Below, piece by piece: positions 1 through 64,000 of a stretch of 64,000 nt of DNA. Positions within the stretch are counted from its first letter, which is position 1; every line of letters begins with the position of its first letter. The notes under the pieces were generated by a model. It was not told the DNA's origin. It worked only from the letters and a program-made list of their open reading frames with translations, and made no database searches. The stretch is from Candidatus Nealsonbacteria bacterium. GTDB lineage: Bacteria > Patescibacteriota > Minisyncoccia > Minisyncoccales > DAOVPY01. The DNA is taken from positions 51,302 through 115,301 of the forward strand of contig DAOVPY010000001.1 of NCBI GenBank assembly GCA_030628945.1, in the 5' to 3' direction. The position numbers and the translations under genes were made by a program.

Positions 1-588
1 CGGGCATTGCCAACAACAATTGATAAAACTCAACTTTTGGCAGTTCTGGAAAATGGAAGAATTATAAAAGGCGAAGACGAGATAGACGTTCCCAAGAAAC
101 ACAGTCCAAAATTAAAAATCAAAAAAGTATTTTTGAAGCCAAAGGCAAAAATTTTCCCGGCGACAAAAGAGGCGATAACAAAAGCAAATTTAATTACTAT
201 CGGACCTGGCGATCTTTACTCAAGCATAATTTCCTGTTTTCTCCCTCAGGGAATAAAAGAAGCTCTGAAAAAGACAAAAGCAAAAAAGGTCTTGATTGTC
301 AATTCAATGACTAAGCTCGGCGAAACGAATAATTTTTCTGTCCTGGATTTTTCAAAAGAAGTTGAAAAATACATTGGCTGCGAATTGGATTTTGTTATTT
401 ATAATAATAAAATTTCTTCCAAACAACGGCTTAAAAAATACAAAAAACAACATCCCGAACTTCTGAATTTAGTAAAAATAGATAAAAATTTATCAAAGCC
501 AAAGTTCATCGCCAAAAATTTATTAGCAAAATCAGGCCCGATTGAATACGACTCTCAAAAAGTAGTAAAAATTATTTTAAATCTATGA
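1..588 (+). CDS. YvcK/CofD-like gluconeogenesis factor (UPF0052), C-terminal part. The gene continues upstream of the window (no stop in frame from nt 1).
   Basis: [10 protein letters not shown] matches the conserved IGPGSLYTSI motif near the C-terminus of the YvcK family. The ATGA overlap with the next gene suggests an operon. Confidence 0.55.
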
Positions 589-1838
589 AAGCCGTAATTT
601 TAGCCGCGGGCGAGTCGTCTCGCTTTTGGCCGTTAAATTTTCAACACAAATCTTTGTTCAAAATAATGGGCAGGCCTTTGATTTGGTATACGATTGAAGG
701 ATTAAGAAAAATTGGAATAAAAGAAATCATAATTGTTCAAGGACCGAATAAAAATGTTGAGCGAGAATTAGAAAATTACCAATTTGCAAATCTAAAAATA
801 GAGTTGGTTGTTCAGAAAACGCCAAAAGGAATGGGGAATGCTTTATGGCAAGCGAGAAATTTTCTGAAAAATAGATTTTTAGTTCTAAATGCTGAAAGAG
901 TGGATATAGATGAGATGATTAAAAATCCCAAAATAAAAAGTGTTTTGTTCGGGCAGAAGACAGAGACGCCTGAATTGTTTGGAATGTTTCGGTTGGAAGG
1001 AGACAGGGTTTTGGGAATTGTTGAAAAGCCGAAAAAAGGCAGAGAGCCGTCAGATATTAAAGTAATGGGAGTTTATGTTTTAGACCCAAGTTTTTTTGGT
1101 TCTTACCAAAAAGTTAAAAAACATATGTATGATTTTGAGGACGCTCTCTCTTTATATATGAAAAAAAATGATGTAAGGGTGATTATGCTTGATAAACCAG
1201 AAAAAGATACTCCGTCCTTAAAATATCCCTGGCATTTGTTTGACATAGAGAGATATTTGATGGATAGATTTTTAAAACCAAAAATTGAGAAAACAGCCCA
1301 AATCGCCAAAAATGTCATAATTAAAGGAAAAGTTTATATCGGTAAGAATGTTAAAATTTTTGAGAACGCGGTTATCAACGGACCTTGTTATATCGGCGCT
1401 CATTGTATTATCGGCAACAACGCTCTTTTGCGGGAATATGTAAACGTGGAAGACAATTGTCTGCTGGGAACTAATTTAGAAATAACACGGACAATCCTTC
1501 AGGAAAATGTTCATTTTCATTCCGGTTATTGCGGCGATTCAATTTTTAAAAACGGCTGCCGGGCTGGCGCCGATGTAATGGTCTCAAATATACGGCTGGA
1601 CAGGGGAGATATAAATTCAAGAGTTAAGGGTAAAAAAATTAATACTTGCTCGAAGCGCCTTGGAGTAATTGTCGGTAGAAATACTTTTTTAGGGACAAGA
1701 GTGAATATAATGCCCGGAATTTTAATCGGCTCAAACTGCCAAGTTGGCCCAAATTCTTTAGTAAGAGAAAACATCAAAGACAATGTAATTTTTTATACGA
1801 AATTTAAAGGAGTGATTAAAAGAAATGAAAAAAATTAG
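585..1838 (+). CDS. Sugar-phosphate nucleotidyltransferase with C-terminal left-handed beta-helix (hexapeptide-repeat) domain (GlmU/RmlA-like)
   Basis: N-terminus [18 protein letters not shown] matches the NTP-transferase G-rich loop (LAAGxGxR). The C-terminal half carries repeated [LIV]-G-x-x-x-x-[IV] hexapeptides ([28 protein letters not shown]...). Confidence 0.6.
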
Positions 1839-2751
1839 GGTTTTGCTTTTGTTTTCTGGGGGCCTGGATTCAATTTTAGCAACAAAAGTTTTAATGGAGC
1901 AGGGGATTGAAGTAAAAGGAATAACTTTCAAGAGTTATTTTTTTGACGCTGAACAAGCGAAAAAAGCGGCAAAAAAAATTAAGCTGGCGTTGAAAATCGT
2001 TGATTTTTCCAAAGAGCATTTGAAAATGGTGAAAAATCCGAAATACGGTTATGGAAAAGCAATAAATCCCTGTATTGACTGCCATATTTTAATGCTCAAA
2101 AAAGCAAAGGCCGTGATGAAAAAAGAAAAATTTAGTTTTGTCGCCACCGGAGAAGTATTGGGCGAAAGGCCAATGAGCCAGAATAAGGGGGCATTGGGGT
2201 TGATAGAAAAAGAATCCGGCTTGAAAGGATATTTATTGCGACCCTTATCAGCAAAATTGTTGAAACCAACTATTCCTGAAAAATTGGGCTGGGTGGATAG
2301 AGAGAAACTATTAGATATTTCCGGTCGTTCCAGAAAAAAACAGATTGCTTTGGCTAAAAAATATAAAATTAAAAAATATCCAACACCAGCTGGCGGCTGT
2401 CTCTTATGCGATTTAGAGTTTAGCAAACGGCTGCGAGAATTATTAAAGATTTATCCGAGATGCGAAGGCAATGATATCGGGCTGTTAAAATTAGGCAGAC
2501 ATTTTTGCTTTGCCAAAACAAAAATTATAATTGGCCGCAACGAGGAAGAGAATGAAAAAATCAAAAAATTAAAAAACAAGGGGGATATTCTGATTGAAAT
2601 GAAAAATTACCCGGGACCTCTTACTTTAGTAAAAAATTACAGTAGATTGAAAATTTCAAAATCAGTTTTAGAAAAAGCTAAAAAATTAACTCAATATTAT
2701 TCAACCAAAGCTCGCTATGAAAGAGTGGTTGAGTTTGATATAATTATTTAA
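1825..2751 (+). CDS. PP-loop ATP pyrophosphatase, ThiI-like (tRNA thiolation type), without a THUMP domain
   Basis: SGGLDS PP-loop near the N-terminus. NPCIDCH and [13 protein letters not shown] resemble ThiI motifs (CxxC; TGESLGQVASQT). A second CxxC pair is present (CLLCD). Confidence 0.45.
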
Positions 2752-3950
2752 TGAATCTTACTAATTTTAATCCATCTTCATATTTATTTTTCTTTTTGAA
2801 AAGAGAAGCGGATAGATTCTTCAGCAGTGTTGCCATCCGCGGTTTTGGAATGGGAATGATTGCCATTTTTGTTCCGATTTATATTTATCAACATTTTGGC
2901 TCTTTGTCTCTTACGCTTTTATTTTTTGCCGCTATCTACGGATTGCAGGGAATTTTATCTCCGTTCGGAGGGCAGATAATGATGAAGGTCGGCCTTAAAA
3001 AGGCAATGCTTCTTTCTCATCCCTTTTTTTGGGGATATTTTATTTGTTTGCTTTGTTTTAATATATCCTGGCTTTTTATTTTTTTAGCCATAATTTTGAA
3101 TGTTTTGGGAAAGATTTTCTTTTACCCCGCTTACCACACTAATTTTATTCGTGTTTCAGAAACAAAGAAGTTCGGAAAGGAGGTTGGAAAACTTAATTTT
3201 GTAAGCGCTCTGCCGGGAATTTTGGCGCCGGCAGTGGGCGGCGTTGTTCTTTCGTTTTTTGGCTATCCCACTTTATTTGTGGCGGTTTTATTCGTGCTGG
3301 TTAGTTCGGCAATACCTTTGCTTTTAAGTAAAGATGTTTATCAAATTTATACCGATTCTTATTTAGGGGCGTTTAAGAGGATGTTTAGAAAGGAAAATAG
3401 ATATTATAATTTGGCTTTCGCCACGTTGGGGATGGTGGGAACTATAAATTATTGTATTTGGCCCTTGTTTTTAATGATTTTATGTATTAATTATATGACT
3501 ATCGGGGCTATTGCCACCATAGCTTTGGTTGTTTCTTTGTTTTTCGCTTTGTATATGGGACGGCTTACAGACAGAGTGGATAAGACCAAACTTTTAGTAA
3601 TTGGTTCAATACTTACCGCCGGCGCCTGGCTCGGGAAATTTTTTGTAGTAAATCCGGCTTCGGCTTTTTTGGCTCAAAGTTTTTACCGGTTCGCCAGAAC
3701 CTCTGTCGGCATTCCTTTTCAGGCGGTCCAATACGAGAAAGCCGAAGCCAAAGGCAAGGAAATAGACGAGTTTATTATTTACAGGGATATAGTTATCGCG
3801 CTTTCGCGGAGTTTTTTGCTGTTGAGTTTGGCTGGAATATTTTTAATTGTTTCGGATATAAGATTTGCTTTTATTGTCGCGGCAATATTTTCTTTGGGTT
3901 TTATGTTTTTGGGAAAAATTTCAAAACTTAAATTTTGGGCTCAAAAATGA
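2751..3950 (+). CDS. Polytopic membrane transporter (MFS-like)
   Basis: About 12 hydrophobic helices. Short basic loops typical of MFS (GRLTDRVDK). Confidence 0.45.
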   Translation: MNLTNFNPSSYLFFFLKREADRFFSSVAIRGFGMGMIAIFVPIYIYQHFGSLSLTLLFFAAIYGLQGILSPFGGQIMMKVGLKKAMLLSHPFFWGYFICLLCFNISWLFIFLAIILNVLGKIFFYPAYHTNFIRVSETKKFGKEVGKLNFVSALPGILAPAVGGVVLSFFGYPTLFVAVLFVLVSSAIPLLLSKDVYQIYTDSYLGAFKRMFRKENRYYNLAFATLGMVGTINYCIWPLFLMILCINYMTIGAIATIALVVSLFFALYMGRLTDRVDKTKLLVIGSILTAGAWLGKFFVVNPASAFLAQSFYRFARTSVGIPFQAVQYEKAEAKGKEIDEFIIYRDIVIALSRSFLLLSLAGIFLIVSDIRFAFIVAAIFSLGFMFLGKISKLKFWAQK

Positions 3951-4462
3951 TGAATATTAATTTTTATCTTTTTCAATATATAAATGGTTTTGCTGGCAAG
4001 TGGGTCTGGCTGGACGTTCTGGGTATTTTTTTTGCCCGGTATTTTGGGTATATTTTGGCCCTGAGCTTGTTTTTGTTTTTGCTGAAAGATTGGCGAAAAT
4101 ATCGGTTAATGCTGATTTATGGATTTTCAGCGGCAATTTTTGCCAGATTTGGGATTACGGAATTAATTCGCTGGTTTTGGCCAAGGCCCAGGCCGTTTGC
4201 GGAGAATCACGTTAATCTGCTTTTGGACCACTTAAATCAAGCGGCTTTCCCTTCGGGCCACGCCGCTTTCTTTTTCGCTCTTTCAACGGTTGTTTATTTT
4301 TACAATAAAAAAACCGGCTATCTATTTTTTATAGCAAGTTTTTTAATTTGTTTTGCCCGGGTTTTCTGCGGCATTCATTGGCCATGCGATATCCTCGCCG
4401 GCGCGCTTGTCGGCATTTTTTCCGGCTGGTTAATATTGAAAATTTTCCGCAAAAAATTTTAA
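3947..4462 (+). CDS. PAP2-family phosphatase (undecaprenyl-diphosphatase/phosphatidic acid phosphatase-like)
   Basis: PAP2 signature PSGH ... SRVFCGIHWPCD (KxxxxxxRP / PSGH / SRxxxxxHxxxD) in a four-TM membrane protein. The ORF track starts at a TTG at 3935; ATG at 3947 is preferred. Confidence 0.7.
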   Translation: MMNINFYLFQYINGFAGKWVWLDVLGIFFARYFGYILALSLFLFLLKDWRKYRLMLIYGFSAAIFARFGITELIRWFWPRPRPFAENHVNLLLDHLNQAAFPSGHAAFFFALSTVVYFYNKKTGYLFFIASFLICFARVFCGIHWPCDILAGALVGIFSGWLILKIFRKKF

Positions 4463-4484
4463 ACATCTAATTTTTAACATTCAT

Positions 4485-5597
4485 ATGAAAAATTTGAAAG
4501 AAAAAGTTGGACAATTGTTTATTTGTAGAACACCCGAGGATATTAACCAAATTGAAATGTTTATAAAGGAAGGGATTGGTGGTTTTATGATTGGTAAAGG
4601 TGGTGAAATCGTTTCCGAAAATCAGGCTGTATTAGAAGGGGATAGCTTGGAATTATTAAAACGATTTGTAAGATTATTAAATAAATTATCGCAGAAAAAT
4701 AAAAAAGTTCCTTTATTTTTAGTGATTGATGGTGAAGGAGGAGAATATTTTAACAGGCTCAAATCAATCTCTGATTATAAATCTCCGCGTTTTTATGGAA
4801 AAAAGTTTGAAAAGGATGGGAATTTAGAATTTTTTGAAAGAGAGGTTAAAAAATTTGCTAAGTTAATAAATCAAATTGGGTTTAATATGAATTTTGCGCC
4901 ATTGGTTGATTGCGCAAAAAACGGGTATAGAGGATACATAGCAGAGGAAAGAGCATTGGTTAAAAATAAAGATGGTTTAACAAAATCTGAGACTGCGGCA
5001 GCGGATAGATCTTATTCTGACAAAATGGAAACAGTAATTACATTGGGTTTGACTGCAATGCGAATTTTTCAAGAACACAATATTATACCAACATTAAAAC
5101 ATTTTCCCTCATATGGAATTTTAAAGAAAAATCAAAATCCGCATAGAGTTTTGCCAAAATTAGAATTACCTAAAAACGAAATTTTAGCGCAGATTGAGCC
5201 ATATAGAAAAGCTTTTAAAAATGGGTGCTATGCAATAATGAAAGGACATATAATAACTTGTTTGGATAAAACTGCTCCTGCTTCGCTTTCAGTTAAAATT
5301 GATAAATTTCTAAAGGATGAATTAAGTTTTGATGGTTTGGTGGTCGTGGACGAGTTGCATATGGGCGCAATAAGACAATATTATTCAAAATTAAATTCTT
5401 CTGAAGAAATTTTTAAAAAAGCTGCTGTTGATGCGCTAAAAGTAAATGATATTATATTAACCAGTTATCCAGAAGATTTCATTATTATGCGGGATGCAAT
5501 TATTGAGGGAGCAAATAAAAATGGAAAATTTTTAGAGAGAGTTAATGAAGCATGCAAAAAAGTATTGTATTATAAAAAAATCATAAATTTACTATAA
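4485..5597 (+). CDS. Glycoside hydrolase family 3-like protein (NagZ-like N-terminal domain), divergent
   Basis: Matches to NagZ: KVGQLFI; LVIDGEGG (IDQEGG); NFAPLVD (SFAPVLD); KHFPSYG (KHFPGHG); LKDELSFDGLVVVDELHMGAI ([21 protein letters not shown]). Confidence 0.45.
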   Translation: MKNLKEKVGQLFICRTPEDINQIEMFIKEGIGGFMIGKGGEIVSENQAVLEGDSLELLKRFVRLLNKLSQKNKKVPLFLVIDGEGGEYFNRLKSISDYKSPRFYGKKFEKDGNLEFFEREVKKFAKLINQIGFNMNFAPLVDCAKNGYRGYIAEERALVKNKDGLTKSETAAADRSYSDKMETVITLGLTAMRIFQEHNIIPTLKHFPSYGILKKNQNPHRVLPKLELPKNEILAQIEPYRKAFKNGCYAIMKGHIITCLDKTAPASLSVKIDKFLKDELSFDGLVVVDELHMGAIRQYYSKLNSSEEIFKKAAVDALKVNDIILTSYPEDFIIMRDAIIEGANKNGKFLERVNEACKKVLYYKKIINLL

Positions 5598-5651
5598 TGG
5601 CAAGAAAAATAATATTTTTAAAAAGATATATTAAAAACCCTATAAAATAAA

Positions 5652-5683
5652 AAATGGCAGAGAACAGGTCTCTGCCATTTTTC
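5652..5683. terminator. Bidirectional rho-independent terminator (A-tract / GGCAGAGAACAGGTCTCTGCC hairpin / T-tract)
   Basis: Perfect 8-bp stem GGCAGAGA/TCTCTGCC with a 5-nt loop, flanked by AAAAT and ATTTTTC. It lies between the convergent GH3-like gene and tRNA-Leu. Confidence 0.7.
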
Positions 5684-5687
5684 ATTG

Positions 5688-5771
5688 TGCCGCGGGTGGG
5701 ACTCGAACCCACACGAGGTTGCCCTCACACGGTTTTGAACCGTGCGCGTAAGCCAATTCCGCCACCGCGGC
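5688..5771 (-). tRNA. tRNA-Leu (anticodon CAA), type II with long variable arm
   Basis: Reverse complement reads GCCGCGGTGGCGGAATTGGCTTACGCGCACGGTTCAAAACCGTGTGAGGGCAACCTCGTGTGGGTTCGAGTCCCACCCGCGGCA. Acceptor stem is GCCGCGG/CCGCGGC. Anticodon stem CACGG/CCGTG has loop TTCAAAA (CAA). T-arm GGTTCGAGTCC. No encoded CCA. Confidence 0.85.
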
Positions 5772-5836
5772 GTGATTTAACTTTACCAAAAATTTCGCTA
5801 TTTGTAAATTCAAAAAATTTGTGTTATGGTAATTTA

Positions 5837-6631
5837 ATGGCTCGGATTATCAGTATTTTAAATCAAAAAGGCGGAACTGGGAAATCAACTACCAGTGTTA
5901 ATCTTCCAGTTTTCTTGGCGGCTATGGGCAAAAGGGTTTTATTGGTTGATTTTGATTCTCAAGCCAACGCCACTTTTTCTCTTGGCATTGACCCGAAAAA
6001 ATTGCCGCTTTCTGTTTACCATGCTTTAATGGGCCAGGTTACTCCTTCAGCCATTATCAGGAAAACCTCATTTTTTGGCTATGAAATTATGCCGGCGTCT
6101 CCGGATTTGGCCGGCGCCACCGTGGAATTAGTGAGCCTAAAAGACCGGGAATTCAAACTTGACCAAACCCTGGAAAAGGTCAAGGATTCTTACGATTTTA
6201 TTATTATTGATTCGCCTCCCAGTTTGGGTCTTCTCACCTTGAACGCTTTGGTCGCCTCAAAAGAAATTTTAATTCCTGTTCAGTGCGAATATCTGGCTCT
6301 GGAAGGATTGGAGCAGCTTTTAGCAACAATTGATCTGGTTAAAAATAATTTAAATAAAGAAGTTAAAATTACAGGAGCCCTTTTGACTATGTATAATAGA
6401 GGAAATCGGCTTTCCAGAGATGTGGCAAAAGAAGTGAGGAGAAATTTTCCCGGCTATGTTTTTGACGCAGTAATTCCCAGAGCAATAGTTTTAGCCGAGG
6501 CGCCCAAGTTTGGCAAACCGATTTTGCAATACGCTCCTGCTTCGCTGGCAACAAAAGCGTATCGGGAGCTGGCAGAAGAAATCATTAACCTTGAAACCTA
6601 TAACTTGAAACCTATAACTCAAGAAGAATAA
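5837..6631 (+). CDS. parA: Chromosome partitioning ATPase ParA/Soj
   Basis: Deviant Walker A KGGTGKSTT and DSPPSLG motif. The ORF-track N-terminal extension (5654-5836) overlaps the tRNA-Leu and terminator and is spurious; the start is set at the MARIISILNQKGG ATG. Confidence 0.9.
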   Translation: MARIISILNQKGGTGKSTTSVNLPVFLAAMGKRVLLVDFDSQANATFSLGIDPKKLPLSVYHALMGQVTPSAIIRKTSFFGYEIMPASPDLAGATVELVSLKDREFKLDQTLEKVKDSYDFIIIDSPPSLGLLTLNALVASKEILIPVQCEYLALEGLEQLLATIDLVKNNLNKEVKITGALLTMYNRGNRLSRDVAKEVRRNFPGYVFDAVIPRAIVLAEAPKFGKPILQYAPASLATKAYRELAEEIINLETYNLKPITQEE

Positions 6632-6643
6632 TTAAAATCTTTA

Positions 6644-6678
6644 GTTACAAGTTACAAGTTACAAGTTACAAGTTACAT
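6644..6678. repeat. Heptanucleotide tandem repeat GTTACAA x ~5, ending in and overlapping the parB ATG (GTTACATGCG)
   Basis: Direct read: gttacaa gttacaa gttacaa gttacaa gttacat. Confidence 0.9.
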
Positions 6679-7558
6679 GCGAAATTCTTTTGGCAAAGGT
6701 ATTGAGTCCTTAATTCCAAAAAAATCAGGCAAAACCGATGCGGTTTTTCCTTCTAAAACAGAGGCGGTTTTTTTTATTGAAATTGAAAAAATTAGACCCA
6801 ATCCTTACCAGCCCAGGAAAGAATTTGACCCGGAAGGACTTCAGTCCTTGGCTGATTCAATTCAGGAACATGGAATTTTACAACCTTTGATTGCTTCCAA
6901 GATTGAAAAAGACGTAGCGGGCGGCAGGCAGGTTAGATACGAATTAATCGCCGGCGAGAGAAGATTGCTTGCGGCAAAAATGTGTGGTTTAACCCAGGTG
7001 CCGCTCATCATCAGGGAGCCCACTGAACAGGAAAAATTAGAGGTTTCTTTAATTGAAAATGTTCAGCGACGGGATTTAAATCTGATGGAAAAAGCCGAAG
7101 CGTATAAAAAATTGGAGCAGGATTTTCATTTCAGTCATCCCGCGATTGCCAAAATGGTGGGAGTGAGCAGGCCTGTGATAAGCAATGCCCTGAGAGTTCT
7201 TAATCTGCCCGAAGAAATAAAACAGGCGGTGAGAGAGGAGAAAATCACAGACGGCCATACCAGAGCGATTTTAATGGCAAAAGAGCCGGAAAAACAAAAA
7301 AATCTTTTTTCCAAAATTTTAAGGGACCGCTTAAACGTAAGGGAAGCCGAAGCAATGGCTCAGAAATTAGAGGTCTGGCAGCCCAAGCCAAGAACAATAA
7401 AATTCAGGGAAGAATTTAAAGAACTGGAACAAAAAGCCAAAGAAATTTTAGGCATTGAGTCACTTAAATTCGGAATGGAAATTAACCGTCCAAAATTAAC
7501 AATTTTGTTTAACACAAAAAAACAAATAGAAGATTTACTAGATAGATTTAAACATTGA
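6677..7558 (+). CDS. parB: Chromosome partitioning protein ParB/Spo0J
   Basis: ParB box motifs IRPNPYQPRKEF and LIAGERRLLAAK, plus HTH. Confidence 0.9.
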   Translation: MRNSFGKGIESLIPKKSGKTDAVFPSKTEAVFFIEIEKIRPNPYQPRKEFDPEGLQSLADSIQEHGILQPLIASKIEKDVAGGRQVRYELIAGERRLLAAKMCGLTQVPLIIREPTEQEKLEVSLIENVQRRDLNLMEKAEAYKKLEQDFHFSHPAIAKMVGVSRPVISNALRVLNLPEEIKQAVREEKITDGHTRAILMAKEPEKQKNLFSKILRDRLNVREAEAMAQKLEVWQPKPRTIKFREEFKELEQKAKEILGIESLKFGMEINRPKLTILFNTKKQIEDLLDRFKH

Positions 7559-7561
7559 CAA

Positions 7562-7600
7562 AAATTTGACAAAAAGCAATAAAAGTGTAAAATAAAATAT
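7562..7600 (+). promoter_or_regulatory. Putative sigma-70-type promoter (two TTGACA boxes, TAAAAT -10)
   Basis: acaTTGACAaaaaTTTGACAaaaagcaataaaagtgTAAAATaaaat, upstream of the small ORF at 7636. Confidence 0.3.
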
Positions 7601-7635
7601 CGCGGTAAAGAGATTGTTGAGAGAGGATGTTAAAA

Positions 7636-7824
7636 ATGAAAAAAGAACGCAAAAAGTTTTTATCGGTACAGCGCAGGGATTTATGGGACGGTCCAGACCA
7701 ATACGATTTTTGGAATATGTCTTCAAATGATCTGAAGTATATGTTGGGACATAAACCTAAAAAAGACAGAAAAATAAAACCCGTAATAATGCTTATTTTA
7801 AGGCTAAGGGGGCATTTAAAATAA
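7636..7824 (+). CDS. Small basic hypothetical protein (62 aa)
   Basis: GAGAGG SD 8 nt upstream of ATG, preceded by the promoter-like sequence and followed by a terminator. No recognisable family. Confidence 0.25.
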   Translation: MKKERKKFLSVQRRDLWDGPDQYDFWNMSSNDLKYMLGHKPKKDRKIKPVIMLILRLRGHLK

Positions 7825-7833
7825 GCATAAACA

Positions 7834-7876
7834 TAAAAAAAACCAAGAAGAAACTTTCTTGGCTTTTACTTTTTAT
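7834..7876. terminator. Bidirectional rho-independent terminator
   Basis: AAAAAAAA-CCAAGAAG-AAAC-TTTCTTGG-CTTTTACTTTTT; it serves the convergent small ORF (+) and topA (-). Confidence 0.65.
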
Positions 7877-7917
7877 AATCGTAGAATTTGTTTTGTTCAT
7901 AATTCATAATTTTAAAT

Positions 7918-9957
7918 TCAGGGTTTTATGTGGTCGCATTCTTTATTTGAGCATTTTATTTGGCCTCTTTTTGTTTCAACCAATAAGGAATCGCACTTCG
8001 GGCATTTTTCATTAAGAGGTTTATCCCACAAAGCGAAATCGCATTCTGGATATTTGTTGCAGCCATAAAATAGTTTGCCTCTGCGAGTTCTTTTTTCCAC
8101 GATGTCTCCATCGTCGCATTTTGGGCACTTGATTCCCAAAATATTTTTTTCAAGAGGCGCGGTATGCCGGCACTTTGGAAATCCTGAGCAAGCGTAAAAT
8201 TTGCCGAATCTGCCGAGTTTAATCAAAAGGGGAGCTCCGCATTTGGGGCAGATTTTTTTTGTTTTTTGTTCCGCAATATCTTTTTTGGAAATCTCTTGTT
8301 CTTTTTGTTTCAATAACTCGGCAAAGGGTTTATAAAATTCTTTTATGACCGGAATCCATTTTTTTTCGCCTTCGGCGATTTTATCCAAGTCCTTTTCCAT
8401 TTCAGCCGTAAATTTGATATCAACGATTTCTGGGAAATGCTTTACCAGAAGGTCGTTGACTACCATTCCGATTTCAGTTGGTCGGAATTTTCTTTGTTCG
8501 TTTTTTTCAATATAATTTCTGTCCTGAATAGTGGAAATCACGGGCGCGTAAGTTGACGGTCTGCCAATTCCATTTTCTTCCAAAATTTTAATCAGGGTTG
8601 CTTCGCTGTATCTTGCCGGAGGTTGGGTGAAATGTTGAGAGGGGATAAGTTTTAACAATTCCAAAATTTCTTCAACCTTCAGCGCAGGCAATTCAGTTTC
8701 TTCATATTTGACGAGATATACTTTTAAGAAGCCATCAAATTTTAGAGTTTGCCCGGTTGCGCGAAAAGTATAATTTTTAGCCGCAATATCTATAGTAGTT
8801 GAGTCAAAAATTGCCTGGTTCATTTGAGAAGCGATAAATCTTCGCCAAATCAAATCATAAAGCCGAAATTGGTTATCTTCCAGTTTCATTTGGATTTTTA
8901 GTTTTTCAGGCGTCTTATCGGAATAACTCGGCCGTATCGCTTCATGCGCTTCCTGCGCTCCTTTTACTTTGGTTTTATATTTTCTTAAAAATCCGGCCCA
9001 GTAATTTTTTCCGAAGTTTTCTTCAATAAATTTTTTAGCCCCGAATAGAGCCAAATCAGCAATGTTCAAGGAATCGGTTCTATGATAAGTGGTGTGTCCC
9101 TTTTCATAAAGATTTTGAGCAATTCTCATTGTAAATTTTGCGGGCCAATGGAATTTTTTCCACGCTTCCTGCTGTAAAGTTGAAGTGATAAAAGGCGGCA
9201 AAGGATTTCTCTTGATTTCTTTTTTTTCAACACTGTTCACTTTAAATTCCGCGCTTTTCAGATTTTTAACAATCTCTTCTGCTTCTTTTTTCGTCTTAAT
9301 CCCCAATTTTGGAATTACTTTATCGTCTTTTTTAACTAATTTGGCGAGAAAAGATTTGGCTTGTGATTGAAGTTCTGCTTCAATATTCCAGTATTTTTCC
9401 GGTTTGAACTTTTCAATTTCTCGTTCCCGTTCGCAAACCAGACGAACTGCCACTGACTGCACCCGTCCGGCTGATAATCCTCTGGCAACCTTTTTCCAGA
9501 GAAAAGGGGATAGTTTATAGCCTACCAAGCGGTCTAAAATTCTTCTCGCCTGTTGCGCGTCAACAAGATTTATATCAAGAGCGCGCGGATTTTTTAGAGC
9601 CGCTTCAATCGCCGATTTTGTGATTTCGTGAAAAGCGATTCTTTGATAATTTTTATCATCACCCAAATTTAAAATTTGGGCGAGGTGCCAGGCAATGGCT
9701 TCTCCTTCTCTGTCCTCGTCTGTGGCCAAAATAACTGAATCCGCTTTTTCTGCTTCTTTTTTCAAAATATTTACATTTTTTCTGGCTTTCAGAGGGATAA
9801 CATATTTTGGTTTGAAATTATTTTCTGTTTCTATCCCAAGTTCACCCTTCGGCAGGTCGCGAATATGGCCGTAGGAAGACAAGACCTTGTACTTAGGCCC
9901 TAAAAATCCTTGGATAGTCCGACATTTTGTCGGCGACTCTACTACAACTAAGTTCAT
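7918..9957 (-). CDS. topA: DNA topoisomerase I with C-terminal zinc-ribbon repeats
   Basis: TOPRIM N-terminus (LVVVESPTKCRTI), active-site region, and three C-terminal CxxC...CxxC zinc ribbons (CPKCGAPLLIK..., CPKCDDGDIV..., CPKCDSLLVE...). Confidence 0.95.
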   Translation of the reverse strand: MNLVVVESPTKCRTIQGFLGPKYKVLSSYGHIRDLPKGELGIETENNFKPKYVIPLKARKNVNILKKEAEKADSVILATDEDREGEAIAWHLAQILNLGDDKNYQRIAFHEITKSAIEAALKNPRALDINLVDAQQARRILDRLVGYKLSPFLWKKVARGLSAGRVQSVAVRLVCEREREIEKFKPEKYWNIEAELQSQAKSFLAKLVKKDDKVIPKLGIKTKKEAEEIVKNLKSAEFKVNSVEKKEIKRNPLPPFITSTLQQEAWKKFHWPAKFTMRIAQNLYEKGHTTYHRTDSLNIADLALFGAKKFIEENFGKNYWAGFLRKYKTKVKGAQEAHEAIRPSYSDKTPEKLKIQMKLEDNQFRLYDLIWRRFIASQMNQAIFDSTTIDIAAKNYTFRATGQTLKFDGFLKVYLVKYEETELPALKVEEILELLKLIPSQHFTQPPARYSEATLIKILEENGIGRPSTYAPVISTIQDRNYIEKNEQRKFRPTEIGMVVNDLLVKHFPEIVDIKFTAEMEKDLDKIAEGEKKWIPVIKEFYKPFAELLKQKEQEISKKDIAEQKTKKICPKCGAPLLIKLGRFGKFYACSGFPKCRHTAPLEKNILGIKCPKCDDGDIVEKRTRRGKLFYGCNKYPECDFALWDKPLNEKCPKCDSLLVETKRGQIKCSNKECDHIKP

Positions 9958-9977
9958 AAAAATTAAAAATTAAAAAT

Positions 9978-10874
9978 TTAGCGCGATAGCGCGTACACGC
10001 TTCCTCCCAAATCCCTTACTTTATTTTTTATTTCTAACGCAATAAGGGCGCTTGCCACAGCAGAGGCGGGCAGTTTTGTTTTTTCAATAATTTTGTCAAT
10101 ATTCAACCCACCTTGTTTTAATGCGTCCAAAATTAAATTTTCTTCTTCATTTTCTCCTTTTGTTTCTTGTTTAAGGTAGAACCTTAAACATTGGAGATTA
10201 AGTTCTTGCAGAATGTCGTTGGGTCTGTCAACTAATTTTGCGCCATTTTTGATTAAATCGTTTGGGCCATTGGAATTAAGCGAATGAATTGGTCCGGGCA
10301 GGGCAAAAACTTTTCGTTTCTGCTCGCGGGCGCAGCGCGCGGTAATTAAAGCGCCGCTTTTGTATTTTGCCTCTATCACCAAAACGCCCAGACAAAGTCC
10401 GGAAATTATCCGATTTCTTGAAGGAAAGTTGCCTTTATATCCGGGCGTACCAGGCGGAAATTCTGAAATCACCGCGCCGTTATTCGCGACAATTTCTCTG
10501 GCTAATTTTATGTTTTCCTGCGGGTAAATACTTTTCTCGTCAATTCCGGTTCCTAAAACAGCAATGGTTTTTCCTTTTTGTTCAAGACAGGTTTGATGCG
10601 CCCAGGAATCAATTCCTTTTGCCATCCCGCTAACAATAATAAGCCCGGCTTCTGTTAGAGCACTGACTATTTCCAGAGTTGCCTGTTTTCCGTAATCCGA
10701 GCATCTTCTTGTGCCAACCACGGCAAAACATGGTGTTTTGCCAAGAGTTAAATTTCCTTTCACGTAAAGTTTTGCCGGCGCGTTAGGGATTTTTTTGAGG
10801 ATTTTTGGATATTCCTTGTCCTTAATAGTAATAGTTTTGATTTTTCCGTTGTTAGAGCTTGACATAATTAACAA
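9978..10874 (-). CDS. dprA: DNA processing protein DprA (Smf)
   Basis: Rossmann-like DprA core (GxARGIDxxAH: MAKGIDSWAHQ), ~300 aa. Confidence 0.85.
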   Translation of the reverse strand: MLIMSSSNNGKIKTITIKDKEYPKILKKIPNAPAKLYVKGNLTLGKTPCFAVVGTRRCSDYGKQATLEIVSALTEAGLIIVSGMAKGIDSWAHQTCLEQKGKTIAVLGTGIDEKSIYPQENIKLAREIVANNGAVISEFPPGTPGYKGNFPSRNRIISGLCLGVLVIEAKYKSGALITARCAREQKRKVFALPGPIHSLNSNGPNDLIKNGAKLVDRPNDILQELNLQCLRFYLKQETKGENEEENLILDALKQGGLNIDKIIEKTKLPASAVASALIALEIKNKVRDLGGSVYALSR

Positions 10875-11085
10875 GGTGTGTATAATATAATGTTAGATGA
10901 TTTTGTCAAATTTTTGCTTTTTGGTCTGCCTGCGAGTTGTCCTTTTTAGACGATCCCTCCTTATGTCTGATAGGGCGCGAGTTTAGGGTTAAGGACTGAT
11001 GTTTTTAATTCTAACGCTTGCGGGTAGGCCAGAGAGCAGAAAAAGAAAAATAGTTCTCTGAAAATCAAATAGGAGGTAATGTAAT

Positions 11086-11244
11086 ATGGGAGCAGGATAT
11101 GGTGGCGATTTAACCGCAGAAGAAGAAAGAAAAAGAAAAGGGGAACTCAAGAAAGAAAAAAGATCCGCTACAATAGCAATGCTAATAGGGCCTTCGCTGT
11201 GTATTTTATGTGGAGTAGTTCTTTGGTGCACAAGGTATTTTTGA
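11086..11244 (+). CDS. Small hypothetical membrane protein (52 aa)
   Basis: Strong SD AGGAGGT 10 nt upstream of ATG. Charged N-terminus then hydrophobic helix (IAMLIGPSLCILCGVVLWC). Not in the ORF track (<60 aa). Confidence 0.25.
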   Translation: MGAGYGGDLTAEEERKRKGELKKEKRSATIAMLIGPSLCILCGVVLWCTRYF

Positions 11245-11526
11245 GATTGTTAAAAATTTAGGAGATGAAAAACAAGAAATGGCGAAAAGCGTGAAAGCTT
11301 TTATTCTTTATAATTCATCAAGCACGGATATTTTGAAGCCATATGCAGTAATCTTGGCGGTTTCGCGCGAAGAAGCTGTTAAAAAGGCGGAAGAATTATT
11401 GATGAGCAAAGAATTTTTACTGAATGAAGTTCCACTGGTGGTGGAGTAATAAGAGTTAATAAAGCAAGCGAGGTATAATGGTGAGGATTTTTCCGAACCA
11501 TTCGCCTCGTTTTTATTTTCTGAGAT

Positions 11527-12096
11527 TCATTTGTTAAATTTATTCATTGCTTTTTCCACGCCTTGTTGTGTTGCCATTTCAATCGCCTCACAGGTTTTGT
11601 TAATTACTTCTTTAATAATCCCTTCTTCATTTTTGGTAAATTTTTGCAGGACAAATTTTTCCACATTTTTTGGCTTTCCTTTTTCGGGCCGGACGCCTAT
11701 TCTGAAACGGATGAAATTTTTCGCTTTCAATTCATGAATGATTGATTCCACGCCTTTGTGCCCCGCGGCTCCGCGGTTTTTTATGATTTTTATTTTTCCA
11801 AGCGGTAAATCAATATCATCGTGAATCACCCAAATTTTTGTAACTTGTAACTTGTAACTTAAAACCAATTTCTTTACTGAACCTCCAGAGTTGTTCATAA
11901 ACGTCTGGGGTTTTGCCAGGATTATTTTTTGGTTTTCAATTATTCCTTTGGAAATTTGAGCATTGAAAATTGATTGAAAATTGAAAATTGAAAATTGAAA
12001 ATTAGCGGCAATTTTATCCACTATTCTAAACCCGAGATTGTGCCGGGTTTTTTTATATTTTTCGCCTGGATTTCCCAGACCAACAATTAAAATCAT
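11527..12096 (-). CDS. pth: Peptidyl-tRNA hydrolase carrying two in-frame heptamer-repeat-encoded insertions
   Basis: GLGNPG...TRHNLGF N-terminal signature. Sense-strand repeats AAGTTAC x3 encode KLQVTKI and TTTTCAA x5 encode FQFSIFNFQSIF. Confidence 0.9.
   Translation of the reverse strand: MILIVGLGNPGEKYKKTRHNLGFRIVDKIAANFQFSIFNFQSIFNAQISKGIIENQKIILAKPQTFMNNSGGSVKKLVLSYKLQVTKIWVIHDDIDLPLGKIKIIKNRGAAGHKGVESIIHELKAKNFIRFRIGVRPEKGKPKNVEKFVLQKFTKNEEGIIKEVINKTCEAIEMATQQGVEKAMNKFNK
11838..11860. repeat. Heptanucleotide tandem repeat TTGTAAC x3.3 (reverse complement of GTTACAA) inside the pth CDS
   Basis: Direct read: ttgtaac ttgtaac ttgtaac tt. Same unit as the parA-parB junction repeat. Confidence 0.9.
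11963..12001. repeat. Heptanucleotide tandem repeat TTGAAAA x4 plus one spaced copy inside the pth CDS
   Basis: Direct read: ttgaaaa t tga ttgaaaa ttgaaaa ttgaaaa ttgaaaa. Confidence 0.9.
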
Positions 12097-12131
12097 TTTA
12101 ATATTATATCACTATTTTTAAATTTAGATAA

Positions 12132-12169
12132 ACCCTGTTAAATAGTTGCGAAGCAAATTTAACAGGGTA
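12132..12169. repeat. Small palindromic element with CCCTGTTAAA / TTTAACAGGG terminal inverted repeats (family copy 1)
   Basis: aCCCTGTTAAATagttgcgaagcaaATTTAACAGGGta, in the divergent region between pth and the 12207 gene. Confidence 0.7.
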
Positions 12170-12206
12170 AATATTGGAAGTTTTCCCCAGGGATTTTTCT
12201 TTTTAG

Positions 12207-13160
12207 ATGTGGTACAATAAATTAATGAACACCAAACCTTTATCACTCATACTCGGCGTCTTGGCAATGACAGGATTACTCAGTTACGTTGTCCTTGCCT
12301 GGACCGAGCCGTCTGTTGGTCCGCCCGGAGGCAATGTGACTCCGCCAATAAATACAGGAATAAATTATCAAGCCAAAGACGGGGATTTAGGTTTAAGAAC
12401 CTTTTACACAGACGATATCAAGATTGGAGGAGCTATCCCTGGCTTATATTCCGCGCACGGAAATCTAATCATCAAGAATAGCAGCAACAACACCACCCTG
12501 GAAATAGACGGCAGCACAGGCAATCTAAAGGTCAAAGATAGTTCAGGCGTCTTGGATTCTCTTTTTTCCAACGGAATTATTAAGGAGAAATTTTTGCCCT
12601 ATTGCGAGGAAGAAATAACCAGCGATGTTTATACCAATGGACAGAGCCAGGCAACCGGATGCAATTTTGGCGGGTATGACGGTTATTACAATATTTCCAA
12701 CTTAATCCCGGAAAACGTTAAAACCGGTGTGAGTTTTGGAAGGGGAGAGATAGGGGCGTTAGAAATATCAGAGATATTAGAGCAAGGCTGTGTGCTATTA
12801 GAAGGTAGTGGAAATTGCGTGCTTTGTAATACCGATTGTCCATCCGGATATACAGATAAGGGGAATTTGGATTTGATAAAAGAGCAGGGCTCTGGTATTT
12901 GTCACCTCGGAACCTCCAGAAACAACTACTACCGTCGTGGTAGTGTTGCGGGTTTTATTCGCTGTCTTGGCGGCAGGAGTGCCGACTGTAGGGATTGTAG
13001 TGGCAGGGGTGCCGCCAGTTCCTGTGTAGTTGAATATGGTGAATGTGCAATAGGAGAAAGGACAGGTGTAATGGTACATAGCGTGACCCATCCGCAAGGA
13101 AACCAGAGTAGGGTATATGACTGTCGTTGTATCCTGACCTTTAAATACTGTTGTCCCTAA
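12207..13160 (+). CDS. Secreted/membrane-anchored cysteine-rich hypothetical protein
   Basis: N-terminal hydrophobic anchor (LSLILGVLAMTGLLSYVVLAW). About 20 Cys in the C-terminal third (CVLCNTDCPSGY...CRDCSGRG...YDCRCILTFKYCCP). Confidence 0.4.
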   Translation: MWYNKLMNTKPLSLILGVLAMTGLLSYVVLAWTEPSVGPPGGNVTPPINTGINYQAKDGDLGLRTFYTDDIKIGGAIPGLYSAHGNLIIKNSSNNTTLEIDGSTGNLKVKDSSGVLDSLFSNGIIKEKFLPYCEEEITSDVYTNGQSQATGCNFGGYDGYYNISNLIPENVKTGVSFGRGEIGALEISEILEQGCVLLEGSGNCVLCNTDCPSGYTDKGNLDLIKEQGSGICHLGTSRNNYYRRGSVAGFIRCLGGRSADCRDCSGRGAASSCVVEYGECAIGERTGVMVHSVTHPQGNQSRVYDCRCILTFKYCCP

Positions 13161-13208
13161 GGGAAAAAATTGGGAGCAGTTCTATTTTTTGATTCTATTT
13201 TAAAATTT

Positions 13209-13236
13209 AAGCCCGCGCTTTCGGCGCGGGCTTTTC
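13209..13236 (+). terminator. Rho-independent terminator
   Basis: AAGCCCGCGC-TTTC-GGCGCGGGCTT followed by TTCC/T-rich sequence. Confidence 0.6.
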
Positions 13237-13277
13237 CAAAACCAGTTTCAAAAAATGTTTTACAAAAATAAAAAACT

Positions 13278-13859
13278 TTGTTAATATGTAGAAACATGAA
13301 AATCCTAAAAAACACCTTATTATTTTTTTGGGAAATCAGCAAGATAGTTATTATCGCGCTGCTGATAGTTGTTCCTATCCGCTATTTTATTTTTCAGCCA
13401 TTTTTTGTGAGGGGCCAGAGCATGGAACCGAATTTTCACAGCGGCGATTATCTGATTGTTGATGAAATTTCTTATCGTTTTACAGAACCAGCGAGAGGAG
13501 AGGTAATTGTGTTTAAGTATCCGCAGGACTCTTCTCAACGTTATATTAAAAGAATTATCGGTTTGCCCGGAGAAACAGTGGAAGTAAGAAAAGGAGAAGT
13601 AATAATTCAAACGAATGGTTCATTGAGCCGGCAATATGTTTTAGACGAGACAAATTATCTCGCTGATATTGTTCAGACTCCGGGTAGTATTAGTATTTCA
13701 TTAAGCGAGAGCGAATATTTTGTTTTAGGCGATAACAGGTCCTTTTCTTCTGATTCCAGGCGCTGGGGAGCGGTTTCCGAGGATGAAATTGTTGGCAGGG
13801 TGCTTCTGAGGATGTGGCCTTTTTTTGCTTTTGCTAAAATTGAAGCGCCGGGTTACTAG
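13278..13859 (+). CDS. lepB: Signal peptidase I
   Basis: Motifs GQSMEPNF (catalytic Ser), YIKRIIGLPGE (catalytic Lys region), GDNRSFSSDSRRWG. Start may be the ATG at 13296. Confidence 0.85.
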   Translation: MLICRNMKILKNTLLFFWEISKIVIIALLIVVPIRYFIFQPFFVRGQSMEPNFHSGDYLIVDEISYRFTEPARGEVIVFKYPQDSSQRYIKRIIGLPGETVEVRKGEVIIQTNGSLSRQYVLDETNYLADIVQTPGSISISLSESEYFVLGDNRSFSSDSRRWGAVSEDEIVGRVLLRMWPFFAFAKIEAPGY

Positions 13860-13886
13860 ATTCTCGCCTCGCTTTATTATAAGAAT

Positions 13887-15212
13887 ATGAGGAGACCAAA
13901 ATTTCAAAAACCAACCGGAATGCGCGATATTTTGCCGGAAGAGCAAAAGTATTTCCGAAAAATTTACGACACAGCGGAAAATATTGCTAATTTTTACGGT
14001 TTTCAAAAAATTGAAACGCCGATTGTGGAAGATGCCGAACTTTTTATTCGGGGGACCGGGCAATACACTGATATTATTGAGAAAGAAATGTACACTCTTC
14101 GGACCAAAGGAGGAGATTTGTTAGCTCTCCGGCCAGAGGGAACTCCGGGAATAGTAAGGGCTTACATTGAGAATGGGATGTTTAATCTGCCTTCGCCGGT
14201 GAAACTCTGGTATTTCGGCCCTTATTTTCGTTATGAACGTCCACAGGCGGGAAGGTTTCGCCAGTTCCATCATTTAGGATTTGAAGTTTTTAAGGAAAGA
14301 AGCCCTATTATTGATGTCCGGATTATTCAAATTTTTTATAATATTTTAAAGGAATTAAAATTTAAGAATTTAGTAATTAAAGTTAACAGTATTGGCGACA
14401 GTCAATGCCGGCCATATTACCGAAAACTTTTAGTAAGTTATTTTAAATCTCGGGAGGCGTTATTTTGTTTTAATTGCCGGAGAAGAATTAAAAAAAATCC
14501 TTTGCGAGTTTTGGATTGTAAAGAAGAAAAGTGCCAAAAAATTGTTAGTCAGGCGCCTCAGCTTATTGACCATCTTTGCGAGGAGTGCCATGCTCATTTT
14601 AGGGGCGTCTTAGAGTTTTTGGATGAAATTGAGATGCCTTATCAGTTAGATCCTTATTTAGTGCGCGGCTTGGATTATTACACCAAAACCGTTTTTGAGA
14701 TAATTGAGGACAGGCAGATGGTCAATGTTATTGAAGAAACTGAAAACAAAGAAGAAAAGCCAAAACCAGAGCCCCTGTCTTTAGTCGGCGGAGGGAGATA
14801 CGATGGTTTGGTGAAATTATTGGGAAGAAAAGACACGCCGGCCTGCGGCGGAGCCGCGGGCATAGAAAGAATAGTAAATCTTTTGAAAATTAAAAACGCA
14901 AAATTTTTCCAACCTCCGCGCGCAAAGATTTTTTTAGCGCAGCTGGGAGATTTAGCCAAGAAGAAATGCCTAAAACTCTTTGAAGATTTTAGGAAAGCGA
15001 ATATTATGATTGAGGAGTCGTTCAGCAAGGATTCTTTGAAAATTCAGTTGAAAATCGCTAACAGGCTGGGAGTGAATTATACTTTAATTTTTGGCCATAA
15101 AGAGGTTTTAGATAACACAATTATCATAAGAGAGATGAAGAGCGGCAGACAAGAAACAGTAAAAATGGACAAGGTGGTGGATGTGATGAAAAGAAAATTA
15201 AAGAAATCCTGA
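13887..15212 (+). CDS. hisS: Histidyl-tRNA synthetase
   Basis: Class II motifs: RDILPEE, FRYERPQAGRFRQFHQ, GGGRYDGL, and a C-terminal anticodon-binding domain. Confidence 0.95.
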   Translation: MRRPKFQKPTGMRDILPEEQKYFRKIYDTAENIANFYGFQKIETPIVEDAELFIRGTGQYTDIIEKEMYTLRTKGGDLLALRPEGTPGIVRAYIENGMFNLPSPVKLWYFGPYFRYERPQAGRFRQFHHLGFEVFKERSPIIDVRIIQIFYNILKELKFKNLVIKVNSIGDSQCRPYYRKLLVSYFKSREALFCFNCRRRIKKNPLRVLDCKEEKCQKIVSQAPQLIDHLCEECHAHFRGVLEFLDEIEMPYQLDPYLVRGLDYYTKTVFEIIEDRQMVNVIEETENKEEKPKPEPLSLVGGGRYDGLVKLLGRKDTPACGGAAGIERIVNLLKIKNAKFFQPPRAKIFLAQLGDLAKKKCLKLFEDFRKANIMIEESFSKDSLKIQLKIANRLGVNYTLIFGHKEVLDNTIIIREMKSGRQETVKMDKVVDVMKRKLKKS

Positions 15213-15216
15213 TAAT

Positions 15217-15573
15217 ATGCCCTGCTTGTTCTGTAAAATTATAAATAAGAAAGCGCGCGCGGATATAATCTATGAGGATGCTGAATTTTTGGTTTTTAAG
15301 AGCATAAAGCCGGTTGCGCCCATTCATATTTTGCTCGTTCCCAGAAAACATATTCCTTCCGCGCAACACTTAAAATCAGAAGATAAAGAATTAATCGGGG
15401 AGTTATTTTTACTTGCTGGAAAAATAGCCAAAAAACAAAACATTAGCAAAAAGGGCTATAAGCTGGTTTTTAACGTAGGCAAAGGAGGAGGACAAGTGAT
15501 TAATCATTTACACCTGCATTTGCTCGGTGGCTGGAAAACAGCCAAACAAAGAAATATTCCCGGAATGCCATAA
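15217..15573 (+). CDS. HIT-family (histidine triad) nucleotide hydrolase
   Basis: HLHLHLLGG histidine triad. CxxC near the N-terminus. Confidence 0.85.
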   Translation: MPCLFCKIINKKARADIIYEDAEFLVFKSIKPVAPIHILLVPRKHIPSAQHLKSEDKELIGELFLLAGKIAKKQNISKKGYKLVFNVGKGGGQVINHLHLHLLGGWKTAKQRNIPGMP

Positions 15574-15597
15574 AGAAAATTTTTTAATTTTTAGATT

Positions 15598-15816
15598 ATG
15601 TTGGAAGTTAAACGGAAAAAAAGAGAAAGCAATCAAAGTTTAGTCTACCGCTTTGGCAGAGGAGTTCAAAAAAGCGGAATTTTGTTTAGGAAAAGAAAAA
15701 TTCGCTTTCGCCAACATTCCAAAAGCGAGTATGCCCAAAAAAAAGCGACCCTGAGAAAGGAGGAACTAAAAAAAGAATATGAGAAATTGAAGAAATTAGG
15801 CAGGTTAAAGGATTAG
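15598..15816 (+). CDS. rpsU: Probable ribosomal protein bS21
   Basis: 72-aa highly basic protein. The pattern V.R....ES....RF.R....KSGIL...RK......PS..R..K matches S21. Confidence 0.5.
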   Translation: MLEVKRKKRESNQSLVYRFGRGVQKSGILFRKRKIRFRQHSKSEYAQKKATLRKEELKKEYEKLKKLGRLKD

Positions 15817-15819
15817 ATT

Positions 15820-16287
15820 ATGATTGAAATTAATAATTTGACAACCAATTCCGTGAGCGAGGATTTTTTGAGAAGAATTGCTAAAATAGTATTAGAGGGC
15901 GAGGGCAAGAAAGAGGTTGGTTTGTCCATTGCTTTTGTGGGACAGGGAAGAATGAGAGAAATTAATAAGAAGTACCGGAAAAAAAATCGCGTTACCGATG
16001 TTTTGGCTTTTCCGGAGTCAAAGGTCTTGTTGGAAAAATTTAGAGTAGGGCTTTTTCAAAAGGTTCAGGGATTGGGAGAAATAATTATTTGTTTGCGCGA
16101 GGTTAAAAAGAACGCCAAAAAATTTAAATCCTCGTTTGACAAGGAATTGGCAAAAGTTTTAATTCATGGGATTCTGCATCTCTTGGGATACGACCACGAG
16201 AAGTCGGAAACAGAGGCAGAGAAGATGAAGGAGAAAGAGGAGTGCTATCTATCTCGTCTTAAAACTACGGACTCAAATGACCAATGA
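15820..16287 (+). CDS. ybeY: rRNA maturation endoribonuclease YbeY
   Basis: HGILHLLGYDH zinc-binding motif. Confidence 0.85.
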   Translation: MIEINNLTTNSVSEDFLRRIAKIVLEGEGKKEVGLSIAFVGQGRMREINKKYRKKNRVTDVLAFPESKVLLEKFRVGLFQKVQGLGEIIICLREVKKNAKKFKSSFDKELAKVLIHGILHLLGYDHEKSETEAEKMKEKEECYLSRLKTTDSNDQ

Positions 16288-16295
16288 CTAATTTC

Positions 16296-16380
16296 TAATT
16301 TCTAATCAAATCCCAAATCCCAATTTCTAAATTTTTTGGACATTGGACATTGGGTATTGATTAGACATTAGGTTAATTAG
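16296..16380. repeat. Intergenic patchwork of short 7-bp tandem duplications (TAATTTC x2.5, AAATCCC x2, TGGACAT x2, TTAGG-containing units) upstream of ftsA
   Basis: Direct read: taatttctaatttctaatc aaatcccaaatccca ... ttggacattggacattggg ... ttagacattaggttaattaggaattag. Confidence 0.8.
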
Positions 16381-16395
16381 GAATTAGAAATTTTT

Positions 16396-17649
16396 ATGGC
16401 GAAGCCGTATATTATTACTGGTTTAGACATCGGAACAAGTTCTATAAAAGCCCTTGCTGCTTTAAAAAAACCAGACTCGCCGAGTTTGGAGGTTTTAGTT
16501 CAGTTACGGGAGCCGGTTTTGGGCATGAGAAAAGGGGTAGTGGCTGACGTTGACGCGGTTTCAAAAAGCGTAATTCAGGTTTTATCTCAACTTGAAGAGA
16601 AAATTAATCAAAAGATTGAAGACGTTTATGTTAATATAAACGGGGGACATATTTTTACGCGGTTCTCTCATGGGTCGGTGGTGGTTTCCAGGGCTGACAA
16701 AAAAATTTCCGAGGAAGATGTTAATAGAGTAATCCAATCGGCGCAGGCGTTTTCCCTGCCATTAAACAAAGAAATTTTAGAGATTTTTCCAAAAGAATTT
16801 GTTATTGACGGAGAGTCCGGGATAAAACAAGCCCTGGGAATGGAGGGGATACGGTTGGAAGTTGAAATTTTGGCGCTCGGCGCTTTCTCTCCTTCTTTAA
16901 AAAATTTAACCAATGCCGTTCTGAACGCGGATGTTCAAATTGCTGACATTATTCCCTCTCCTCTGGCTTCGGCAAGGTCTGTTTTAACTCCCCAGCAAAA
17001 AGAGTTGGGCGTTTGCCTGCTGGATATCGGCGCCGGAACCACGGGCATGTCAGTGTACGGAGAAGGAAATTTGATTCAGCTTGCTGTTTTGCCGCTTGGT
17101 TCCTCGCACATTACCAATGATATTGCCATTGGTTTGAAAACCGATATTAATATTGCGGAGCAGATAAAGCGGGAGTTTGGGACTTGTGGTTTTTCTAATT
17201 CCCAAAAGCGGCCATTTCAGGGAAAAGAGATAAAAATCAAACCATCCGAAGAATCTTCTTCTTTGGAGTTTTCCCGGAAAATGTTGGCGGATATTATAGA
17301 ATCAAGAGTTTCTGAAATTTTTGATTTAATCAAAAAACAGCTTAAAGAGATTTCTTCTTCCCTTCCGGCAGGCGTGGTTCTCACCGGCGGCGGTTCAAAA
17401 CTGCCCGGAATTGTCGCTTTTGCCAAAAAGGAATTAAAATTGCCGGTTCGTCTGGGCGCGCCCTGGGTTCGTTCCGAGCCGAAACAGGGTTTAGATGAGC
17501 CGGAATGGTCCGGGTTGGAAGAGAATCCAATTCTTGCGACAGTTTGCGGTTTGGTTCTGATGGGAAAGGATTTAGGAGCCGAAGATAAAAAAAACCGAAA
17601 AGGAATTTTCGGGAAATTGAAAAAATTTTTAAGAGAATTTATTCCCTAA
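16396..17649 (+). CDS. ftsA: Cell division protein FtsA
   Basis: Actin-fold ATPase motifs (GLDIGTSSIKAL; DIGAGTT; LTGGGSKLPG). Confidence 0.9.
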   Translation: MAKPYIITGLDIGTSSIKALAALKKPDSPSLEVLVQLREPVLGMRKGVVADVDAVSKSVIQVLSQLEEKINQKIEDVYVNINGGHIFTRFSHGSVVVSRADKKISEEDVNRVIQSAQAFSLPLNKEILEIFPKEFVIDGESGIKQALGMEGIRLEVEILALGAFSPSLKNLTNAVLNADVQIADIIPSPLASARSVLTPQQKELGVCLLDIGAGTTGMSVYGEGNLIQLAVLPLGSSHITNDIAIGLKTDINIAEQIKREFGTCGFSNSQKRPFQGKEIKIKPSEESSSLEFSRKMLADIIESRVSEIFDLIKKQLKEISSSLPAGVVLTGGGSKLPGIVAFAKKELKLPVRLGAPWVRSEPKQGLDEPEWSGLEENPILATVCGLVLMGKDLGAEDKKNRKGIFGKLKKFLREFIP

Positions 17650-17661
17650 ATAACTATAATT

Positions 17662-18612
17662 ATGCCATCAAAAATTTTATCATCGCCAAAAATTAAAGTA
17701 ATAGGCGTTGGCGGTTCCGGCGGGAACGCTGTTTCGCGGATGTTTGAATGCCAGATTCGGGGCGTAGATTTGATTGCCGTGAATACGGATGTCCAGGATA
17801 TTCAGAGAGTAAAAGCCCATCAGAAAATACGGATTGGAAAGCGCCTCACCGAAGGTTTGGGCACGGGGATGAATCCGGATTTGGGCAGGCGGGCGGCGCT
17901 GGAGAACAGAAAGGAACTTAACGAGGTTTTAAAGGGTTCGGATATGGTTTTTGTCACCTGCGGCTTGGGCGGCGGAACCGGTTCCGGCGCTTCGCCGGTT
18001 ATTGCGGAAATTGCCAAACAACTGGGCGCTTTAACTATTGCCGTGGTTACAAAGCCTTTTTCTTTTGAGGGCTTGCAGCGAATAAAAACCGCTCAGAAAA
18101 GTTTAGAAGCGTTAAAAAATAAAGTGGATACTCTGCTTACTATTCCCAATGACAAGTTGCTGTCTCGGGCAGATAAAGAAACAACCTTGATTAAAGCGTT
18201 CTGGACCTGCGATGAAGTTCTGCGCCAGGCCGTGCAGGGGATTTCTGATTTAATTGTCCTGCCGGGAATAGTAAATGTTGATTTCGCGGACGTCAAAGCT
18301 ATTATGAAAGGTTCGGGTCAGGCGCTTTTTGGGATGGGAAAGGCGAGAGGCGAGAATAGAATTGAACAAGCGGTGGAACAGGCGCTTAATTCATCCTTGC
18401 TTGATTTTTCAATTGAGGGCGCGAAAGGAGTTTTATTTAATGTAAGCGGGGGAAAAGATTTGGGATTGAAAGAGATAGACGTTGCCGCTAAAATGATTAC
18501 GAAAAATATTAAGCCAAAAGCAAAAGTAATTTTTGGAGCGGTTCAGGATAACCGGCTTCAGCCCGGAGAAGTTAAAATAACAGTAATCGCCACCGGGTTT
18601 AATAATCAATAA
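17662..18612 (+). CDS. ftsZ: Cell division GTPase FtsZ (core only, no C-terminal linker/tail)
   Basis: GGGTGSG tubulin signature; NTD, T7 loop. The protein ends immediately after the core (VIATGFNNQ). Confidence 0.9.
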   Translation: MPSKILSSPKIKVIGVGGSGGNAVSRMFECQIRGVDLIAVNTDVQDIQRVKAHQKIRIGKRLTEGLGTGMNPDLGRRAALENRKELNEVLKGSDMVFVTCGLGGGTGSGASPVIAEIAKQLGALTIAVVTKPFSFEGLQRIKTAQKSLEALKNKVDTLLTIPNDKLLSRADKETTLIKAFWTCDEVLRQAVQGISDLIVLPGIVNVDFADVKAIMKGSGQALFGMGKARGENRIEQAVEQALNSSLLDFSIEGAKGVLFNVSGGKDLGLKEIDVAAKMITKNIKPKAKVIFGAVQDNRLQPGEVKITVIATGFNNQ

Positions 18613-18628
18613 TCAATAATCAATAATA
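18601..18628. repeat. Heptanucleotide tandem repeat AATAATC x ~4 containing the ftsZ stop codon
   Basis: Direct read: aataatc aataatc aataatc aataata; the TAA stop lies in the second unit. Confidence 0.9.
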
Positions 18629-18640
18629 TTTTTTCCACAG

Positions 18641-18668
18641 AAAAAGGGTTTGCCAGCCCTTTTTTATT
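18641..18668 (+). terminator. Rho-independent terminator after ftsZ
   Basis: AAAAAGGG-TTTGCCAG-CCCTTTTTT. Confidence 0.55.
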
Positions 18669-18689
18669 AAGTTAAAATATAAGAATACA

Positions 18690-20843
18690 ATGGAAAATAA
18701 AATTACAAAAATTTATCTACAGAAACCCCGCCTCCAAATTGGGGGCGGGGTTAGGCAAGTGAAAAAAAGGGACAACAGCATTGTTGATTTTCATTTGGAA
18801 AAAATCACCAAAGCGATTTTCAAAGCCCTGACCGCTACTGGCCAGGGCGATGGACAACGTTCTAAAAAGATTTCAAATAAAGTAAATGAAATTTTAAATA
18901 GACGGTTCAAGAAAAATGAAATCCCTCAGGTAGAGCAGGTTCAGGATATTGTTGAAGAAGTTTTAATTTTAGAAAACCTGGTTGAAACCGCCAAAGCGTA
19001 TATTTTATACCGCGAACAAAGGAGAAAAATTAGAGAGGCGACTATGGCTGCTGAGAAAGCAGTGGACAGGATTGACCAGTATTTAGAAAAACTTGACTGG
19101 GAGGTTAAAGAGAACGCTAATATGGCTTTTTCTTTACAAGGGCTTAACCACTATGGCGTTTCTTATATTGTAAAAAAATATTGGCTGAACAAAATTTATC
19201 CCAAGGAAATCAGAGACGCGAATGAATCCGGAGATTTTCATTTGCATAATTTAGACGCTTTGAGCTGTTACTGCATGGGCTGGGATTTGTACGACCTTTT
19301 ATTGAAGGGGTTTGGCGGGGTGCAGGGGAAAATAGAAACAAAACCGGCAAAACATTTGAGAGCGATTTTAGGCCAAACAGTAAATTTTTTATATACGCTC
19401 CAGGGAGAGTGCGCTGGCGCTGTCGCTTTTTCTAATTTTGACACTCTTCTGGCTCCGTTTGTCCGTTATGACAACTTAAATTACAAGCAGGTAAAACAGG
19501 GCCTTCAGGAATTTTTATTTAATATGGCAGTGCCCACGCGGGTGGGTTTTCAATGTCCTTTTTCAAATCTTACGTTAGACCTTAAACCTTCGCCGGCTTT
19601 TGCTAAGCAGCCGGTGATTATCGGCGGCAAGCCCCAAAAAGAAACCTATGGAGAATTTGAAGAGGAAATGAAGCTCTTTGATAAAGCGCTTTATGAAGTA
19701 ATGCTTGAAGGAGATAAATTCGGACGGCCTTTTCATTTTCCAATTCCCACTATTAATATAACTAAAGATTTTCCATGGGACGAGCCGGCTTTTGACGGAA
19801 TTTTTGAGGCCTCGGCAAAATACGGCACGAATTACTTCGCAAATTATATCAATTCAGAAATGAAGCCGGAAGACGTGAAATCAATGTGTTGCCGATTGAG
19901 ATTAAATCTCAAGGAACTTTACAACCGCGGCGGCGGCGGGTTGTTTGGCTCGGGGTCGCTTACCGGAAGTATCGGCGTGGTTACCATTAATATGCCGCGA
20001 ATTGGTTATGTTTCCAAAACCAAAAAAGAATTTTTTGAACGGTTGGGAAAAATGATGGACCTGGCAAAAGAAAGTTTGGAAATAAAAAGAAAGACCATTG
20101 AAAATTTTATCTCCAAAGGTTTATACCCTTACTCGCGATTTTATTTATCAGGAATTAAGAAAGCCCGAAACGCTTATTTCGCAAACCACTTTTCAACTAT
20201 TGGCTTGGTAGGGCTCAACGAAGCGCTTTTGAATTTTATCAACGAGAATATCGGGTCGCGGAAAGGAAGAAGATTTAGTTTGGAAGTAATGGATTTTATG
20301 AGAGAAAAATTACTTCAGTATCAGACAGAAACCGACAATATCTATAATTTAGAAGCCACGCCGGCCGAGAGCACTGCTTTCCGTTTAGCTCAAAAAGATA
20401 GAGAAAAATATCCGGATATTATAGCGGCCGGAACAAAGAAAACGCCCTATTACACCAATAGCTCGCAGTTGCCTGTGAACTATACCGCTGATATTTTTGG
20501 AGCGTTGAAAATTCAAGACGAGCTGCAATGCCGTTATACCGGAGGAACCGTGGAACATCTTTTTTTAGGGGAAAGAATTTCTGATATTTCAACAGTGAAA
20601 AATTTAATTAAAAAAGTTTTTGAAAAATTTCATTTGCCTTATATTACCCTCACCCCCACTTTTTCAATTTGTCCGATTCACGGTTATCTAAGCGGAGAAC
20701 ATTTTGAGTGTCCGAAATGCACCATCAAACAGCCCTGCGAGGTTTATTCAAGAATAGTGGGATATTATAGGCCCGTGACTCAGTACAATGTTGGCAAACA
20801 ACAAGAATTCAAGGAAAGAAAAGAATTCAAAATCAAACAATAA
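18690..20843 (+). CDS. nrdD: Anaerobic ribonucleoside-triphosphate reductase (class III RNR)
   Basis: N-terminal ATP-cone (VKKRDNSIVDFHLEKITKAI). C-terminal CxxC...CPKC zinc site and glycyl-radical motif RIVGYYRPV. The true start may be GTG at 18759 (see findings). Confidence 0.9.
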   Translation: MENKITKIYLQKPRLQIGGGVRQVKKRDNSIVDFHLEKITKAIFKALTATGQGDGQRSKKISNKVNEILNRRFKKNEIPQVEQVQDIVEEVLILENLVETAKAYILYREQRRKIREATMAAEKAVDRIDQYLEKLDWEVKENANMAFSLQGLNHYGVSYIVKKYWLNKIYPKEIRDANESGDFHLHNLDALSCYCMGWDLYDLLLKGFGGVQGKIETKPAKHLRAILGQTVNFLYTLQGECAGAVAFSNFDTLLAPFVRYDNLNYKQVKQGLQEFLFNMAVPTRVGFQCPFSNLTLDLKPSPAFAKQPVIIGGKPQKETYGEFEEEMKLFDKALYEVMLEGDKFGRPFHFPIPTINITKDFPWDEPAFDGIFEASAKYGTNYFANYINSEMKPEDVKSMCCRLRLNLKELYNRGGGGLFGSGSLTGSIGVVTINMPRIGYVSKTKKEFFERLGKMMDLAKESLEIKRKTIENFISKGLYPYSRFYLSGIKKARNAYFANHFSTIGLVGLNEALLNFINENIGSRKGRRFSLEVMDFMREKLLQYQTETDNIYNLEATPAESTAFRLAQKDREKYPDIIAAGTKKTPYYTNSSQLPVNYTADIFGALKIQDELQCRYTGGTVEHLFLGERISDISTVKNLIKKVFEKFHLPYITLTPTFSICPIHGYLSGEHFECPKCTIKQPCEVYSRIVGYYRPVTQYNVGKQQEFKERKEFKIKQ

Positions 20844-20878
20844 TCCCTCCCCAAATTTTGGCGAGGGATTAATAATCA

Positions 20879-21577
20879 ATGATTAATATCGGTGGCTTGC
20901 AAAAACTTACTTTAATAGATTATCCTGGTCATATCGCGGCCACTGTTTTTTTAATTGGCTGCAATTTTCGCTGCCCGTTTTGCTATAATCCGGAGCTGGT
21001 TTTGCCAAAAAAAATTAAAAAACATCCGGTAATCTCGGAAAAAGAATTTTTTGATTTTTTGAAAGAGAGACAGGGATTGCTTGAAGGCGTGGTTTTATGC
21101 GGGGGAGAGCCGTGTATCTCTGATAGTTTGCCTCAATTTTGCAAAAAGATTAAAAGTTTAGGATATTTAGTGAAATTAGACACTAATGGGTCGCGCCCAA
21201 AGATGCTTAAAAAATTATTTTCCGCTCATTTAGTTGACTATGTTGCAATGGACATTAAGTCGCCAAAAGAAAAATATAATAAAGCCGCGGGGGTGAAGGT
21301 TAATTTTGGGGATATTAAAAAAAGTGTTGAAATTTTGAAGAACTCTGCGGTTGAATATGAGTTCAGGACAACGGTGGTTCCGGGAATTCATACCAAGGAG
21401 GACATTATTCAAATTGCCAGAGAAATATCTCCCGCTAAAAAGTATTTTTTGCAAAATTTTCAGCCCAAAAAAACCATTGACCTGAAATTTGAGAAAATAA
21501 AGCCATATTCTGAAGAATATATTTTAGAAATCCAAAAAGCCGCAGCCCCATTTTTTGACATCTGCGAAATCAGATAA
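20879..21577 (+). CDS. nrdG: Anaerobic RNR-activating protein (radical SAM)
   Basis: CNFRCPFCYN CxxxCxxC motif; located immediately downstream of nrdD. Confidence 0.85.
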   Translation: MINIGGLQKLTLIDYPGHIAATVFLIGCNFRCPFCYNPELVLPKKIKKHPVISEKEFFDFLKERQGLLEGVVLCGGEPCISDSLPQFCKKIKSLGYLVKLDTNGSRPKMLKKLFSAHLVDYVAMDIKSPKEKYNKAAGVKVNFGDIKKSVEILKNSAVEYEFRTTVVPGIHTKEDIIQIAREISPAKKYFLQNFQPKKTIDLKFEKIKPYSEEYILEIQKAAAPFFDICEIR

Positions 21578-21632
21578 TAACTGAACTTCAACGGATTTGA
21601 CGGATTTGATAGATTTTTAAATCAAAATAAGA

Positions 21633-21674
21633 ATCCATTACAAATTAATCCGATCGGATTACTTTGTAATGGAT
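21633..21674. repeat. 42-bp perfect palindrome ATCCATTACAAATTAATCCGATCGGATTA(C)TTTGTAATGGAT (family copy 1)
   Basis: Direct read. The outer 12-bp arms ATCCATTACAAA/TTTGTAATGGAT are shared with the copies at 24485 and 25248. Confidence 0.85.
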
Positions 21675-21703
21675 AAAACAGAATTGAAAAAATATCCAAA
21701 AAC

Positions 21704-21742
21704 AAATCCCGCCCCCTCCTTTAGAGGAGGGGGCGGGATTTC
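21704..21742. terminator. Bidirectional rho-independent terminator (nrdG / groEL convergent)
   Basis: AAATCCCGCCCCCTCC-TTTA-GAGGAGGGGGCGGGATTT: a 16-bp GC-rich perfect stem with A/T tracts on both sides. Confidence 0.8.
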
Positions 21743-21767
21743 AAATACTCGGTTTTTTCCACGGCTC

Positions 21768-23420
<1,653 letters not shown>

Positions 23421-23711
23421 TTATTCTAAAATCGCCAGGATATCTTCTTCCTTGGCAATCAGATATTCTTTGTCCTGAATTTTTATCTCGTTTGGTCCGT
23501 ACTTGGTGAAAAGAACCTTGTCTCCTTGTTTTACGTCAACAGGGATTATTTTGCCTTCCTCTGTTTTTCTGCCCGGACCCACGGCAATAACTTTGCCTTG
23601 TTCCGGTCTTTCCTTTTCCGCTGTTTCCGGCAAAAGAATGCCGGTTTTTGTTTTTTCTTCTTCTTTAATCGCTTCAATGAGAATATGGTCTGACAATGGT
23701 TTTATTTTCAT
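23421..23711 (-). CDS. groS: Co-chaperonin GroES (Cpn10)
   Basis: MKIKPLSDHILIE...GKVIAVGPG... in a 96-aa protein. Confidence 0.95.
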   Translation of the reverse strand: MKIKPLSDHILIEAIKEEEKTKTGILLPETAEKERPEQGKVIAVGPGRKTEEGKIIPVDVKQGDKVLFTKYGPNEIKIQDKEYLIAKEEDILAILE

Positions 23712-23736
23712 AATGCTTATTTTCTTTTTTTCAAAA

Positions 23737-23807
23737 ATCGACCTTTCCCCTGTTAAATAATTTTCCTTTTAGGAAAATTCCTGCTCGCCTTAAGCGAGCA
23801 TGGTTTA
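23737..23807. repeat. Small palindromic element with CCCTGTTAAA / TTTAACAGGGTGAA termini and two internal hairpins (family copy 2)
   Basis: CCCCTGTTAAATaa-ttttccttttaggaaaatt-cctgctcgccttaagcgagcatg-GTTTAACAGGGTGAA, upstream of groES. Confidence 0.75.
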
Positions 23808-23881
23808 ACAGGGTGAATTTTTGTTTCTATCTCTTAGTATTAAAAATAAAAACAAATTTGTCAATCCCGTCCCCCAAAAAC

Positions 23882-23912
23882 TTGACAAAGTTTCAAAAAT
23901 TTGTTTAAATAT
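23882..23912 (+). promoter_or_regulatory. Putative sigma-70 promoter for the lipoprotein gene
   Basis: TTGACA - 17 nt - TTAAAT/TATATT; AGGAGGTG SD 13 nt before the ATG at 23981. Confidence 0.4.
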
Positions 23913-23980
23913 ATTATCACAACAAAGGAAGGATTGTGAATAAAGCATATTAAAAAAATGAGGAGGTGAAAAGAAAAGAA

Positions 23981-24343
23981 ATGAAAAAAATTGCGGCAAT
24001 ATTAATGGTGGCGCTTGCAGCAATTGTGATAAGCATGGGGTGTGGATGTATAGAGTCGAATGAACCGGAAATTACAAGAAAGACCATCTATCCTGGAACA
24101 GTACTCTCAATAGAGCCGTATGGGCTGTCAGCGACGACAGAGGTGCGATATATGGGAATTGAAAATAATGCAATAATGTTTGCAGAAATACACACTGCCA
24201 AGAGAATACGCAACCATTTTGAGTATAGCTTTAATTACACCCATGGAATGACCTGCGTGGTTGGCGACCACGGATATATGCTATCAAATATAACTGTTGA
24301 AGATGTTAATAAAAGTATTATATCCTACGACCATTGGGACTAA
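23981..24343 (+). CDS. Hypothetical lipoprotein
   Basis: Signal peptide plus lipobox (AAIVISMGC). The ORF-track GTG start at 23966 is replaced by the ATG at 23981 behind a strong SD. Confidence 0.4.
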   Translation: MKKIAAILMVALAAIVISMGCGCIESNEPEITRKTIYPGTVLSIEPYGLSATTEVRYMGIENNAIMFAEIHTAKRIRNHFEYSFNYTHGMTCVVGDHGYMLSNITVEDVNKSIISYDHWD

Positions 24344-24408
24344 TATAGAAATAAAGGCGATGAGAACTAAAATTCATCGTCTTTTTATTTTTTTCCGTTA
24401 TGCAATTA

Positions 24409-24456
24409 AGGCGTTTTGCTTATGCAGTTTTGTCTGTGCAAACAAAACGCCTTTTA
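24409..24456 (+). terminator. Putative rho-independent terminator
   Basis: GGCGTTTTG...CAAAACGCC stem followed by TTTTAAATT. Confidence 0.45.
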
Positions 24457-24484
24457 AATTAAAATAAGAATCAACATTGTTTTT

Positions 24485-24528
24485 AATCCATTACAAAATC
24501 GGACGATCGTCCGATTTTGTAATGGATT
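24485..24528. repeat. 44-bp perfect palindrome AATCCATTACAAAATCGGACGATCGTCCGATTTTGTAATGGATT (family copy 2)
   Basis: Direct read. Same outer arms as 21633 and 25248; the centre differs but stays palindromic (compensatory changes). Confidence 0.85.
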
Positions 24529-24588
24529 GTATTTTATGTTATTCTCTATATTAGAGTTAGAGAGTTAGAAATGTAATGTTTTGTTAAT

Positions 24589-25209
24589 ATGAAAAAAACA
24601 AAAAATTCAAAATACCTTTTTCAAAAAAGGAAAGCAAGTTTTACTAAAAAACTTTTTGAAAAAGGTTTAACCGCGACAAGTTATATATTGTTTGCGATTA
24701 AAGATTTTAGCGATAGTTTTCCTCAAGATTTGTTAAACGAACTTCCTAATTGTTATCCCGGATTTAAGTTTTTAAAAGATATGTTTGGCTGTAATTCTAA
24801 AAAAGAATTCAAGAAAGATACTATTAGAGTAAATATTTTCCGACTTAAAAAACAAGGTCTTATAACCGAAGCTGAAAATAAAAAATTTTGTCTCACCGCT
24901 AAAGGAGAGGAAATGGTCGCTTATATTAAGGACAGATATTCTATTTTAGAAAAACCCTGGGACAAAAAAATCAGGTTGGTTGTTTTTGATATTCCAGAGA
25001 GGGAAAAATATTTTAGGAGATGGCTTCGCGGAGAATTAGGATTATTATTGTTTAAACAACTTCAAAAAAGCGTTTATATCGGAAAATATCCAATTCCCGA
25101 TGATCTTTATCAAGATTTAATTAAAAACAATCTTTTTCAAAATGTGCATATTTTTACCATTAACGAGGCGGATAAACAGGAAGAATTGATGAAGTTATTA
25201 GAGAAGTAG
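24589..25209 (+). CDS. Putative transcriptional regulator: N-terminal winged HTH plus C-terminal Cas2-like/PaaX-C-like domain
   Basis: wHTH segment TIRVNIFRLKKQGLITEAENKKFCLTAKGEEMVAYI. The C-terminal segment IRLVVFDIPEREKYFRRWLRGELGLLLFKQLQKSVYIG aligns by pattern with the Cas2 N-terminus ([30 protein letters not shown]). Confidence 0.4.
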   Translation: MKKTKNSKYLFQKRKASFTKKLFEKGLTATSYILFAIKDFSDSFPQDLLNELPNCYPGFKFLKDMFGCNSKKEFKKDTIRVNIFRLKKQGLITEAENKKFCLTAKGEEMVAYIKDRYSILEKPWDKKIRLVVFDIPEREKYFRRWLRGELGLLLFKQLQKSVYIGKYPIPDDLYQDLIKNNLFQNVHIFTINEADKQEELMKLLEK

Positions 25210-25247
25210 ATCAGAGGGATAGGTTAGAGAAATAGATTAGAATTACT

Positions 25248-25291
25248 CATCCATTACAAACTAATCCGATCGGATTAGTTTGTAATGGATG
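25248..25291. repeat. 44-bp perfect palindrome CATCCATTACAAACTAATCCGATCGGATTAGTTTGTAATGGATG (family copy 3)
   Basis: Direct read. Confidence 0.85.
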
Positions 25292-25387
25292 TTGGTTGTT
25301 AGTTTAGAAGTTGACAATTTTTTTTTTTAGATTTGTAATATGGAAATAATAATCGGGATTGACCCCCGCGCCTAATTAGGTGTGGGG

Positions 25388-25416
25388 GTTGACATATTTT
25401 TTGGGGTTTGTAAGAT
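25388..25416 (+). promoter_or_regulatory. Putative promoter (TTGACA-16-TAAGAT) giving a near-leaderless transcript; duplicated at 26175-26205
   Basis: TTGACAtattttttggggtttgTAAGATagaaaagtATG; the identical block precedes the paralog at 26210. Confidence 0.4.
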
Positions 25417-25424
25417 AGAAAAGT

Positions 25425-26102
25425 ATGACAAAGAAAAAAATTGGAGTTATTTTAGTAGTTGTTGGTTTTATCTTCATTATTGGAGGATTTTTTTGGTGGC
25501 AGCAAGATAAGATAGAAAGATTTTTGGAAAGTAAAAAAATAGAAAAAATGGTTGCGCCGTCTAAAGATTATAATGTAATAGAGAATTCCGGCGAAAAATT
25601 TCTTATTAATAAAAAGGATGAATTTAAAATAAAAATTCCTATAGGATGGGAGATTGAATTAGGAGACGATATGGAAATATTAAAATCAGACAGAGAGGTA
25701 ACCTTGTATTCAGAAGATTTCAGTTATCGTCCACCACAAGGATGTTTAATAAGAATACAAATTAATCGACTTCAAAAAACATGGATAGAAGAATACGGTG
25801 TAGATTTTGTAATGTATCCTTTTGAGGGAGCAGAAGAAATTAAAGAAATGATAAATTCTTATAAAGAAATTGCGTCGAAAGAAAAAGAGATAATACAAGA
25901 AAGAGGCGCCGAAATAATTTTAGTAGGTCAAAAGGAAGCCTTATGGGAACAGGAAGCTATTGGGTTAGGAGAAGTTATCGGAAAATATATTACTATTAAA
26001 GTTCCAACTGAAAATAAAGTGTATATTTTTAGAAATACGCAATTTTCTGAACGGTGCGATGAAGAATTGGAGAATTTTTTAGAAACAATTTCAATTGAAT
26101 AA
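25425..26102 (+). CDS. Hypothetical N-terminally membrane-anchored protein (paralog A)
   Basis: MTKKKIGVILVVVGFIFIIGGFFWW anchor; paralogous to 26210..26797, with shared N-terminus and C-terminal ...CxEEF(D/E)xFLxxISxE. Confidence 0.4.
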   Translation: MTKKKIGVILVVVGFIFIIGGFFWWQQDKIERFLESKKIEKMVAPSKDYNVIENSGEKFLINKKDEFKIKIPIGWEIELGDDMEILKSDREVTLYSEDFSYRPPQGCLIRIQINRLQKTWIEEYGVDFVMYPFEGAEEIKEMINSYKEIASKEKEIIQERGAEIILVGQKEALWEQEAIGLGEVIGKYITIKVPTENKVYIFRNTQFSERCDEELENFLETISIE

Positions 26103-26209
26103 TTAGCACTAGTCGGCATCAAACACAGACAGACGCAGAGTTTCCCTCAAGATTATTTTTCCTTAAAGGAATTTGACATATTTTTTTTGGATTTGTAAGA
26201 TAGAAAAGT

Positions 26210-26797
26210 ATGACAAAGAAAAAAATTATTATTTTAACAATTGTTATTTTAGCTGTCGCTGTCGGCGGAGTTTTTTATTGGTACTTGAACAGGGAAATTA
26301 AAGGAAGTCCGGATGATTATACTATTGAAGAAACCGAAACCGGAAAAATTGTCAAAAATGAGAGAGCCGGGTTGACAGTGAGAATACCCGAGGGCTGGAT
26401 AGAAGAAAAAATGGATATTATGGAAGGCTCAATGGTCTTTTATAGCTCAGATGCAGAAGGTTATAGACCAGAGAAAATAAAACCACCATTGAAACAAGGT
26501 TGTATAATTGAAGTAGCGATAGCTTACAAAAAAACCAACTTTAAGGAGATAAAAAAAGAGATAGAAGAAGCGCATAAATCATTAGGGATGAAATCTGATG
26601 AGTTTGAGATAATAGAGGTGGATGGAAAACCTGCTTTGAAAAATATTTTTAATTCTGTAGATTTGGGGTATTCTGTTGAAATATATATTCCCAATAGAGA
26701 TTTATTATGTGGATTAAGGATTTCTGCCGGACCTGAATATATAAAACAATGTTCTCAAGAATTTGATAAATTTTTGAAAAATATATCAGTTGAGTGA
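26210..26797 (+). CDS. Hypothetical N-terminally membrane-anchored protein (paralog B)
   Basis: MTKKKIIILTIVILAVAVGGVFYWY anchor; the 5' leader is identical to paralog A. Confidence 0.4.
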   Translation: MTKKKIIILTIVILAVAVGGVFYWYLNREIKGSPDDYTIEETETGKIVKNERAGLTVRIPEGWIEEKMDIMEGSMVFYSSDAEGYRPEKIKPPLKQGCIIEVAIAYKKTNFKEIKKEIEEAHKSLGMKSDEFEIIEVDGKPALKNIFNSVDLGYSVEIYIPNRDLLCGLRISAGPEYIKQCSQEFDKFLKNISVE

Positions 26798-26825
26798 TTA
26801 AATAAAGGAGGGAGTTTTTCTTTTT

Positions 26826-29114
26826 ATGAATAAAGTAGTGGATATCCCATTTTTTTATATTTTTCTGCTAACAATGTTTTTGGCAGGTTTTTTAATGTCT
26901 TGTCAAATCTGTAAAGCTGAAGTTGAACTTGAACAAAAAGAAGCTGATAGGTTGCTTCATTCAATTCAACAGGGGCTAATAGATGAGTGGATAGACCTTA
27001 CTGCTTCGCTTAATTTTTCTGAGCCGGAAAAACAGGCAGATTTATTTTTAATCAGGAACGCTATCCAGCAAAAAGAATTAAATTACACTTTTAAGGAACT
27101 GCCCAAAGAATATTTAAAAAAACTGGTTAAAATAGGGATTTTGTTGGTTTTAGCGCCTGACGGAAGACTTATCTTAGAGGAATTGGAAAAAGAAAGTGTT
27201 AAAGAAGCAAAAAAAATTGCGCAAGATTGGCTTTTACAAAAGGAAATAAAAACCAGCAGCGGCAAATTAAAATATAATTTTACTTCTTACAAAAATAATA
27301 ACCAAGAAGCGCTTTTTTATTATAATTTGGCATATCATCCATTAGATAATGAATATGGAAAATTGATAATTGAATTTTATTCGCCAGAGGAAATTGAACC
27401 TAAAAAATCTACAGGAAATGTTTTATGGTTAAACGCTGCTTGTTGGGAGTTCAATGAATGGAAAAAACAGGGCAATGAGAAATTAAAGCCCTTTATAATG
27501 CGGGTTAAAGGCGAAATCAGTAAAACCCAATCTCGCTATAAATGGGAGAGAAATTTAGGTATTGAGATTATTTATAATGAATCAATGCCAAAATTTCCCA
27601 AAGAAGAAAAACCAGTCGGGTTTTTAGGAAAAATCAAAATAAGCGTTAAGAAAGAATTATTGAAAATCGTTCAAGAATATAAAGATATTTTTGACATTTT
27701 TACTCAAATTAAAGAAAAATTGCCCAAAATTAATCTTTTTAGCGCTGGATTGGTGGAGCAAAGTTTGGTAGAGGAGGCGACAGAAAAAGTTGGCAGAGAG
27801 CAGGTCTCTGCCGATTCAGCGGAGGTAGAGCCGGAACCGGAAATAGATTTAGAGGAAGTTGGCAGAGAACAGGTCTCTGCCGATTCAGAGGAGGTTGATG
27901 TGGTTCAATCAGATGAATCAAATGAATCGGTTGAATCGAACATATCAGAGGAATCAGTCCAATTAGAGGAATTGGTCCAATCAGAGGAAGCGGATTTGTC
28001 AGACGAATTGGGCGAATCAGACGAATCACACGAATCAGAGCCGGAGCCGGAGCCGCAAGCGCAACCAGAGCCGGAGCCGGAGCCAGCGCCCGCAGCAGAA
28101 TCAGAACCAGAATTATGCAAAGGTGTTTTTGCCAATCCAAAAATGTTCAGGGTTCTTATCAACGAGGTAGCATGGATGGGCAGTAAAAATTCCAGCAATG
28201 ATGAATATATTGAACTTAAAAATATCTGGGGAATTCCAGTTCATTTAGACGGCTGGCAATTATTGGACAAGAACCAGCAGATAAAAATAATTTTCAACAA
28301 AGACGATGTTATTCCCGCAAACGAATTTTATCTTTTGGAGCGGACAGACGATGACACAGTACCGGGTATTGAGGCAAATAAAATTTATACCGGAGCCCTT
28401 AATAATACTGATGAGGCGCTTTATCTTTTAGACAATAATTGTCAATTGGAAGATATGGTAACAGCTAATCCCGAGTGGCCTGCTGGCGATAATTCCACAA
28501 AGAAAACAATGGAGAGATTTGATGTTTTTTATTGGTACACTTTTCAAGGTTCCAGTCAGAATGGGATTTGGGGAACTCCGGGTAGGGAAAATAGTCCGGC
28601 GCCTCCTATTTATACTCGCAGCGCCGCGCCAGTTCTGTTGGCGCAGGAATCTGCGTTGCCTAAAATTTTGATTACCGAAGTCCAGGTTGAAGGCCAAACC
28701 TCAAAAGATGAGTTTATTGAACTTTACAATCCAAACAATGAAAGTGTTGATTTAACAAATTGGTATGTCCAGAGAAAAACAAAAAACGGCAAAATTAATT
28801 CTTACGCTCCAAATACCCTATTTTCCGGAAAAACAATTAAAGCAAAAAATTATTTTCTGATTGCTAACGCTTCTTCCACTTTTGCGACATCTGCGGATAT
28901 TGCCACTACTTATTCTCTAACTAAAAACAATACCCTGATTTTGAAAAATTCAGATAGAGAAATTGTTGACAAAGTTGGCTGGGGTCAAGCCCAGGATTTT
29001 GAAACCGCTGCCACAACCAATCCTTGCGCCGGAGAAAGCATTGGCAGAAAATGGGCCACAACAACGCAGGAATATCAGGACACAGACAATAATTCTCTTG
29101 ATTTTGAAATTTAG
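26826..29114 (+). CDS. Secreted surface protein with acidic low-complexity region and two lamin-tail (LTD) domains; N-terminal part of a longer reading frame ended by an in-frame TAG
   Basis: Signal/TM at the N-terminus. Acidic EPEPEP/SDES repeats. LTD signatures (VLINEVAWMGS...EYIELKNIWGIPVHLDGWQLLD; ILITEVQVEGQTSKDEFIELYNPNNESVDLTNWYV). It ends NNSLDFEI-TAG. Confidence 0.6.
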   Translation: MNKVVDIPFFYIFLLTMFLAGFLMSCQICKAEVELEQKEADRLLHSIQQGLIDEWIDLTASLNFSEPEKQADLFLIRNAIQQKELNYTFKELPKEYLKKLVKIGILLVLAPDGRLILEELEKESVKEAKKIAQDWLLQKEIKTSSGKLKYNFTSYKNNNQEALFYYNLAYHPLDNEYGKLIIEFYSPEEIEPKKSTGNVLWLNAACWEFNEWKKQGNEKLKPFIMRVKGEISKTQSRYKWERNLGIEIIYNESMPKFPKEEKPVGFLGKIKISVKKELLKIVQEYKDIFDIFTQIKEKLPKINLFSAGLVEQSLVEEATEKVGREQVSADSAEVEPEPEIDLEEVGREQVSADSEEVDVVQSDESNESVESNISEESVQLEELVQSEEADLSDELGESDESHESEPEPEPQAQPEPEPEPAPAAESEPELCKGVFANPKMFRVLINEVAWMGSKNSSNDEYIELKNIWGIPVHLDGWQLLDKNQQIKIIFNKDDVIPANEFYLLERTDDDTVPGIEANKIYTGALNNTDEALYLLDNNCQLEDMVTANPEWPAGDNSTKKTMERFDVFYWYTFQGSSQNGIWGTPGRENSPAPPIYTRSAAPVLLAQESALPKILITEVQVEGQTSKDEFIELYNPNNESVDLTNWYVQRKTKNGKINSYAPNTLFSGKTIKAKNYFLIANASSTFATSADIATTYSLTKNNTLILKNSDREIVDKVGWGQAQDFETAATTNPCAGESIGRKWATTTQEYQDTDNNSLDFEI
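27789..27900. repeat. 69-nt in-frame tandem coding repeat (~1.6 copies), each containing the hairpin GGCAGAGA(A/G)CAGGTCTCTGCC
   Basis: VGREQVSADSAEVEPEPEIDLEE / VGREQVSADSEEVD. The hairpins at 27792-27812 and 27861-27881 are identical to the terminator stem at 5656-5676. Confidence 0.8.
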
Positions 29115-31982
29115 TTTCCGACACCGGGCGCGCAAAATCAATCAGACGACCCGGACGACCCGGACGACCCGGAACCAGAACCTTTAGCGCAAATTCTCAT
29201 TACCGAGGTTCAAATTTGGGGTGATGAAAATAATTATGATTTTGTTGAATTTTACAATCCTGCTGCTGTCAGTGTGGATATTTCTGATTTCCAGTTGAAA
29301 AAGAGGAATAAGAAAGGCACAGAAGAATCAGTTGCTAAAGAACCTTTTCAGGGGGTTTCAATTTCCGCGCAATCCTATTTTCTCTGGGTAAATTCTGAAT
29401 ACGCGCAGGCGAGTTCTACCCAAATTTCAGCAGACGCCACTACTACTCAAACATTAGCCCGAAATAATAGCATCGCGCTTTTAGATAAAGATAAAAATGT
29501 CATTGACGCTGTTGCATGGGGCGATAGCGTTGAGCCATTTTGCGAAAATTCTCCTTTTTCCCAAAATCCGAACAAAAATCAAACTCTGGGCAGGAAATGG
29601 TCTGCGTCAGATGAAAATTATATTGACACAAATAATAATTCCCTTGATTTTGAAATTCAGTTTTCAACGCCAGGAACCAAAAATCAAAATTTTCTTGTGT
29701 GGCTTAACGAGCTTGCTTCCCAAGAAAGTTATTTATCAAATCAAATCAATTTCACGCTCCATTGGCAATCTTTGGACTTGAATTTTAGCAGTTATTTAGT
29801 GGAATATAAAAGCCAGGGAGGGGAGGATTGGCAGGAATTTTATCAGGGAGATTCATTAGAAAAAGAATTTATATCCCAAAAGGACTATGTTAATTATTAT
29901 TTCAAAGTAAAAGTCCTAAACCAAAATAATAATAATATTTTACAGCAAAAAGAAATAGAAATTTCAGTAGCCAGTTTGCCGGTTTCTTTGAACGAAATAA
30001 TGTACGCTCCGCAGGATTCGGAAAAAGATGATTATTGCGAATATATTGAACTTTACAATAATACTTCAAAACCTATCGATTTAAGGGGTTGGATTTTGAG
30101 TGTGTGGGGCAGTCCTGTGGCGCGATTTCCTCAACAAGAGGAATTAGAACTTGCGGAGGATATTCAGAATAATGGCAGTTCCTTAATTATAAAAGCTGGC
30201 GGTTTTGCTCTTATTAGCGGCGATGTTTCCAGCGACAAAAGTATTTATTCGGGATTTTGCGAATATGAAATCCCGGAATATTCTGAAAATGTGATTCGTT
30301 TAAAAACAAAAGGCGCCAGCTTAAAATTGCCCAATACCGGGCAGGGCCATATTTGGTTAAAAAATCCTCAGGAGCAAATTATTGATGATGTTTTATACAA
30401 CGCCTGCAATCTTCCTGCTCAGGGCTGTTGGGGAGCCGTGGGAAACGGAAAATCCCTTCAAAAATCACGTCCAACTCATTCTTCAGTTATAAACGACAAT
30501 TGGGAGGAAGCGCTGCCCGGTCCCGGGATACAAAATCAAAATTACGATCCTGATTCTTTCAATATTTTACCGAACTGGCAGCCAAGCGAAGATTATAATA
30601 TTTTCTCTCAAAAAGCAGGGCATTATTTATTTAAAGGAAATTTTCAGGTACCGGAAGGAAAGACATTAATTATTGAGCCAGGAGTTGAAGTTTATTTCGG
30701 TTCGCGCGGCGGCCATTCATATAATGAGACCGGCTGGTTAACGATTAAAGGAACATTAAAAGCAATCGGCAATTCACAAAACAGAATTATTTTTGCCGGC
30801 CAATCCAGCAGCACCTGGCCCGGAATTTTCTTTGAAGAAACCAGTACCGGCTCTGAATTAAATTGGGTTGAGGTTTCTCATGCCGGATGGCAGACCATCG
30901 GCACCCCGCAAACTTACAATTTTATTAACGGCCAGGCAGTCTATATTAAGGATACCGATGTTATGCTCAAAAATCTTGTTTTAAAGAGAAATCGCCACAC
31001 CGGCATTATCTTGAATAATTCAAATTCCCATTTGGAAAATATTGAGGTCTCAATGTCCGATGGGGAATGCTCCTTAACAAATTCCGCGGCCGTCTATATT
31101 TCCGGTGGTTCGCCTTTAATAAAAAATTCAATTTTCAAGGGACATCCTTTTGCTATATATATGTATAGCGCGGATTGTCCCCAAATTGAACAAAATACTT
31201 TTCAGGAAAATAAAATTCCGGTTTTTATCAACAGCTCTTATCCGATTTTTTCGCAGAACCGAATAATCAACAATCTAATCAGCGGAGTATTTATAACCGG
31301 TTCCTTAGACACCACTACCTGGCAGGCGCCGGGCGAAAATTTTCCTTATGTTGTTGACGGAGCGTTAGAAATTAAACAGGGCGCTACCTTATTTATAAAA
31401 TCGGGCGTTGTGATTAAATTTAATAATAATTCCAAATTAAATGTAAAGGGCGCGCTCTTAACCCAGGGAGACGGAGAACCGATTGTTTTTACTTCAATTC
31501 GCGATGATGATTATGCGGGAGACACCAATCAGGACGCTACATCAACTATTCCTTCACAGGGTCAGTGGGACGGTATTGTTTTCACTTCGTCTTTTGGTTC
31601 AGTCCTGGAAAATGTTATTGTAAGATACGGGGGAAAAGCAAACACAGAGTTTAGCTTTAGCAGAGGCGCTTTAACTTTGGAAAACAGCAAAGTTCAAATT
31701 AAAAATGCTTCTATTACAGATAATTTGTTAGCCGGCGTTCAAATCCACAACTCTACTTCTACTTTTGAAAATGTTGTTTTTAGAAATCATAATAAGAATT
31801 GGAGTAATAAGTGGTATCCTTCGGTTGGATTATATATAATAGAGTCCGCGGATTTGAGTTTTTTCAACACTTTGTTCGAAAACAATACTCATGATATCTA
31901 TTGGCCCGATGGTGGAGATGAATGTCAGGCATTGGCAAGCAGTACGGATTGGGGCGTTGAATGCTCACGGGTTCTTTGGTAG
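29115..31982 (+). CDS. Continuation of the LTD surface protein: two more LTD domains plus a C-terminal right-handed parallel beta-helix region
   Basis: Same reading frame as 26826..29114 with no stop between 29115 and the track ATG at 29274. LTD signatures ILITEVQIWGDENNYDFVEFYNPAAVSVDISDFQL and LNEIMYAPQDSEKDDYCEYIELYNNTSKPIDLRGWIL. Beta-helix-like repeats (NSxxxNNxI.G). Confidence 0.55.
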   Translation, partial: FPTPGAQNQSDDPDDPDDPEPEPLAQILITEVQIWGDENNYDFVEFYNPAAVSVDISDFQLKKRNKKGTEESVAKEPFQGVSISAQSYFLWVNSEYAQASSTQISADATTTQTLARNNSIALLDKDKNVIDAVAWGDSVEPFCENSPFSQNPNKNQTLGRKWSASDENYIDTNNNSLDFEIQFSTPGTKNQNFLVWLNELASQESYLSNQINFTLHWQSLDLNFSSYLVEYKSQGGEDWQEFYQGDSLEKEFISQKDYVNYYFKVKVLNQNNNNILQQKEIEISVASLPVSLNEIMYAPQDSEKDDYCEYIELYNNTSKPIDLRGWILSVWGSPVARFPQQEELELAEDIQNNGSSLIIKAGGFALISGDVSSDKSIYSGFCEYEIPEYSENVIRLKTKGASLKLPNTGQGHIWLKNPQEQIIDDVLYNACNLPAQGCWGAVGNGKSLQKSRPTHSSVINDNWEEALPGPGIQNQNYDPDSFNILPNWQPSEDYNIFSQKAGHYLFKGNFQVPEGKTLIIEPGVEVYFGSRGGHSYNETGWLTIKGTLKAIGNSQNRIIFAGQSSSTWPGIFFEETSTGSELNWVEVSHAGWQTIGTPQTYNFINGQAVYIKDTDVMLKNLVLKRNRHTGIILNNSNSHLENIEVSMSDGECSLTNSAAVYISGGSPLIKNSIFKGHPFAIYMYSADCPQIEQNTFQENKIPVFINSSYPIFSQNRIINNLISGVFITGSLDTTTWQAPGENFPYVVDGALEIKQGATLFIKSGVVIKFNNNSKLNVKGALLTQGDGEPIVFTSIRDDDYAGDTNQDATSTIPSQGQWDGIVFTSSFGSVLENVIVRYGGKANTEFSFSRGALTLENSKVQIKNASITDNLLAGVQIHNSTSTFENVVFRNHNKNWSNKWYPSVGLYIIESADLSFFNTLFENNTHDIYWPDGGDECQALASSTDWGVECSRVLW

Positions 31983-32007
31983 AATTTATGAAATAACGGA
32001 CATATAA

Positions 32008-32035
32008 AATAGTTGGACATCGTATGTCCAACTAT
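32008..32035. repeat. 28-bp perfect palindrome AATAGTTGGACAT-CG-TATGTCCAACTATT
   Basis: Direct read, between the LTD protein gene and the 32070 gene. Confidence 0.8.
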
Positions 32036-32069
32036 TGCGTTGTATTCTCTAACAGTGTAGAATTTAAAA

Positions 32070-32633
32070 ATGTATAAAGAATATTGTCTCAAACTTACAT
32101 TGGCGATTTATCGGGTAACAGCGCGTTTTCCAAAAGACGAACCCCTGAAAAATAAAATAAGAGAAAAAGCCAACGAGGTTTTGGTCGGTTTGATTTTGGC
32201 TAATCCTTGTCCTTCTCCTTTAATAAAAAAGAAATTATTGAAAGACACTGAAATTCTTGACAATTATTTTCAGATAGCGCAAAACCAAAATTGGGTTGAT
32301 TCCCGCAATTTTTTGTTTTTAGAAAAAGAATATGATAGAATAAAAAACAGGGTTGAGGAAGCTGATCAGACCCCGCAAAGCTCGCTTTCGCTCGCCGCGG
32401 GGCGAATGGATAAGACCGACAGGGTTAATAGAGCTTACGCGCTATTGCCCCGGCATAAAAGAATTTTAGAGATTTTAAGAGAGAAAGGCAAAGCCCAGGT
32501 TCATGATTTTCAAAAAATTTTTCCAGAAATAACCAAAAGAACCTTGCGGCGAGATTTTGAATTTTTATTACACCAAAACATAATTAAAAGAAATGGAGAA
32601 AAGAATAATACATTTTATAAATTAGCAATTTAG
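32070..32633 (+). CDS. Hypothetical protein: N-terminal four-helix-bundle domain (23S rRNA IVS-protein-like, TIGR02436-like) fused to a C-terminal DeoR-like HTH
   Basis: EYCLKLTLAIYRVTARFPKDEPLKNKIREKANEVLVGLI resembles the four-helix-bundle family. RHKRILEILREKGKAQVHDFQKIFPEITKRTLRRDFEFLLHQNIIKR resembles the DeoR HTH. Confidence 0.35.
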   Translation: MYKEYCLKLTLAIYRVTARFPKDEPLKNKIREKANEVLVGLILANPCPSPLIKKKLLKDTEILDNYFQIAQNQNWVDSRNFLFLEKEYDRIKNRVEEADQTPQSSLSLAAGRMDKTDRVNRAYALLPRHKRILEILREKGKAQVHDFQKIFPEITKRTLRRDFEFLLHQNIIKRNGEKNNTFYKLAI

Positions 32634-32635
32634 AA

Positions 32636-32694
32636 AGGTAGGACATAGATAGGACATTGATAAAAATAGTTTATGTCCTATCTATGTCCTACCT
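32636..32694. repeat. Long perfect palindrome (22-bp arms AGGTAGGACATAGATAGGACAT / ATGTCCTATCTATGTCCTACCT, 15-nt AT loop)
   Basis: Direct read; possible terminator or operator. Confidence 0.8.
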
Positions 32695-32720
32695 CTTAAT
32701 CTAAAATTAAGTTAAATTAA

Positions 32721-32752
32721 GGGCGTTGCTTAACTCGGTTAAGCAATAGCCC
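32721..32752. promoter_or_regulatory. 32-bp palindromic 5'-leader element GGGCGTTGCTTAAC-TCG-GTTAAGCAATAGCCC, 18 nt upstream of the ECF sigma ATG
   Basis: Direct read; a near-identical element sits upstream of the GT4 gene at 42891-42922. Confidence 0.6.
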
Positions 32753-32770
32753 TGATTGGAGTGTAATATT

Positions 32771-33274
32771 ATGTCACACCCTAAAAGGATTTTTGAAGAC
32801 ATCTATAACCAATATATTGAGAAGATTTTCCGTTTTATCTTTTTTAGAGTTAATTCTCAAGAAAAAGCCGAAGACATCAGCTCAGAGGTGTTTTCGCGTT
32901 ATTGGCAGCAGCTTAAAAAAGGACTAAAAATTGAAAATCCCTCTGCCTTTTTATACAAGGTTGCCCGCAACCTGGTCACTGATTATTACCGGGAAAAGGG
33001 CAGGGCGCAAATGGTTTCCTTGGATAATTGTCCTCCTGAAGAAATAAACGACCCTAATTCTAATATAGTCCAGCAAGCGGTCTTGAGGTCTGATTTCAAC
33101 ACTATTTTAAGCGCGATGACAAATTTAAAACAGGATTATCAGGAAATAATTATTTGGCGCTATTTAGACGAATTATCCATCCCGGAAATAGCTAAAATGC
33201 TTAATAAATCAGAGGGCGCGATAAGAGTAATGCTTTGTCGGGCGCTAAAAGTCCTAAAAAATCAACTTAAATAA
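32771..33274 (+). CDS. ECF-type RNA polymerase sigma factor (sigma-70 family, regions 2 and 4)
   Basis: Region 2 (YIEKIFRFIFFRVNSQEKAEDISSEVF) and region 4 HTH (LDELSIPEIAKMLNKSEGAIRVMLCRALKVL). The ORF-track TTG start at 32756 is replaced by the ATG at 32771 (GGAG 10 nt upstream). Confidence 0.8.
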   Translation: MSHPKRIFEDIYNQYIEKIFRFIFFRVNSQEKAEDISSEVFSRYWQQLKKGLKIENPSAFLYKVARNLVTDYYREKGRAQMVSLDNCPPEEINDPNSNIVQQAVLRSDFNTILSAMTNLKQDYQEIIIWRYLDELSIPEIAKMLNKSEGAIRVMLCRALKVLKNQLK

Positions 33275-33328
33275 ATGAACTTAAATAGGCGTAACAAAAG
33301 CCCTTATTTTTCGTCATAATATCAAAGG

Positions 33329-34090
33329 ATGACTGATCAGGAACTTATTCAAAAAATTAAAGAATTGAAGCAAATTAAACCCAGCCAGGACTGGGTCGTT
33401 TCGTGTAAAAACCGAATTTTAAGCGAAGAACAAGAGAACAGAGAATTTGAACAAAGCCCGGCTTTGACCAATTTTGGGTTTTTGCGGTTTGTTTCTGATT
33501 TTGTCAGGGATTATAAATTAACCCTTAAACCGGTGTTAGTTACTGCTGTTTGTTTTGGAATTATAGTGGGGCTTTTCGGTTTTACCCAAAACACCGTGCC
33601 AGGCGATTTTTTCTATTCCGTAAAGAAAGTAAAGGAAATCACTCAGGTCGCTTTTTCTCCTGACGGGCAGAAGTCAATAGTTTATCTTCAATTTGCCAAT
33701 AAGCGGTTAGAGGACTTAAAAAAGATTGCGGAAAGCAATGATGTAAGGAATTTGGCTCCCTGTCTTGAGGACTTTCAGGCGAATATCTCTGAAGCGGCAA
33801 AGGATTTAGTAAAAATAGATGTGAACGTTACCAGTTCAGACCCGAGCATAATCAAAGGTATTGTTAAGCAGACCCAGGAATTAGAAAAGAAAAAAGCGGA
33901 AGTTAAGACATTTGGCATTGTGCTGGGCGAGAACAAAGAATGGGAAAACGCTGTCGCTGATTTTGTGGAAACGCAAATTAATGGATTGGAAGGCATGGTT
34001 GAGAAAGAGCAGTTGGAAGAAATCAAGCAACTTGAGCAGGAAGGAAATTTCACCGCAGCCCTGGAAAAGATTTTATTTTTGAGTTATTAA
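33329..34090 (+). CDS. Putative anti-sigma factor / DUF5667-like membrane protein
   Basis: Immediately downstream of the ECF sigma gene. Cytoplasmic N-terminus, single TM (VLVTAVCFGIIVGLFGF), extracytoplasmic helical domain. Confidence 0.35.
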   Translation: MTDQELIQKIKELKQIKPSQDWVVSCKNRILSEEQENREFEQSPALTNFGFLRFVSDFVRDYKLTLKPVLVTAVCFGIIVGLFGFTQNTVPGDFFYSVKKVKEITQVAFSPDGQKSIVYLQFANKRLEDLKKIAESNDVRNLAPCLEDFQANISEAAKDLVKIDVNVTSSDPSIIKGIVKQTQELEKKKAEVKTFGIVLGENKEWENAVADFVETQINGLEGMVEKEQLEEIKQLEQEGNFTAALEKILFLSY

Positions 34091-34233
34091 AATTAAAAAT
34101 CAGGAGGTCGTTAATCCGCTTTTTTTGGATGTCGCGTTAAGCGCTAAAAAGAAATTTCTAATATCCAAAAGCAGCGGCTCGGTCGATAACGACAATAGAA
34201 ATAATAGTAAAAAGTCGATTAAAAAATTATTTA

Positions 34234-34306
34234 CTCTGTTAAATACCCGGCCCTTCTGCGAAAGGCCGGGTGTCCCGCTAAAAGCGGGGCGTTTAACAGG
34301 GTGAAC
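34234..34306. repeat. Small palindromic element with (C)TCTGTTAAAT / GTTTAACAGGGTGAAC termini and two internal GC hairpins (family copy 3)
   Basis: tCTGTTAAATa-cccggcccttctgcgaaaggccggg-tgt-cccgctaaaagcgggg-cGTTTAACAGGGTGAAC, immediately upstream of the giant surface protein gene. Confidence 0.7.
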
Positions 34307-37300
34307 GAAAAAATAAAAATGTCTAATTTAGTAAAAAAGATTGTAGCGACTGCCACGGCTCTTACTTGCGCCGTAATGATGCTGGCTCCAGTAGGGGTTC
34401 AGGCTCTTACCGCGGAAGAACTTCAGGAACAGATTACTCTTCTGATGGCTCAATTAACCGAGCTGCAGGACCAATTAGCTGTTTTAGAAGGTGAAGAACC
34501 GGAAGTAGCAGAAGTTACTATTGAAGGCGTTCCCGCTGATTTTACTTTTGAGACCAATCTTTCTCAGGGAATGAGCGGAGATGAATGTAAATACCTTCAA
34601 ATCGTGTTGAATTCCGACGTTGACACCCAATTGGGTGAAACCGGCGTTGGTTCTGCTGGATATGAAACAACCTATTTTGGTCCTTTGACCAAAGGAGCGG
34701 TTGTTCTTTTTCAGGAGAAATACACTGAAGATGTTTTGGCTTACTGGAATTTGACTTCCGGCACAGGTTATGTCGGTTCAACAACCAGAGCCAAACTAAA
34801 CGAACTTTTAGCAGCTGTAGTAATTCCGGTAATTCCTGTAACTCCTGCTGGCTGTGAATGTACGGTTTGGGTAGATGATGTTTGTGGAGGCGGAGATTGT
34901 TCAGCTGATGAAATGCAGCAAACCCGAACTTGTACTCCTGAAGAAGGAGCTGAAGAGGATGTTTGCGAAGGTACTGTTGTAAGTCAATGCGTAGCGGATT
35001 CATCCTGCGTAGTTGCTGAAGATATTACTATTAGTTTAGCCGCTGACACGCCTGGCACGAGCCAAGTGGCAAAAAACGCGCAAGATGTGATTTTCACCAA
35101 AGTGAAATTCACCGGCGGCACAAGCGGAGTAACTGTAAGCAAAGTAATAGTGGCGCGGGGCGGTGTTTCAGCAGACGCTGATGTTGCTTCCATTAAATTA
35201 TACGATGGAGCGACTAGACTTGGTTCAACTCAGGCGCTGAATACCCTTACCCACAAAGCAACATTTTCCAGTTTGTCCTGGGAAATCCCGGCTGGAGAGA
35301 CCAAATACTTAACTATTAAAGGAAGTATTGCCACTTCTCCGACAGTCGGTGATTCCGTGAGATTAGGAATTGCTTTGGCTACCGATGTTACGGCTGACCA
35401 GGTTCTTACCGGCGTTTACCCAATTTGGGGAAAATCAAAGACCATTGCCGGTATTTCCGTAGGCGGGCTTGATGTAACCAAACAGACCTCGCCGGCAGAG
35501 GCAACGATTTTATCCGGCGCTGTTGACCAGGATATTGCCGCGTGGAAGTTTTACGCCAGCACTACCGAAGGTTTTTCTATTTCTCAAATTATTGTTACCC
35601 ATGTGGGTTCCGCGACTGTCAATGACGTCAAGAACATCAAATTAAAGGTTTCCGGAGTTCAAATTGGAGAAACAATAGAAACGTTAGACAGCCAGAATAA
35701 AGCTGTGTTTGACTTATCATCTCCTTTGGTTCTTAACGCGGCAACGAGCAAGATTGTCCACGCTCATTGCGATGTCGCTGGAGGAATTTGGACATCCAGA
35801 ACAATTAAATTTGAAATTACCCAATACACTGATGTTACGGCTTACGGAGCCAATTCCGGCGGCGCGACTGTTATTACCACCGACCCATTTGCTACTTACA
35901 CCAAACAGACAGGTAATCTGATGACTATTGGACAGGGCAGTTTGACTGTGGCGGTTGACGCGGCTCTGAATCCAGCGGCGCAGACATATGTGAAAGGAAC
36001 CACTGAAAGGGATTTTGTAGCTTACAAGTTCACTACCGGCTCAAGAGAAGGAGTGAGAGTGACTAAACTGCGGTTCAAATTAGAGTCTGCTGACGGAGCC
36101 ATTACCGGTTCTGCGACTGATATTTCCAATATCACTCTTTGGGACGGCACTACTCAGGTTGGCGGCACTGCCAGCGTAATTGGTTCTTACGTTACTTTTG
36201 GAGCCAACACAGTTGGCTATGACGTTTCCGGCTTATTTGATGTAGAGAAATCCACGAACAAGACCATTGTGTTAAAAGCGGATATTCCTTCAGGAGCCAC
36301 TTCGGACCATACATTGGCTTTGGAACTTGACACATATACTGATATTTGGATTGACGGTTTATCCTCGGAATACGATATTGACCAAACTGCCACTAACATC
36401 GTTCTTACAGGCACTGGCAAGAGACATACTGTTTCCGGCAGCGGCAGTTTAGCGGTTTCTTTATCGGCCAACACGCCTCCTGCTCAGACATATGTGATTG
36501 GTTCTACCGAGAAAGAATTTACCAGGATTAATCTTACCGCCGGTTCTGGCGAAGACATTCTGGTTACCGCAATCACCTTGGATATTTTGTCAAATACTAA
36601 TATTGCCAGTACAGGCGCTCATCTTATTAACGTAAAATTGGTGAACGCGGCTGATGGAGTTCAATTTGGTTCTACTGTGCCCAATCCAAGCGCTACCGCC
36701 GACTTTACCGGCAATATCACTGTTCCGGCTTCAGGCACAGTAAGCTTAAAAGCCATTGCGAATGTTCCGACAACAAATTATCCTGTTCCTAATTCTTCAA
36801 TTGAGATAGCGTCTGGAGCTACCGGCGGCACAGTGATAGCCGACGCCATAGAGTCAACAGGCGTTTATTCTTCGGCAACTATTACCGAGACCGGTTCTGC
36901 AGACGGCAAGAATATTACTATTAGCGCTGGTGGTTTGACTGTCGCGGCTGCGGCAAGTCCGGCTGACCAGACCCTGATTAAGGGAGCCAGCGAGGTTCCT
37001 TTTGTCGGGTTGGTAATGACCGCTGACACTGCGGAAGATGTGAGAGTTACTTATATTAAGTTGACTGTTAACACCGAGGGCGCTGCTGGATTGGCTTCTA
37101 CCACTGATATTTCCAATATCGGACTTTACGACGGCGACACTCGCTTGACTGTTAAAAAGAATTTAACTGTTTCTGCCGAAACAACCTATCCAGGGTCAGT
37201 CCATCACACTGTTGCTTATACTGCTTCTGATTTCCTGAATTCTCAGGGTATTACCGTTACCAAGGGCCAGCAAAAAACCATTACGGTAAAAGCTGACCTG

Positions 37301-38749
37301 CCGAGCACTGCCGGAACCGACCACATAGTTGTGTTAGGCGTTAGTTCCACTGATCACTTTGTATGCAGCGGGCTTTCTTCCAACACAGAGATTTCCGAGA
37401 CCTTAACAAAGAGTCCGGATAGCACTCATAGCACAGGCGTTAACATTGACAGCGATACCGTGCCTACTGACGCTTATGTTCATGCAGTTACAATCAAAGC
37501 GGCAGGGAGTTTGAGCATGGTAAATAATCCCAACAAGCCGGTTACCGCTATTCACGCTGTTGGCAGCGAAGGAAGCACCCTGGCGGATATTGCTTTCCAC
37601 AAGGTTGACTTTACCGCGGCCATGGAAGACATCTATGTTAAGAGTATTAGCGTGGAGAGAAGCGGCGGGTCAGACGCTGACTTTGGAGCGATTTCTATTT
37701 GGGACGGTTCCACCCAGTTGGGTTCAGACCAGACCTTTGTTGGCGCTACCACGACCTTTAGTTTCCCTGAAAGTTCTTACTGGACCCTGTCTAAGGGCGT
37801 GAAAAAGACCTTAACTATTAAAGCAGACCTTAAGGGCGTGAAGACCAGCATTGGTTATGGTTCAGATTCAGGAGACGCTCCTTTGATTCGCTTGGACAGA
37901 GTGACTGTTCAAGGAGTAAGTTCAGGCAGCGTTACTCCCAATGGCTATGACACCTATGATTTGGAAGGTAATGTCCAGTATCTCAGGCAGTCCAAACCAA
38001 CATTGGCAGCGGCAAGTTTGCCAAGCACTGTTTTAACAGCAGGCGGCGGCAAAGTCCTTTACAGATGGACTGTAACTGCTGATTCAAAAGGCGATATTGG
38101 CTGGAAAATGGTTGGTTTCAACATTACTGGTATGCTGGGAAGCAAGTCAATCAAGGCATCAACCACGGCTCCATACACTAATGGAACTACTGACGGCGTC
38201 TACATTGACGAGACAAGCGCGATGACCAAGATGATTAACAACTTTAAGGTTTGGAATTTGACTGACAATGTGCATGTAACCGCTACCGCAACTGATTATG
38301 ACGGCACCAGCGTTTCCAGCACCTGCGGCGCTATTCTTAGAGCCGACGCTGACGCTGGCACTGGCTACAATATCATCTTTGTTGCTGGTACCGAGCAAGT
38401 TATTGCCTCCGGGGCTACCCGAAGCTATGAATTGAGAGCTGATATTTTGACTAACAAAGCATTAGCGGTAGGCGATACTATCTCTACTAAGATTGACAAC
38501 CTGACTACTGCTACTGCTTACGCCACAACAAGCGATTATCTCAGTGTTTCCAGAAATCCGGTTAGCTTTGTTTCAGAATATGAGATATGGATGGACAATT
38601 ACGCTACAAGCAGTATTTCCTTTATCTGGACTGACAGGTCGTCCACTGATACCAATGGCGTGATTAATCACACCCGCAACACCAGCGACTGGACTAATGA
38701 TTTGAAAGTTAGTGGTTTGCCAGCAAGCGTTCTTAGCATGACTAAGTAA
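34301..38749 (+). CDS. Giant (1,482 aa) Thr/Ser/Gly/Ala/Val-rich cell-surface repeat protein (S-layer/adhesin-like) with N-terminal signal peptide, coiled coil and peptidoglycan-binding-like domain
   Basis: Signal peptide (VATATALTCAVMMLAPVGVQA). Coiled coil (LQEQITLLMAQLTELQDQLAVLE). PG_binding_1-like segment (YLQIVLNS...GYFGPLTKGAVVLFQEKY). Many ~100-aa beta-rich repeats (ITLWDGTTQ..., IKLYDGATRL..., ISIWDGSTQL...). Confidence 0.6.
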   Translation: MNEKIKMSNLVKKIVATATALTCAVMMLAPVGVQALTAEELQEQITLLMAQLTELQDQLAVLEGEEPEVAEVTIEGVPADFTFETNLSQGMSGDECKYLQIVLNSDVDTQLGETGVGSAGYETTYFGPLTKGAVVLFQEKYTEDVLAYWNLTSGTGYVGSTTRAKLNELLAAVVIPVIPVTPAGCECTVWVDDVCGGGDCSADEMQQTRTCTPEEGAEEDVCEGTVVSQCVADSSCVVAEDITISLAADTPGTSQVAKNAQDVIFTKVKFTGGTSGVTVSKVIVARGGVSADADVASIKLYDGATRLGSTQALNTLTHKATFSSLSWEIPAGETKYLTIKGSIATSPTVGDSVRLGIALATDVTADQVLTGVYPIWGKSKTIAGISVGGLDVTKQTSPAEATILSGAVDQDIAAWKFYASTTEGFSISQIIVTHVGSATVNDVKNIKLKVSGVQIGETIETLDSQNKAVFDLSSPLVLNAATSKIVHAHCDVAGGIWTSRTIKFEITQYTDVTAYGANSGGATVITTDPFATYTKQTGNLMTIGQGSLTVAVDAALNPAAQTYVKGTTERDFVAYKFTTGSREGVRVTKLRFKLESADGAITGSATDISNITLWDGTTQVGGTASVIGSYVTFGANTVGYDVSGLFDVEKSTNKTIVLKADIPSGATSDHTLALELDTYTDIWIDGLSSEYDIDQTATNIVLTGTGKRHTVSGSGSLAVSLSANTPPAQTYVIGSTEKEFTRINLTAGSGEDILVTAITLDILSNTNIASTGAHLINVKLVNAADGVQFGSTVPNPSATADFTGNITVPASGTVSLKAIANVPTTNYPVPNSSIEIASGATGGTVIADAIESTGVYSSATITETGSADGKNITISAGGLTVAAAASPADQTLIKGASEVPFVGLVMTADTAEDVRVTYIKLTVNTEGAAGLASTTDISNIGLYDGDTRLTVKKNLTVSAETTYPGSVHHTVAYTASDFLNSQGITVTKGQQKTITVKADLPSTAGTDHIVVLGVSSTDHFVCSGLSSNTEISETLTKSPDSTHSTGVNIDSDTVPTDAYVHAVTIKAAGSLSMVNNPNKPVTAIHAVGSEGSTLADIAFHKVDFTAAMEDIYVKSISVERSGGSDADFGAISIWDGSTQLGSDQTFVGATTTFSFPESSYWTLSKGVKKTLTIKADLKGVKTSIGYGSDSGDAPLIRLDRVTVQGVSSGSVTPNGYDTYDLEGNVQYLRQSKPTLAAASLPSTVLTAGGGKVLYRWTVTADSKGDIGWKMVGFNITGMLGSKSIKASTTAPYTNGTTDGVYIDETSAMTKMINNFKVWNLTDNVHVTATATDYDGTSVSSTCGAILRADADAGTGYNIIFVAGTEQVIASGATRSYELRADILTNKALAVGDTISTKIDNLTTATAYATTSDYLSVSRNPVSFVSEYEIWMDNYATSSISFIWTDRSSTDTNGVINHTRNTSDWTNDLKVSGLPASVLSMTK

Positions 38750-38807
38750 AGATAGATTATTGCTTTATGACCCGCGCCTTTCTCCTTGTGTAAGGTTGAG
38801 CGGGATA

Positions 38808-38859
38808 ACCCCCTCCTTTTCGCACTTGCGCAAAAGGAGGGGGTTTTGTTTTATTTTTT
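38808..38859 (+). terminator. Strong rho-independent terminator after the giant surface protein gene
   Basis: AACCCCCTCCTTTT-CGCACTTGCG-CAAAAGGAGGGGGTT followed by TTGTTTTATTTTTT. Confidence 0.8.
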
Positions 38860-38879
38860 GGATGTGGTAAAATAAATAA

Positions 38880-39962
38880 ATGAAAAATTTAATTATCTTT
38901 TTAATTAGTTTAATATTTTTAATACCTAATGTAGTTTGCGCTTCTGTTGCCGAAGATTTTATTGTCAATAATCAGCCAAGTTACGCGATTCCGCCTGGGA
39001 CAACTCAGGTTTTGATTTTGGATTTAACCCTGCCAAAGCCAACAGAGAACGATTCTCTGCAATTAAAATCAATTAAGCTCCATAACGCCGGTACCGCGCG
39101 CCAGACAGATATTTCTAAAATGGTTTTTTGGGAAGACGGTTCTTCTCCGGGCTGGGATAATGATGAAACCGAAGTTGTGAGGGTTTCATCATCGCCGTTC
39201 TGGGACACAGAAATTTTATGCGCGGGTTCTGCTCAACGGATTTTTGTTACGGTGGATATCTCGTCTACTGCTGGCTCGGAACGGACGATTAAACCTCAAC
39301 TTGTTGCCAACGTCGTGGACAGCGCCGCAATTCAATTTACTACTTCTACGGCAAACGGGCCTGTTGACGCTGATGTCATTGGTTTTGAAAGAATTATTTT
39401 AGCCGGCGCTTCTCATCCGACAACGCCGGTGAGTCCTTTGGCGCGGGCGCCGGAAGCAATTTCTACATCCACTATTCGTTGGCGCTTTCTTGATTTATCC
39501 AATAACGAATTCGGGTTTAAGATTTTAGATTCTAATTTGAAAGTGGTGGCAAGGAGTGAAACAGCCGATCTTTCTTGTCTTAATGAGACCGGTTTACAGC
39601 CGGATACAGAGTATTCCGGACGTAGGGTTATTGCTTTTAACGACAGAGGGGAAAGCAGTTTCAGTGCTATTTTTCCTTCAACTTATACATTAAGTCCCGC
39701 TGAAAGCGGGGAAGAACCAGCAGCAGAAGAGCCGGTTGAGGAGCCAGCCCCGATAGAAGAGCCGGCAGCGGAAGAGCCGGCAGCGGAAGAAGAAGTTGAA
39801 AAAACAATTTCAGAGATGACAGTAGAGGAATTAAAAACCAAAATTACCGAGATTCAGCAGAAGATTATTAATTTTCTTGAGCAACTGATAGAGTTGATTC
39901 AACTGCAAATCGCCGCTGTTTTTAATTTTTATATTAAGATTATTCAATGGCTAAAAATTTGA
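38880..39962 (+). CDS. Secreted hypothetical protein with Pro/Glu/Ala-rich acidic repeats and a fibronectin-III-like segment
   Basis: Signal peptide (LIIFLISLIFLIPNVVCA). FN3-like segment IRWRFLDLSNNEFGFKILDSNLKVVAR. EEPAAEEPVEEPAPIEEPAAEEPAAEEE repeats. Overlaps the next gene by 16 nt. Confidence 0.4.
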   Translation: MKNLIIFLISLIFLIPNVVCASVAEDFIVNNQPSYAIPPGTTQVLILDLTLPKPTENDSLQLKSIKLHNAGTARQTDISKMVFWEDGSSPGWDNDETEVVRVSSSPFWDTEILCAGSAQRIFVTVDISSTAGSERTIKPQLVANVVDSAAIQFTTSTANGPVDADVIGFERIILAGASHPTTPVSPLARAPEAISTSTIRWRFLDLSNNEFGFKILDSNLKVVARSETADLSCLNETGLQPDTEYSGRRVIAFNDRGESSFSAIFPSTYTLSPAESGEEPAAEEPVEEPAPIEEPAAEEPAAEEEVEKTISEMTVEELKTKITEIQQKIINFLEQLIELIQLQIAAVFNFYIKIIQWLKI

Positions 39963-41659
39963 AAATAATTTTAATAGGATTTATATTTTTAATTTTGCCG
40001 GTTTTTGTTTTTGCCGATGAATTCGGTCAGAAAACAACTTTTTTTGTTGATTCTGATTTTGACGCTTTAACAAGGGAACAGGTGTTTTCCACTTTGCGCG
40101 CAATGTCTTCCTCGGCTTATTTTTATATTGATAATAATTACTGGTCTGAATTAACCGAGCCGGAACGAGAAGTGATGAGTTATGCCTTGCAAAATTTAGG
40201 CGCGGAATTTGATACCGTAATTTATCCAACATTGACAAGGACTTTCGGTTTTGAATACAAACCCGGGATTGACAAAGATACCCGGGTTACGGTTTTAATC
40301 CATCCGATGTTGAAAAGCGTTGGCGGTTATTTTACCACCTCTGACGAATATCCGCTGTTGCAAGTTCCCAATTCCAATGAGCGGGAGATGGTTTATTTGA
40401 ATTCTCATTATCTTAATACTTTTTTAATAAAAAGTTTTTTAGCCCACGAACTGGTTCATTTGATCACTTTCAACCAGAAAGACAGGAAATTCGGGCTCAG
40501 CGAGGAAATTTGGCTGAACGAAGCCCGGGCAGAATACGCTCCTTTCTTGTGCGGCTATGACGAAGATTACGAAAACAGCAATCTCCGTCTCAGGGTCAGG
40601 GATTTCCGGGAAGAGCCCAATGATTCCTTAGTTGAATGGAAAAATCAAAAAGCGGATTATGGAGTGATTAATTTATTCATTCGCTATTTGGCGGAGCATT
40701 ATGGAACAGAGATTTTAATTGACTCTTTACATTCTGCCAAGACCGGGTTGGATTCTTTAAATTTTGCTTTAACTAAAAACGGCTTTGAGCAGGATTTTTC
40801 CCAAATTTTTACTGATTGGACCATCGCGGTTTATCTTAATGACTGTTCGCTTTCCGAGAAATATTGCTATCTTCATCCCGATTTAAGCGCTTTTCATATT
40901 ACTCCTCAAATTAATTTTCTTCCAATAATTGGCGAGAGTTCTTTGGCAGTGAGCCAAACCGTGAAAAATTGGTCCGGGAATTGGTATAAATTTATTGGCG
41001 GCAACAAGGCCTTGAAAGTTGAATTTATCGGCATTTCAGAAACAGAATTTAAGATTCCCTATATTATTCAGGATACTGCTCAGGATGTCGCCCTAAATTT
41101 TTTAGAACTTGATGTTGACGGGAAAGGAGTAATTTATGTTCCGGATTTCAATAAAAAAAATATCTCTCTTACTATTATTCCTTCTATCCAGAGAGAAATA
41201 TCCATTGAAGACGATATGTCTTATTCTTTTTCCTGGTTTGCTTCCACCGTGGAAAGGACTCCTGGCCAGGAACAAGAATTAATTCAGGAATTCCTTGTTC
41301 AGATTGAGAATCTTAAACTCCAGATTGCCAATATCCAGGCAAAAATCAATATTCTTTTAGCTCAAAAACAAACAAAAAAAATAGACGCTTGCGCGTTTCT
41401 TCCGACAAAAATAGAAAATAATCTTTATTATGGAATGGGAAATAATCCGGAAGTTTGCCTATTACAGCAGTTGCTAAAGGAACAGGGGAAAGACATTTAT
41501 CCCGAGGCCCTGGTAACCGGCTATTTCGGGCCTTTGACCCGGGCCGCGGTTATTAGATTTCAGGAGAGATATTCCGCGGAAATTTTAGAGCCGTTGGGAT
41601 TAAAAAAGCCGACTGGCTATGTCGGCCCCTCCACCCGCGCCAAATTAAATCAATTATAG
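39947..41659 (+). CDS. Secreted protein with HExxH zincin-like motif and C-terminal peptidoglycan-binding domain
   Basis: Signal peptide. FLAHELVHLITF (HExxH). The C-terminal LLQQLLKEQG...GYFGPLTRAAVIRFQERY...TGYVGPSTRAKLNQL is shared with the giant protein (TGYVGSTTRAKLNEL). Confidence 0.4.
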   Translation: MAKNLKIILIGFIFLILPVFVFADEFGQKTTFFVDSDFDALTREQVFSTLRAMSSSAYFYIDNNYWSELTEPEREVMSYALQNLGAEFDTVIYPTLTRTFGFEYKPGIDKDTRVTVLIHPMLKSVGGYFTTSDEYPLLQVPNSNEREMVYLNSHYLNTFLIKSFLAHELVHLITFNQKDRKFGLSEEIWLNEARAEYAPFLCGYDEDYENSNLRLRVRDFREEPNDSLVEWKNQKADYGVINLFIRYLAEHYGTEILIDSLHSAKTGLDSLNFALTKNGFEQDFSQIFTDWTIAVYLNDCSLSEKYCYLHPDLSAFHITPQINFLPIIGESSLAVSQTVKNWSGNWYKFIGGNKALKVEFIGISETEFKIPYIIQDTAQDVALNFLELDVDGKGVIYVPDFNKKNISLTIIPSIQREISIEDDMSYSFSWFASTVERTPGQEQELIQEFLVQIENLKLQIANIQAKINILLAQKQTKKIDACAFLPTKIENNLYYGMGNNPEVCLLQQLLKEQGKDIYPEALVTGYFGPLTRAAVIRFQERYSAEILEPLGLKKPTGYVGPSTRAKLNQL

Positions 41660-42883
41660 TAATTGCTCGGTTTGCTGGAGCATTTTTTCCAGAGTAAATT
41701 CTTTTTTTATTTTCTCTCTGGCTTGGATACCCATATTTTTGGCCGACCCGGAATTTTTCAGCAGCCAAATAATTTTTTCAGCGATCATCTGCGGATTTTT
41801 GGATTCTATCAAAAGTCCGTTTTTTTTATCCTCTATAATTTCGGGAAGCGCTCCTGCTTTTGCGGCTATAATTGGCAGTTCAGCTGCCATTGCCTCAAGA
41901 ATTATCCAGGGGAATCCCTCTTTTAGAGAAGGTAAAACAAAAATATCAAACGCCTTGAGATAGCGAAAGGCGTCAGGAATTTGGCCAGTCAAGAAGACCG
42001 TATTTTGAAGGTGATATTTTTTAATTAAAGATTCCAATTGAGGCCGCTGACGACCCTCGCCGATAATGATGAATTTTAAATGAATTTTGTATTTTGTATT
42101 TAAGATATGGGCGGTTTCTATGAAATAGGGAAGCCCTTTTGTTTTGTAAAAATTGGCAACGCAGCCTATGATTTTAAAGTTTTCAACAATTTCAAAAGTC
42201 GCGCTTCCGAAAGTTACGCGCGATAGGTACGTTCGTGCTTCTTCTTTTGGAATAAATTCCAATTGCTGTATGTCAATTCCATTGTAGATTTTTACTAATT
42301 TTTTTGGCAAAGCGATTTTCCGCTTTATTGCTGTTTGAAAATCAAATTCCGAATTAACAATAATTTTATCCTTAAAGCGCGCGAAAAATTTTTCCATTGA
42401 AAAAATAATTTTATTTTGCCACCAAGGTCGGGGGTCGTTAAACGCCCAGCCGCCAATCCTGTAGATAGTTTGTAGTTTGTGATTTGTAGTTTGTAGTTTG
42501 CCCGCCCCGCGATGAGCGTTAGCGAATTTTGCGGGGTAGTTTGTAGTTTGTAGTTTGTAGAAAAAAGAGGCGATACTGCCTAATAAGCCGGCGGTGGTGG
42601 AGCACAAGAATAGAATATCCGGCTTTTCTTTTTTCAGCAAATTATAAATTTCTTTGATTGCCAAAATTGTCTGCCAGGGCAAAGGCGTTCTCCTCATATG
42701 CTTCAGATACACGGGTGTTACGCGTGTATTTTTAAGTTTTTCAAATAGTTCTCCATTTGCGCCTCCCGTTGCAACCAAAATTTCATACTTTTGCGCAGTA
42801 AGATATTTTGCGACCTCATAGACATACCTTTGCGCTCCGCCAAATTCCGATTGAGTAATAATGAATAATATTTTTTTAGCCAT
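41654..42883 (-). CDS. GT4-family glycosyltransferase with an in-frame heptamer-repeat/hairpin insertion in the interdomain linker
   Basis: EGFPWIILEAMAAELPIIAAKAGALPEII (the E-x7-E GT4 motif). N-terminus MAKKILFIITQSEFGGAQRY. The ORF-track GTG start at 42916 lies inside the upstream palindrome, so the ATG at 42883 is preferred. Insert encodes LQTTNYPAKFANAHRGAGKLQTTNHKLQT. Confidence 0.8.
   Translation of the reverse strand: MAKKILFIITQSEFGGAQRYVYEVAKYLTAQKYEILVATGGANGELFEKLKNTRVTPVYLKHMRRTPLPWQTILAIKEIYNLLKKEKPDILFLCSTTAGLLGSIASFFYKLQTTNYPAKFANAHRGAGKLQTTNHKLQTIYRIGGWAFNDPRPWWQNKIIFSMEKFFARFKDKIIVNSEFDFQTAIKRKIALPKKLVKIYNGIDIQQLEFIPKEEARTYLSRVTFGSATFEIVENFKIIGCVANFYKTKGLPYFIETAHILNTKYKIHLKFIIIGEGRQRPQLESLIKKYHLQNTVFLTGQIPDAFRYLKAFDIFVLPSLKEGFPWIILEAMAAELPIIAAKAGALPEIIEDKKNGLLIESKNPQMIAEKIIWLLKNSGSAKNMGIQAREKIKKEFTLEKMLQQTEQLL
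42461..42560. repeat. Composite in-CDS insert: GTAGTTT/AGTTTGT heptamer array (x~6) - GC hairpin CCCGCCCCGC...GCGGGG - heptamer array (x~3.4)
   Basis: Direct read on the + strand. On the gene's sense strand the heptamer is AAACTAC, the same unit as at 54387 and 57963. Confidence 0.85.
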
Positions 42884-42890
42884 ACATTTT

Positions 42891-42922
42891 GGGCTGTGCT
42901 TAACCGAGTTAAGCACAAGCCC
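42891..42922. promoter_or_regulatory. 32-bp palindromic 5'-leader element (sense: GGGCTTGTGCTTAAC-TCG-GTTAAGCACAGCCC), 7 nt upstream of the GT4 ATG; overlaps the stop codon of the upstream EamA gene
   Basis: Direct read; the central TTAACTCGGTTAA is identical in sense orientation to the element at 32721-32752. Confidence 0.6.
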
Positions 42923-43782
42923 TAAGAGATTGAAATTAAAAATACGCCGACGACCATTATTGCCGCTCCCAAAAGTTTTGGCTTGGTGTTTTTTTCTTTA
43001 AAAATCAGAAATCCCAAGACAACGCTGAAAAGAGCGGAGCTTCGTTTGAGAGAAATAATATAGGGCACCAAAGCTATATTTATGGCAATCATTTGAGAAA
43101 GCAGGGTTCCGGCTGAGAAAATTCCAATTGGAATAAGCCATTTGAAATTGGATTTTATTCCTTGAAATCCAATTTTTGATTTGAAGCAAACCAAAGACAA
43201 GAATATAAGCGCGGTTAGACTCTTGGAAATTATTAAAAAAGTAACTGGATTTGAGTTCTGGATAGCTATTTTGTCAACATTACAAGCGATTGAATAAATA
43301 AAAGCCACCATAAGCATTGCCTGAGCGCCTTTGTTTTTTAACAGCGATTTTAATGGCTCCAATATTTTATTTTTTTCTTTTATATTCAGGATATATACTC
43401 CTAAAACAATGGAAATTATCCCTGAAATTCCCAAAAAAGAAGGGAATTCGCCTAAAATTAAATCAGAAGTAAAAATTAGAAATAAAGGAGTAAGCGCAAG
43501 CAAGGGGGCGACCAGAGAGAGTTCAGAGAGATTTAGCGCTTTCATAAAAAGATAAATAGCAGTTACGCTTAAGACAACTGTAACTGACATAGTCCACCAG
43601 AATGTAAAATTGAGAGCGGCCCATTCCGACCAAAACAAAGCCAATAGGAAAAAGGGCAGGGCAAAGAACGAATAAGCAAAACCGCTGATGTATTCATCAG
43701 TTTTATTGACAGATTTCTTGCTAGCCGCGCCCATCAGGGAATGAAAAAATCCGCTTAAAATTCCTAATGATAACCAAAGCAT
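42922..43782 (-). CDS. EamA/DMT-superfamily membrane transporter
   Basis: About 10 TM helices arranged as two EamA-like halves. Confidence 0.55.
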   Translation of the reverse strand: MLWLSLGILSGFFHSLMGAASKKSVNKTDEYISGFAYSFFALPFFLLALFWSEWAALNFTFWWTMSVTVVLSVTAIYLFMKALNLSELSLVAPLLALTPLFLIFTSDLILGEFPSFLGISGIISIVLGVYILNIKEKNKILEPLKSLLKNKGAQAMLMVAFIYSIACNVDKIAIQNSNPVTFLIISKSLTALIFLSLVCFKSKIGFQGIKSNFKWLIPIGIFSAGTLLSQMIAINIALVPYIISLKRSSALFSVVLGFLIFKEKNTKPKLLGAAIMVVGVFLISIS

Positions 43783-43865
43783 AAAAAATTTGACTTTTAA
43801 TCCTGATTGTTTGTATAATAAAACAGAAAGGTCAAATAAGCAATAAATGTTTAATTTAATAAAAT

Positions 43866-44696
43866 ATGGCAGAAGAAAAATACAAACCCGGCATTATGGG
43901 CGTTGGCATGGTAGGGGGGGCGATGCGCCGCTATTTTGAGGAAAAAAGGGAAATAAAACCTTTTTTATACGACCCTGGTAAAAATCTTGGCTCTATCAAG
44001 GAGATAAACCAAGCAGACGTTATTTTCCTTTGCGTGCCTACTCCTTATCTTAAAAAAGAAAAAGGATTTGATTTGTCTTTCATTAAAGACGCTTTTACTA
44101 AAATTGATGATAATAAAATTGTAGTAATAAAATCAACGGTTTTGCCGGGCACCACAGAGTCGCTGCAGAAAAAATATCCTCAGCACAAAATTTTAATGAA
44201 TCCCGAGTTTTTAACCGAAGTTACTGCTGACCAGGATATGAATTATCCGGACAGGCAGATTATCGGATATACCAAGCAAAGTTATAATGTTGCCGGAGAC
44301 GTAATGGCGCTCTTGCCTTTAGCTCCTTTTGAGAGAATTCTTCCGGCTACAGAAGCTGAAATGGTGAAATATTACGGCAATACATGGTTTTCCACTAAAG
44401 TGATTTTTGCCAACCAGATATATGATTTATGCGAGAAATTAGGGATTGATTATAACAGAATAAAAGAAGCGGCAGCGGCTGACAAAAGAATAGGCAGAAC
44501 TCACCTTGAAATTTTACATAAAGGTTATCGCGGCTTTGGCGGGAAATGCCTTGTAAAAGACAACCGGGCTATAATTCAGCTGGCAGATACAAAAGGAGTG
44601 AATCTTAAACTTCATAAGATAGTAGAGGAAATCAATAATGAACTAATGAAGAAGCAGAACATTGTTGACCCGGAAAAGTTCAGCAACCGAGAATAA
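43866..44696 (+). CDS. UDP-glucose/GDP-mannose dehydrogenase-family protein, short form (NAD-binding and central domains only)
   Basis: GVGMVGGA Rossmann; CVPTP; NPEFLTE; catalytic-Cys region GFGGKCLVKD. The protein ends ~40 aa later without the C-terminal UDP-binding domain. Confidence 0.5.
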   Translation: MAEEKYKPGIMGVGMVGGAMRRYFEEKREIKPFLYDPGKNLGSIKEINQADVIFLCVPTPYLKKEKGFDLSFIKDAFTKIDDNKIVVIKSTVLPGTTESLQKKYPQHKILMNPEFLTEVTADQDMNYPDRQIIGYTKQSYNVAGDVMALLPLAPFERILPATEAEMVKYYGNTWFSTKVIFANQIYDLCEKLGIDYNRIKEAAAADKRIGRTHLEILHKGYRGFGGKCLVKDNRAIIQLADTKGVNLKLHKIVEEINNELMKKQNIVDPEKFSNRE

Positions 44697-44700
44697 AAAT

Positions 44701-45603
44701 ATGGCTAAAATTTTAGTTACCGGCGGCGCGGGATTTATCGGTTCTCATCTGGTTGACGCTTTAATTGAAAAGGGAGATGAGGTTTTGGTGATTGACAATC
44801 TCAGCACCGGCAATAAAGAAAATCTCAATCCTAAGGCGAAATTTTTTGAAATGGACATCAGAAATTTAGACAAAATTCAACCCTTATTTAAAGGTGTTGA
44901 TTTTGTTTTTCACGAGGCCGCTTTGCCGAGAATTCCTTTGTCAATTGAGAAACCTATCGAAACCAATGACGTTAATCTGAACGGGACTTTGAATGTTTTA
45001 TTCGCTTCAAAAAATTCCAGAGTGAAGAAAGTTATTTACGCGGCGTCTTCTTCCGCTTACGGCAGCAAAGCAGAAATTCCGATGAAAGAAATAATGTCCT
45101 GTCTGCCCTTAAACCCTTACGGACTTCAAAAATACGTGGGAGAGCTTTATTGTAGAATTTTTTTTGAGATTTATGGTTTAGCAACGGTTTCTTTGAGATA
45201 TTTTAATGTCTATGGACCAAGACAACCCAGAGAGGGCGCTTACGCGCCGGTCATCGGCATTTTTTTGAGGCAGAAATCTGCGCGTAAGCCCTTGACTATC
45301 ACGGGAGACGGCAAGCAAACCCGAGATTGGACTTATGTTTCTGATGTGGTGAGAGCTAATATTTTGGCGCTGGAATCAGAGAAAACCGGCAAAGGAGAAG
45401 TGATAAATATCGGAGCCGGCAAAAATCACAGCGTGAATGAATTAGCGAAGATGCTTGGGGAAGAAACCACGTATATTTCTTTGCCAAAAGGCGAGATGAA
45501 GGACACTTTGGCAGATATAGGTTTGGCTAAAGAATTGCTGGGATGGGAACCGAAGGTGGGGCTGGAACAAGGAATAGCCCAACTTTTGAAATATTATGGC
45601 TAA
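44701..45603 (+). CDS. NAD-dependent nucleotide-sugar epimerase/dehydratase (SDR, UDP-glucose 4-epimerase-like)
   Basis: ILVTGGAGFIGSHL; YAASSSAYG...Y..K catalytic triad region. Confidence 0.8.
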   Translation: MAKILVTGGAGFIGSHLVDALIEKGDEVLVIDNLSTGNKENLNPKAKFFEMDIRNLDKIQPLFKGVDFVFHEAALPRIPLSIEKPIETNDVNLNGTLNVLFASKNSRVKKVIYAASSSAYGSKAEIPMKEIMSCLPLNPYGLQKYVGELYCRIFFEIYGLATVSLRYFNVYGPRQPREGAYAPVIGIFLRQKSARKPLTITGDGKQTRDWTYVSDVVRANILALESEKTGKGEVINIGAGKNHSVNELAKMLGEETTYISLPKGEMKDTLADIGLAKELLGWEPKVGLEQGIAQLLKYYG

Positions 45604-46552
45604 AATTCTCATTACCGGCGGGGCCGGGTTTATTGGCAGTCATTTATGCGAAAAGCTTCTCCAAAAAGGAGAAGAAGTTTTTGTTATTGATGATTTATCC
45701 ACTGGCAGGATGGAAAATATTGCCCATTTGAAAAAAAATAAAAAATTTCATTTCATCAAAGAGACAATTCTAAACCGCAAGAAAATGGAGATATTGATTA
45801 AAAAATGCCGCAAGATTTTTCATTTAGCGGCCGCGGTAGGAGTAAAGACAATAATAGATAAGCCCCTTGAGTCCTTTCTTATTAATATTAACGGCACAGA
45901 AATTGTTTTAGAAATAGCCGCAAAATATAAAGTTCCCGTTCTTATTACTTCTTCGTCCGAGGTCTATGGGAAAAATAATAACCTTCCTTTCAAGGAAGAA
46001 GACGACCGGGTCTACGGCTCTATTTATCATAATCGCTGGGGTTATGGCCTATCCAAGGGAAGCGACGAATTTTTAGCTCTGGCTTATTTTCAAGAAAAGA
46101 ATCTTCCAATAGTTATTGTTCGGCTTTTTAACGTGATAGGCCCGAGACAATCAGGGGCTTATGGAATGGTAGCGCCCAGATTTATTAAACAAGCGTTATC
46201 AGGCAAGCCCATTATGGTTTATGGAAATGGTGAACAAACGCGGTGTTTTGCCGATGTTGAAGACATAACCGACGCGCTGATTAAATTAATTAATGAGCCG
46301 AGAGCAAGGGGCGAGATTTTTAATTTAGGTTCAAGTAAAGAGATTACCATTAAGGCGCTGGCTCAGGAAATTAAATTATTAGCCAACAGCAAATCAAAAA
46401 TTGTTTTTGTCCCCTATACTAAGGTCTATGGGCCTAATTTTGAGGATATGGCTCATAGAAGGCCGGATCTTTCCAAAATAAAGAACTTGATTGGGTATCA
46501 ACCGAAAATAACTCTGAAAGAAAGCCTTAAAAAGATTATAAATAAGGGTTAA
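45596..46552 (+). CDS. NAD-dependent nucleotide-sugar epimerase/dehydratase (SDR; UDP-glucuronate decarboxylase/4,6-dehydratase-like)
   Basis: ILITGGAGFIGSHLCEKL; SSSEVYG; YxxxK (YGLSKGSDE). Confidence 0.75.
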   Translation: MAKILITGGAGFIGSHLCEKLLQKGEEVFVIDDLSTGRMENIAHLKKNKKFHFIKETILNRKKMEILIKKCRKIFHLAAAVGVKTIIDKPLESFLININGTEIVLEIAAKYKVPVLITSSSEVYGKNNNLPFKEEDDRVYGSIYHNRWGYGLSKGSDEFLALAYFQEKNLPIVIVRLFNVIGPRQSGAYGMVAPRFIKQALSGKPIMVYGNGEQTRCFADVEDITDALIKLINEPRARGEIFNLGSSKEITIKALAQEIKLLANSKSKIVFVPYTKVYGPNFEDMAHRRPDLSKIKNLIGYQPKITLKESLKKIINKG

Positions 46553-46562
46553 ACATTAAATT

Positions 46563-47339
46563 ATGAAAATCTGTTTTATTTCTATTGACGTAGAGCATGA
46601 TTTTGGCTCGCCTTCTCAAGAGAAACAATTGAGAAAATTCCAAGGCGTAGAAAATCTGGATAAAATTTTAAACATTTTCAAAAATCAGGGTATTTCGGCT
46701 ACTCTTTTTATTACAGGACAGGTTTTAGAAAAATATAAAGACAAGGTAAAAAAATGGGCAAAGGATTATGAAATCGCCTGCCATACCTGGTCCCATTATT
46801 TTTGGAATAAGATTAAGGGGCAGGAAAGAAAACAAGAAGTGGATAAATTTATTGAGCTTTATCAGGAAATTTTCAATCAGCCGCCGAAGGGATTCAGAGC
46901 TCCTTCCCATCTTATTGATGAACAGGGAATGAAACTCTTGGAGGAAAAAGGTTTTCTTTACGACAGCAGTATTATCCCTCATTACCCTTTTTTCAAAAAA
47001 TATCGCGGATATAAAGGAAGGGCCCCCTTGGTTCCTTATCATCCGAATGTTAAAAATATCAGAGAGAGAGGAGAAATGGAAATTCTGGAAATACCGGTTC
47101 CAGGCCAATTTTTGGGAATTCCTTTGGTTGGAACCTGGATTTCAAAACTGCCCATAATGAGTTACCAGTTATTATTTTTAATTAGAAAACCCGATTTTTT
47201 AACTTTGAATTTACATTCCTGGGATAGTTTAAGCCATAAGCGTTTAAGAAAAATTGAAAAGATTTTAACAATTTTGAAAAACAAAGATTATCAATTTAAA
47301 ACAGGACGGCAAATTTGTGAAAAATTTTCAAAGGATTAA
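46563..47339 (+). CDS. Polysaccharide deacetylase-like protein (CE4/NodB-homology superfamily, divergent)
   Basis: ISIDVEHDF...ACHTWSH... in the layout of a NodB-like fold. Confidence 0.4.
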   Translation: MKICFISIDVEHDFGSPSQEKQLRKFQGVENLDKILNIFKNQGISATLFITGQVLEKYKDKVKKWAKDYEIACHTWSHYFWNKIKGQERKQEVDKFIELYQEIFNQPPKGFRAPSHLIDEQGMKLLEEKGFLYDSSIIPHYPFFKKYRGYKGRAPLVPYHPNVKNIRERGEMEILEIPVPGQFLGIPLVGTWISKLPIMSYQLLFLIRKPDFLTLNLHSWDSLSHKRLRKIEKILTILKNKDYQFKTGRQICEKFSKD

Positions 47340-48318
47340 AGATAGAAAAGAATGGCTGGATTTATTGGACAAAGTTTTATTTAAGACATTTTTTCATAAT
47401 TTGGAATGGGAAAGTTTTTTAGAGAAGCAATTTAAGTGGTTGAAATTTGAAAGATATGTTTGGCGCAATCAGGCGCTTTTGAGCTTGGCGCGAGTTAAAA
47501 TTATGGGCAAGGAAAAATTGGTTTCTCATCCCTTCTGCGAGTACGGCGGACCTTTGCCCCTTAAACACGGAATTGTTTGGCAGGAATTTCGCGATGATAT
47601 TTTTTCTATTTTCAAAATTCCCGTTCAAATCAGTTTTCATCCGCAAGTTTTAAGATATTTTCAGGGAATTTCCTTTGACAAATCTGACGCATTGAACAGC
47701 GCTTATTTTATAGAAAATTTTCGTCAAAAGAGCCCTGAACAAATTTTTTCTTGTTTCAGAAAGACGCTTAGGCATTCAATAAAAAAAGCCGAAAGAGAAA
47801 ATTTTGAAATTAAAAGATGCGAGAATAAAAAGGAGATGAAAGATTTTTACAGAATCTATCTTAAAACCGAAAAAAGACATAAATCCATTCCTTATCCATT
47901 TTCTTTTTTTAATTTTTTTTTCAATTCGCAAAATTCAGAAATAATATTGGCTAAATTCAAAGATAAAGTAATTGCCGGAAGCGTGTTTCTTTTTTATGAT
48001 AAATTTATTCATTATTCCAAGAATGCTTCCGATGAAAAATATAAAAATTTAGGCGCCAATTATTTGATTCTATGGAACGAGATTAAAAAGTGCGCGCGCA
48101 AAGATTACGAAATTTTTGATCTTGGAGGGACTGGCAGGGATTCAAGTTTGGAAGTTTTTAAAAGAGGATGGGGAAGTCAGGAACGCCCTATTTTTGAATT
48201 GAGCAGCCAAGCCCCGGGAAATAGTTTTAAAGATTCAAAATTAAGGGAGATTTTTGGGCTCTTGCCCGATTTTTTAATAGAAAGAATCAGCCCTTATTTA
48301 CTTAAATACAAACTCTAA
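47317..48318 (+). CDS. FemAB-like / BioF2-like GNAT acyltransferase
   Basis: About 330 aa with a C-terminal GNAT-like region (SVFLFYDKFIHYSKNASDEKYKNLGANYLILWNEIKKC) typical of the FemAB/lipid-II peptidyltransferase fold. Confidence 0.4.
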   Translation: MKNFQRIKDRKEWLDLLDKVLFKTFFHNLEWESFLEKQFKWLKFERYVWRNQALLSLARVKIMGKEKLVSHPFCEYGGPLPLKHGIVWQEFRDDIFSIFKIPVQISFHPQVLRYFQGISFDKSDALNSAYFIENFRQKSPEQIFSCFRKTLRHSIKKAERENFEIKRCENKKEMKDFYRIYLKTEKRHKSIPYPFSFFNFFFNSQNSEIILAKFKDKVIAGSVFLFYDKFIHYSKNASDEKYKNLGANYLILWNEIKKCARKDYEIFDLGGTGRDSSLEVFKRGWGSQERPIFELSSQAPGNSFKDSKLREIFGLLPDFLIERISPYLLKYKL

Positions 48319-48320
48319 AG

Positions 48321-49445
48321 ATGTTTTTTGTCCACCCGCAAATTAGGTTTAATAATTTATGGAGAGCGGTTTTCTCTTTATTTAAGAGGTCTGATTTAGA
48401 GCGCCTTAATCAGAATCTTTCTGAATACTTTCCAAAAAAGCAGTTCATTTTTACTGATATGGGTAGGTCGGCTTTTAAGGTTATAATTGAAAAATTCAAT
48501 CTGCAAAATTCTGAAATTCTTTTTCCGGCTTATATCTGCGATATTTTTTACCCAATTTTGAAGCAATATAACATTAAGCCAATTTTTTTGGATATTGATT
48601 TAGAGACCTTTCATATCAGAATTGATGAGATTAAGAAAAAAATCACTGCCAAAACCAGAGCAATTTTAGTTTGCCATACTTATGGTTTGCCCGCGGATAT
48701 CCAGGAAATTAGAAAAATTGTCGGTCAGGATATTTCCATTATTGAAGATTGCGCCCATTCTTTTGGCGCTGAATGTGATGATAGTTTTGTCGGAAATTTA
48801 GGGGATGTTTCTTTTGTAAGTTTATACAAGCAATTTCCCTGTTTAAGGGGCGGGTTGCTGGTTTGTCCCCAGGATTGGCGAATTTCTCTGCCAAAAACCT
48901 GTTTTAATTTTCGGGATTTTATTTCTTTTCTAAATTGCTTCTCGCCTTTTGCCTGGTTTTTTAAAAAATTCGGCGGGAAAGTGGCGCCTAAAATGATTAG
49001 AAAAGAAAAATCATTGAGGCCCACGAGGATTAACAGAGTTTCTTTAAATCTTTTTTCTGATTTTCTGAATGATTTTGAGAAATCATTGAAAAGGAGAAAA
49101 GAATTAGCCCTATTTTTTCAGGAAGAACTTAAAAAATTAGGATTTGAGGTTCAAAGCCATGAAGATAATATATTTTGTTATCTCTCGGTTTTAGTTCATA
49201 AAAATTTAGATGGGAAAAGAGATGAAATTATCCAGAAATTGAGAAAATACCGTGTTTTTTGCACCCGAATGTGGCATACCCCTATTATTTTAAATAAACA
49301 AGCCCGAAAAGAATATGAGATTAATTTAGATGAGTTTCCCAATGCCGTGGAAGCGGCTAAAAGAATTATCAATTTTCCTTTGCAAAATTACTACGCAAAA
49401 AAAGATATTGAAAAAATTATTAAAGCGATAAAAAAAGTTATATGA
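48321..49445 (+). CDS. DegT/DnrJ/EryC1/StrS-family PLP-dependent sugar aminotransferase
   Basis: IIEDCAHSFGA...VSFVSLYKQFP (PLP-lysine region), ~370 aa. Confidence 0.6.
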   Translation: MFFVHPQIRFNNLWRAVFSLFKRSDLERLNQNLSEYFPKKQFIFTDMGRSAFKVIIEKFNLQNSEILFPAYICDIFYPILKQYNIKPIFLDIDLETFHIRIDEIKKKITAKTRAILVCHTYGLPADIQEIRKIVGQDISIIEDCAHSFGAECDDSFVGNLGDVSFVSLYKQFPCLRGGLLVCPQDWRISLPKTCFNFRDFISFLNCFSPFAWFFKKFGGKVAPKMIRKEKSLRPTRINRVSLNLFSDFLNDFEKSLKRRKELALFFQEELKKLGFEVQSHEDNIFCYLSVLVHKNLDGKRDEIIQKLRKYRVFCTRMWHTPIILNKQARKEYEINLDEFPNAVEAAKRIINFPLQNYYAKKDIEKIIKAIKKVI

Positions 49446-50728
49446 GCCCCCACACCAAACAACCACATACTTCGTTTTTTGACGCCAAGGGCGATAGTGG
49501 TTGTTATGGTGTAGGGGTGAGGATTTTAATGCCGGTTCTGCATTACGACCCGGTGATTGGCGGTTTGGAAATTTGGACCAAAAATATCGCTGAGCGGCTT
49601 TCTGAAAAAGCGGAAATTTTTGTTATTACGGGCAGAGTACGCAATCAGCCAAGACAAGAAATTAAAAGTCGGGTTTACATCTTTCGGACATCTTTATTTT
49701 CCTTAAAAAATCTTTCTTATTCCTCGCCAATTTATATTCTGACTACTCTGCCTTTTATATTTTTTCAATCCCTATTATTGATTAAAAAATATAGGTTCAA
49801 CCTATGCCATTGCCAGGGTTTTTTGAGTTCGTTTCTGGGGTATTTGCTGTTTAAGCTTTGTAAAGTTTCTTATGTTGTTACGGTTCAGCGTCAGGAAAAA
49901 AAGAGTTTTTTGAGAAAGTTGGTTTATAAAAACGCGGTTTGTTGTATTGCCGCAAGTTCATACATTAAAAGATATTTTGAAGAAATTGGAGTTAAAAATA
50001 TAGAAATAATTCCCAACGGAATTGATATAGATAGGTTTCAGGTTTCAGGTTCCAGGTTTAAGATGAGAGAAAAATTAGGCGTAAAAGACGAATTTTTGAT
50101 AATGACCGTGGCCCGGTTGGAAAAAGTAAAAGGAATAAAATATCTCATAAAAGCAATCCATATTCTAAATACAGCAGCGAGGACGGGCCTCACTGCTGGC
50201 TTCGGGAATATAAGATACATAATCATTGGGGAGGGGAGCGAGAGAAAAAATTTGGAAAATTTGGTTAAAGAATTGAATTTAGAGAAAAAGGTTCACCCCG
50301 TTAAACCCTCCGCTAAAAGCGGAGGAATTCCGCCAAAAGCGGAATTGTTTAACAGGGTAAAATTTTTGGGAGAAATTCCCAATGAAAAAATTCCAGAGTA
50401 TCTTACGGCAGCGGATTGTTTTGTTCTGCCTTCTATCAAAGAAGGATTTGGCATTGTTCTTTTGGAAGCAATGGCCGCGGGTGTTTCTGTAATTGCGACA
50501 AATGTTGGGGGAATTCCTGATTTAGTTGAAGACGGGAAAACAGGGATTTTAATTGAACCAAAGAATCCCAAAGAGATTGCCGAAGCAATAATGAAAATTT
50601 ACCCCCAGCCAAAATTTACACAAAATTTAACAAAAAACGCGCGAAATAATTTAGAAAAATATAATTGGCAAAATATCGCAGAAAAAGTTTATGAAAATTA
50701 TATTAGCCACTCCAATTTATCCGCCTGA
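49442..50728 (+). CDS. GT4-family glycosyltransferase carrying an in-frame heptamer array and an in-frame palindromic-element insertion
   Basis: EGFGIVLLEAMAAGVSVIATNVGGIPDLV. Inserts: GGTTTCA x4 (RFQVSGSRFKM) and a 66-nt element encoding HPVKPSAKSGGIPPKAELFNRV. Confidence 0.75.
   Translation: MSPHTKQPHTSFFDAKGDSGCYGVGVRILMPVLHYDPVIGGLEIWTKNIAERLSEKAEIFVITGRVRNQPRQEIKSRVYIFRTSLFSLKNLSYSSPIYILTTLPFIFFQSLLLIKKYRFNLCHCQGFLSSFLGYLLFKLCKVSYVVTVQRQEKKSFLRKLVYKNAVCCIAASSYIKRYFEEIGVKNIEIIPNGIDIDRFQVSGSRFKMREKLGVKDEFLIMTVARLEKVKGIKYLIKAIHILNTAARTGLTAGFGNIRYIIIGEGSERKNLENLVKELNLEKKVHPVKPSAKSGGIPPKAELFNRVKFLGEIPNEKIPEYLTAADCFVLPSIKEGFGIVLLEAMAAGVSVIATNVGGIPDLVEDGKTGILIEPKNPKEIAEAIMKIYPQPKFTQNLTKNARNNLEKYNWQNIAEKVYENYISHSNLSA
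50034..50060. repeat. Heptanucleotide tandem repeat GGTTTCA x ~3.9 inside the GT4 CDS
   Basis: Direct read: ggtttca ggtttca ggttcca ggttta. Confidence 0.85.
50291..50360. repeat. Small palindromic element (family copy 4) inserted in-frame in the GT4 CDS: GTTCACCCCGTTAAAC - two tandem hairpins - GTTTAACAGGGTAAA
   Basis: gGTTCACCCCGTTAAACc-ctccgctaaaagcggag-gaa-ttccgccaaaagcggaa-ttGTTTAACAGGGTaaa. It shares termini and the CCGCTAAAAGCGG hairpin with the intergenic copies at 23737 and 34234. Confidence 0.8.
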
Positions 50729-51791
50729 TATCGGCGGTCCCGCCCAATATGTTAAGAATTTAGCCGAAGGATTAAACAAAAAAGATTTTGAAATAGAAAT
50801 TCTTTCTTATCAAAAATTAAAAAATATTCCTCAGCCATTCAGATTTTTTATTTATCTATTGAGGGTTTTTAAAAAAGCGAAACATTGCGATATTGTCTAC
50901 GCTTTTAATTTGATTAGCTGCGGCTTGCCCTCTTGTTTAGCCGCTAAAATTTTAAGGAAAAAATTTTTATTGCGGTTGGGCGGCGATTTTCTCTGGGAAA
51001 GGGCGGTGGAGCAAGGAAGGACCAAAAAGCCGTTAAGAGAATATTATCAGGAAGCAAGGAGCTTAAAAGAGAAATTTTGGATAAAATTGATAAAAATTGT
51101 TCTTAATAGAGCCGACAAGATTATTTTTACCGGCAATTTTCAAAAAAACATTTATCAGAAACAATTTGGTCTCAAAGAGGAAAAAATTGTTATTATTCCA
51201 AATCCTTTTCCTGAAATTAAAACAACCGACAACCGACAACCGACAACCGACGACCAATTACTCTATGCCGGACGCTTGCTGAAGCTTAAAAATTTAGATA
51301 GTTTAATTAAAGCAGTGGCAGATATTGAACAAGAAACACAGGGTTCAAAACTTTCTTTAAAAATTATCGGCGAGGGTCCTGAAGAAAAGAATTTAAGATT
51401 ACAGCTCGCAAATCTGAAACTGCAAGATAAGGTGATTATTGAAAAGCCGGTTTCCCATAGGAATTTATTAAACGAAATCCAAAAGAGTTATCTTTGCGTT
51501 TTGCCTTCTTTGACCGAGATTTCGCCGAATTTCGCGTTAGAGTGTTTGGCGCTGCGGAAGCCGATATTATTAACCAAAGAAACCGGTTATTATGAAAGAT
51601 TCAAAGAAAATTTGATTTTCCTTAATCCTCAAAATAAAAAAGACATGGAAGAAAAAATACTTTATCTTTTAGACGCAGAAAATTATCAAAATTATCTCGG
51701 AAAAATAAAGAAAATAAATATTACTCGGGATTGGCGAGGTGTTGTTGCGGAACATTTGGCCGTCTTTAGAAATTTATGTTCTATTGGCTAA
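50691..51791 (+). CDS. GT4-like glycosyltransferase with an in-frame CAACCGA heptamer array
   Basis: Two-Rossmann GT-B layout (…IIPNPFPE… / …IIGEGPE…). Insert encodes KTTDNRQPTTDDQ. Confidence 0.55.
   Translation: MKIILATPIYPPDIGGPAQYVKNLAEGLNKKDFEIEILSYQKLKNIPQPFRFFIYLLRVFKKAKHCDIVYAFNLISCGLPSCLAAKILRKKFLLRLGGDFLWERAVEQGRTKKPLREYYQEARSLKEKFWIKLIKIVLNRADKIIFTGNFQKNIYQKQFGLKEEKIVIIPNPFPEIKTTDNRQPTTDDQLLYAGRLLKLKNLDSLIKAVADIEQETQGSKLSLKIIGEGPEEKNLRLQLANLKLQDKVIIEKPVSHRNLLNEIQKSYLCVLPSLTEISPNFALECLALRKPILLTKETGYYERFKENLIFLNPQNKKDMEEKILYLLDAENYQNYLGKIKKINITRDWRGVVAEHLAVFRNLCSIG
51223..51257. repeat. Heptanucleotide tandem repeat CAACCGA x4 (+1 degenerate) inside the GT CDS
   Basis: Direct read: caaccga caaccga caaccga caaccga cgaccaa. 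Confidence 0.85.
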
Positions 51792-52774
51792 AAGACAAAT
51801 TGAGCAAATTAAGTTTAGTAAGATCAATATTTTTAATTTTGCCGGATGAAATAATCAGGTTGCGCAGACTGAGAGAGATTATTATTGAGCCAACAAATTT
51901 TTGTAATTTGAGGTGTTCTTTTTGCGTCAATTATCATTCCAAGAGGAATAAGGGGATAATGAAATTAGACAGATTTAAATATTTATTATTTTTTTTGCCG
52001 AATACAATCAAGAAAGTTACTTTGCATTTTGCCGGCGAACCGTTTCTTAACCCCTATCTTTCGGAGATGATTAAAATTTTGAAAGATAAAAAGATAGAAG
52101 TGAGATTAAGCACCAATGGCACTTTGCCTTTTAAGAATTACGAAAAAGCAATTAACGCCGGTTTGGATTTAATGATGATTGCGCTTGATGGTCCTTTCAA
52201 AATAATGCATGAGAAATATCGGATAGGAAGCAATTTTGATTCTATTTTGGAAACAATTAAAAAGATATCTCGTATTCCGAACAAAAGGACTAAAATTGTT
52301 ATTCAATATTTGGTAATGCGGCACAACGAAAAATATATTCCTCAGATGAAGGAGCTTTGTAAAAATTTAGGAGTTGACGAATTATGGCTGAAGACTACTT
52401 CTTTTAATATCGCTTCCGACGAAGAGATGGAGAAAAAAGTATTGCAAGCGGCAAAAGAGTATTTGCCGAGAAATAAGAAGTACGCCCGCTATGTTATAAA
52501 AGGAAATAAATTAATCAACATTGACAAGCCAAAAATTTGTAATTGGATTTGGCGGACCGTTGTTTTGTGGAATGGCGATGTTGGAATATGCTGCGCTGAT
52601 TTAGAGGGCGAGGTGATAGTCGGGAATATTTTTAAAAATAAAAGTTTTGTAAAAATTTGGAGAAGCAAAAAATACGCACGGATTAGAAAAGAAATAATAA
52701 AGCAGAGTTTGCCTGTTTGTCAAAATTGCAATGTAGCCAACAGGCCTTATGTTGAAAAAATAAAATTTAAATGA
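51776..52774 (+). CDS. Radical SAM protein with C-terminal SPASM/twitch domain
   Basis: EPTNFCNLRCSFCVN (CxxxCxxC); C-terminal Cys cluster CNWIW...GICCADLEG...CQNCNV. Confidence 0.7.
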   Translation: MFYWLKDKLSKLSLVRSIFLILPDEIIRLRRLREIIIEPTNFCNLRCSFCVNYHSKRNKGIMKLDRFKYLLFFLPNTIKKVTLHFAGEPFLNPYLSEMIKILKDKKIEVRLSTNGTLPFKNYEKAINAGLDLMMIALDGPFKIMHEKYRIGSNFDSILETIKKISRIPNKRTKIVIQYLVMRHNEKYIPQMKELCKNLGVDELWLKTTSFNIASDEEMEKKVLQAAKEYLPRNKKYARYVIKGNKLINIDKPKICNWIWRTVVLWNGDVGICCADLEGEVIVGNIFKNKSFVKIWRSKKYARIRKEIIKQSLPVCQNCNVANRPYVEKIKFK

Positions 52775-52775
52775 A

Positions 52776-53915
52776 ATGAAAAAAGTTTTATTTATTTCTG
52801 TTACAAATTTGAATTTAAAGAGTAATGTCCCTTTGCGTCTCAAGAAAAAATTTGAGGGATTAAGCAAGGGAATAAAACCTTATGTTCTGGCCAAGGGCAG
52901 GCCTCTTCATAAAGAAAAATGGGGAGCTGATTTTTTTCTTTTGCCTCCGAATTTTTTATTCTGGCCATGCGCCTTTTTTCTGGCTTTTTATCTTTGTTTA
53001 ACAAAAAAAATAGACGCGATAGTGTGCCAGTCGCCGTTAGTTGAGGGTTTTACTGGTTCAATTTTGAAAAAATTATTAAAGAAAGAATTGATTGTGGAGA
53101 TTCACGGCGACTGGATTGAAGGGCCTTTTCTTTCAAAAAAAAGAAAACTCGCCTTTTTAGAAAGAAAGATAGTTCCGATTTTAGCGAAAATAAGTTTTAG
53201 AAACGCGGATAAAATCAGGGCAGTGGCAGGATGTTTAGCAGAGAAAGCAAAAAAAATCGCTCCGAAAAAACCCTATTTTATATTTCCCACTTTTACTGAT
53301 TTAAGTATTTTTTTATATGAAAAAGAAACAAAGTTTGATAATTTTATTTTATTCGTAGGGCATTTAGAAAAAGTAAAAGGAGCAAATACGCTTATGGAAG
53401 CGTTCCATAAGCTAAATTTTCAATTTTCAATTTCCCTGGACCCCGCTTCGCAGCGGGGGACTCCCCGTAGGGTTGCTTTTCAATTATTGATTATCGGAGA
53501 AGGAAGCGAGAGGAAAAATCTTGAGTTGCAAGTTGCAAGTTATAAGTTACAAGATAAGGTGGAGTTTAAGGGAAAGTTATCATTGGAAGAAACCAAAGAT
53601 ATTATGAAAAATTGCTATTGTTTAGTTCTGCCTTCTTTGTCAGAGGGTTTGCCAAGGGTTATTATGGAAGCAATGGCTTTGGGCAAGCCATTGATTGCCA
53701 GCAATGTCGGCGGCATTCCTGAACTTATAAAAGACAATGAAAATGGATTTTTGTTCCGGATTGGTGATTCCCAGGAATTAGCCGAGAAATTAAGGGTTTT
53801 ATTAAGAGATAAAAAAATGGCTCAAGAAATGGGACAAAAAGGCAGAGAGTTTGTTAAAGAAAATTTTTCTAATGAAAAATATCTCCAAAATTACATACAA
53901 ATGATAAATTCATGA
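52776..53915 (+). CDS. GT4-family glycosyltransferase with an in-frame hairpin insert and heptamer array
   Basis: EGLPRVIMEAMALGKPLIASNVGGIPELI. Inserts encode FQFSISLDPASQRGTPRRVAFQLL and ELQVASYKLQDKV. Confidence 0.75.
   Translation: MKKVLFISVTNLNLKSNVPLRLKKKFEGLSKGIKPYVLAKGRPLHKEKWGADFFLLPPNFLFWPCAFFLAFYLCLTKKIDAIVCQSPLVEGFTGSILKKLLKKELIVEIHGDWIEGPFLSKKRKLAFLERKIVPILAKISFRNADKIRAVAGCLAEKAKKIAPKKPYFIFPTFTDLSIFLYEKETKFDNFILFVGHLEKVKGANTLMEAFHKLNFQFSISLDPASQRGTPRRVAFQLLIIGEGSERKNLELQVASYKLQDKVEFKGKLSLEETKDIMKNCYCLVLPSLSEGLPRVIMEAMALGKPLIASNVGGIPELIKDNENGFLFRIGDSQELAEKLRVLLRDKKMAQEMGQKGREFVKENFSNEKYLQNYIQMINS
53417..53489. repeat. In-CDS GC-rich double hairpin (CCCCGCTTCGCAGCGGGG, GGGGACTCCCC) flanked by direct repeats of TTTTCAATT (target-site-duplication-like)
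   Basis: aaaTTTTCAATTTTCAATTtccctggaccccgcttcgcagcgggggactccccgtagggttgcTTTTCAATTattg. Confidence 0.75.
53526..53560. repeat. Heptanucleotide tandem repeat GTTGCAA/GTTACAA x ~5 inside the GT4 CDS (same unit family as parB-upstream and pth repeats)
   Basis: Direct read: gttgcaa gttgcaa gttataa gttacaa gataagg. Confidence 0.85.
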
Positions 53916-54973
53916 AATTGCTTATAGTTACTCAAAAAGTTGATATTAACGATGATAATTTGGGTTTTTTCCATTGCTGGCTGGAGAAATTCTCAGAAAA
54001 ATTGGAAAAACTTTATGTAATTTGTCTTTGGGAGGGGAGACATAATTTACCTGACAATGTTCAGGTTTATTCTTTAGGGAAAGAGAAAGGATATTCAAAA
54101 ATGAGGCAGTTTTTTCTATTACAAAAATTTCTTTTCAAAATTTTAAGAGATGCGGATGGCGTTTTTGTTCATATGTGCCCGATTTACGCTATTCTTAGCT
54201 TTCCTTTGGCAAAGTTGTTCAGAAAAAAGACGCTTTTATGGTATCTTCACAAATCAGTAAATTGGAAATTGAAATTAGCCGGAAAATTAACAGATAAAAT
54301 CTTAACTGCTTCTTCTGAAAGCTGCCGGTTAAAAAACAGGAACAAGATTGAAATAGTGGGGCATGGAATAGACATAGATAAATTCCAAACTACAAACTAC
54401 AAACTACAAACTACAAACTACAAAATACTTTGCGTTGGGAGGATATCGTTGATTAAAGACCAAGAAACGTTGATTGAGGCGGTTGATATTTTAATCAACC
54501 AAAAGGATATTAAAAATTTGGAACTAAAAATCATTGGCAGTCCCCTGGAGAATTATGAAAAGGAATATTATAAAAAAATAAAAAATTTGGTAAAAGATAA
54601 AAATTTAGAAAATTATGTAGAGTTTTCAGGAAGTATTTTTCATAAAGAAATGCCGCAGTATTATCAGAATAATGATGTTTTGATAAATTTGTGTCCAACC
54701 GGAGGAATAGACAAAGTTGTTCTGGAAGCAATGGCTTGTAAAATGCCGGTTTTACTTTGTAATAGAGCTTTTGAAAAGGATTTAGCGGAATATAAGGATA
54801 TATTGTTTTTTCAGGAAAAAAATTCGCAAAATCTGGCTCAAAAAATTTTAGGGCTGAAGAATCTCAATAATAAAATTAAGATTGAGCTCGGAAATTATTT
54901 AAGAAATCAGATTGTTCAAAACCATGATTTGGATAATTTAGTAAAAAAAATAGTTAATGAGTTTAAAAAATAG
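53912..54973 (+). CDS. Glycosyltransferase (GT4-like, C-terminal Rossmann domain recognisable) with an in-frame AAACTAC heptamer array
   Basis: IDKVVLEAMACKMPVLL; insert encodes KFQTTNYKLQTTNYK directly after the GIDIDKF motif. Confidence 0.5.
   Translation: MKLLIVTQKVDINDDNLGFFHCWLEKFSEKLEKLYVICLWEGRHNLPDNVQVYSLGKEKGYSKMRQFFLLQKFLFKILRDADGVFVHMCPIYAILSFPLAKLFRKKTLLWYLHKSVNWKLKLAGKLTDKILTASSESCRLKNRNKIEIVGHGIDIDKFQTTNYKLQTTNYKILCVGRISLIKDQETLIEAVDILINQKDIKNLELKIIGSPLENYEKEYYKKIKNLVKDKNLENYVEFSGSIFHKEMPQYYQNNDVLINLCPTGGIDKVVLEAMACKMPVLLCNRAFEKDLAEYKDILFFQEKNSQNLAQKILGLKNLNNKIKIELGNYLRNQIVQNHDLDNLVKKIVNEFKK
54387..54427. repeat. Heptanucleotide tandem repeat AAACTAC x5 (+ degenerate unit) inside the GT CDS
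   Basis: Direct read: aaactac aaactac aaactac aaactac aaactac aaaatac. Confidence 0.9.
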
Positions 54974-55751
54974 AATCAAGACAATTATTTTTTGGGGATT
55001 GAATTTGATTTCAGAGGATTTTCCTCCAAGAAAAGCCGCTATTTTAATGTATCACTCGGTGGATTACAACCCGATATTTTTTACCGTGAAGCCGGAAAAT
55101 TTTCAGAGACAGATGGATTATTTAAAGGAAAAGAAATATAATGTTATTTCTTTGGCAAGGTTGATAGAATGTATAAAAAGCAAAAATATTCCTTTGAAAA
55201 CCGTTGTTTTGACCTTTGATGACGGATATGAAGACAATTATTTTAATGTTTTTCCGATTTTAAAGAAATATAATTTTCCAGCAACATTTTTTTTAATCAC
55301 CGGCAATATGGGCAGAAAAAACGTTTCAGTGGTATCCGGAAATATCTACCCCCAAATACTGAACTGGCGGCAAGCGCAAGAAATGCATAGTTCGGGCTTA
55401 ATTGATTTTGAACCCCACACCGTCAGCCATCCAAAACTGCGCAAAATTTCTTTAAGAGAAGCCGAGCGAGAAATTTTAGATTCAAGAAAAACTATTGAAG
55501 AAAATCTAAACAAGAAATGTTCTTTTTTTGCTTATCCCTATGGAGAGCATAATCATGAAATAGAAGATATTTTGGAGCGGAATGGTTTTTTGGGCGCGGC
55601 AACCGTTAATCAAGGATTGGTCGGACCTAAGGATAATTTATTGCGATTAAAAAGAAATTCTATTGATTATTCGGTTGATTTTATTCAATTTAAGGCAAAA
55701 TTGAATCTTTCCATAGATATTTTTAAGTTCATATTTCGTAATTCAGGGTAA
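54957..55751 (+). CDS. Polysaccharide deacetylase (CE4, NodB homology domain)
   Basis: VLTFDDGYEDNY (TFDDG motif 1) and HTVSHP motif. Confidence 0.75.
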   Translation: MSLKNRIKTIIFWGLNLISEDFPPRKAAILMYHSVDYNPIFFTVKPENFQRQMDYLKEKKYNVISLARLIECIKSKNIPLKTVVLTFDDGYEDNYFNVFPILKKYNFPATFFLITGNMGRKNVSVVSGNIYPQILNWRQAQEMHSSGLIDFEPHTVSHPKLRKISLREAEREILDSRKTIEENLNKKCSFFAYPYGEHNHEIEDILERNGFLGAATVNQGLVGPKDNLLRLKRNSIDYSVDFIQFKAKLNLSIDIFKFIFRNSG

Positions 55752-55771
55752 AATAATTAAAAATTTCAACA

Positions 55772-57214
55772 ATGAACGATATTAAAATTTTGTTAAATTA
55801 TAATTTTAATCCGGCAGATTTAGATTTTTCTTCCGATAAATTTGAAGATTTATTTAATTTCAAGCGGCGAGATTCTTGTTTTGCTTTTGTTTACGAAGAC
55901 GATGGCGATATCTACGCTATTCGCGATCATTTTGGCCAGATTCCTCTTTATTATCGCGCTGACGCAAAGATAAGATTTTCAACATCTTTAATTAGCCTTT
56001 TAGACTCTGAATGCCATGTTAATTTTAAAGGATTAAAACATTTTTTAAGTTTTGGCACTTCCAGGATTATTCCGCCTTTTGACGAGATAAAGGTTGTTCC
56101 TTCTGGTTCAGTGATAAAAATAAATAAAAAGACAAAAAAAGTTAAATTGTTGTACCAATATCTTCCCATGGCAAAACATTATAAATTCAAACGTTTTAAT
56201 GATCATGTTGATAAATTTGAAGAGTTATTTTCAGAGGCAATTCAAAGAACAATAAAAAACAAGGAAGTCGGATTGCTTTTAAGCGGCGGTATTGATTCCG
56301 GGTTAACCGGATATTATTTAAAGAAACAGGGGATAAGGATTAATGCTTATAGCTCGGCTCCTCACGGAAGGACAAGTTCGGAAATAAAATTTTCAAAGAT
56401 TAATGGCAAAATTATAAAACCCGAAAATCATTTTATTAGTTATTTAGAAAAAGAAGATTTTTTATTTTCTTTTGAAAATTTATTTTCATTTTACAAAACC
56501 ATCAACGGCATCGACACTAGTTTAGGGGTAGTAAAATTATATCAGGATTTCCCGATTGAAAATGAAAAACAGGTCTATTATGCTCAAAATTCCGATACGG
56601 CGAATTGTTCTGTTTCGTCCCAATATGTAGCATATTTCTCAAAATTTATTTTCTATCCTTGCAGAAAATTTTTGCATAGATATTTATCGCAAAAGGATTG
56701 TCTCAGAAATTATTTAAATTTTGTCAGCAAAGGATTAATCAATAAGAATGAAGAATTTGAGAAAAGGTTTCCTAAAAAAGATTTTTCAGATATAGAGAGG
56801 TTGTCATTAGCCGGAATACTTATTGTTCACAGCCAGAGCGACAGCGAGGTAGTTACCGATCCCTTGATTCACCAGAATATTTTAGTTTCTAATCCGTTTT
56901 TTGATGTGGATGTGGTAGAATTTTTTCTTGGAATTCCATTAAGATATCGTTTAGCATTTCAAAAGAAATCGCCGACTAAGATAGTTATTGAAAAATCAGC
57001 GCCAAAAAAGTTGGCTGCAAGATTTTTTCCAGAAGAGGTTTATAAACGGAAAAAAGGGTTTAATGTTCCTCTTGGAAAATTGCCAGATAATTTTTTTGAC
57101 ATTCTGCCTTTAAAAATAGACGATATAATAGTGGATAATTTACACGAAGATCAGAAATTTTCCTTAAAAGTATTATTAGAATGGTGTAGAAAGTTTAATA
57201 TAAAAGAGTTATGA
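55772..57214 (+). CDS. Asparagine synthetase (AsnB)-like amidotransferase lacking the N-terminal catalytic Cys
   Basis: PP-loop LLSGGIDSGLTGYYL. AsnB-like N-terminal fold, but the sequence starts MNDIK (no Met-Cys). Confidence 0.5.
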   Translation: MNDIKILLNYNFNPADLDFSSDKFEDLFNFKRRDSCFAFVYEDDGDIYAIRDHFGQIPLYYRADAKIRFSTSLISLLDSECHVNFKGLKHFLSFGTSRIIPPFDEIKVVPSGSVIKINKKTKKVKLLYQYLPMAKHYKFKRFNDHVDKFEELFSEAIQRTIKNKEVGLLLSGGIDSGLTGYYLKKQGIRINAYSSAPHGRTSSEIKFSKINGKIIKPENHFISYLEKEDFLFSFENLFSFYKTINGIDTSLGVVKLYQDFPIENEKQVYYAQNSDTANCSVSSQYVAYFSKFIFYPCRKFLHRYLSQKDCLRNYLNFVSKGLINKNEEFEKRFPKKDFSDIERLSLAGILIVHSQSDSEVVTDPLIHQNILVSNPFFDVDVVEFFLGIPLRYRLAFQKKSPTKIVIEKSAPKKLAARFFPEEVYKRKKGFNVPLGKLPDNFFDILPLKIDDIIVDNLHEDQKFSLKVLLEWCRKFNIKEL

Positions 57215-58371
57215 AATTAACTTATATTGCCAATATTCGCCTTCCAACTGAAAAAGCGCATGGAGTAGGAAGAATGAAGCTTTGTGAGGCTTTTGCCAAA
57301 CAAGGGATAGAGGTTGAATTAATTCATCCTTGGCGTTTCAACAAAATAAAAAAAGGCCCCTTTGATTATTATGGGGTTAAAAGAAATTTTAGGATAAAAA
57401 AATTACATCATCTTGATTTCATTCCTTTAGATAAGTTTTTAGGCCCTTTGGCTAGTTGGATTGGCTCTTTAGAATTTTCATTTATTAGTTTTTGTTATAT
57501 CTTGACGAGAGGGTTTTTTAGGTCAAATATTGTTTTTTTCTCCCACGACCATTTTCCTTTATTTTTGTTTTCGTTTTTCTCTCAGAATACGTTTTATGAC
57601 ATCCACGATTTTCCACGTCTTAAAACTTTTTTGCATAAATTTTATTATCAGCTTCTCTTTAAAAGATTAAAAGGAATTGTCGTTACTAATTCTTGGAAAA
57701 AGAAAGAATTAGAGAATATTTTTGGAATTGTTGGCAAAAAAATTCTAATAGCTCCCAATGGAGTTGACATTGAGGAATTTGATATTAGCCAAACCAAAGC
57801 GGACTGTCGGAGAAAATTAGGGTTGTCCCTTAAAGAAAAGATTATTTTGTATACAGGTCATCTTTATTTTTGGAAAGGCGTGCAAGTTTTAGCCGAAGCG
57901 TCGCAATACCTCCCGAAGGATGTTAAAGTTTATTTTGTCGGCGGTACAAAAGTAGATATTAAAAACTACAAACTACAAACTGCAAACTACGAACTAAATA
58001 TAGTCGGGCATAAACCGCATAAAGAAATCCCTTACTGGTTGAAAACAGCTGATGTTTTGGTTTTGCCAAATACGGCTAAAGAAGATATTTCAAAATATTG
58101 GACGTGTCCCCTGAAACTCTTTGAATATATGGTTTCAAAAAGGCCGATTGTCGCTTCAAATTTGCCGTCAATAAGAGAAATCCTCAACGAGTCAAATTCG
58201 GTTTTGGTAAAGCCAGACGACCCTGAAAGTTTGGCAAGCGGTATAATCAAGGTTTTAGCAGGTAAAACCTTGGCTGAAAAAATTTCAGACAGGGCGTATG
58301 AGGATGTTATGGAATACACTTGGGATAAGAGGGCTAAGAAGATTCTTGAGTTTTTGGGCCGCGAAGATTAA
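57211..58371 (+). CDS. GT4-family glycosyltransferase with an in-frame AAACTAC heptamer array
   Basis: C-terminal GT4 region (LKLFEYMVSKRPIVASNLPSIREIL). Insert encodes KNYKLQTANYELN. Confidence 0.6.
   Translation: MKLTYIANIRLPTEKAHGVGRMKLCEAFAKQGIEVELIHPWRFNKIKKGPFDYYGVKRNFRIKKLHHLDFIPLDKFLGPLASWIGSLEFSFISFCYILTRGFFRSNIVFFSHDHFPLFLFSFFSQNTFYDIHDFPRLKTFLHKFYYQLLFKRLKGIVVTNSWKKKELENIFGIVGKKILIAPNGVDIEEFDISQTKADCRRKLGLSLKEKIILYTGHLYFWKGVQVLAEASQYLPKDVKVYFVGGTKVDIKNYKLQTANYELNIVGHKPHKEIPYWLKTADVLVLPNTAKEDISKYWTCPLKLFEYMVSKRPIVASNLPSIREILNESNSVLVKPDDPESLASGIIKVLAGKTLAEKISDRAYEDVMEYTWDKRAKKILEFLGRED
57963..57997. repeat. Heptanucleotide tandem repeat AAACTAC x ~5 inside the GT4 CDS
   Basis: Direct read: aaactac aaactac aaactgc aaactac gaactaa. 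Confidence 0.85.
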
Positions 58372-59446
58372 TTAAACTATTAAGGGCGCAAAAAGCCAAT
58401 AAAATAACTAAGGGTATAATGGGAAGGGTATATCTGGGATTAGGCATAAAGACAAAGACGGTATGGAAAATCCAGAAATAGAGGATTGTTCCCCAGAGAA
58501 TTAATGTTTTTTTTCTTTGGAAATAGAGAGAAAGCGCGGCTCCCAGAATTACCATATAGGTAAGGATTGCGTTAATTGTAAAAGCTTTTTTTGCCCAGGA
58601 ATATTGTTGTATTAAGGATTCCGCTCTTGTTCCTTCGGCTCCGGGATTCCAGAAGAAAACCGCTCTGGACACGGGCGAAGTCCACCATAATGACCAGTTC
58701 ACTTCCCAGAATCCGTGAGGTTTGAGGTCTTGTTTTGTTTTTGTTAAAATGTCAAATGTATATGAGAAATCCGGATTAGTTGTCCAGTGATAAATTAACC
58801 AGGGAGAAACAATCATAAGGAATACAATTATTGCGATTAAAGTATTTTTAGAAAAAGGAATTTTTAGCAAGATAAGCCAGAGCAGAATAATCCAGAAAGG
58901 AAGAAGAAAAACAATATATTTTGTTAAAGCGGCCATGCCTAAAGCGGTTCCGGATAAAATCGCGTTCTTCAGGGAAGAAGTTCGCTGAAATTCTAAAAGA
59001 AAATAAATAGAAAGCATAAAGAGAAAAATAAAAATTATCTCAGTCAGGATTAAAGTTGTATAGAAAAAAAGATACGGCCAGAAGCAAGTGGCCAATGAAG
59101 CGGCGCAAGAAAAAATGGGGGAAAGATTAAGATGTTTCCTGGCCATAAGGTATATTAAAACCCCAATGCCGGCCAAGAACAATATTTGTATTATCCTTAC
59201 TATTTGGAAGCTGTCTCCGAATATACCATAGACAAGAGCCAGAAAAAGAGGGTACACAGGCCCTGTAACAGAAGGTAGAGGATTTCCATCTTCACAAATT
59301 AATCCTTTGCCTTCTAAAAAATTTCTGGCTGCCGGGTCATAATAAGCGATAGTGTCTCCATCCACCGGCGGAATATAGCCGAAATTTAGATAAATCAGTC
59401 CAGCGCCCGCAACAATGGCAAATATTAAGAATAAGATTTTTTTCAT
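58334..59446 (-). CDS. Polytopic membrane glycosyltransferase, GT39/GT83 (ArnT/PMT)-like
   Basis: About 11 TM helices; N-terminal periplasmic-loop DxD-like region (PPVDGDTIAYYDPAARNF); size and topology typical of PMT_2. Confidence 0.45.
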   Translation of the reverse strand: MKKILFLIFAIVAGAGLIYLNFGYIPPVDGDTIAYYDPAARNFLEGKGLICEDGNPLPSVTGPVYPLFLALVYGIFGDSFQIVRIIQILFLAGIGVLIYLMARKHLNLSPIFSCAASLATCFWPYLFFYTTLILTEIIFIFLFMLSIYFLLEFQRTSSLKNAILSGTALGMAALTKYIVFLLPFWIILLWLILLKIPFSKNTLIAIIVFLMIVSPWLIYHWTTNPDFSYTFDILTKTKQDLKPHGFWEVNWSLWWTSPVSRAVFFWNPGAEGTRAESLIQQYSWAKKAFTINAILTYMVILGAALSLYFQRKKTLILWGTILYFWIFHTVFVFMPNPRYTLPIIPLVILLAFCALNSLINLRGPKTQESS

Positions 59447-60573
59447 TGACTAATTATACCATTAGCGTTAATTTAAAAAAAGAGATAAAAATCATGAAAA
59501 GATGTTCTAAATGCATACTGCCAAAAACTTTTCCAGGAATCAGTTTTGACGCTGATGGAGTTTGTAATTATTGTAGAAATTATAAAAAAATAGAAGTAAA
59601 GGGCGCGCCGGCTTTAAAAGAGATTTTGTCAAAATACCGCGAGATTGGCAAAAACAGGAAATATGACTGTATGGTTTGCTACAGCGGAGGACGAGACAGC
59701 AGTTATGTATTATATCAACTGGTAAAAAAGCATGGACTAAGGGTTTTGGCCGTTACTTTGGATGGCGGGCTTATAACTGAATTTGGATACAAAAATATGG
59801 AAAGGGCGAAAAATATATTGGGCGTAAATCACGAGATTTTTATCTTAAATCAGAAAAAAATTTTAAAACATGTAGGCAAGAACATAAAGGCATGGCTAAA
59901 AAAGCCCTCGCTTTTAATGATACCGATTTTTATGGCGGCTGATAAGACAATGGGTTTTGAGTTGAGTAAAATCGGCAGACAATATGGCATTCCATTGCTT
60001 GTTATGGGCGGCAATACAGGAGTGGAGAATACTTCTTTTAAGGCGGGATACGCCGGTATTTATGAAGAACCGAATCAGATAAAATTATGGCAGAGCATTA
60101 AGCTCTTGAAGGCCTATTTCATGGAATATATTAAGAATCCACGCTATATTAATGGTTCATTAGCGTATATAATTCCGGGTTGGTTTGATTTTTTCGCTTT
60201 TCAGACCCATAATAAAAATTTTATTCATTATTATGATTATATAAAATGGAATGAAACAGATATTTTAAAAACAATCCAAGAAAAGCTGAACTGGGAAAGT
60301 CCTCCAGATACTGTCCAAACATGGAGAACCGATGACGCCACAAGCCCTTGGTATAATTTTCTTTATTATTCTATGACCGGTTTTACGGAAAATGACGAAT
60401 TATTGAGCAATATGGTTAGAGAAGGAATGATTAGCAGGGAAGACGCTTTGTTAAGAGTTGAGCAAGAGAATAAACCAAGATACGAGGAAATTAAAAAATA
60501 TCTTAAAATGGTAAACGTTGATATAGATATATACGAGTTAGAGAAGAAATTAAAAATATATCAAGGGAAATAA
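59446..60573 (+). CDS. N-acetyl sugar amidotransferase (WbuX/WbpG-like PP-loop enzyme)
   Basis: N-terminal Zn ribbon CSKC...CNYC followed by PP-loop CYSGGRDSSY, ~375 aa. Confidence 0.5.
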   Translation: MTNYTISVNLKKEIKIMKRCSKCILPKTFPGISFDADGVCNYCRNYKKIEVKGAPALKEILSKYREIGKNRKYDCMVCYSGGRDSSYVLYQLVKKHGLRVLAVTLDGGLITEFGYKNMERAKNILGVNHEIFILNQKKILKHVGKNIKAWLKKPSLLMIPIFMAADKTMGFELSKIGRQYGIPLLVMGGNTGVENTSFKAGYAGIYEEPNQIKLWQSIKLLKAYFMEYIKNPRYINGSLAYIIPGWFDFFAFQTHNKNFIHYYDYIKWNETDILKTIQEKLNWESPPDTVQTWRTDDATSPWYNFLYYSMTGFTENDELLSNMVREGMISREDALLRVEQENKPRYEEIKKYLKMVNVDIDIYELEKKLKIYQGK

Positions 60574-61853
60574 TGCTGAATCTTACTACATTTTTTCCAA
60601 AAACTAAATTTACGCGCGATGTTTCCTGGAACGCTTTGAGTTTTGCGGTAATGGGAATCAGCGGGATAGTTCTTAATATATTGATTGTAATGAAATATGG
60701 GGCCGAAATTTTGGGCGCTTTCAACCAGGTTTACGCTATCTATATCTTGGTCTCCCAGCTGGCCGTGTTCGGCCTTTACGCGTCGGTTTTGAAACATATT
60801 TCAGAGCATTCTGAAAACCCTGATTTTTGCGACGAAATTCTTACCAGCGCTTTGCTTATTGGCATTGGTATCGCCAGTTTTGTTTGTCTTCTTTATTACG
60901 GTTTAACTCCTTTTGCGGGGAGATTATTAGACAGTCCGGCTGTTGCCCAGGGATTAATTTTTGCTCTTGTTGGTCTTTGGTGTTTTTCCTTGAATAAGAT
61001 TTTACTTGCGTTTCTGAACGGCAAGCGGCTGATGAAAGCTTTTGCTCTTTTTAATGTCTTCCGCTATGTTATGATGCCGTTGTTTTTGGCGGTTTTGATA
61101 TTATTAAGAATGCCCGGCTACATTTTGCCTGTTATTTTTAGCATAACCGAGCTTATCCTTTTAGTTGCCTTGCTTGTTTTTACTTTTCGTTTTTTTTCAA
61201 TCGCTTCAATAAACCGGTGCAAAAAATGGTTTAAGGTTCATTTGCGATTCGGGAGTAAATCTTTACCGGGCGGAACTGCTACAGAAATGAATTCCCGGAT
61301 TGATGTTTTAATGCTTGGCATTTTCTGCAGTGATAAAATAGTTGGTGTTTATAGTTTAGCCGCGATGCTTGCCGAGGGTTTTGACCAGATTCCAAGTATA
61401 TTCCGAGTAAATTACAATCCATTGCTTACAAAGTTTGTTGTCCAAAAGCGATTAGGAGAGATTCGTTCGCTTATCAGAGGGTTTTTGATGAAATGGATTC
61501 CTTTCGCTTTAATAATCGGTTTTTTGGCGATACTTGTTTTTCCTTTACTGGTAAAAATAATTGCCAGCGGCCCGGAATTTTCTCAGGCATGGGTTATTTT
61601 TGCCATTTTGATGATTGGCATAATAATTAGGTCGGGCTATTCTGTTTTTTGGGAATTGCCGGTCCAGTCAGGTTATCCCGGTTATCAGACAATATTAATT
61701 GGGGTTGTGGCGCTGAGCAATATCTTGCTGAATTATGTTTTTATTCAATGGTGGGGGATATATGGCGCCGCGATTGCCACGACAATTAGTTTTGTTTTGA
61801 GCGTATTTTATCTGAAATTGGTTGTAAGAAAACTTTTGGATATTAAAATATAG
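60573..61853 (+). CDS. Polysaccharide flippase (Wzx, MOP superfamily)
   Basis: About 12-14 TM helices, 426 aa, within the glycan cluster. Confidence 0.55.
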   Translation: MLNLTTFFPKTKFTRDVSWNALSFAVMGISGIVLNILIVMKYGAEILGAFNQVYAIYILVSQLAVFGLYASVLKHISEHSENPDFCDEILTSALLIGIGIASFVCLLYYGLTPFAGRLLDSPAVAQGLIFALVGLWCFSLNKILLAFLNGKRLMKAFALFNVFRYVMMPLFLAVLILLRMPGYILPVIFSITELILLVALLVFTFRFFSIASINRCKKWFKVHLRFGSKSLPGGTATEMNSRIDVLMLGIFCSDKIVGVYSLAAMLAEGFDQIPSIFRVNYNPLLTKFVVQKRLGEIRSLIRGFLMKWIPFALIIGFLAILVFPLLVKIIASGPEFSQAWVIFAILMIGIIIRSGYSVFWELPVQSGYPGYQTILIGVVALSNILLNYVFIQWWGIYGAAIATTISFVLSVFYLKLVVRKLLDIKI

Positions 61854-61893
61854 CGCTTTTTGCGCGCGACTAACTGGACAAAAGGCCTGATTT

Positions 61894-62943
61894 TTGCATA
61901 TAATTAAGTGTGATAAAATTATGGTTGAAGAAAAAACAAAAAAGAAAACAATTTTAATTACCGGCGGCGCCGGCTTTGTGGGTCATCATTTAGTAGAAGG
62001 TGTGTTAAAAAATACTGATTGGCATATTGTTGTTTTAGATTGCTTAACCTATGCAGGCAATCTTAATAGATTTACGGATATTTCTATTTGGGAGAAAGAA
62101 AAGCGCAGGGTTAAGTTTGTCTGGGACGATTTGCGTTCGCCAATTTCAGAAACCAGCCATAAGATAATCAAGGATTTAGATTATATTTTTCACCTTGCCG
62201 CGGAATCCCATGTCGGAAACAGCCTAAAAGACGCTGTTCCTTTTGCGCAATCTAATGTAGTGGGAACAACTTATTTGCTTGAATATATTAAAAACCGCCA
62301 GCCAAATTTAAAAAAATACATTGGATTCAACACGGATGAAGTGTTTGGCCCCGCTCCCGAAGGAGTATTTTATAAAGAGACGGATAAATTTTATCCTTCC
62401 AACCCTTATTCGGCGGCCAAGGCGGGACAATGGGCAATGGAATTTGCGTTTGCCCATTCTTTCAGACTTCCTATTATTCAGACGCATTCAATGAACATTT
62501 TTGGCGAGCGTCAGCATCCTGAAAAGTTTATCCCAATGACCGTAAAAAAGATTTTAAGAGGACAGCCAATAATTATTCACGGACTTCCCTGCCAAATAAG
62601 TTCTCGCTGCTGGATTCACGCCAGGAATGTTTGCGACGCTTTATTATTTTTATTAGAGCAAGGCAAAATAGGGGAGACCTACAATATTGTCGGCGAAGAA
62701 AGAGATGTTTTATATTTAGCCAATAGGATTTCCAAAATTATAAAAGGCAGAGAGTTAGACGAGAAAGAAATAAAATACATTGACTATCATAAAACAAGGC
62801 CGGGCCATGACCGGCGTTACGCTTTAGACGGGACAAAATTGAGAGAAATGGGTTGGAAGCCGAAATTATGTCTGAACGAGAGTTTTGATAAAATGGTGAA
62901 TTGGATGATAAAAAAAGAAAATTTAAAGTGGCTTGATTTATGA
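61894..62943 (+). CDS. dTDP-glucose 4,6-dehydratase-like SDR enzyme
   Basis: ILITGGAGFVGHHL; YSAAKAGQ (YxxxK); FGERQHPEKFIP resembles the RfbB GPxQxPEKLIP motif. Confidence 0.6.
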   Translation: MHIIKCDKIMVEEKTKKKTILITGGAGFVGHHLVEGVLKNTDWHIVVLDCLTYAGNLNRFTDISIWEKEKRRVKFVWDDLRSPISETSHKIIKDLDYIFHLAAESHVGNSLKDAVPFAQSNVVGTTYLLEYIKNRQPNLKKYIGFNTDEVFGPAPEGVFYKETDKFYPSNPYSAAKAGQWAMEFAFAHSFRLPIIQTHSMNIFGERQHPEKFIPMTVKKILRGQPIIIHGLPCQISSRCWIHARNVCDALLFLLEQGKIGETYNIVGEERDVLYLANRISKIIKGRELDEKEIKYIDYHKTRPGHDRRYALDGTKLREMGWKPKLCLNESFDKMVNWMIKKENLKWLDL

Positions 62944-63350
62944 AAGTAAGTATGAAAGTAAGAAGGTTAAAAGTTCATTCTGATGAGAGAGGATGGCTGG
63001 TGGAGGTTTTAAGGGTTGATAAGATTAAAAAACCGATAAAGCAGGTTTATGTTGCGACGATTAAGCCGGGAAAAGAAAGAGGAAATCATTATCACTCTAA
63101 AAAGACCGAGTGGTTTTTTATAGCTGAAGGAGACGCGGATATTTTCCTTTACGATTTGAAGACAAAAAAGAAAAAGATTTTCAAACTTTCTTCTAAAAAA
63201 CCAAGAATGATTGTGATATCGCCGAACGTGGTTCACACTGTTAAAAATTCCGGCAAAAAAACAGCTTTTTTAGTAAGCGGTGCGGACAATATTTACGACC
63301 CTAAAAAACCAGACACTTTTTTGTATAATGAAAAATTACAAAAATCTTAA
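62940..63350 (+). CDS. Cupin-fold sugar epimerase/isomerase (RmlC/FdtA-like)
   Basis: 136-aa cupin with ERGWLVE...RGNHYHSK...EWFFIAEGDADIF. Confidence 0.45.
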   Translation: MKVSMKVRRLKVHSDERGWLVEVLRVDKIKKPIKQVYVATIKPGKERGNHYHSKKTEWFFIAEGDADIFLYDLKTKKKKIFKLSSKKPRMIVISPNVVHTVKNSGKKTAFLVSGADNIYDPKKPDTFLYNEKLQKS

Positions 63351-63900
63351 AACATCAAAATTAAGAGAATTTATAAGGACATACATCCTGAGCCGTCCTC
63401 TTCTTCAAACAAAATCCGCTGCCGGCAGGGTTTTAGATTTGGGCTGCGGATGGGGTTTTTATTTCAAAATGAATCCCTTGGCCTATGGGATAGATATAGA
63501 CGATGATTGTTTAAGGCATTTAAAAAATTTAGGGTATAATGTTGTTAAAGGAGATATAACTAAAAAATTGCCTTTTGAAGATAATTCTTTTGAATGGGTT
63601 GTTTGCCACGATGTATTAGAACATTTTATATTAGATGACGTTAAGCGGATTTTTCCGGAGGTTTGGAGAATTTTGAAGCCCAATGGCTGTTTTTTAATTT
63701 TAATACCGAATCAAAAGGGCTATGATTCCGGTTTGAAAAGAGGAGTCGGCCATAAGCATTTTATAACCCTTCAAGAAATTTTAGCCGTTGCCAAAAAAAA
63801 TTTTATCCTTCAAAAATATTATTTTTATCCTTTTCCCAAAATGATTGGCGATTTTTTTACTCACAATAAAAAAGTGATTGTTTTGAAAAAGGTTAAGTAA
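63280..63900 (+). CDS. Class I SAM-dependent methyltransferase
   Basis: VLDLGCGWGFYF (motif I), LKPNGCFLIL (post-II). The start may be the ATG at ~63335. Confidence 0.6.
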   Translation: MRTIFTTLKNQTLFCIMKNYKNLKTSKLREFIRTYILSRPLLQTKSAAGRVLDLGCGWGFYFKMNPLAYGIDIDDDCLRHLKNLGYNVVKGDITKKLPFEDNSFEWVVCHDVLEHFILDDVKRIFPEVWRILKPNGCFLILIPNQKGYDSGLKRGVGHKHFITLQEILAVAKKNFILQKYYFYPFPKMIGDFFTHNKKVIVLKKVK

Positions 63901-63910
63901 TTTTCTCAAT

Positions 63911-64000
63911 ATGTTGCCGAAGAATCCTCTTATTTCTGTAATTGTTCTTAATTGGAACGGAAAGAGATTTCTGAAAGATTGTTTTTTATCTTTGGAAAAC
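63911..64000 (+). CDS. GT2-family glycosyltransferase, N-terminal fragment (continues beyond the window)
   Basis: PLISVIVLNWNGKRFLKDCFLSL is the typical GT2 N-terminus. Confidence 0.5.
   Translation, partial: MLPKNPLISVIVLNWNGKRFLKDCFLSLEN

What the first reader, a model, noticed from the sequence alone, without database searches (positions are those of the whole stretch)
6644..18628. Genome-wide signature of 7-bp tandem duplications, including identical GTTACAA arrays at the parA-parB junction, inside pth and inside a GT gene
Heptamer tandem arrays occur in at least twelve places in 64 kb, with units GTTACAA, TTGAAAA, AATAATC, TAATTTC, AAATCCC, TGGACAT, AAACTAC, GGTTTCA and CAACCGA. The GTTACAA array (x5) ends in the parB start codon (GTTACATGCG). 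Its exact reverse complement (TTGTAAC x3.3) and a TTGAAAA x5 array are translated in-frame within the essential gene pth (KLQVTKI and FQFSIFNFQSIF insertions in the normally variable part of Pth downstream of the GNPG/TRHN motif). An AATAATC x4 array contains the ftsZ stop codon. The 16296-16380 spacer upstream of ftsA is a mosaic of three different 7-mer duplications. A uniform unit length across unrelated sequences argues for a specific mechanism (a 7-bp staggered-cut target-site duplication from an unseen mobile element, or a slippage bias) rather than selection at each site.
Basis: seen in the sequence. Interest (0 to 1): 0.65.

Follow-up and report, generated by a model that had tools for sequence, protein, structure and literature searches.

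The report
Heptamer tandem repeats in a Parcubacteria genome
This uncultured ultra-small bacterium (Patescibacteria, Nealsonbacteria-like) is unusually rich in short tandem arrays of 7-base units, between genes and in frame inside them; this is a dense new example of a repeat bias already known in other bacteria, not the trace of a hidden transposon.

Summary
The window has 16 perfect period-7 arrays of at least 2.5 copies, against about 0.1 expected, and nothing comparable at periods 5, 6 or 8. The source is a Nealsonbacteria-like Patescibacteria metagenome scaffold.

Eleven of the 16 arrays lie inside intact genes. Nine are in the six GT4 glycosyltransferase genes and two are in pth. All are stop-free on the sense strand.

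The pth segments are not insertions: Pth is 189 aa and aligns end to end with solved Pth structures. In 9 of the 10 closest relatives the same pth site carries a heptamer array with a different unit and the same protein length.

The transposon target-site-duplication idea is not supported. There is no excess of exact two-copy duplications, no transposase was detected, and the window's palindromic elements have no 7-bp duplications. A slippage-type bias in a 7-nt register, filtered by selection, fits best. It matches the published over-representation of heptanucleotide repeats in bacteria (Mrázek 2007; cyanobacterial STRR, Xanthomonas and Beggiatoaceae repeats).

Extras: small GC-rich hairpin inserts sit inside several arrays, and arrays are concentrated in GT4 genes (P about 1e-5).

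Verdict: new member of a known kind, moderate interest.

The parts
6643..6677 (+). AGTTACA x5.0, perfect. It lies in the parA-parB spacer, and its last base is the A of the parB ATG.
   Evidence: ParA and ParB Pfam hits
9957..9978 (-). AATTTTT x3.1 on the sense strand. It fills the whole dprA-topA spacer, overlapping the dprA TAA stop and the topA ATG.
   Evidence: gene identities
11838..11860 (-). AAGTTAC x3.3 on the sense strand, in frame in pth (peptide LSYKLQVTK). Relatives carry heptamer arrays with other units at the same site.
11951..12003 (-). AATTTTC array on the sense strand (perfect x4.4 at 11973-12003), in frame in pth. It encodes NFQFSIFNFQSIF, a peptide conserved in dozens of homologs.
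16288..16353 (+). Mosaic of CTAATTT x2.7, CAAATCC x2.4 and TTGGACA x2.6 in the ybeY-ftsA spacer. In relatives this spacer is overlapping or 26 nt long, or is filled with GC-rich hairpins instead.
18601..18627 (+). AATAATC x3.9. It adds NNQ and a new TAA stop to FtsZ (relatives end ...ATGF or ...ATNFLK) and fills the spacer up to a conserved TTTTCCACAG motif.
42084..42101 (-). ACAAAAT x2.6 on the sense strand, in frame in GT4 gene 41654-42916 (peptide LNTKYKI).
42466..42560 (-). One AAACTAC/CAAACTA array (sense strand) in GT4 gene 41654-42916, split by a hairpin insert of about 36 nt, CCCCGC...GCGGGG, at about 42501-42536. The array stays in phase across the insert, and the insert is translated as PAKFANAHRGAG.
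50033..50059 (+). AGGTTTC x3.9, in frame in the interdomain linker of GT4 gene 49442-50728 (peptide RFQVSGSRF).
51222..51255 (+). ACAACCG x4.9, in frame in the linker of GT4 gene 50691-51791 (peptide TTDNRQPTTDDQ).
53415..53474 (+). AATTTTC x2.7 (53415-53433) followed by a hairpin insert of about 41 nt, CCCTGGACCCCGCTTCGCAGCGGGGG...AGGG, and then an array remnant (TTTTCAATTATTG). All lie in frame in GT4 gene 52776-53915.
53524..53553 (+). AGTTGCA/AGTTATA/AGTTACA x4.3 (86% matches), in frame in GT4 gene 52776-53915 (peptide ELQVASYKLQD).
54386..54428 (+). CAAACTA x6.1 (perfect x5.6), the longest array, in frame in the linker of GT4 gene 53912-54973 (peptide QTTNYKLQTTNYKIL).
   Evidence: identical in a second sample
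57963..57996 (+). AAACTAC x4.9 (88% matches), in frame in GT4 gene 57211-58371 (peptide KNYKLQTANYEL).

Best explanation
These are heptanucleotide simple-sequence repeats. They are made by a mutational bias that acts in a 7-nt register, and selection then filters what survives. They occur in a Nealsonbacteria-like Patescibacteria genome.

**Shown**
1. Only period 7, and its harmonic 14, is in excess.
2. The excess lies in arrays of at least 2.5 copies, not in simple two-copy duplications.
3. Density falls with phylogenetic distance. Perfect arrays of at least 2.5 copies per 100 kb number 25 in the window, 8.6 in relatives with at least 59% Pth identity, 2.2 in more distant relatives and 1.6 in the most distant. 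Even the most distant set is above chance.
4. Intergenic arrays fill whole short spacers and supply start or stop codon bases. They are absent from the corresponding spacers in relatives.
5. Intragenic arrays use only units that are stop-free on the sense strand. They lie in variable loops or linkers. Length changes at these sites tend to fall in steps of 7 aa (3 units) or not to occur at all.
6. At one pth loop the array is orthologous across the clade. The units differ between species but are uniform within each array, which is concerted evolution.

**Inferred**
- The events are replication slippage or misaligned repair. The 7-nt preference would reflect the length of primer-template held by the polymerase, as Mrázek et al. 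proposed in 2007.
- Homogenisation without length change would come from misaligned conversion within the array.
- Recurrent units (AAACTAC at 4 sites, AGTTACA at 3) could arise because common coding motifs such as Y-K-L-Q (TACAAnnTACAA) are already 7-nt proto-repeats.
For: - Period-specific excess.
- No excess in the 2.0-2.5 copy class (8 observed, 7.4 expected).
- Density gradient across about 890 kb of window and related loci, with period 8 at zero everywhere.
- Organism and synteny.
- pth site 2: lag-7 identity is 0.54-0.86, against about 0.3 at other lags, in 9 of the 10 closest loci. Units there include AAGTTAC, AACTTAC, AAATTAG, AAAATTA, AAATCTT, AAATACA and AATATCT, with unchanged protein length. 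Periodicity is lost below about 55% identity.
- In 120 Pth homologs, identity at a lag of 7 aa averages 0.28 against 0.04-0.10 at other lags. Twenty-three proteins show at least 4 of 8 matches at lag 7, and none do at any other lag.
- Pth aligns end to end with solved structures.
- GT4 loop lengths in homologs peak at 5 aa (6 proteins) and 12 aa (29 proteins), with peptides such as YKIQNTKYKIQ and YKLKTKNYQLKT.
- Stop-codon filter.
- FtsZ end and spacers compared with relatives.
- Literature: heptanucleotide repeats are the most abundant long-SSR class in repeat-rich prokaryotes, and the polymerase-contact slippage idea is already published.
Against: - No slippage event was observed. The three samples that carry this organism hold the same strain, with identical arrays, so copy-number instability is inferred and not shown.
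- A one-unit slip inside pth would be a lethal frameshift. Simple slippage therefore does not explain how units are homogenised there without a change in length.
- Nothing in the data explains why the register is 7 and not 6 or 8.
- Units recur far more often than random sampling of heptamers would allow (AAACTAC at 4 sites, AGTTACA at 3, AATTTTC at 2). This could mean sequence-specific function or copying between loci instead.
- Only 64 kb of the genome was examined.
Confidence: 0.6

Rival explanations
1. Contingency loci. The arrays in the glycosyltransferase genes would be frameshift switches (one unit more or less equals +/-7 nt) that turn surface-glycan genes on and off, as simple repeats do in Haemophilus, Neisseria and Campylobacter.
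For: Nine of 16 arrays lie in the six GT4 genes, which make up 11% of the window (binomial P = 1.3e-5). Every GT4 gene has at least one array, whereas the epimerase, aminotransferase, deacetylase and flippase genes of the same cluster have none. Seven is not a multiple of 3, so any single-unit change shifts the frame.
Against: No copy-number difference was seen between samples, but these are the same strain, so the test is weak. The arrays are short (2.6-5.6 perfect copies). The same kind of array sits in the essential gene pth, where switching off makes no sense. The GT4 arrays lie in loops that are hypervariable in length across homologs, so they may simply be tolerated there.
Confidence: 0.15
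2. Footprints of a mobile element. Insertion with a 7-bp staggered cut, followed by excision, would leave a 7-bp duplication, and repeated cycles would build arrays. A variant is that the small GC-rich hairpin inserts found inside arrays are that element.
For: Hairpin inserts sit exactly inside arrays and keep the array in phase. This is what a 0-bp or a 7-bp target duplication would give (window 42501-42536 and 53434-53474; L099, L097 and L098 in pth).
Against: There is no excess of exact two-copy duplications. No transposase or integrase domain was found among the ORFs scanned. The palindromic elements outside arrays show no 7-bp duplication. Most arrays have no insert. The pth array is orthologous across species, with uniform units and unchanged length.
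Confidence: 0.07
3. Selected cis-elements. The arrays would be binding sites for a protein or RNA that recognises repeated heptamers. Examples are the proposed post-transcriptional role of TAACTGA repeats upstream of start codons in Beggiatoaceae, and the TTTTGAT heptads in the cholera toxin promoter.
For: Two arrays end exactly on a start codon (parB, topA). A few units recur at several loci. MacGregor 2015 proposes such a role for TAACTGA.
Against: There are at least 12 different units with no common core. Eleven of 16 arrays are inside genes. The intergenic arrays are absent from the same spacers in relatives. No promoter-like signal above chance was found in the ftsA spacer.
Confidence: 0.08
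4. Assembly or sequencing artefact, or protein-level selection for 7-residue peptide repeats.
For: Two Logan contigs both end 31 nt upstream of ftsA, next to the heptamer mosaic. This shows that repeats can disturb assembly.
Against: The same arrays occur in independent assemblies of three samples and in homologs from many unrelated metagenomes. Five arrays are non-coding. Perfect nucleotide identity across all three reading frames is not what protein-level selection produces.
Confidence: 0.02

Closest known systems
Heptanucleotide long simple sequence repeats of prokaryotes (Mrázek, Guo & Shah 2007, PNAS; known to me only through the summaries read)
   Same: Both are tandem arrays of 7-nt units, longer than chance allows, at many loci. 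Seven is the dominant unit length among 5-11 nt. The published explanation is also a polymerase-slippage bias in a 7-nt register.
   Different: The host is a Patescibacteria lineage. No paper in the searchable library links that group with heptamer repeats. Most arrays here are in frame inside genes, whereas units that are not multiples of 3 were reported as mainly non-coding. The density in the window is 25 per 100 kb. That is roughly ten times the reported Xanthomonas figure (186 arrays) or the Beggiatoaceae figure (169 sets), taking those genomes as about 5 Mb from memory.
Cyanobacterial STRR heptamers (Calothrix, Nostoc, Anabaena) and the small dispersed repeats (SDR) embedded in them (Elhai et al. 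2008, Genome Res 18:1484; reference confirmed, content from memory)
   Same: Both have several different heptamer units per genome, at many loci. Very small hairpin-forming elements are found nested inside the heptamer arrays.
   Different: The STRR units CCCCAGT, TTGGTCA and CAACAGT do not occur in tandem in the window. STRRs are mostly intergenic. The organism is unrelated. The inserts here are 29-60 nt, GC-rich and of CCC...GGG form, and are translated in frame. Their mobility has not been shown.
TAACTGA direct repeats of marine Beggiatoaceae, some Cyanobacteria and some Bacteroidetes (MacGregor 2015, PMC4679880)
   Same: Both are short heptamer arrays of 2-6 copies, and some lie immediately upstream of start codons.
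   Different: In that case a single unit dominates and related heptamers are rare. Here at least 12 units occur, TAACTGA is never in tandem, and most arrays are intragenic.
Phase-variable simple-sequence contingency loci in glycosyltransferase genes of host-adapted bacteria
   Same: Both are out-of-frame repeat units inside surface-polysaccharide glycosyltransferase genes.
   Different: Known cases use 1-5 nt units with many copies and show population polymorphism. No polymorphism was seen here.
Rickettsia palindromic elements (RPE) and REP/REPIN-type miniature palindromes (RPE from memory; REPIN paper PMC3116915)
   Same: This comparison concerns the side finding. Both are small palindromic elements inserted in frame into protein-coding genes and tolerated in surface loops.
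   Different: The elements here are much shorter than RPEs, no associated transposase (RAYT-like) was seen in the window, and they are often located inside heptamer arrays.

Membership tests
Heptanucleotide long SSRs (Mrázek 2007 sense) | Head-to-tail direct repeats with a 7-nt unit | tested here: met
   22 TRF rows with period 7; 16 perfect arrays of at least 2.5 copies
Heptanucleotide long SSRs (Mrázek 2007 sense) | Arrays longer or more numerous than expected for the genome's composition | tested here: met
   16 observed against 0.1 expected (at least 2.5 copies) and 8 against 0 (at least 3 copies) in dinucleotide-preserving shuffles; 11 against 0 for imperfect arrays
Heptanucleotide long SSRs (Mrázek 2007 sense) | Period 7 dominates over other periods in the 5-11 nt range | tested here: met
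   At the 2.5-copy threshold, periods 5, 6, 8, 9 and 10 give 4, 3, 0, 1 and 0 arrays. The same pattern holds in 150 kb of close relatives.
Heptanucleotide long SSRs (Mrázek 2007 sense) | Genome-wide distribution | tested here: inconclusive
   Arrays are spread over 6.6-58 kb of the window and occur in relatives' loci. Only 64 kb of the 316-kb scaffold could be read, and an attempt to extend beyond the window failed.
Cyanobacterial STRR | Unit sequences STRR1 CCCCAGT, STRR2 TTGGTCA, STRR3 CAACAGT in tandem | tested here: not met
   No tandem occurrence of any of the three units
Cyanobacterial STRR | Host is a heterocystous cyanobacterium | tested here: not met
   Homologs are named Patescibacteria, Parcubacteria or Ca. 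Nealsonbacteria. FtsA is present.
TAACTGA repeat system (Beggiatoaceae) | A single dominant unit, TAACTGA, in direct repeats | tested here: not met
   TAACTGA occurs 10 times singly and never in tandem
Transposon target-site-duplication footprints | Exact two-copy duplications of the target length | tested here: not met
   The 2.0-2.5 copy class holds 8 arrays against 7.4 expected. The excess is all in longer arrays.
Transposon target-site-duplication footprints | A transposase or recombinase, or elements flanked by 7-bp direct repeats | tested here: not met
   No such Pfam domain in about 50 ORFs scanned. Four palindromic elements have no 7-bp flanking repeat. This covers the window only, and seven ORFs had no Pfam hit.
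Phase-variable contingency loci | Out-of-frame repeat unit within or upstream of surface-structure genes | tested here: met
   Nine arrays in six GT4 genes, P = 1.3e-5
Phase-variable contingency loci | Copy-number polymorphism within populations or between close strains | tested here: inconclusive
   Arrays are identical in contigs from three samples, but the flanking sequence is identical too, so this is the same strain. Reads are not available.
SDR-like mini-elements nested in heptamer repeats (Elhai 2008) | Very small dispersed repeats with conserved secondary structure, embedded in tandem heptamers | tested here: inconclusive
   Five hairpin inserts lie inside arrays. Related CCCGCC...GGCGGG hairpins occur in several loci of the clade. 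Family structure, copy number and mobility were not established.

The most novel reading that the evidence does not exclude
The lineage may have more than a passive slippage bias. Heptamer arrays would be kept and homogenised at the same in-frame sites over long evolutionary distances, as at the pth loop and the GT4 loops. They would also serve as preferred landing sites for a family of 29-60-nt GC-rich hairpin mini-elements. That would be a Patescibacteria counterpart of the SDR-in-heptamer system of Nostoc. It would work as an engine for remodelling protein surface loops and, in the six GT4 genes, possibly as frameshift switches for surface glycans.
Probability: 0.25. Interest if true: 0.7.

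Novelty: new member of a known kind. Interest (0 to 1): 0.42.

Why it matters
Over-representation of heptanucleotide repeats in bacteria has been known since 2007 but has never been explained. A tiny, about 95% coding, uncultured genome with about 25 arrays per 100 kb is a compact natural test case for why the register is 7.

Because the genome is so dense, most arrays had to land in genes. There they show how non-triplet repeats can still shape proteins: only stop-free units survive, the arrays sit only in loops, and length changes tend to fall in 7-aa steps.

The orthologous pth array, whose unit changes between species while its length does not, is a clean example of concerted evolution inside an essential gene.

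If the link with hairpin mini-inserts and with glycosyltransferase genes is mechanistic, it bears on how episymbiotic Patescibacteria diversify their surface structures.

On the practical side, such arrays can break assemblies and create spurious-looking peptide repeats in protein databases.

Tried and rejected
- **Copy-number comparison across samples.** Contigs from three samples (SAMN18200505, 06 and 07) and two Logan runs carry identical arrays, but the surrounding DNA is identical too. This is one strain and says nothing about stability.
- **Extending beyond the window.** An exact-protein look-up to sample more of the 316-kb scaffold failed. The ORF 63280-63900 is not on record as called.
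- **Genome-contig scan with the single Pth protein.** It was swamped: 600 pattern matches and only 3 relatives, partly because one search pattern was the array-encoded peptide NFQFSIFN. Closer relatives were obtained through exact-protein look-ups instead.
- **Transposon footprint idea.** Rejected for the reasons given under rival explanations.
- **Promoter and terminator scan of the ftsA spacer.** Nothing above chance.
- **Rfam scan of the window.** Only one tRNA was found, and no known RNA family overlaps any array.
- **Known heptamer units.** STRR1-3, TAACTGA, GGGAATC, GGGGATT and TTTTGAT never occur in tandem here.
- **Primary papers.** Mrázek 2007 and Elhai 2008 are not held in the library. 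Their content is cited second-hand or from memory.

Full report

Yes. Tandem Repeats Finder reports 76 rows for the window, and 22 of them have period 7. I counted maximal perfect tandem runs for periods 2-15 and compared them with 30 dinucleotide-preserving shuffles. For period 7:

| Threshold | Observed | Expected |
|---|---|---|
| at least 2 copies | 24 | 7.5 |
| at least 2.5 copies | 16 | 0.1 |
| at least 3 copies | 8 | 0 |

At the 2.5-copy threshold the neighbouring periods are unremarkable:

| Period | Observed | Expected |
|---|---|---|
| 5 | 4 | 2.2 |
| 6 | 3 | 0.7 |
| 8 | 0 | 0 |
| 9 | 1 | 0 |

Allowing mismatches (at least 18 of 21 matches at a given lag) gives 11 arrays at lag 7, none at lags 5 or 8, and 5 at the harmonic lag 14.

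Three corrections apply:
- The array in the glycosyltransferase gene at 53524-53553 is AGTTGCA, AGTTGCA, AGTTATA, AGTTACA. It is a relative of GTTACAA, not an identical copy.
- The pth segments are not insertions (section 4).
- An AATTTTT x3.1 array that fills the whole dprA-topA spacer, from the TAA stop to the ATG start, was missed.

**2. Where the window comes from**

The window is the reverse complement of part of a 316-kb metagenome scaffold (ENA ERZ23498683, scaffold_6). Its Pth and glycosyltransferase proteins have their nearest named relatives in Patescibacteria, Parcubacteria and Candidatus Nealsonbacteria. The gene order around pth (lepB, hisS, HIT, ybeY, ftsA, ftsZ, nrdD on one side; dprA, topA on the other) is shared with relatives. 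GC content is 32-47% along the window. My greedy ORF map covers about 95% of the sequence, which overestimates the true coding fraction somewhat.

**3. Anatomy**

Of the 16 perfect arrays with at least 2.5 copies, five are non-coding:
- parA-parB spacer
- dprA-topA spacer
- two in the ybeY-ftsA spacer
- the ftsZ stop region

Eleven lie inside intact ORFs.

*Non-coding arrays.* They make up essentially the whole of short operon spacers and lend bases to start or stop codons. Relatives do not have them:
- FtsZ ends ...ATGF or ...ATNFLK directly before the stop in four relatives. Here the AATAATC array adds NNQ and a new TAA.
- The ybeY-ftsA spacer is 26 nt in one relative and overlapping in two others. 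In a fourth it is 195 nt of GC-rich hairpins.

*Intragenic arrays.* Two are in pth. Nine are in the six GT4 glycosyltransferase genes of a polysaccharide cluster. Those genes are 11% of the window, so the concentration is significant (binomial P = 1.3e-5). Every GT4 gene has at least one array, and the other genes of the cluster have none.

All 11 intragenic arrays are free of stop codons in all three frames of the sense strand. Seven of them would contain stops in the opposite orientation. Three of the five non-coding arrays do contain stop triplets. This explains why AAACTAC (4 sites), AGTTACA (3) and AATTTTC (2) are always in the same orientation relative to transcription.

**4. The pth arrays are not insertions, and they are old**

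Pth is 189 aa, the modal length among 120 homologs. It aligns over its full length with solved Pth structures. Against the 189-aa chain 7y52_A there are two extra residues at the first array site and no gap at the second.

*First site.* The array-encoded peptide NFQFSIFNFQSIF is conserved in dozens of homologs of 60-72% identity. More distant homologs have NNFPDFKFSKKF at the same columns.

*Second site*, just before the conserved WVIHDD motif. The DNA of 9 of the 10 closest relatives (Pth identity 59-71%) is periodic at lag 7, with identity 0.54-0.86 against about 0.3 at other lags. The units differ between species:
- AAGTTAC (this genome)
- AACTTAC x4.9
- AAATTAG
- AAAATTA
- AAATCTT
- AAATACT and AAATACA
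- AATATCT

Protein length is unchanged. Below about 55% identity the site reads xFYKIxxxxI and has no periodicity.

At protein level, the 15 residues at this site in 120 homologs show a mean identity of 0.28 at a lag of 7 residues, against 0.04-0.10 at other lags. Twenty-three proteins have at least 4 of 8 matches at lag 7, and none do at any other lag.

So an array has occupied the same codons since before these species diverged, and its units change in concert. The two closely related loci L008 and L010 share nearly the same pattern of variant units, so in coding DNA these arrays are also fairly stable.

**5. The glycosyltransferase loops**

In the GT4 protein 41654-42916, two array segments and a hairpin insert lie in the loop between the conserved GSIASF and IYRIGGW motifs. 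In 120 homologs this loop varies greatly in length. The main peak is at 12 residues (29 proteins) and a minor one is at 5 (6 proteins), a difference of 7 aa, or three heptamers. Many loops read as translated heptamer arrays (YKIQNTKYKIQ, YKLKTKNYQLKT, YRFQVSGFKFQV). The distribution is not strictly modulo 7, so this is supportive, not conclusive.

**6. How widespread it is**

I counted perfect arrays of at least 2.5 copies per 100 kb:

| Sequence set | Size | Period-7 arrays per 100 kb |
|---|---|---|
| This window | 64 kb | 25 |
| 12 loci, Pth identity at least 59% | 150 kb | 8.6 |
| 23 loci at 46-55% | 185 kb | 2.2 |
| 55 loci below 46% | 489 kb | 1.6 |

Expected values are at most 0.2 arrays per group in total, and period 8 gives zero arrays in every group. 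Heptamers are thus over-represented even in unrelated bacteria, as the literature says, and this genome is at the high end.

**7. What is known**

Two papers read here summarise Mrázek, Guo and Shah (2007). In prokaryotic genomes rich in 5-11 nt repeats, heptanucleotides were the most abundant class. The authors proposed that 7 nt may be the length of DNA that interacts with the polymerase, which would favour slippage. They also noted that units that are multiples of three are the ones usually found in coding regions.

Named cases are:
- the STRR heptamers of heterocystous cyanobacteria
- GGGAATC in Xanthomonas (186 arrays in one genome) and GGGGA(T/C)T in Nostoc
- TAACTGA in marine Beggiatoaceae (169 sets), often just upstream of start codons

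None of those units is tandem in this window. A full-text search found no paper that combines Patescibacteria or Parcubacteria with heptamer-repeat terms.

**8. Mechanism**

The best-supported reading is a mutational bias in a 7-nt register, of the slippage or misaligned-repair type, followed by selection.

*What supports a mutational origin:*
- The effect is specific to one period and indifferent to unit sequence.
- It occurs in coding and non-coding DNA alike.
- It grades with phylogeny.

*What shows the filter:*
- Only stop-free units survive in genes.
- Arrays sit in loops and linkers.
- Length steps tend to be 7 aa.
- Arrays are free to fill intergenic spacers.

*What is inferred:* the molecular event itself, the reason for 7, and how units are homogenised in pth without a lethal frameshift intermediate. 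My suggestion for the last point is conversion within a misaligned array. An alternative is expansions and deletions that net to zero or to 21 nt.

Recurrent units may reflect common seeds. Y-K-L-Q encoded as TACAAnnTACAA is already 1.7 copies of a heptamer, and both AAACTAC and AGTTACA arrays translate to YKLQ-containing peptides. That is my inference from the sequences.

**9. The transposon idea**

It is not supported:
- The class of 2.0-2.5 copies, where excision footprints would fall, holds 8 arrays against 7.4 expected.
- No transposase or integrase domain was found in about 50 ORFs scanned. Seven ORFs had no Pfam hit.
- The four CCCTGTTAAA...TTTAACAGGG palindromic elements have no 7-bp flanking repeats.

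**10. A side finding that may matter**

Small GC-rich hairpin inserts lie inside arrays and are translated in frame.

*In the window:*
- A CCCCGC...GCGGGG element of about 36 nt splits the AAACTAC array at about 42501-42536 without breaking its phase.
- An element of about 41 nt follows AATTTTC x2.7 at 53434-53474, with an array remnant after it.

*In pth of relatives:*
- A 29-nt hairpin, CCCCGCCCCTACCAAAGGAGGGGGCGGGG, sits inside the AATTTTC array (L099).
- A 48-nt insert sits at the same place in L097.
- A 57-nt double hairpin sits in the second array of L098.

Many other Pth and GT4 homologs show insertions of 5-20 aa at exactly these sites.

Perfect arrays cover under 1% of the window, yet two of about five in-gene hairpin inserts are in arrays. 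That suggests either targeting or shared permissive sites, and I cannot separate the two.

As I recall it, Elhai et al. (2008; reference confirmed, text not available) described very small dispersed repeats often embedded in tandem heptamers in Nostoc. That would be a close parallel.

**11. Phase variation**

The concentration in GT4 genes and the out-of-frame unit length fit the contingency-locus pattern. However, I saw no polymorphism. The only other samples carry the same strain, and the same arrays occur in essential pth. I rate this a minority possibility that read-level data could settle.

**12. Verdict**

The phenomenon belongs to a known kind, heptanucleotide simple-sequence repeats. 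It appears here in a lineage where I found no report of it, at unusually high density and mostly in frame inside genes. It also includes an orthologous array that evolves in concert, and a possible link to hairpin mini-inserts.

Noticed in passing
window 12133-12167, 23748-23813, 34234-34301, 50296-50357: Four copies of a small palindromic element with termini CCCTGTTAAA...TTTAACAGGG, 35-68 bp long, with internal hairpins. One is translated in frame inside GT4 gene 49442-50728 and splits its Pfam domain into two stretches. None has a 7-bp flanking duplication. The 10-mer TTTAACAGGG (up to 1 mismatch) matches 18 times against 7.5 expected.
   Followed up: partly
window 42501-42536 and 53434-53474; L099 5095-5123; L097 about 3085-3135; L098 about 2246-2302: GC-rich hairpin inserts (29-57 nt, CCC...GGG form) sit inside heptamer arrays and are translated in frame, in GT4 genes and in pth of relatives. 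Many Pth and GT4 homologs have 5-20 aa insertions at the same array sites.
   Followed up: partly
window 18724-18752 and 21704-21741; L097 4304; L099 5938; L009 3194: Related CCCGCC...GGCGGG hairpins are dispersed in the clade. The one at 18724 lies in frame near the 5' end of nrdD. The one at 21704 looks like an intergenic terminator.
   Followed up: no
window 5650-5682, 27792-27812, 27861-27881: The same hairpin core, GGCAGAGA(A/G)CAGGTCTCTGCC, occurs three times: once just before the parA ORF and twice inside the Lamin-tail-domain protein gene 26826-29114.
   Followed up: no
window 5688-5771 (- strand) versus ORF 5654-6631: A tRNA gene on the minus strand overlaps the first 40 or so codons of the called 325-aa parA ORF. 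The ParA ATPase domain starts only at residue 64, so the true parA start is probably downstream.
   Followed up: no
window 6590-6619: A perfect 14-nt tandem duplication (CTTGAAACCTATAA x2.1, twice the 7-nt unit) lies in the last codons of parA. It is not a multiple of 3, so it probably changed the C-terminal reading frame.
   Followed up: no
window 24485-24528 and 25248-25291; 32636-32694: Two similar perfect 20-bp-stem hairpins (ATCCATTACAAA... cores) flank the PaaX-like gene 24589-25209. A hairpin with a 22-bp stem, itself containing an 11-nt tandem repeat, lies between 32070-32633 and the sigma-factor gene.
   Followed up: no
window 27907-28084, 29145-29173, 39756-39790: In-frame 9-, 18-, 6- and 15-nt tandem repeats occur in large secreted-looking proteins (Lamin-tail-domain proteins and neighbours). 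These are ordinary triplet-multiple repeats, distinct from the heptamers.
   Followed up: no
window 34301-38749: A 1482-aa ORF has no Pfam hit at E <= 0.001.
   Followed up: no
window about 18631-18640; L087, L088 and L090 downstream of ftsZ: A conserved motif, TTTTCCACAG, lies between ftsZ and nrdD in this genome and three relatives. It may be a regulatory box for nrdD.
   Followed up: no
L095 and L096 (Logan assemblies): Two independent Logan contigs both start exactly 31 nt upstream of ftsA, right after the heptamer mosaic. This suggests the repeats break k-mer assemblies or are polymorphic there.
   Followed up: no
protein P0146 (homolog of the GT4 protein encoded at window 41654-42916): In this homolog the loop that carries heptamer arrays elsewhere holds an insertion of about 150 aa with a PF13366 domain.
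   Followed up: no
L006 (contig labelled Tidjanibacter sp., 55% GC) 5781, 13837, 13984: Three perfect heptamer arrays (TTTCAAT, TTGAAAA, CGGTTGA) occur in 20 kb of an unrelated Bacteroidota-labelled contig. This is another heptamer-rich genome or a mis-binned contig.
   Followed up: no

Follow-up and report, generated by a model that had tools for sequence, protein, structure and literature searches.

An apparently undescribed hairpin-forming palindromic repeat spread through at least four bacterial phyla

Small palindromic repeats have been described from a few well-studied lineages; REP (enterobacteria and pseudomonads), RPE (Rickettsia), and Correia (Neisseria) are, to our knowledge, each specific to a lineage, and the minimal genomes of the CPR are thought to carry little mobile DNA. 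A 64,000-nt stretch of a MAG of Candidatus Nealsonbacteria (Patescibacteria/CPR), here called the window, was predicted to hold four related palindromes, read as resembling mobile DNA or, alternatively, as structured RNA. All four copies were confirmed, every inverted pair being present (Table 1). The coordinates proposed for copies 1, 3, and 4 held to within a few bases, whereas copy 2, placed at 23737-23807, had been set about 7 to 10 nt too far to the left. The recurrence of CCGCTAAAAGCGG was found in copies 3 and 4 as claimed, and the gene positions named for the intergenic copies (upstream of groES, the 12207 gene, and the large surface-protein gene) were as described. What the original prediction underrated is the breadth of the family, which crosses phyla, and its anatomy, with an asymmetric 15-nt terminus and a T-shaped fold.

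Table 1. Coordinates of the four copies, the interrupted gene, and the empty site in the window
Feature	Core or extent	With flanks	Strand	Inverted arms	Form and sequence	DNA fold	Covariance model E
Copy 1	12133-12167	12129-12171	.	12133-12142/12158-12167, exact CCCTGTTAAA/TTTAACAGGG	One-arm variant; TAAA-CCCTGTTAAAT-AGTTGCGAAGCAA-ATTTAACAGGG-TAAA	-13.3 kcal/mol, z -7.3	5e-6
Copy 2	23748-23813	23744-23817	+	23748-23757/23804-23813, exact CCCTGTTAAA/TTTAACAGGG	T-shaped; TTTC-CCCTGTTAAAT-(AATTTTCCTTTTAGGAAAATT)-(CCTGCTCGCCTTAAGCGAGCATGG)-TTTAACAGGG-TGAA	z -9.7	4e-14
Copy 3	34234-34301	34230-34305	+	34234-34243/34292-34301, left arm with one mismatch	T-shaped; canonical TTTA...TGAA on plus strand		1e-8
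Copy 4	50296-50357	50292-50361	-	50296-50305/50348-50357, left arm with one mismatch	T-shaped; canonical TTTA...TGAA on minus strand		9e-17
GT4 glycosyltransferase ORF	49442-50728		+		Holds copy 4 in frame; extra residues ~284-305 (VHPVKPSAKSGGIPPKAELFNR)		
Empty site	48340-48350		+		Window has AAATTAGGTTT; L124 has a 60-nt element there (L124 8830-8889)		

With up to one mismatch allowed, the 10-mer of the arms was found 18 times in the window, compared with 7.5 ± 2.8 times in shuffled sequences, none of which (0 of 100) reached 18. Inverted arm pairs within 160 nt numbered 5, against 0.74 expected; the fifth pair (26898-26974) was rejected because it does not fold (z = -0.47). The four copies folded far better than their shuffles on both strands, with z values of -6 to -9.5 as RNA and -6 to -9.7 as DNA. 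A covariance model run on the window recovered the four copies and nothing else (E 1e-5 to 1e-16).

Copy 1 occupies the space that separates the divergent pth (11527-12096, minus strand, start at 12096) from the 12207 gene; as it has TTCA or TGAA at neither end, its orientation is ambiguous. A one-arm form like it was also seen at L054 7333-7367. The core of copy 2 begins 36 nt upstream of groES, whose start codon is at 23711 on the minus strand. Copy 3 is located between a DUF5667 gene (33329-34090) and an ORF of 1,482 aa (34301/34320-38749), and its end is about 15 nt short of the ATG at 34320. For copy 4, the inserted block comprises 50292-50357 (66 nt, TTCA plus the 62-nt core), and the TAAA at 50358-50361 is preexisting flank.

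The claim that copy 4 extends the GT4 coding sequence in frame was borne out. The block of 21 to 22 aa is absent from all 17 of the closest GT4 orthologues (62 to 77% identity), in which LEKK is joined directly to V(K/R)FLG. In the closest relative, L124, the DNA at this site runs uninterrupted (...GAGAAAAAAGTAAGGTTTTT...), and the insert therefore amounts to 66 nt, the 62-nt core plus 4. In an AlphaFold model of GT4, the pLDDT fell below 50 only at residues 1 to 24 and 284 to 303, and the insert was placed between a helix (268 to 277) and a strand (306 to 310). Since the 66-nt block is missing from the 17 orthologues and is modeled as a disordered loop, it is a genuine in-frame insertion. The true start of GT4 is probably near residue 26 to 30, because the orthologues begin at MKILMPV. 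Insertions of this type, which leave the ORF open, recur in KsgA, another GT4, DsbD_2, holB (twice), and MotA/ExbB; they use the same reading frames and lie in conserved domains or linkers of proteins, at least six in all. Copies in coding sequences would survive only if their length and frame leave the ORF open, in which case the protein would gain some 20 aa as a loop, commonly (V/I)HPVK...(L/Q)FNRVK, as in the window GT4.

Further copies elsewhere proved to be numerous, both in the related genome L124 and in about 80 other genomes, so that the original prediction withstood both of the refuting checks it had set, on orthologues and on additional copies. Scanning for CCCTGTTAAA-N25-55-TTTAACAGGG gave more than 119 loci among the matches listed; the species-level genomes that carry them number about 80 and belong to Patescibacteria, Desulfobacterota, WOR-3, Omnitrophota, and other groups, with some of the phylum labels depending on MAG binning. 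The hairpin-forming repeat is spread through at least four bacterial phyla. The family is apparently undescribed so far, a literature search having found no publication on this element.

In its commonest orientation, the element reads 5'-(flank TTTA)-CCCTGTTAAAT-(arm 1)-(arm 2)-ATTTAACAGGG-TGAA-3' and measures about 45 to 75 bp, with sizes of up to about 150 bp. The sequence of the 11-bp stem, CCCTGTTAAAT/ATTTAACAGGG, is invariant across phyla, and four outer bases lengthen it with a conserved T·G mismatch (TTTA...TGAA), which is C·A on the other strand. Each end bears the 15-nt terminus TTYACCCTGTTAAAT, which gives the element terminal inverted repeats. The interior usually consists of two short tri-loop hairpins that are free in sequence and strict in pairing, so that either single strand folds into a T shape. 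A stem with two hairpins is the fold of 83 of 126 distinct elements, and the two inner arms were found in either order relative to the stem, in a flip/flop-like manner. Positions that had not been part of the search were conserved as well, with T at +11 in 243 of 257 ends and TTYA outside.

The cells of the inner hairpins were 97% paired, and changes on both sides were observed in 14 of 14 arm pairs. The covariation score of the arms was 0.386, compared with 0.119 in shuffles (0 of 500) and 0.073 or less when the partner was slid. The 11 stem pairs were essentially invariant and did not covary. The perfect hairpins could be kept by a templating mechanism instead of selection. The ends are asymmetric: TTTA..TGAA plus TTCA..TAAA accounted for 33 elements, compared with 5 for the symmetric combinations. 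Among 63 elements with one TTCA end, the opposite flank was TAAA in 34, GAAC in 7, and CAAG in 3, and the end pair CA/TA occurred 28 times in Patescibacteria.

Occupied and empty sites define the unit that is added. Reciprocally to the GT4 case, L124 carries an element of 60 nt (56 + 4) at the 5' end of a DegT aminotransferase ORF where the window reads AAATTAGG, and the flanks of this element align contiguously to window positions 48141 to 48546 at 77% identity. Further empty versions were found for L061 (WOR-3) and for L084 and L112 (Desulfobacterota). At a new site, the core is added together with four bases on one side (TTCA+core or, equivalently, core+TGAA), and the insertion adjoins an NAAN flank, mostly TAAA (TTTA on the other strand). 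Target duplication in the two cleanest pairs was 2 nt or less; the members of the occupied/empty pairs belong to different species (73 to 83% identity), and the boundaries are thus good only to about ±2 nt.

Near-identical copies were present within one genome in both orientations (L032, L037, and L057). Copies also occurred in tandem (L014, L044, and L057) or nested (L099), and abutting copies had one common spacer of 3 to 4 nt. Genes neighboring the copies are housekeeping genes, and those flanked by two copies include ftsE, ybeY, tyrS, and an aldolase gene, among others, in pieces of 8 to 21 kb per genome. The strand bias that single-strand transposition would predict was strong only in a strict subset (22:5). 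In the broader set it was weak: majority gene strand gave 32:18 (P = 0.06), and GC skew gave 34:18 (P = 0.04).

From these observations, we favor, with some reserve, the reading that the four sequences are copies of a nonautonomous, dispersed, mobile (or recently mobile) palindromic DNA element of the REP/MITE/RPE-like kind. No mobilizing gene, transposase, or recombinase was identified in the approximately 1 Mb of DNA flanking the copies, so mobility in trans can only be inferred, and no recurrent neighboring gene was found in the loci examined. A sequence-specific protein supplied in trans would recognize the invariant stem, most likely in folded single-stranded form, as HUH (IS200/IS605 and REP-RAYT) or attC/Xer-type systems do, rather than by cut-and-paste DDE transposition, and most copies would land in short spacers between housekeeping genes. 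It is possible, but doubtful on present evidence, that the element is the substrate of a new mobilization system, in which a single conserved protein reads the invariant stem and T·G mismatch of a T-shaped strand or cruciform. This protein would be a Xer-like recombinase or an HUH nuclease, perhaps an enzyme present in all hosts and parasitized by the element. If so, a single conserved reader would explain why the same 15-nt terminus persists across Patescibacteria, Desulfobacterota, WOR-3, and Omnitrophota while the interior turns over, and a new class of hairpin transposon would be shared by a large part of the uncultivated bacteria.

About 80 species-level genomes from at least four phyla, mostly uncultivated and including minimal CPR genomes, thus share one element whose terminus is invariant. 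Provided that the family is real, which the evidence indicates, it is a marker of gene flow between the phyla, or of an enzyme that they have in common, and its copies add loops to the proteins of essential genes (KsgA, holB, and glycosyltransferases). It would also be a trap for gene callers and MAG assemblers and a tractable substrate of 50 to 70 nt, with a defined fold, for identifying the mobilizing enzyme.

Terminal inverted repeats, small size, many copies, AT-rich insertion sites, and longer variants of 147 to 149 bp with the same ends (L052 and L065) are also what would be expected of classical MITEs, that is, internally deleted DDE insertion sequences whose transposase binds double-stranded terminal repeats of 14 to 15 bp, cuts and pastes, and duplicates a short target. 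Direct repeats of 7 to 12 nt were present in the flanks of about a quarter of the copies, and flanking 8-mer repeats were five-fold enriched (24% of copies compared with 4.8% of intergenic controls). In some copies, repeats of 7 to 8 nt abut the ends in constant register (ATCTGCGT at L064 and L114, and GCAAATCA at L084), those of L064 and L084 resembling an 8-bp duplication. However, about 75% of the copies are without a flanking repeat, no duplication of fixed length was found, and none exceeded 2 nt in the two cleanest occupied/empty pairs. In WOR-3, the repeat is already there in the empty site, and in other subfamilies it travels with the unit. The systematic asymmetry of the ends likewise argues against this origin, as do termini of 5'-CA...TG/TA-3', the reverse of the usual TG...CA. 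No insertion sequence with the ends of the element was found among inverted arm pairs 200 to 4,000 nt apart in approximately 0.94 Mb of loci, and searches of 72,556 plasmids and 50,697 phages gave no match. We therefore consider a classical MITE unlikely.

A conserved host enzyme of the Xer/IntI-like tyrosine recombinase type, acting on a folded hairpin or cruciform and recombining it into AT-rich sites, would explain the identity of the stem across phyla. The stem contains GTTAAAT/ATTTAAC, which appears to fit the attC R-box consensus (GTTRRRY/RYYYAAC) and the outer 8 nt of the dif XerD arm (TTATGTTAAAT). Folding into a hairpin whose terminal structure varies while a mismatch is conserved is attC-like, and the lack of target duplication and the single common spacer of abutting copies also fit. 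This alternative is nonetheless improbable, since the polarity is reversed (the 5' arm holds GTT and the 3' arm AAC, compared with 5'-RYYYAAC...GTTRRRY-3' in attC), the second (L) box, the extrahelical-base pattern, and an array beside an integrase gene are absent, the flanks TTTA and TGAA are not the identical overlap expected from tyrosine recombination, and none of the copies has a recombinase gene nearby in the loci examined. A structured RNA family, the alternative offered in the original prediction, is poorly supported, and we regard such three-way-junction RNAs, whether small RNAs or cis-regulatory motifs, as highly improbable. Very stable folds, strong covariation in both inner helices, a conserved mismatch that is a G·U wobble on one strand, and the end of the three intergenic window copies 15 to 36 nt from a start codon would suit an RNA. 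Yet the element corresponds to no Rfam family at gathering or E-value thresholds: at gathering thresholds the window matched only a tRNA, and in three element-bearing loci nothing overlapped the element at E ≤ 1 except a chance match to a microRNA model (E 0.24). Tandem, divergent, and convergent gene contexts (70/14/13) equaled the background (309/77/69), with distances to gene starts and ends alike, so no position is preferred. Copies occur in both orientations, with the G·U strand more often antisense than sense to the neighboring genes. The in-frame, tandem, and nested copies, the variable presence between related genomes, and the failure of the 11-bp stem to covary also speak against an RNA.

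Among known systems, RPEs, which are about 100 to 150 bp long and not known outside Rickettsia, are likewise small palindromes dispersed in a reduced genome, both intergenic and in frame in conserved protein genes, where the added peptide is tolerated; we know of no mobilizing enzyme for either. The likeness to RPEs and MITEs drawn originally holds for behavior but does not establish membership: the window element shows no target duplication in the occupied/empty pairs, had no parent insertion sequence in the loci examined, is shorter than RPEs, and differs in host range, T-shaped two-arm fold, and an 11-bp stem invariant across four phyla. With REP/REPIN-RAYT systems (TnpA_REP, HUH Y1), it shares many nonautonomous hairpin repeats in housekeeping spacers and operons, in both orientations and without target duplication, and both may be recognized as folded single strands. 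REPs, in contrast, are species specific, with a GTAG-like tetranucleotide beside a single imperfect palindrome and a coevolving RAYT gene flanked by REPs. In the window element, conservation, which extends across phyla, falls on the stem that closes a branched hairpin, and consensus ends TTYA/TRAA stand beside the hairpin, where a GTAG-type tetranucleotide is absent; no RAYT-like gene was found in the loci examined.

IS200/IS605 elements and PATEs, their miniature derivatives, also lack target duplication; they insert next to a preferred tetranucleotide on one side only and have another conserved tetranucleotide on the other, a pattern that the window element may follow (TTTA^...TGAA^, compared with TTAC^...TCAA^ in IS608). 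Hairpins close to either end and some sign of strand bias are further points in common. An insert of core plus 4 nt beside TAAA/NAAN is consistent with insertion of the IS200/IS605 type, within the ±2-nt boundaries of cross-species pairs. The ends of IS200/IS605, however, are not inverted repeats of each other, unlike the 15-nt repeats here, and in that group the hairpins, not linkers, are the conserved protein-bound part. The weak bias in the full set (34:18 by GC skew) differs from the strong, replication-linked strand bias of that group, and no Y1 transposase partner was identified in the loci examined. Integron attC sites are imperfect palindromes of 50 to 150 nt that act as folded single strands, as the window element may do, and share a conserved basal stem with the GTTRRRY/RYYYAAC motif, mismatches that define the strand, and a terminal structure that varies and is branched in some cases. 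The window element differs in its reversed motif (GTTAAAT ... ATTTAAC), in having no L box, cassette array, or intI, and in its copies being scattered singly among housekeeping genes and inside coding sequences. The ITR of parvoviruses (AAV) has the same T topology, in which a pair of short arms, each with a 3-nt A/T loop and found in either order, is closed by a long stem. It is the telomere of a linear single-stranded DNA virus genome bound by the HUH protein Rep, whereas the window element is an isolated insertion in a bacterial chromosome, and the resemblance is one of shape only.

All four inverted pairs of the original prediction are present in the window (see the table), although copy 2 lies 7 to 10 nt to the right of where its pair had been placed. 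Allowing one mismatch, there are 18 occurrences of the arm 10-mer in the window compared with 7.5 ± 2.8 in shuffled sequence, and five inverted arm pairs no more than 160 nt apart were found against 0.74 expected; the signal of the four copies is above chance. On both strands, every copy folds far more stably than shuffled sequence, whether as RNA (z from -6 to -9.5) or as DNA (z from -6 to -9.7). A covariance model built from relatives found in other genomes retrieved exactly these four copies (E values of 1e-5 to 1e-16) and no further copy in about 18.4 kb (9.5 kb plus 8.9 kb) of the same scaffold outside the window. A fifth candidate was dropped, its folding being no better than that of shuffles. 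Copy 1 has a single inner hairpin (GCGAAGC), whereas copies 2 to 4 have two, so that a single strand would be T-shaped. The recurrence noted earlier in copies 3 and 4 was also found: CCGCTAAAAGCGG forms arm 2 of copy 3 and arm 1 of copy 4.

Coordinates of element copies and associated features (copies 1 to 4 include four flanking bases on each side; L-numbers are loci from other genomes)
Feature	Locus	Position	Remark
Copy 1	window	12129-12171	
Copy 2	window	23744-23817	
Copy 3	window	34230-34305	
Copy 4	window	50292-50361	in frame in GT4 gene 49442-50728
5' part of GT4 ORF	window	49442-49530	
Rejected fifth candidate	window	26898-26974	3 + 1 arm mismatches
Second palindrome family, left copy	window	24486-24530	intergenic; covariance-model match 24482-24531
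Second palindrome family, right copy	window	25249-25292	intergenic; covariance-model match 25248-25291
PaaX-like / Cas2-like-domain gene	window	24589-25209	between the two preceding copies
GC-rich hairpin	window	25354-25392	directly upstream of ORF at 25425
Copy in KsgA ORF	L022		Pfam domain interrupted or separated
Copy in another GT4 ORF	L042		Pfam domain interrupted or separated
Copy in DsbD_2 ORF	L075		Pfam domain interrupted or separated
Copy in MotA/ExbB ORF	L083		Pfam domain interrupted or separated
Copy in holB (DNA polymerase III delta')	L120	1865-1926	Patescibacterium; in frame, linker after delta2 domain
Copy in holB (DNA polymerase III delta')	L072	5538-5607	Omnitrophota; in frame, linker after delta2 domain
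Copy among DnaA boxes	L017	2500-2680	Patescibacterium
Copy in rRNA operon spacer	L067	1194-1257	complete Nealsonbacteria genome
Mirror-image copies	L009	679-734, 6201-6256	6934-bp contig
Desulfobacterota repeat with core	L080	~900-1200	
Desulfobacterota repeat without core	L084	6190-6375	
Empty WOR-3/Stahlbacteria version	L061	7150-7330	

The proposal that copy 4 was inserted into the glycosyltransferase gene was borne out by comparison with relatives. The block is absent from 17 of the 17 closest orthologues (62 to 77% identity), which read ...LNLEKK-V(K/R)FLG...; the protein lies on a 316-kb metagenome scaffold, and its nearest named relatives belong to Candidatus Nealsonbacteria (Patescibacteria/CPR). 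At this site the closest relative, L124, has the uninterrupted DNA GAGAAAAAAGTAAGGTTTTTAGG, and the window reads GAGAAAAAGG[TTCACCCC...AACAGGG]TAAAATTTTTGGG, with the insert in brackets. The insert measures 66 nt (a 62-nt core plus four bases) and would encode the peptide HPVKPSAKSGGIPPKAELFNR; any duplication is limited to a 2-nt overlap, GT. The AlphaFold model of this protein (mean pLDDT of 82) is confident except for residues 1 to 24 and 284 to 303. The latter are the insert, modeled as a segment devoid of secondary structure that connects a helix to a strand in the C-terminal Rossmann domain. Because the orthologues and L124 lack the block and the insert is modeled as an unstructured segment, the insertion is genuine, recent on the timescale of these lineages, and structurally tolerable. 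In the reciprocal case, the 5' end of the DegT ORF of L124 holds a 60-nt element (56-nt core plus 4), and the window reads uninterrupted AAATTAGG. Metagenome scans of either site revealed no strain-level empty alleles. In 15 of the 17 orthologues nothing corresponds to the first 25 to 29 or so residues of the GT4 ORF, which are modeled with a pLDDT below 50; translation probably begins near residue 26 (V, which aligns with the M of the orthologues' MKILMPV) or at M30.

The family is much larger than originally suggested. Scanning species-representative genomes with the pattern CCCTGTTAAA-N25-55-TTTAACAGGG yielded at least 119 loci, representing 86 assemblies among the matches listed. About 43 of the listed loci are assigned to many lineages of Patescibacteria, about 32 to Desulfobacterota, 13 to WOR-3, and 9 to Omnitrophota, with single cases labeled Bacteroidota, Armatimonadota, Acidobacteriota, Cloacimonadota, and Stahlbacteria; some of these labels rest on MAG binning, but Desulfobacterota, WOR-3, and Omnitrophota have separate subfamilies, each set in a sequence context of its own. 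About five matches (Gemmataceae, Mucilaginibacter, Clostridium, Mediterraneibacter, and Neobacillus) were rejected as chance palindromes without other family features. The other matches listed have features in common that lie outside the search pattern, namely, T at arm position 11 (243 of 257 ends), TTYA outside the arm, and the fold described below. BLAST searches of plasmid and phage collections gave no match to the consensus element, and a scan of IMG/VR gave one, a copy 15 nt downstream of a phage terminase gene.

The minimum-energy fold is a stem with two hairpins in 83 of 126 distinct elements from the matches listed, with loops mostly of 3 nt (TTT, TTC, AAA, or GAA). In an alignment of the 150 best covariance-model matches, 95% of all cells and 97% of arm cells are paired, and changes on both sides occur in 14 of 14 arm pairs. 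The covariation score was 0.386 in register, compared with 0.119 in shuffles (0 of 500) and at most 0.073 when the 3' partner was slid. All these absolute figures lean toward structure because the model guided the alignment, which includes both strands of many elements. By contrast, virtually no change is seen at the 11 pairs of the CCCTGTTAAAT stem. A stem without covariation over such distances points to sequence-specific recognition, beyond the need for pairing alone.

A structured RNA motif is an unlikely explanation for this fold: no Rfam match was obtained at gathering or E-value thresholds, and the element behaves as a repeat. Near-identical copies occur in both orientations within one genome (L032, L037, and L057), copies abut with one common 3- to 4-nt spacer (L014, L044, L057, L079, and L089), and in L099 an arm of one copy is replaced by another copy. 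Variants of 147 to 149 bp (L052 and L065) keep the ends and the T shape, with some 70 nt of AT-rich cargo inside arm 1. Arms are modular, as the two copies in L110 have a common arm 2 and different arms 1. Relative to the end asymmetry, the long AATT-type arm and the short GC arm occur in either order (about 13 versus 6). The numbers of elements in tandem, divergent, and convergent spacers (70, 14, and 13) match the background (309, 77, and 69), and distances to gene starts are similar to those to gene ends; a promoter or terminator role is unsupported by these position statistics. An apparent interior inversion at an orthologous site (L106/L115) was discarded, being a subfamily with longer inverted ends at sites that are not orthologous.

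Neighboring genes are housekeeping genes such as pth, groES, ftsE/ftsX, prfB, ybeY, and tyrS. When the ORFs of every locus were clustered all against all, the only recurrent neighbors were ABC ATPases and ribosomal-operon genes, and Pfam scans of genes adjoining or between copies gave only housekeeping functions, with no recurring transposase or recombinase. Inverted arm pairs 200 to 4,000 nt apart, considered as candidate autonomous elements, were all separate small copies or chance matches, including a pair inside a thiolase gene (L104). The element is very probably a mobile, non-autonomous DNA repeat whose behavior resembles that of REP/REPIN sequences, MITEs, and Rickettsia palindromic elements, the last two as predicted. 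The two holB copies are independent and at about the same place. Five of nine coding-sequence copies share the sense-strand peptide (V/I)HPVK...(L/Q)FNRVK, and the remaining ones start with FTLLN (LTLLN in L070). The right-hand arm is open in one reading frame only, so the regularity of the peptides is accounted for by selection for open frames.

The terminus TTYACCCTGTTAAAT is inverted at both ends, but the outer four bases are not a simple inverted repeat. TTTA...TGAA was found 22 times and its reverse complement TTCA...TAAA 11 times, and the symmetric pairs TTCA...TGAA (3) and TTTA...TAAA (2) were rare; this asymmetry places a mismatch in the stem, T·G on one strand and C·A on the other. 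Patescibacteria have 28 CA/TA end pairs versus no CA/CA and 2 TA/TA pairs. Where exactly one end is TTCA (63 non-redundant elements), the flank at the other end is NAAN (TAAA, 34; GAAC, 7; CAAG, TTAA, and TAGA, 3 each). In both clean occupied/empty pairs (GT4 and DegT) the DNA added equals the core plus 4 nt. The empty GT4 site already has a TAA-like sequence (TAAG in L124), and the window has TAGG at its empty DegT site. The simplest reading of these sequences would be an element consisting of TTCA+core (equivalently, core+TGAA), set beside a preferred NAAN/TTTA flank without duplication. At this resolution, another parsing, in which CA-core-TA entered the center of TT^AA, fits just as well. 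A strand preference of insertion is suggested by orientation counts, in which copies within a lineage are not independent: the exact TTTA...TGAA strand is antisense to neighboring genes (14:4 for tandem contexts; 22:5 when compared with the majority gene strand), and the broader set with one TTCA end has a weaker bias (21:15 in tandem contexts; 32:18 against the majority gene strand, P = 0.06; 34:18 by GC skew, P = 0.04).

Direct repeats of 8-mers between the two 40-nt flanks were found for 24% of copies compared with 4.8% of intergenic control windows, about five-fold. Some abut the ends like an 8-bp duplication (ATCTGCGT in L064/L114 and GCAAATCA in L084), others lie up to 35 nt from the element, and in L005, L012, L026, L064, and L065 their order is mirrored (a-b-element-b-a). 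In WOR-3 the repeat pre-exists in an empty copy of the host sequence, and in one Desulfobacterota subfamily the repeats travel along with the unit. A systematic search for a fixed target duplication gave no general duplication and two weak registers, mostly from single lineages. The flank repeats are not regular target duplications, and their patterns fit no single explanation.

As for movement, a folded single strand might be recognized by an HUH-type (IS200/IS605, RAYT) or an attC/Xer-type enzyme, a route that overall we regard as possible but rather doubtful. It fits better than cut-and-paste by a DDE transposase, because there is no duplication, one end is constant and the other flank-like, a mismatch is conserved in an otherwise invariant stem, the arms are hairpins, and a strand bias is hinted at. 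Arguing against the single-strand route are the inverted repeats at the ends, the repeats that abut some copies, and the weakness of the strand bias. The stem contains GTTAAAT/ATTTAAC, which appears to match the R-box consensus of attC sites and the outer portion of the XerD arm of dif, but membership among attC sites was rejected, since the polarity of the motif is reversed and every other attC feature is missing. Dispersed small palindromic repeats able to colonize coding sequences are a known kind of element. Searches by sequence string or keyword found no publication on this one. To our knowledge and in these searches, three aspects are new: the occurrence of one family, invariant in its terminus, in several phyla whose members are mostly uncultivated; the T shape of the element; and an insertion that is asymmetric and leaves no duplication.

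Two subfamilies have distinctive contexts. The WOR-3/Stahlbacteria subfamily (L015, L019, L023, L030, L055, L061, L069, L071, L087, L092, and L117) has the same 11-nt arms around a 40-nt interior lacking the two hairpins, with a direct repeat (AA)CCACAGA on both sides and GTATTGTCAAAAATCT ahead; in its empty version a tandem CACAGAGAG repeat is already there. In Desulfobacterota, the T-shaped core lies at the center of a palindromic repeat of about 200 bp with its own inverted ends (GAGGCTGATGGAAAA...), exemplified by L080 and its relatives L016, L018, L020, L028, L040, L041, L060, L077, L078, L094, L096, L104, and L121. One copy without the core, in L084, shows that one repeat has colonized another.

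Individual copies also occupy unusual places. Three perfect DnaA boxes (TTATCCACA) lie around the L017 copy, which probably belongs to the origin-of-replication region of its genome, and the L067 copy lies about 30 nt upstream of the 23S rRNA 5' end. The entire L009 contig is a perfect palindrome with mirrored flanks, probably an assembly artifact at an inverted repeat, and was left out of the statistics. Two weak covariance-model matches in the window belong to a second, unrelated palindrome family with common arms ATCCATTACAAA / TTTGTAATGGAT and differing centers, each centered on CGATCG. The nearby GC-rich hairpin, GGGATTGACCCCCGCGCCTAATTAGGTGTGGGGGTTGACA, contains two TTGAC motifs.

What the first reader, a model, noticed from the sequence alone, without database searches (positions are those of the whole stretch)
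26826..31982. A single in-frame TAG at 29112-29114 splits a ~1,718-aa four-LTD / beta-helix surface protein, and the paralogous repeat has CAG at the same position
The ORFs 26826-29114 and 29274-31982 are in the same frame, and no other stop occurs in that frame between 29115 and 29273. The first ORF ends NNSLDFEI-TAG-FPTPG. The second contains NNSLDFEI-CAG(Q)-FSTPG at 29630-29670, so the stop sits where a duplicated LTD module has Gln (a single C to T change). Translation downstream of the TAG continues straight into another canonical LTD domain (ILITEVQIWGDENNYDFVEFYNPAAV...). Possible explanations: a very recent nonsense mutation (pseudogene or split gene), an assembly or sequencing error, a population polymorphism, or programmed stop-codon readthrough or phase switching of a giant adhesin-like protein.
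Basis: seen in the sequence. Interest (0 to 1): 0.7.

Follow-up and report, generated by a model that had tools for sequence, protein, structure and literature searches.

The report
Recent nonsense mutation in surface-protein gene
A single C-to-T change has turned a conserved glutamine codon into a stop codon in the middle of a giant cell-surface protein gene of an uncultured deep-sediment bacterium; it is real, not an assembly error, but it looks like an ordinary young gene truncation rather than a special decoding mechanism.

Summary
ORF 26826-29114 and the same-frame stretch 29115-31982 form one 1,718-codon reading frame, broken only by TAG at 29112-29114. The paralogous LTD module has CAG at 29658-29660. 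In related proteins the equivalent column is Gln in 75 of 88 modules, and 35 homologues carry the N-terminal domain and the C-terminal beta-helix in one chain. The ancestral state was therefore one gene with CAG.

The TAG appears in every available assembly of this strain: two adjacent layers of one South China Sea cold-seep core, assembled by separate pipelines, all 100% identical. Assembly error is very unlikely.

TAG is an ordinary terminator here (11 of 53 long ORFs). No suppressor tRNA lies in the window, no RNA structure follows the stop, no hypermutable tract sits at the site, and none of the 120 best homologues is split there. The downstream 955 codons are intact, which puts the lesion below about 2% neutral divergence.

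Best reading: a young CAG>TAG nonsense mutation truncates a membrane-anchored LTD/beta-helix protein of a Nealsonbacteria-like Patescibacterium to 762 aa. Trace near-cognate readthrough and a minority CAG allele cannot be excluded without reads. Low interest.

The parts
26826..31982 (+). Ancestral single gene: 1,718 sense codons, one internal TAG, terminal TAG
   Evidence: 35 homologues have both halves in one chain
26804..26814 (+). Strong Shine-Dalgarno-like AAAGGAGGGAG ahead of the ATG at 26826; rare in this genome (7/55 genes have such a motif)
26844..26897 (+). N-terminal hydrophobic helix (aa 7-24): signal anchor or signal peptide. It is the only export signal of the whole frame.
   Evidence: Kyte-Doolittle 19-residue window maximum 2.05; AlphaFold helix 7-29
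26826..27725 (+). Conserved N-terminal domain of about 300 aa: three long helices plus an antiparallel sheet, with no Pfam family and no PDB fold match
   Evidence: 88/120 homologues share it, up to 54% identity; model pLDDT 78.5; no Foldseek PDB hit with E<0.01
27768..28115 (+). Acidic, low-complexity Glu/Ser/Pro-rich linker built from in-frame tandem repeats
   Evidence: no homologue hits
28146..28595 (+). LTD module 1
   Evidence: Pfam LTD; 61-68% identical to homologue modules; motif coordinates
28662..29141 (+). LTD module 2; its C-terminal motif NNSLDFEI-[TAG]-FPTPG carries the stop
   Evidence: Pfam LTD residues 608-720
29112..29114 (+). In-frame TAG replacing a conserved Gln codon (inferred CAG>TAG transition)
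   Evidence: Gln in 75/88 aligned homologous modules; identical in all assemblies
29145..29173 (+). 9-nt x 3.2 in-frame tandem repeat (DDP linker). It preserves the frame, so it is not a phase switch.
29274..29276 (+). First in-frame start codon after the TAG (GTG). It lies 27 residues inside LTD3, with no SD motif and no hydrophobic N-terminus downstream.
29190..29687 (+). LTD module 3, an old paralogue of module 2 (40% aa identity), with the intact CAG at 29658-29660
29691..29975 (+). Unannotated middle segment of about 95 aa
   Evidence: no Pfam or homologue hit
29982..30539 (+). LTD module 4 (divergent)
   Evidence: second LTD stretch in the downstream half; weak homologue hits
30543..31979 (+). 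C-terminal right-handed beta-helix region
   Evidence: Pfam Beta_helix E=7.4e-15; 33-36% identical to homologue C-termini
32008..32036 (+). 13-bp hairpin just after the terminal stop. The scan's only + strand terminator-like hits inside the frame lie at 26864-26887 and 28226-28239, well upstream of the TAG, and none lies between 29114 and 29274, so this hairpin marks the likely transcript end for the whole unit.

Best explanation
The locus is one gene for a large membrane-anchored surface protein of an uncultured Patescibacterium (Nealsonbacteria/Minisyncoccales-like). Its layout is N-terminal helix, a conserved 300-aa domain, an acidic linker, four lamin-tail domains and a C-terminal beta-helix. 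A recent C>T transition changed a conserved Gln codon (CAG) at the end of LTD2 into TAG. Inferred consequence: ribosomes terminate there as at any other TAG in this genome and release a 762-aa product (anchor, N-domain, LTD1, LTD2). The remaining 955 codons (LTD3, middle segment, LTD4, beta-helix) are still transcribed but go essentially untranslated. That downstream part cannot work alone, because its only in-frame starts lie inside LTD3 and it has no export signal. The mutation is the consensus allele in both sediment layers where the organism was assembled. It is young enough that no second lesion has accumulated. Shown: the stop, its reality across assemblies, the ancestral Gln, the single-chain ancestry, and normal TAG use. 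Inferred: termination at this site, loss of the distal domains, and recency.
For: One frame with one internal TAG. The same 762-aa product and 100% identical DNA occur in ENA assemblies of SAMN18200505 and SAMN18200506 and in Logan assemblies of SRR13892594 and SRR13892593, and the protein is also on record from NCBI. These samples are adjacent layers RS_17 and RS_18 of one Illumina-sequenced cold-seep core. Gln occupies the column in 75/88 homologous LTD modules, within the motif NNxxDFEIQxPTP, and the internal paralogue has CAG. 88/120 homologues share the N-domain and 35 have the N-domain plus beta-helix in one chain of 1,169-2,291 aa. None of the 120 ends or starts at an LTD boundary. TAG ends 11/53 long ORFs. 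It sits exactly at domain ends, for example a complete Peptidase_S26 followed by a complete HisRS, and PG_binding_1 2-57/57 followed by TAG-TAA. The gene's own terminal stop is TAG. Between the halves there is no terminator-like site and no + strand promoter-like site, and a hairpin follows 31982. A downstream product would have no hydrophobic N-terminus. 4.9% of substitutions in the downstream 2,865 nt would create a stop, so staying open implies d < about 0.02 at 95% if neutral. LTD3 is as similar to homologues (58-62%) as LTD1 and LTD2 (57-68%), so there is no sign of decay.
Against: No read-level data were available, so fixation versus a majority allele is unknown. An intact 955-codon downstream frame is also what continued selection through readthrough would give. 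Only 64 kb of the genome was searched for tRNAs (one tRNA-Leu), so a suppressor tRNA elsewhere is not excluded. There is no expression or proteomic evidence that the 762-aa product is made or that the distal part is absent. Belinky et al. 2021 (PMC7918605) argue that many bacterial in-frame stops, including a CAG/TAG example, persist under purifying selection.
Confidence: 0.8

Rival explanations
1. Leaky stop kept in use. Most ribosomes stop at UAG, but near-cognate tRNA-Gln (or another near-cognate tRNA) occasionally reads through. This would give a little full-length protein, and the TAG would act as a tolerated or even selected expression attenuator, as proposed for many bacterial in-frame stops.
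For: The downstream frame is fully intact and LTD3 is well conserved. Belinky et al. 2021 report widespread in-frame stops with dN/dS<1 and a CAG/TAG example with reversals. Insertion of Gln at UAG by a near-cognate tRNA (established knowledge, not tested here) would restore the ancestral residue.
Against: There is no stimulatory RNA structure 3' of the stop (z = -0.40). The stop is not shared with any homologue. TAG ends about 20% of genes without tandem-stop protection in most cases. Intactness is explained equally well by recency.
Confidence: 0.1
2. Within-population polymorphism. A CAG (intact) allele coexists with the TAG allele, and the assemblies report only the majority base.
For: This cannot be excluded without reads. 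The Logan contig from SRR13892593 ends at 29116, 2 nt past the TAG, which may reflect a graph branch or a coverage drop nearby.
Against: All five contigs that carry the strain have TAG. The exact full-length Gln allele is absent from a collection of about 15 billion proteins. A JGI metagenome scan with N at the first codon base found nothing. A contig ending at 29116 points to a branch at 29117, not at 29112.
Confidence: 0.2
3. Assembly or sequencing artefact: the true base is C.
For: A single-base difference from a sense codon; the sequence is a metagenome-assembled genome.
Against: Separate assembly pipelines (ENA/SPIRE-style and Logan, with the protein also on record from NCBI) on two separately sequenced samples give identical sequence. 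The context is not a homopolymer or a repeat. The data are Illumina with more than 90% of reads at Q30.
Confidence: 0.03
4. Functional split gene: the second half is translated on its own from GTG 29274 or TTG 29295 and works with the first half.
For: Gene callers annotate a 902-aa ORF. The genome mostly lacks SD motifs, so the absence of an SD is not decisive.
Against: Starting at 29274 removes the first 27 residues of LTD3, including the conserved ILITEV...EFYNP strands. There is no ATG, no hydrophobic N-terminus and hence no export signal for an extracellular-type domain set. There is no internal promoter-like site between the halves. No homologue is organised this way.
Confidence: 0.03
5. 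Programmed recoding of TAG, either genome-wide or site-specific (amber suppressor, pyrrolysine, or TAG-to-Gln as in some phages), or a phase-variation switch.
For: The stop sits exactly where Gln is conserved, and TAG-to-Gln codes exist in some phages (own knowledge, not tested).
Against: The window is a bacterial chromosome (ParAB, FtsAZ, HisRS, GroESL), and TAG ends genes exactly at domain ends. No suppressor tRNA or RNA element lies in the window. There is no 3' structure. No simple-sequence tract or invertible repeat lies at the site.
Confidence: 0.02

Closest known systems
[quoted passage not shown] 2021, PMC7918605)
   Same: A single CAG/TAG difference lies inside a gene whose homologues are uninterrupted, and the rest of the frame is intact. 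That paper's worked example is also a TAG/CAG site.
   Different: In that work, functional retention is inferred from stops shared by two or more species and from dN/dS<1. Here the stop is seen in one strain only, with zero sequence variation among contigs, so no such test is possible.
Multi-LTD (PF00932) / right-handed beta-helix (PF13229) giant surface proteins of Patescibacteria (CPR), annotated 'lamin tail domain-containing protein'
   Same: The architecture matches: N-terminal anchor, conserved N-domain, LTD modules, beta-helix. The N-domain is 50-54% identical and individual LTD modules are 57-68% identical to homologues.
   Different: The best overall homologue is only about 40% identical. 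The LTD2/LTD3-type module is present twice here but once in most homologues. This copy is interrupted. No member of the family has a tested function as far as I found (one search returned only incidental mentions).
LTD-containing extracellular nuclease ExeM (NCBIfam NF033680)
   Same: The LTD modules match the LTD portion of the ExeM model.
   Different: The score is 25-29 bits against a cut-off of 1300, and only profile positions 23-146 of 884 match. There is no nuclease domain, so it is not a member.
Genetic-code reassignments of stop codons (UGA-to-Gly in Gracilibacteria/Absconditabacteria; TAG-to-Gln in some phages) - own knowledge
   Same: A stop codon at a position where Gln is expected; the host phylum is CPR.
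   Different: All three stops are used normally here: TAA 27, TGA 15 and TAG 11 of 53 long ORFs, with domain-complete ends.

Membership tests
Lamin-tail-domain (PF00932) protein | Significant match to the LTD profile above the gathering score | tested here: met
   98.7 bits (first half, 2 stretches) and 91.1 bits (second half, 2 stretches) against a cut-off of 34.3
Right-handed beta-helix (PF13229) protein | Match to the Beta_helix profile above the gathering score | tested here: met
   55.4 bits against a cut-off of 25.9, 2 stretches, in the downstream half only
CPR N-domain/LTD/beta-helix surface-protein family (unnamed) | Shared 300-aa N-terminal domain followed by LTDs and a beta-helix in one polypeptide | tested here: met
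   The N-domain is shared with 88/120 homologues, and 35 have the N-domain plus beta-helix in one chain. In the window the frame is continuous apart from the TAG.
Young nonsense pseudogene / truncated gene | One premature stop at a position that is sense in homologues, reachable by one substitution | tested here: met
   TAG versus Gln in 75/88 homologous modules and CAG in the internal paralogue
Young nonsense pseudogene / truncated gene | The lesion is real in the organism's DNA, not an assembly error | tested here: met
   Identical in ENA, Logan and NCBI-derived records from two samples. Allele frequencies at read level were not available.
Young nonsense pseudogene / truncated gene | The downstream part is not translated | not testable with these tools
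   This needs proteomics or ribosome profiling. Indirectly, there is no usable start or export signal.
Functional in-frame stop maintained by readthrough (Belinky et al. class) | The stop is shared by orthologues of two or more species, and flanking sequence has dN/dS<1 | tested here: not met
   No homologue among the 120 best is split at an LTD boundary. All contigs of the strain are 100% identical, so dN/dS cannot be computed.
Programmed readthrough / recoding | The stop codon is reassigned or avoided genome-wide | tested here: not met
   TAG ends 11/53 long ORFs and coincides with domain ends
Programmed readthrough / recoding | Cognate suppressor tRNA (anticodon CUA) or pyl/sel machinery | tested here: inconclusive
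   None in the 64-kb window.
Programmed readthrough / recoding | Stimulatory RNA structure 3' of the stop | tested here: not met
   Folding 29100-29220 gives z = -0.40 against shuffles
Phase-variable surface protein | Simple-sequence tract or invertible element that switches the frame or the stop reversibly | tested here: not met
   Only in-frame 9-nt and 6/18-nt repeats are present, none at 29112. No flanking inverted repeats bracket the site.
Extracellular exonuclease ExeM (NF033680) | Full-length match above 1300 bits, including the nuclease domain | tested here: not met
   25-29 bits, LTD part only

The most novel reading that the evidence does not exclude
The TAG is not a dead end but a tolerated leaky stop. 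Near-cognate tRNA-Gln would occasionally insert the ancestral Gln, so the cell makes mostly a 762-aa short form plus a small amount of the 1,718-aa long form. The allele would persist in the population as an attenuator or isoform switch for a host- or particle-contacting surface protein of a CPR bacterium.
Probability: 0.08. Interest if true: 0.4.

Novelty: new member of a known kind. Interest (0 to 1): 0.12.

Why it matters
It matters mainly for annotation. The two called genes (762 and 902 aa) should be annotated as one disrupted gene, and the 902-aa 'protein' starting at GTG 29274 is almost certainly not a real product.

Biologically it is a small example of ongoing loss or truncation of a giant surface protein in an ultra-small, probably host-dependent bacterium from deep cold-seep sediment. 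If read data showed that the TAG and CAG alleles coexist, or change in frequency with sediment depth, it could serve as a marker of selection on surface architecture. It does not open a new mechanism.

Tried and rejected
1. Synteny route to orthologues. I used the neighbouring GroEL against GTDB species representatives with 10-kb flanks. The best matches were 80-81% identical (Nealsonbacteria/Minisyncoccales MAGs). tblastn of the LTD protein and seven neighbours against all 80 loci found nothing (the GroEL positive control worked). There is no conserved neighbourhood and no same-species genome.

2. JGI metagenome scan with a 38-nt pattern around the stop and N at the first codon base: 0 hits.

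4. The odd 44-aa 'representative' of the 762-aa protein's cluster is an unrelated fragment.

5. The apparent extra split of the downstream half in ENA scaffold_6 (627 + 296 aa) is a scaffolding artefact: 10 N plus 33 nt of junk at window ~31134. It is not a second lesion.

6. The other same-frame TAG junction, at 13859, is a true gene boundary between signal peptidase and HisRS.

7. The RNA fold downstream of the TAG is no better than shuffles.

8. SD-motif test for the internal GTG. It is uninformative because only 7/55 genes have an SD.

9. Function of the N-domain. There is no Pfam, NCBIfam or PDB sequence hit. The AlphaFold model is reasonable (pLDDT 78.5), but Foldseek against PDB gave nothing with E<0.01 and TM-scores mostly below 0.2 against the query.

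10. DGR or gene-conversion idea. The only repeat touching the site is the old LTD2/LTD3 paralogy (72% over 99 nt). The T/C difference is not the adenine-directed pattern of DGRs (own knowledge).
Full report
**Observation.** Translating window 26826-31982 in one frame gives 1,718 sense codons. They are broken by a single stop at codon 763 (TAG, 29112-29114) and end at a second TAG (31980-31982). The mechanical ORF list gives 26826-29114 (762 aa, ATG) and 29274-31982 (902 aa, GTG) in the same frame. The first ORF ends NNSLDFEI-TAG-FPTPG. The downstream paralogous module reads NNSLDFEI-CAG-FSTPG, with the CAG at 29658-29660. The repeat finder reports the two module ends as a 99-nt direct repeat, 72% identical and 546 nt apart. 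The modules as wholes are 40% identical at protein level, so the duplication is old and the local DNA identity reflects a conserved motif. Pfam finds two LTD (PF00932) stretches in each half and Beta_helix (PF13229) in the second.

**Is the TAG real?**
- The exact 762-aa, TAG-terminated product is on record on five contigs: ENA assemblies of SAMN18200505 (a 316-kb scaffold) and SAMN18200506, and Logan assemblies of SRR13892594 and SRR13892593. The protein is also recorded from NCBI.
- All fetched contigs are 100% identical to the window over 2.9-14 kb.
- Every contig carrying the upstream 195-aa gene is followed by the same 762-aa product.
[quoted passage not shown] Sequencing was on Illumina HiSeq X Ten (PMC9357000).
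- Two separately sequenced samples and separate assembly pipelines agree, and the context is neither a homopolymer nor a repeat. Assembly or sequencing error is therefore very unlikely.
- An apparent further split of the downstream half in the ENA scaffold is only a scaffolding gap (10 N plus junk) at window ~31134.

**Ancestral state.** I searched the read-through protein against about 5.8 billion proteins. It finds only distant relatives (40% identity or less overall), all long single chains of 961-2,291 aa (median about 1,460). Those that carry a source name are mostly lamin-tail-domain proteins of Patescibacteria.
- 88 of the 120 best share the 300-aa N-terminal domain encoded in the first ORF, at up to 54% identity.
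- 60 share the C-terminal beta-helix encoded in the second ORF.
- 35 have both in one polypeptide.
- None of the 120 ends or begins at an LTD boundary.
- I aligned 289 LTD modules from these homologues to a profile of modules 2 and 3. The column of the TAG is occupied in 88 modules, and 75 of those have Gln, within the motif NNxxDFEIQxPTP.

The gene was therefore ancestrally single with Gln at this site. CAG>TAG is a single C>T transition.

**Is TAG decoded specially here?** The window is ordinary bacterial chromosome, with ParA/ParB, FtsA/FtsZ, HisRS, GroES/GroEL and NrdD. GroEL places the organism near Candidatus Nealsonbacteria/Minisyncoccales, at 80-81% identity to the closest species representatives.
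- Stop use among long ORFs is TAA 27, TGA 15 and TAG 11.
- TAG falls exactly where domain models end. A complete Peptidase_S26 (2-168/168) is followed by a complete HisRS. PG_binding_1 (2-57/57) ends three residues before TAG-TAA.
- The gene's own terminal stop is TAG.
- The only tRNA or Rfam hit in the window is tRNA-Leu(CAA).
- The 120 nt after the stop fold no better than shuffled sequence (z = -0.40).
- The only tandem repeats in the gene are in-frame, and none touches 29112.
- No inverted repeats bracket the site.

Genome-wide recoding is contradicted and phase switching finds no substrate at the site. Programmed readthrough has no support. A suppressor tRNA elsewhere in the genome could not be checked.

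**Can the second half stand alone?** After the TAG, the only in-frame start codons within 200 codons are GTG 29274, TTG 29295 and GTG 29697; there is no ATG. Starting at 29274 removes the first 27 residues of LTD3, including the conserved ILITEV...EFYNP strands. The product would have no hydrophobic N-terminus (maximum KD19 of 0.26, against 2.05 for the true N-terminus). Between the halves there is no terminator-like site and no + strand promoter-like site, and a 13-bp hairpin follows the terminal stop at 32008-32036. This genome rarely uses SD motifs (7/55 genes), so the missing SD is not informative, although the true start does have a strong AAAGGAGGG. An independently functional, exported second half is therefore unlikely.

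**Age.** With a transition:transversion weight of 2, 4.9% of possible substitutions in the 2,865 downstream bases would create a new stop. If that stretch were neutral, the chance of no new stop falls to 50% at d = 0.005 and to 5% at d = 0.021, and indels would tighten this further. LTD3 is as similar to its best homologues (58-62%) as LTD1 and LTD2 are to theirs (57-68%). The lesion is young, or the tail is still under selection. With zero variation among contigs, these two cannot be separated.

**Mechanism (most likely, about 0.8).** A recent CAG>TAG nonsense mutation is the consensus allele in this sediment population. Inferred: termination at UAG releases a 762-aa membrane-anchored protein (helix 7-24, N-domain, acidic linker, LTD1, LTD2). 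The distal LTD3, middle segment, LTD4 and beta-helix go unmade apart from trace near-cognate readthrough. Whether the truncated form keeps a function, or is favoured (for example by shedding a distal binding module), is unknown.

**Rivals.**
- A coexisting CAG allele, about 0.2; compatible with the main reading.
- A leaky stop kept in use, as proposed by Belinky et al. 2021 for many bacterial in-frame stops, including a TAG/CAG example, about 0.1.
- A functional split gene, about 0.03.
- An artefact, about 0.03.
- Recoding or phase variation, about 0.02.

**Comparison with the known.** The gene meets the domain criteria for LTD and beta-helix proteins. It belongs to a CPR-wide, functionally uncharacterised family defined by a shared N-domain. 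That N-domain has no Pfam, NCBIfam or PDB sequence match. A reasonable AlphaFold model (pLDDT 78.5) has no significant PDB fold match. The match to the ExeM nuclease model covers the LTD only (25-29 bits against 1300). The interruption belongs to the well-known class of nonsense-disrupted bacterial genes. It fails the criterion used to argue for functional in-frame stops, namely conservation of the stop across species.

**Verdict.** The feature is real and correctly observed, but ordinary: a young nonsense mutation in a large surface-protein gene of an uncultured Patescibacterium. Interest is low (0.12). Its main value is to correct the annotation to one disrupted gene rather than two.

Noticed in passing
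window 24486-24527 and 25249-25290: Two 42-nt palindromic hairpins (perfect or nearly so) lie in successive intergenic regions, before the PaaX_M-like gene and before the 225-aa gene. They share the outer arms ATCCATTACAAA...TTTGTAATGGAT, but their inner parts differ and are each self-complementary, so the stem is kept by compensatory changes. They could be terminators, operators or a small repeated element.
   Followed up: partly
window 25397-25442 vs 26182-26227 (genes 25425-26102 and 26210-26797): Two tandem paralogous small membrane-anchored proteins lie just upstream of the LTD gene. They are only 27% identical as proteins. Their 46-nt 5' regions (the -10 element TAAGAT of a promoter-like site, the leader and the first six codons, MTKKKI) are 96% identical, and each is preceded by TTGACA. 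This suggests a conserved regulatory or leader module, or local gene conversion.
   Followed up: partly
window 32636-32657 / 32673-32694: A perfect 22-nt inverted repeat with a 15-nt spacer sits immediately after the DeoR-like HTH gene (stop at 32633) and before the ECF sigma-factor gene. Each arm contains tandem TAGGACAT units. It may be an operator or a terminator.
   Followed up: no
window 26826-27725: The 300-aa N-terminal domain of the LTD protein is conserved in 88/120 homologues, up to 54% identical. It has no Pfam, NCBIfam or PDB sequence match. Its AlphaFold model (pLDDT 78.5: TM helix, three long helices, antiparallel sheet) has no significant Foldseek match in PDB. It is an uncharacterised CPR-specific domain.
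   Followed up: partly
window ~31134 (L001 10310-10352); window 29116: ENA scaffold_6 has a 10-N gap plus 33 nt of unrelated sequence at window 31134, which creates a false 627 + 296 aa split. The Logan contig of SRR13892594 ends at 31133. The Logan contig of SRR13892593 ends at 29116, 2 nt after the TAG. These look like assembly-graph breaks of unknown cause: strain variation, a repeat or a coverage drop.
   Followed up: partly
window 34301-38749, with 32756-33274 and 33329-34090: A 1,482-aa ORF with no Pfam or NCBIfam match and a locally higher GC content (45-47% against about 37%) follows an ECF-type sigma factor and a DUF5667 protein. It may be a second large surface-protein unit under its own sigma factor.
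   Followed up: no
whole window (gene starts): Only 7 of 55 gene starts have a Shine-Dalgarno-like motif; most have A/T-rich leaders. The LTD gene is an exception, with a strong AAAGGAGGGAG at 26804-26814.
   Followed up: partly
window 5654-5771: tRNA-Leu(CAA) on the minus strand (5687-5771) overlaps the 5' end of the longest ParA-like ORF (5654-6631). The AAA_31 domain starts only at residue 64, so the real ParA start is probably downstream of the tRNA.
   Followed up: no
window ~43800-63900: A long same-strand run of ORFs follows. The six I scanned against Pfam are cell-envelope or polysaccharide genes: group-1 glycosyltransferase, polysaccharide deacetylase, PMT_2 mannosyltransferase (minus strand), Polysacc_synt flippase, GDP-mannose dehydratase/epimerase, and an EamA transporter just upstream on the minus strand. 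The run is at lower GC (31-35%) in parts.
   Followed up: no
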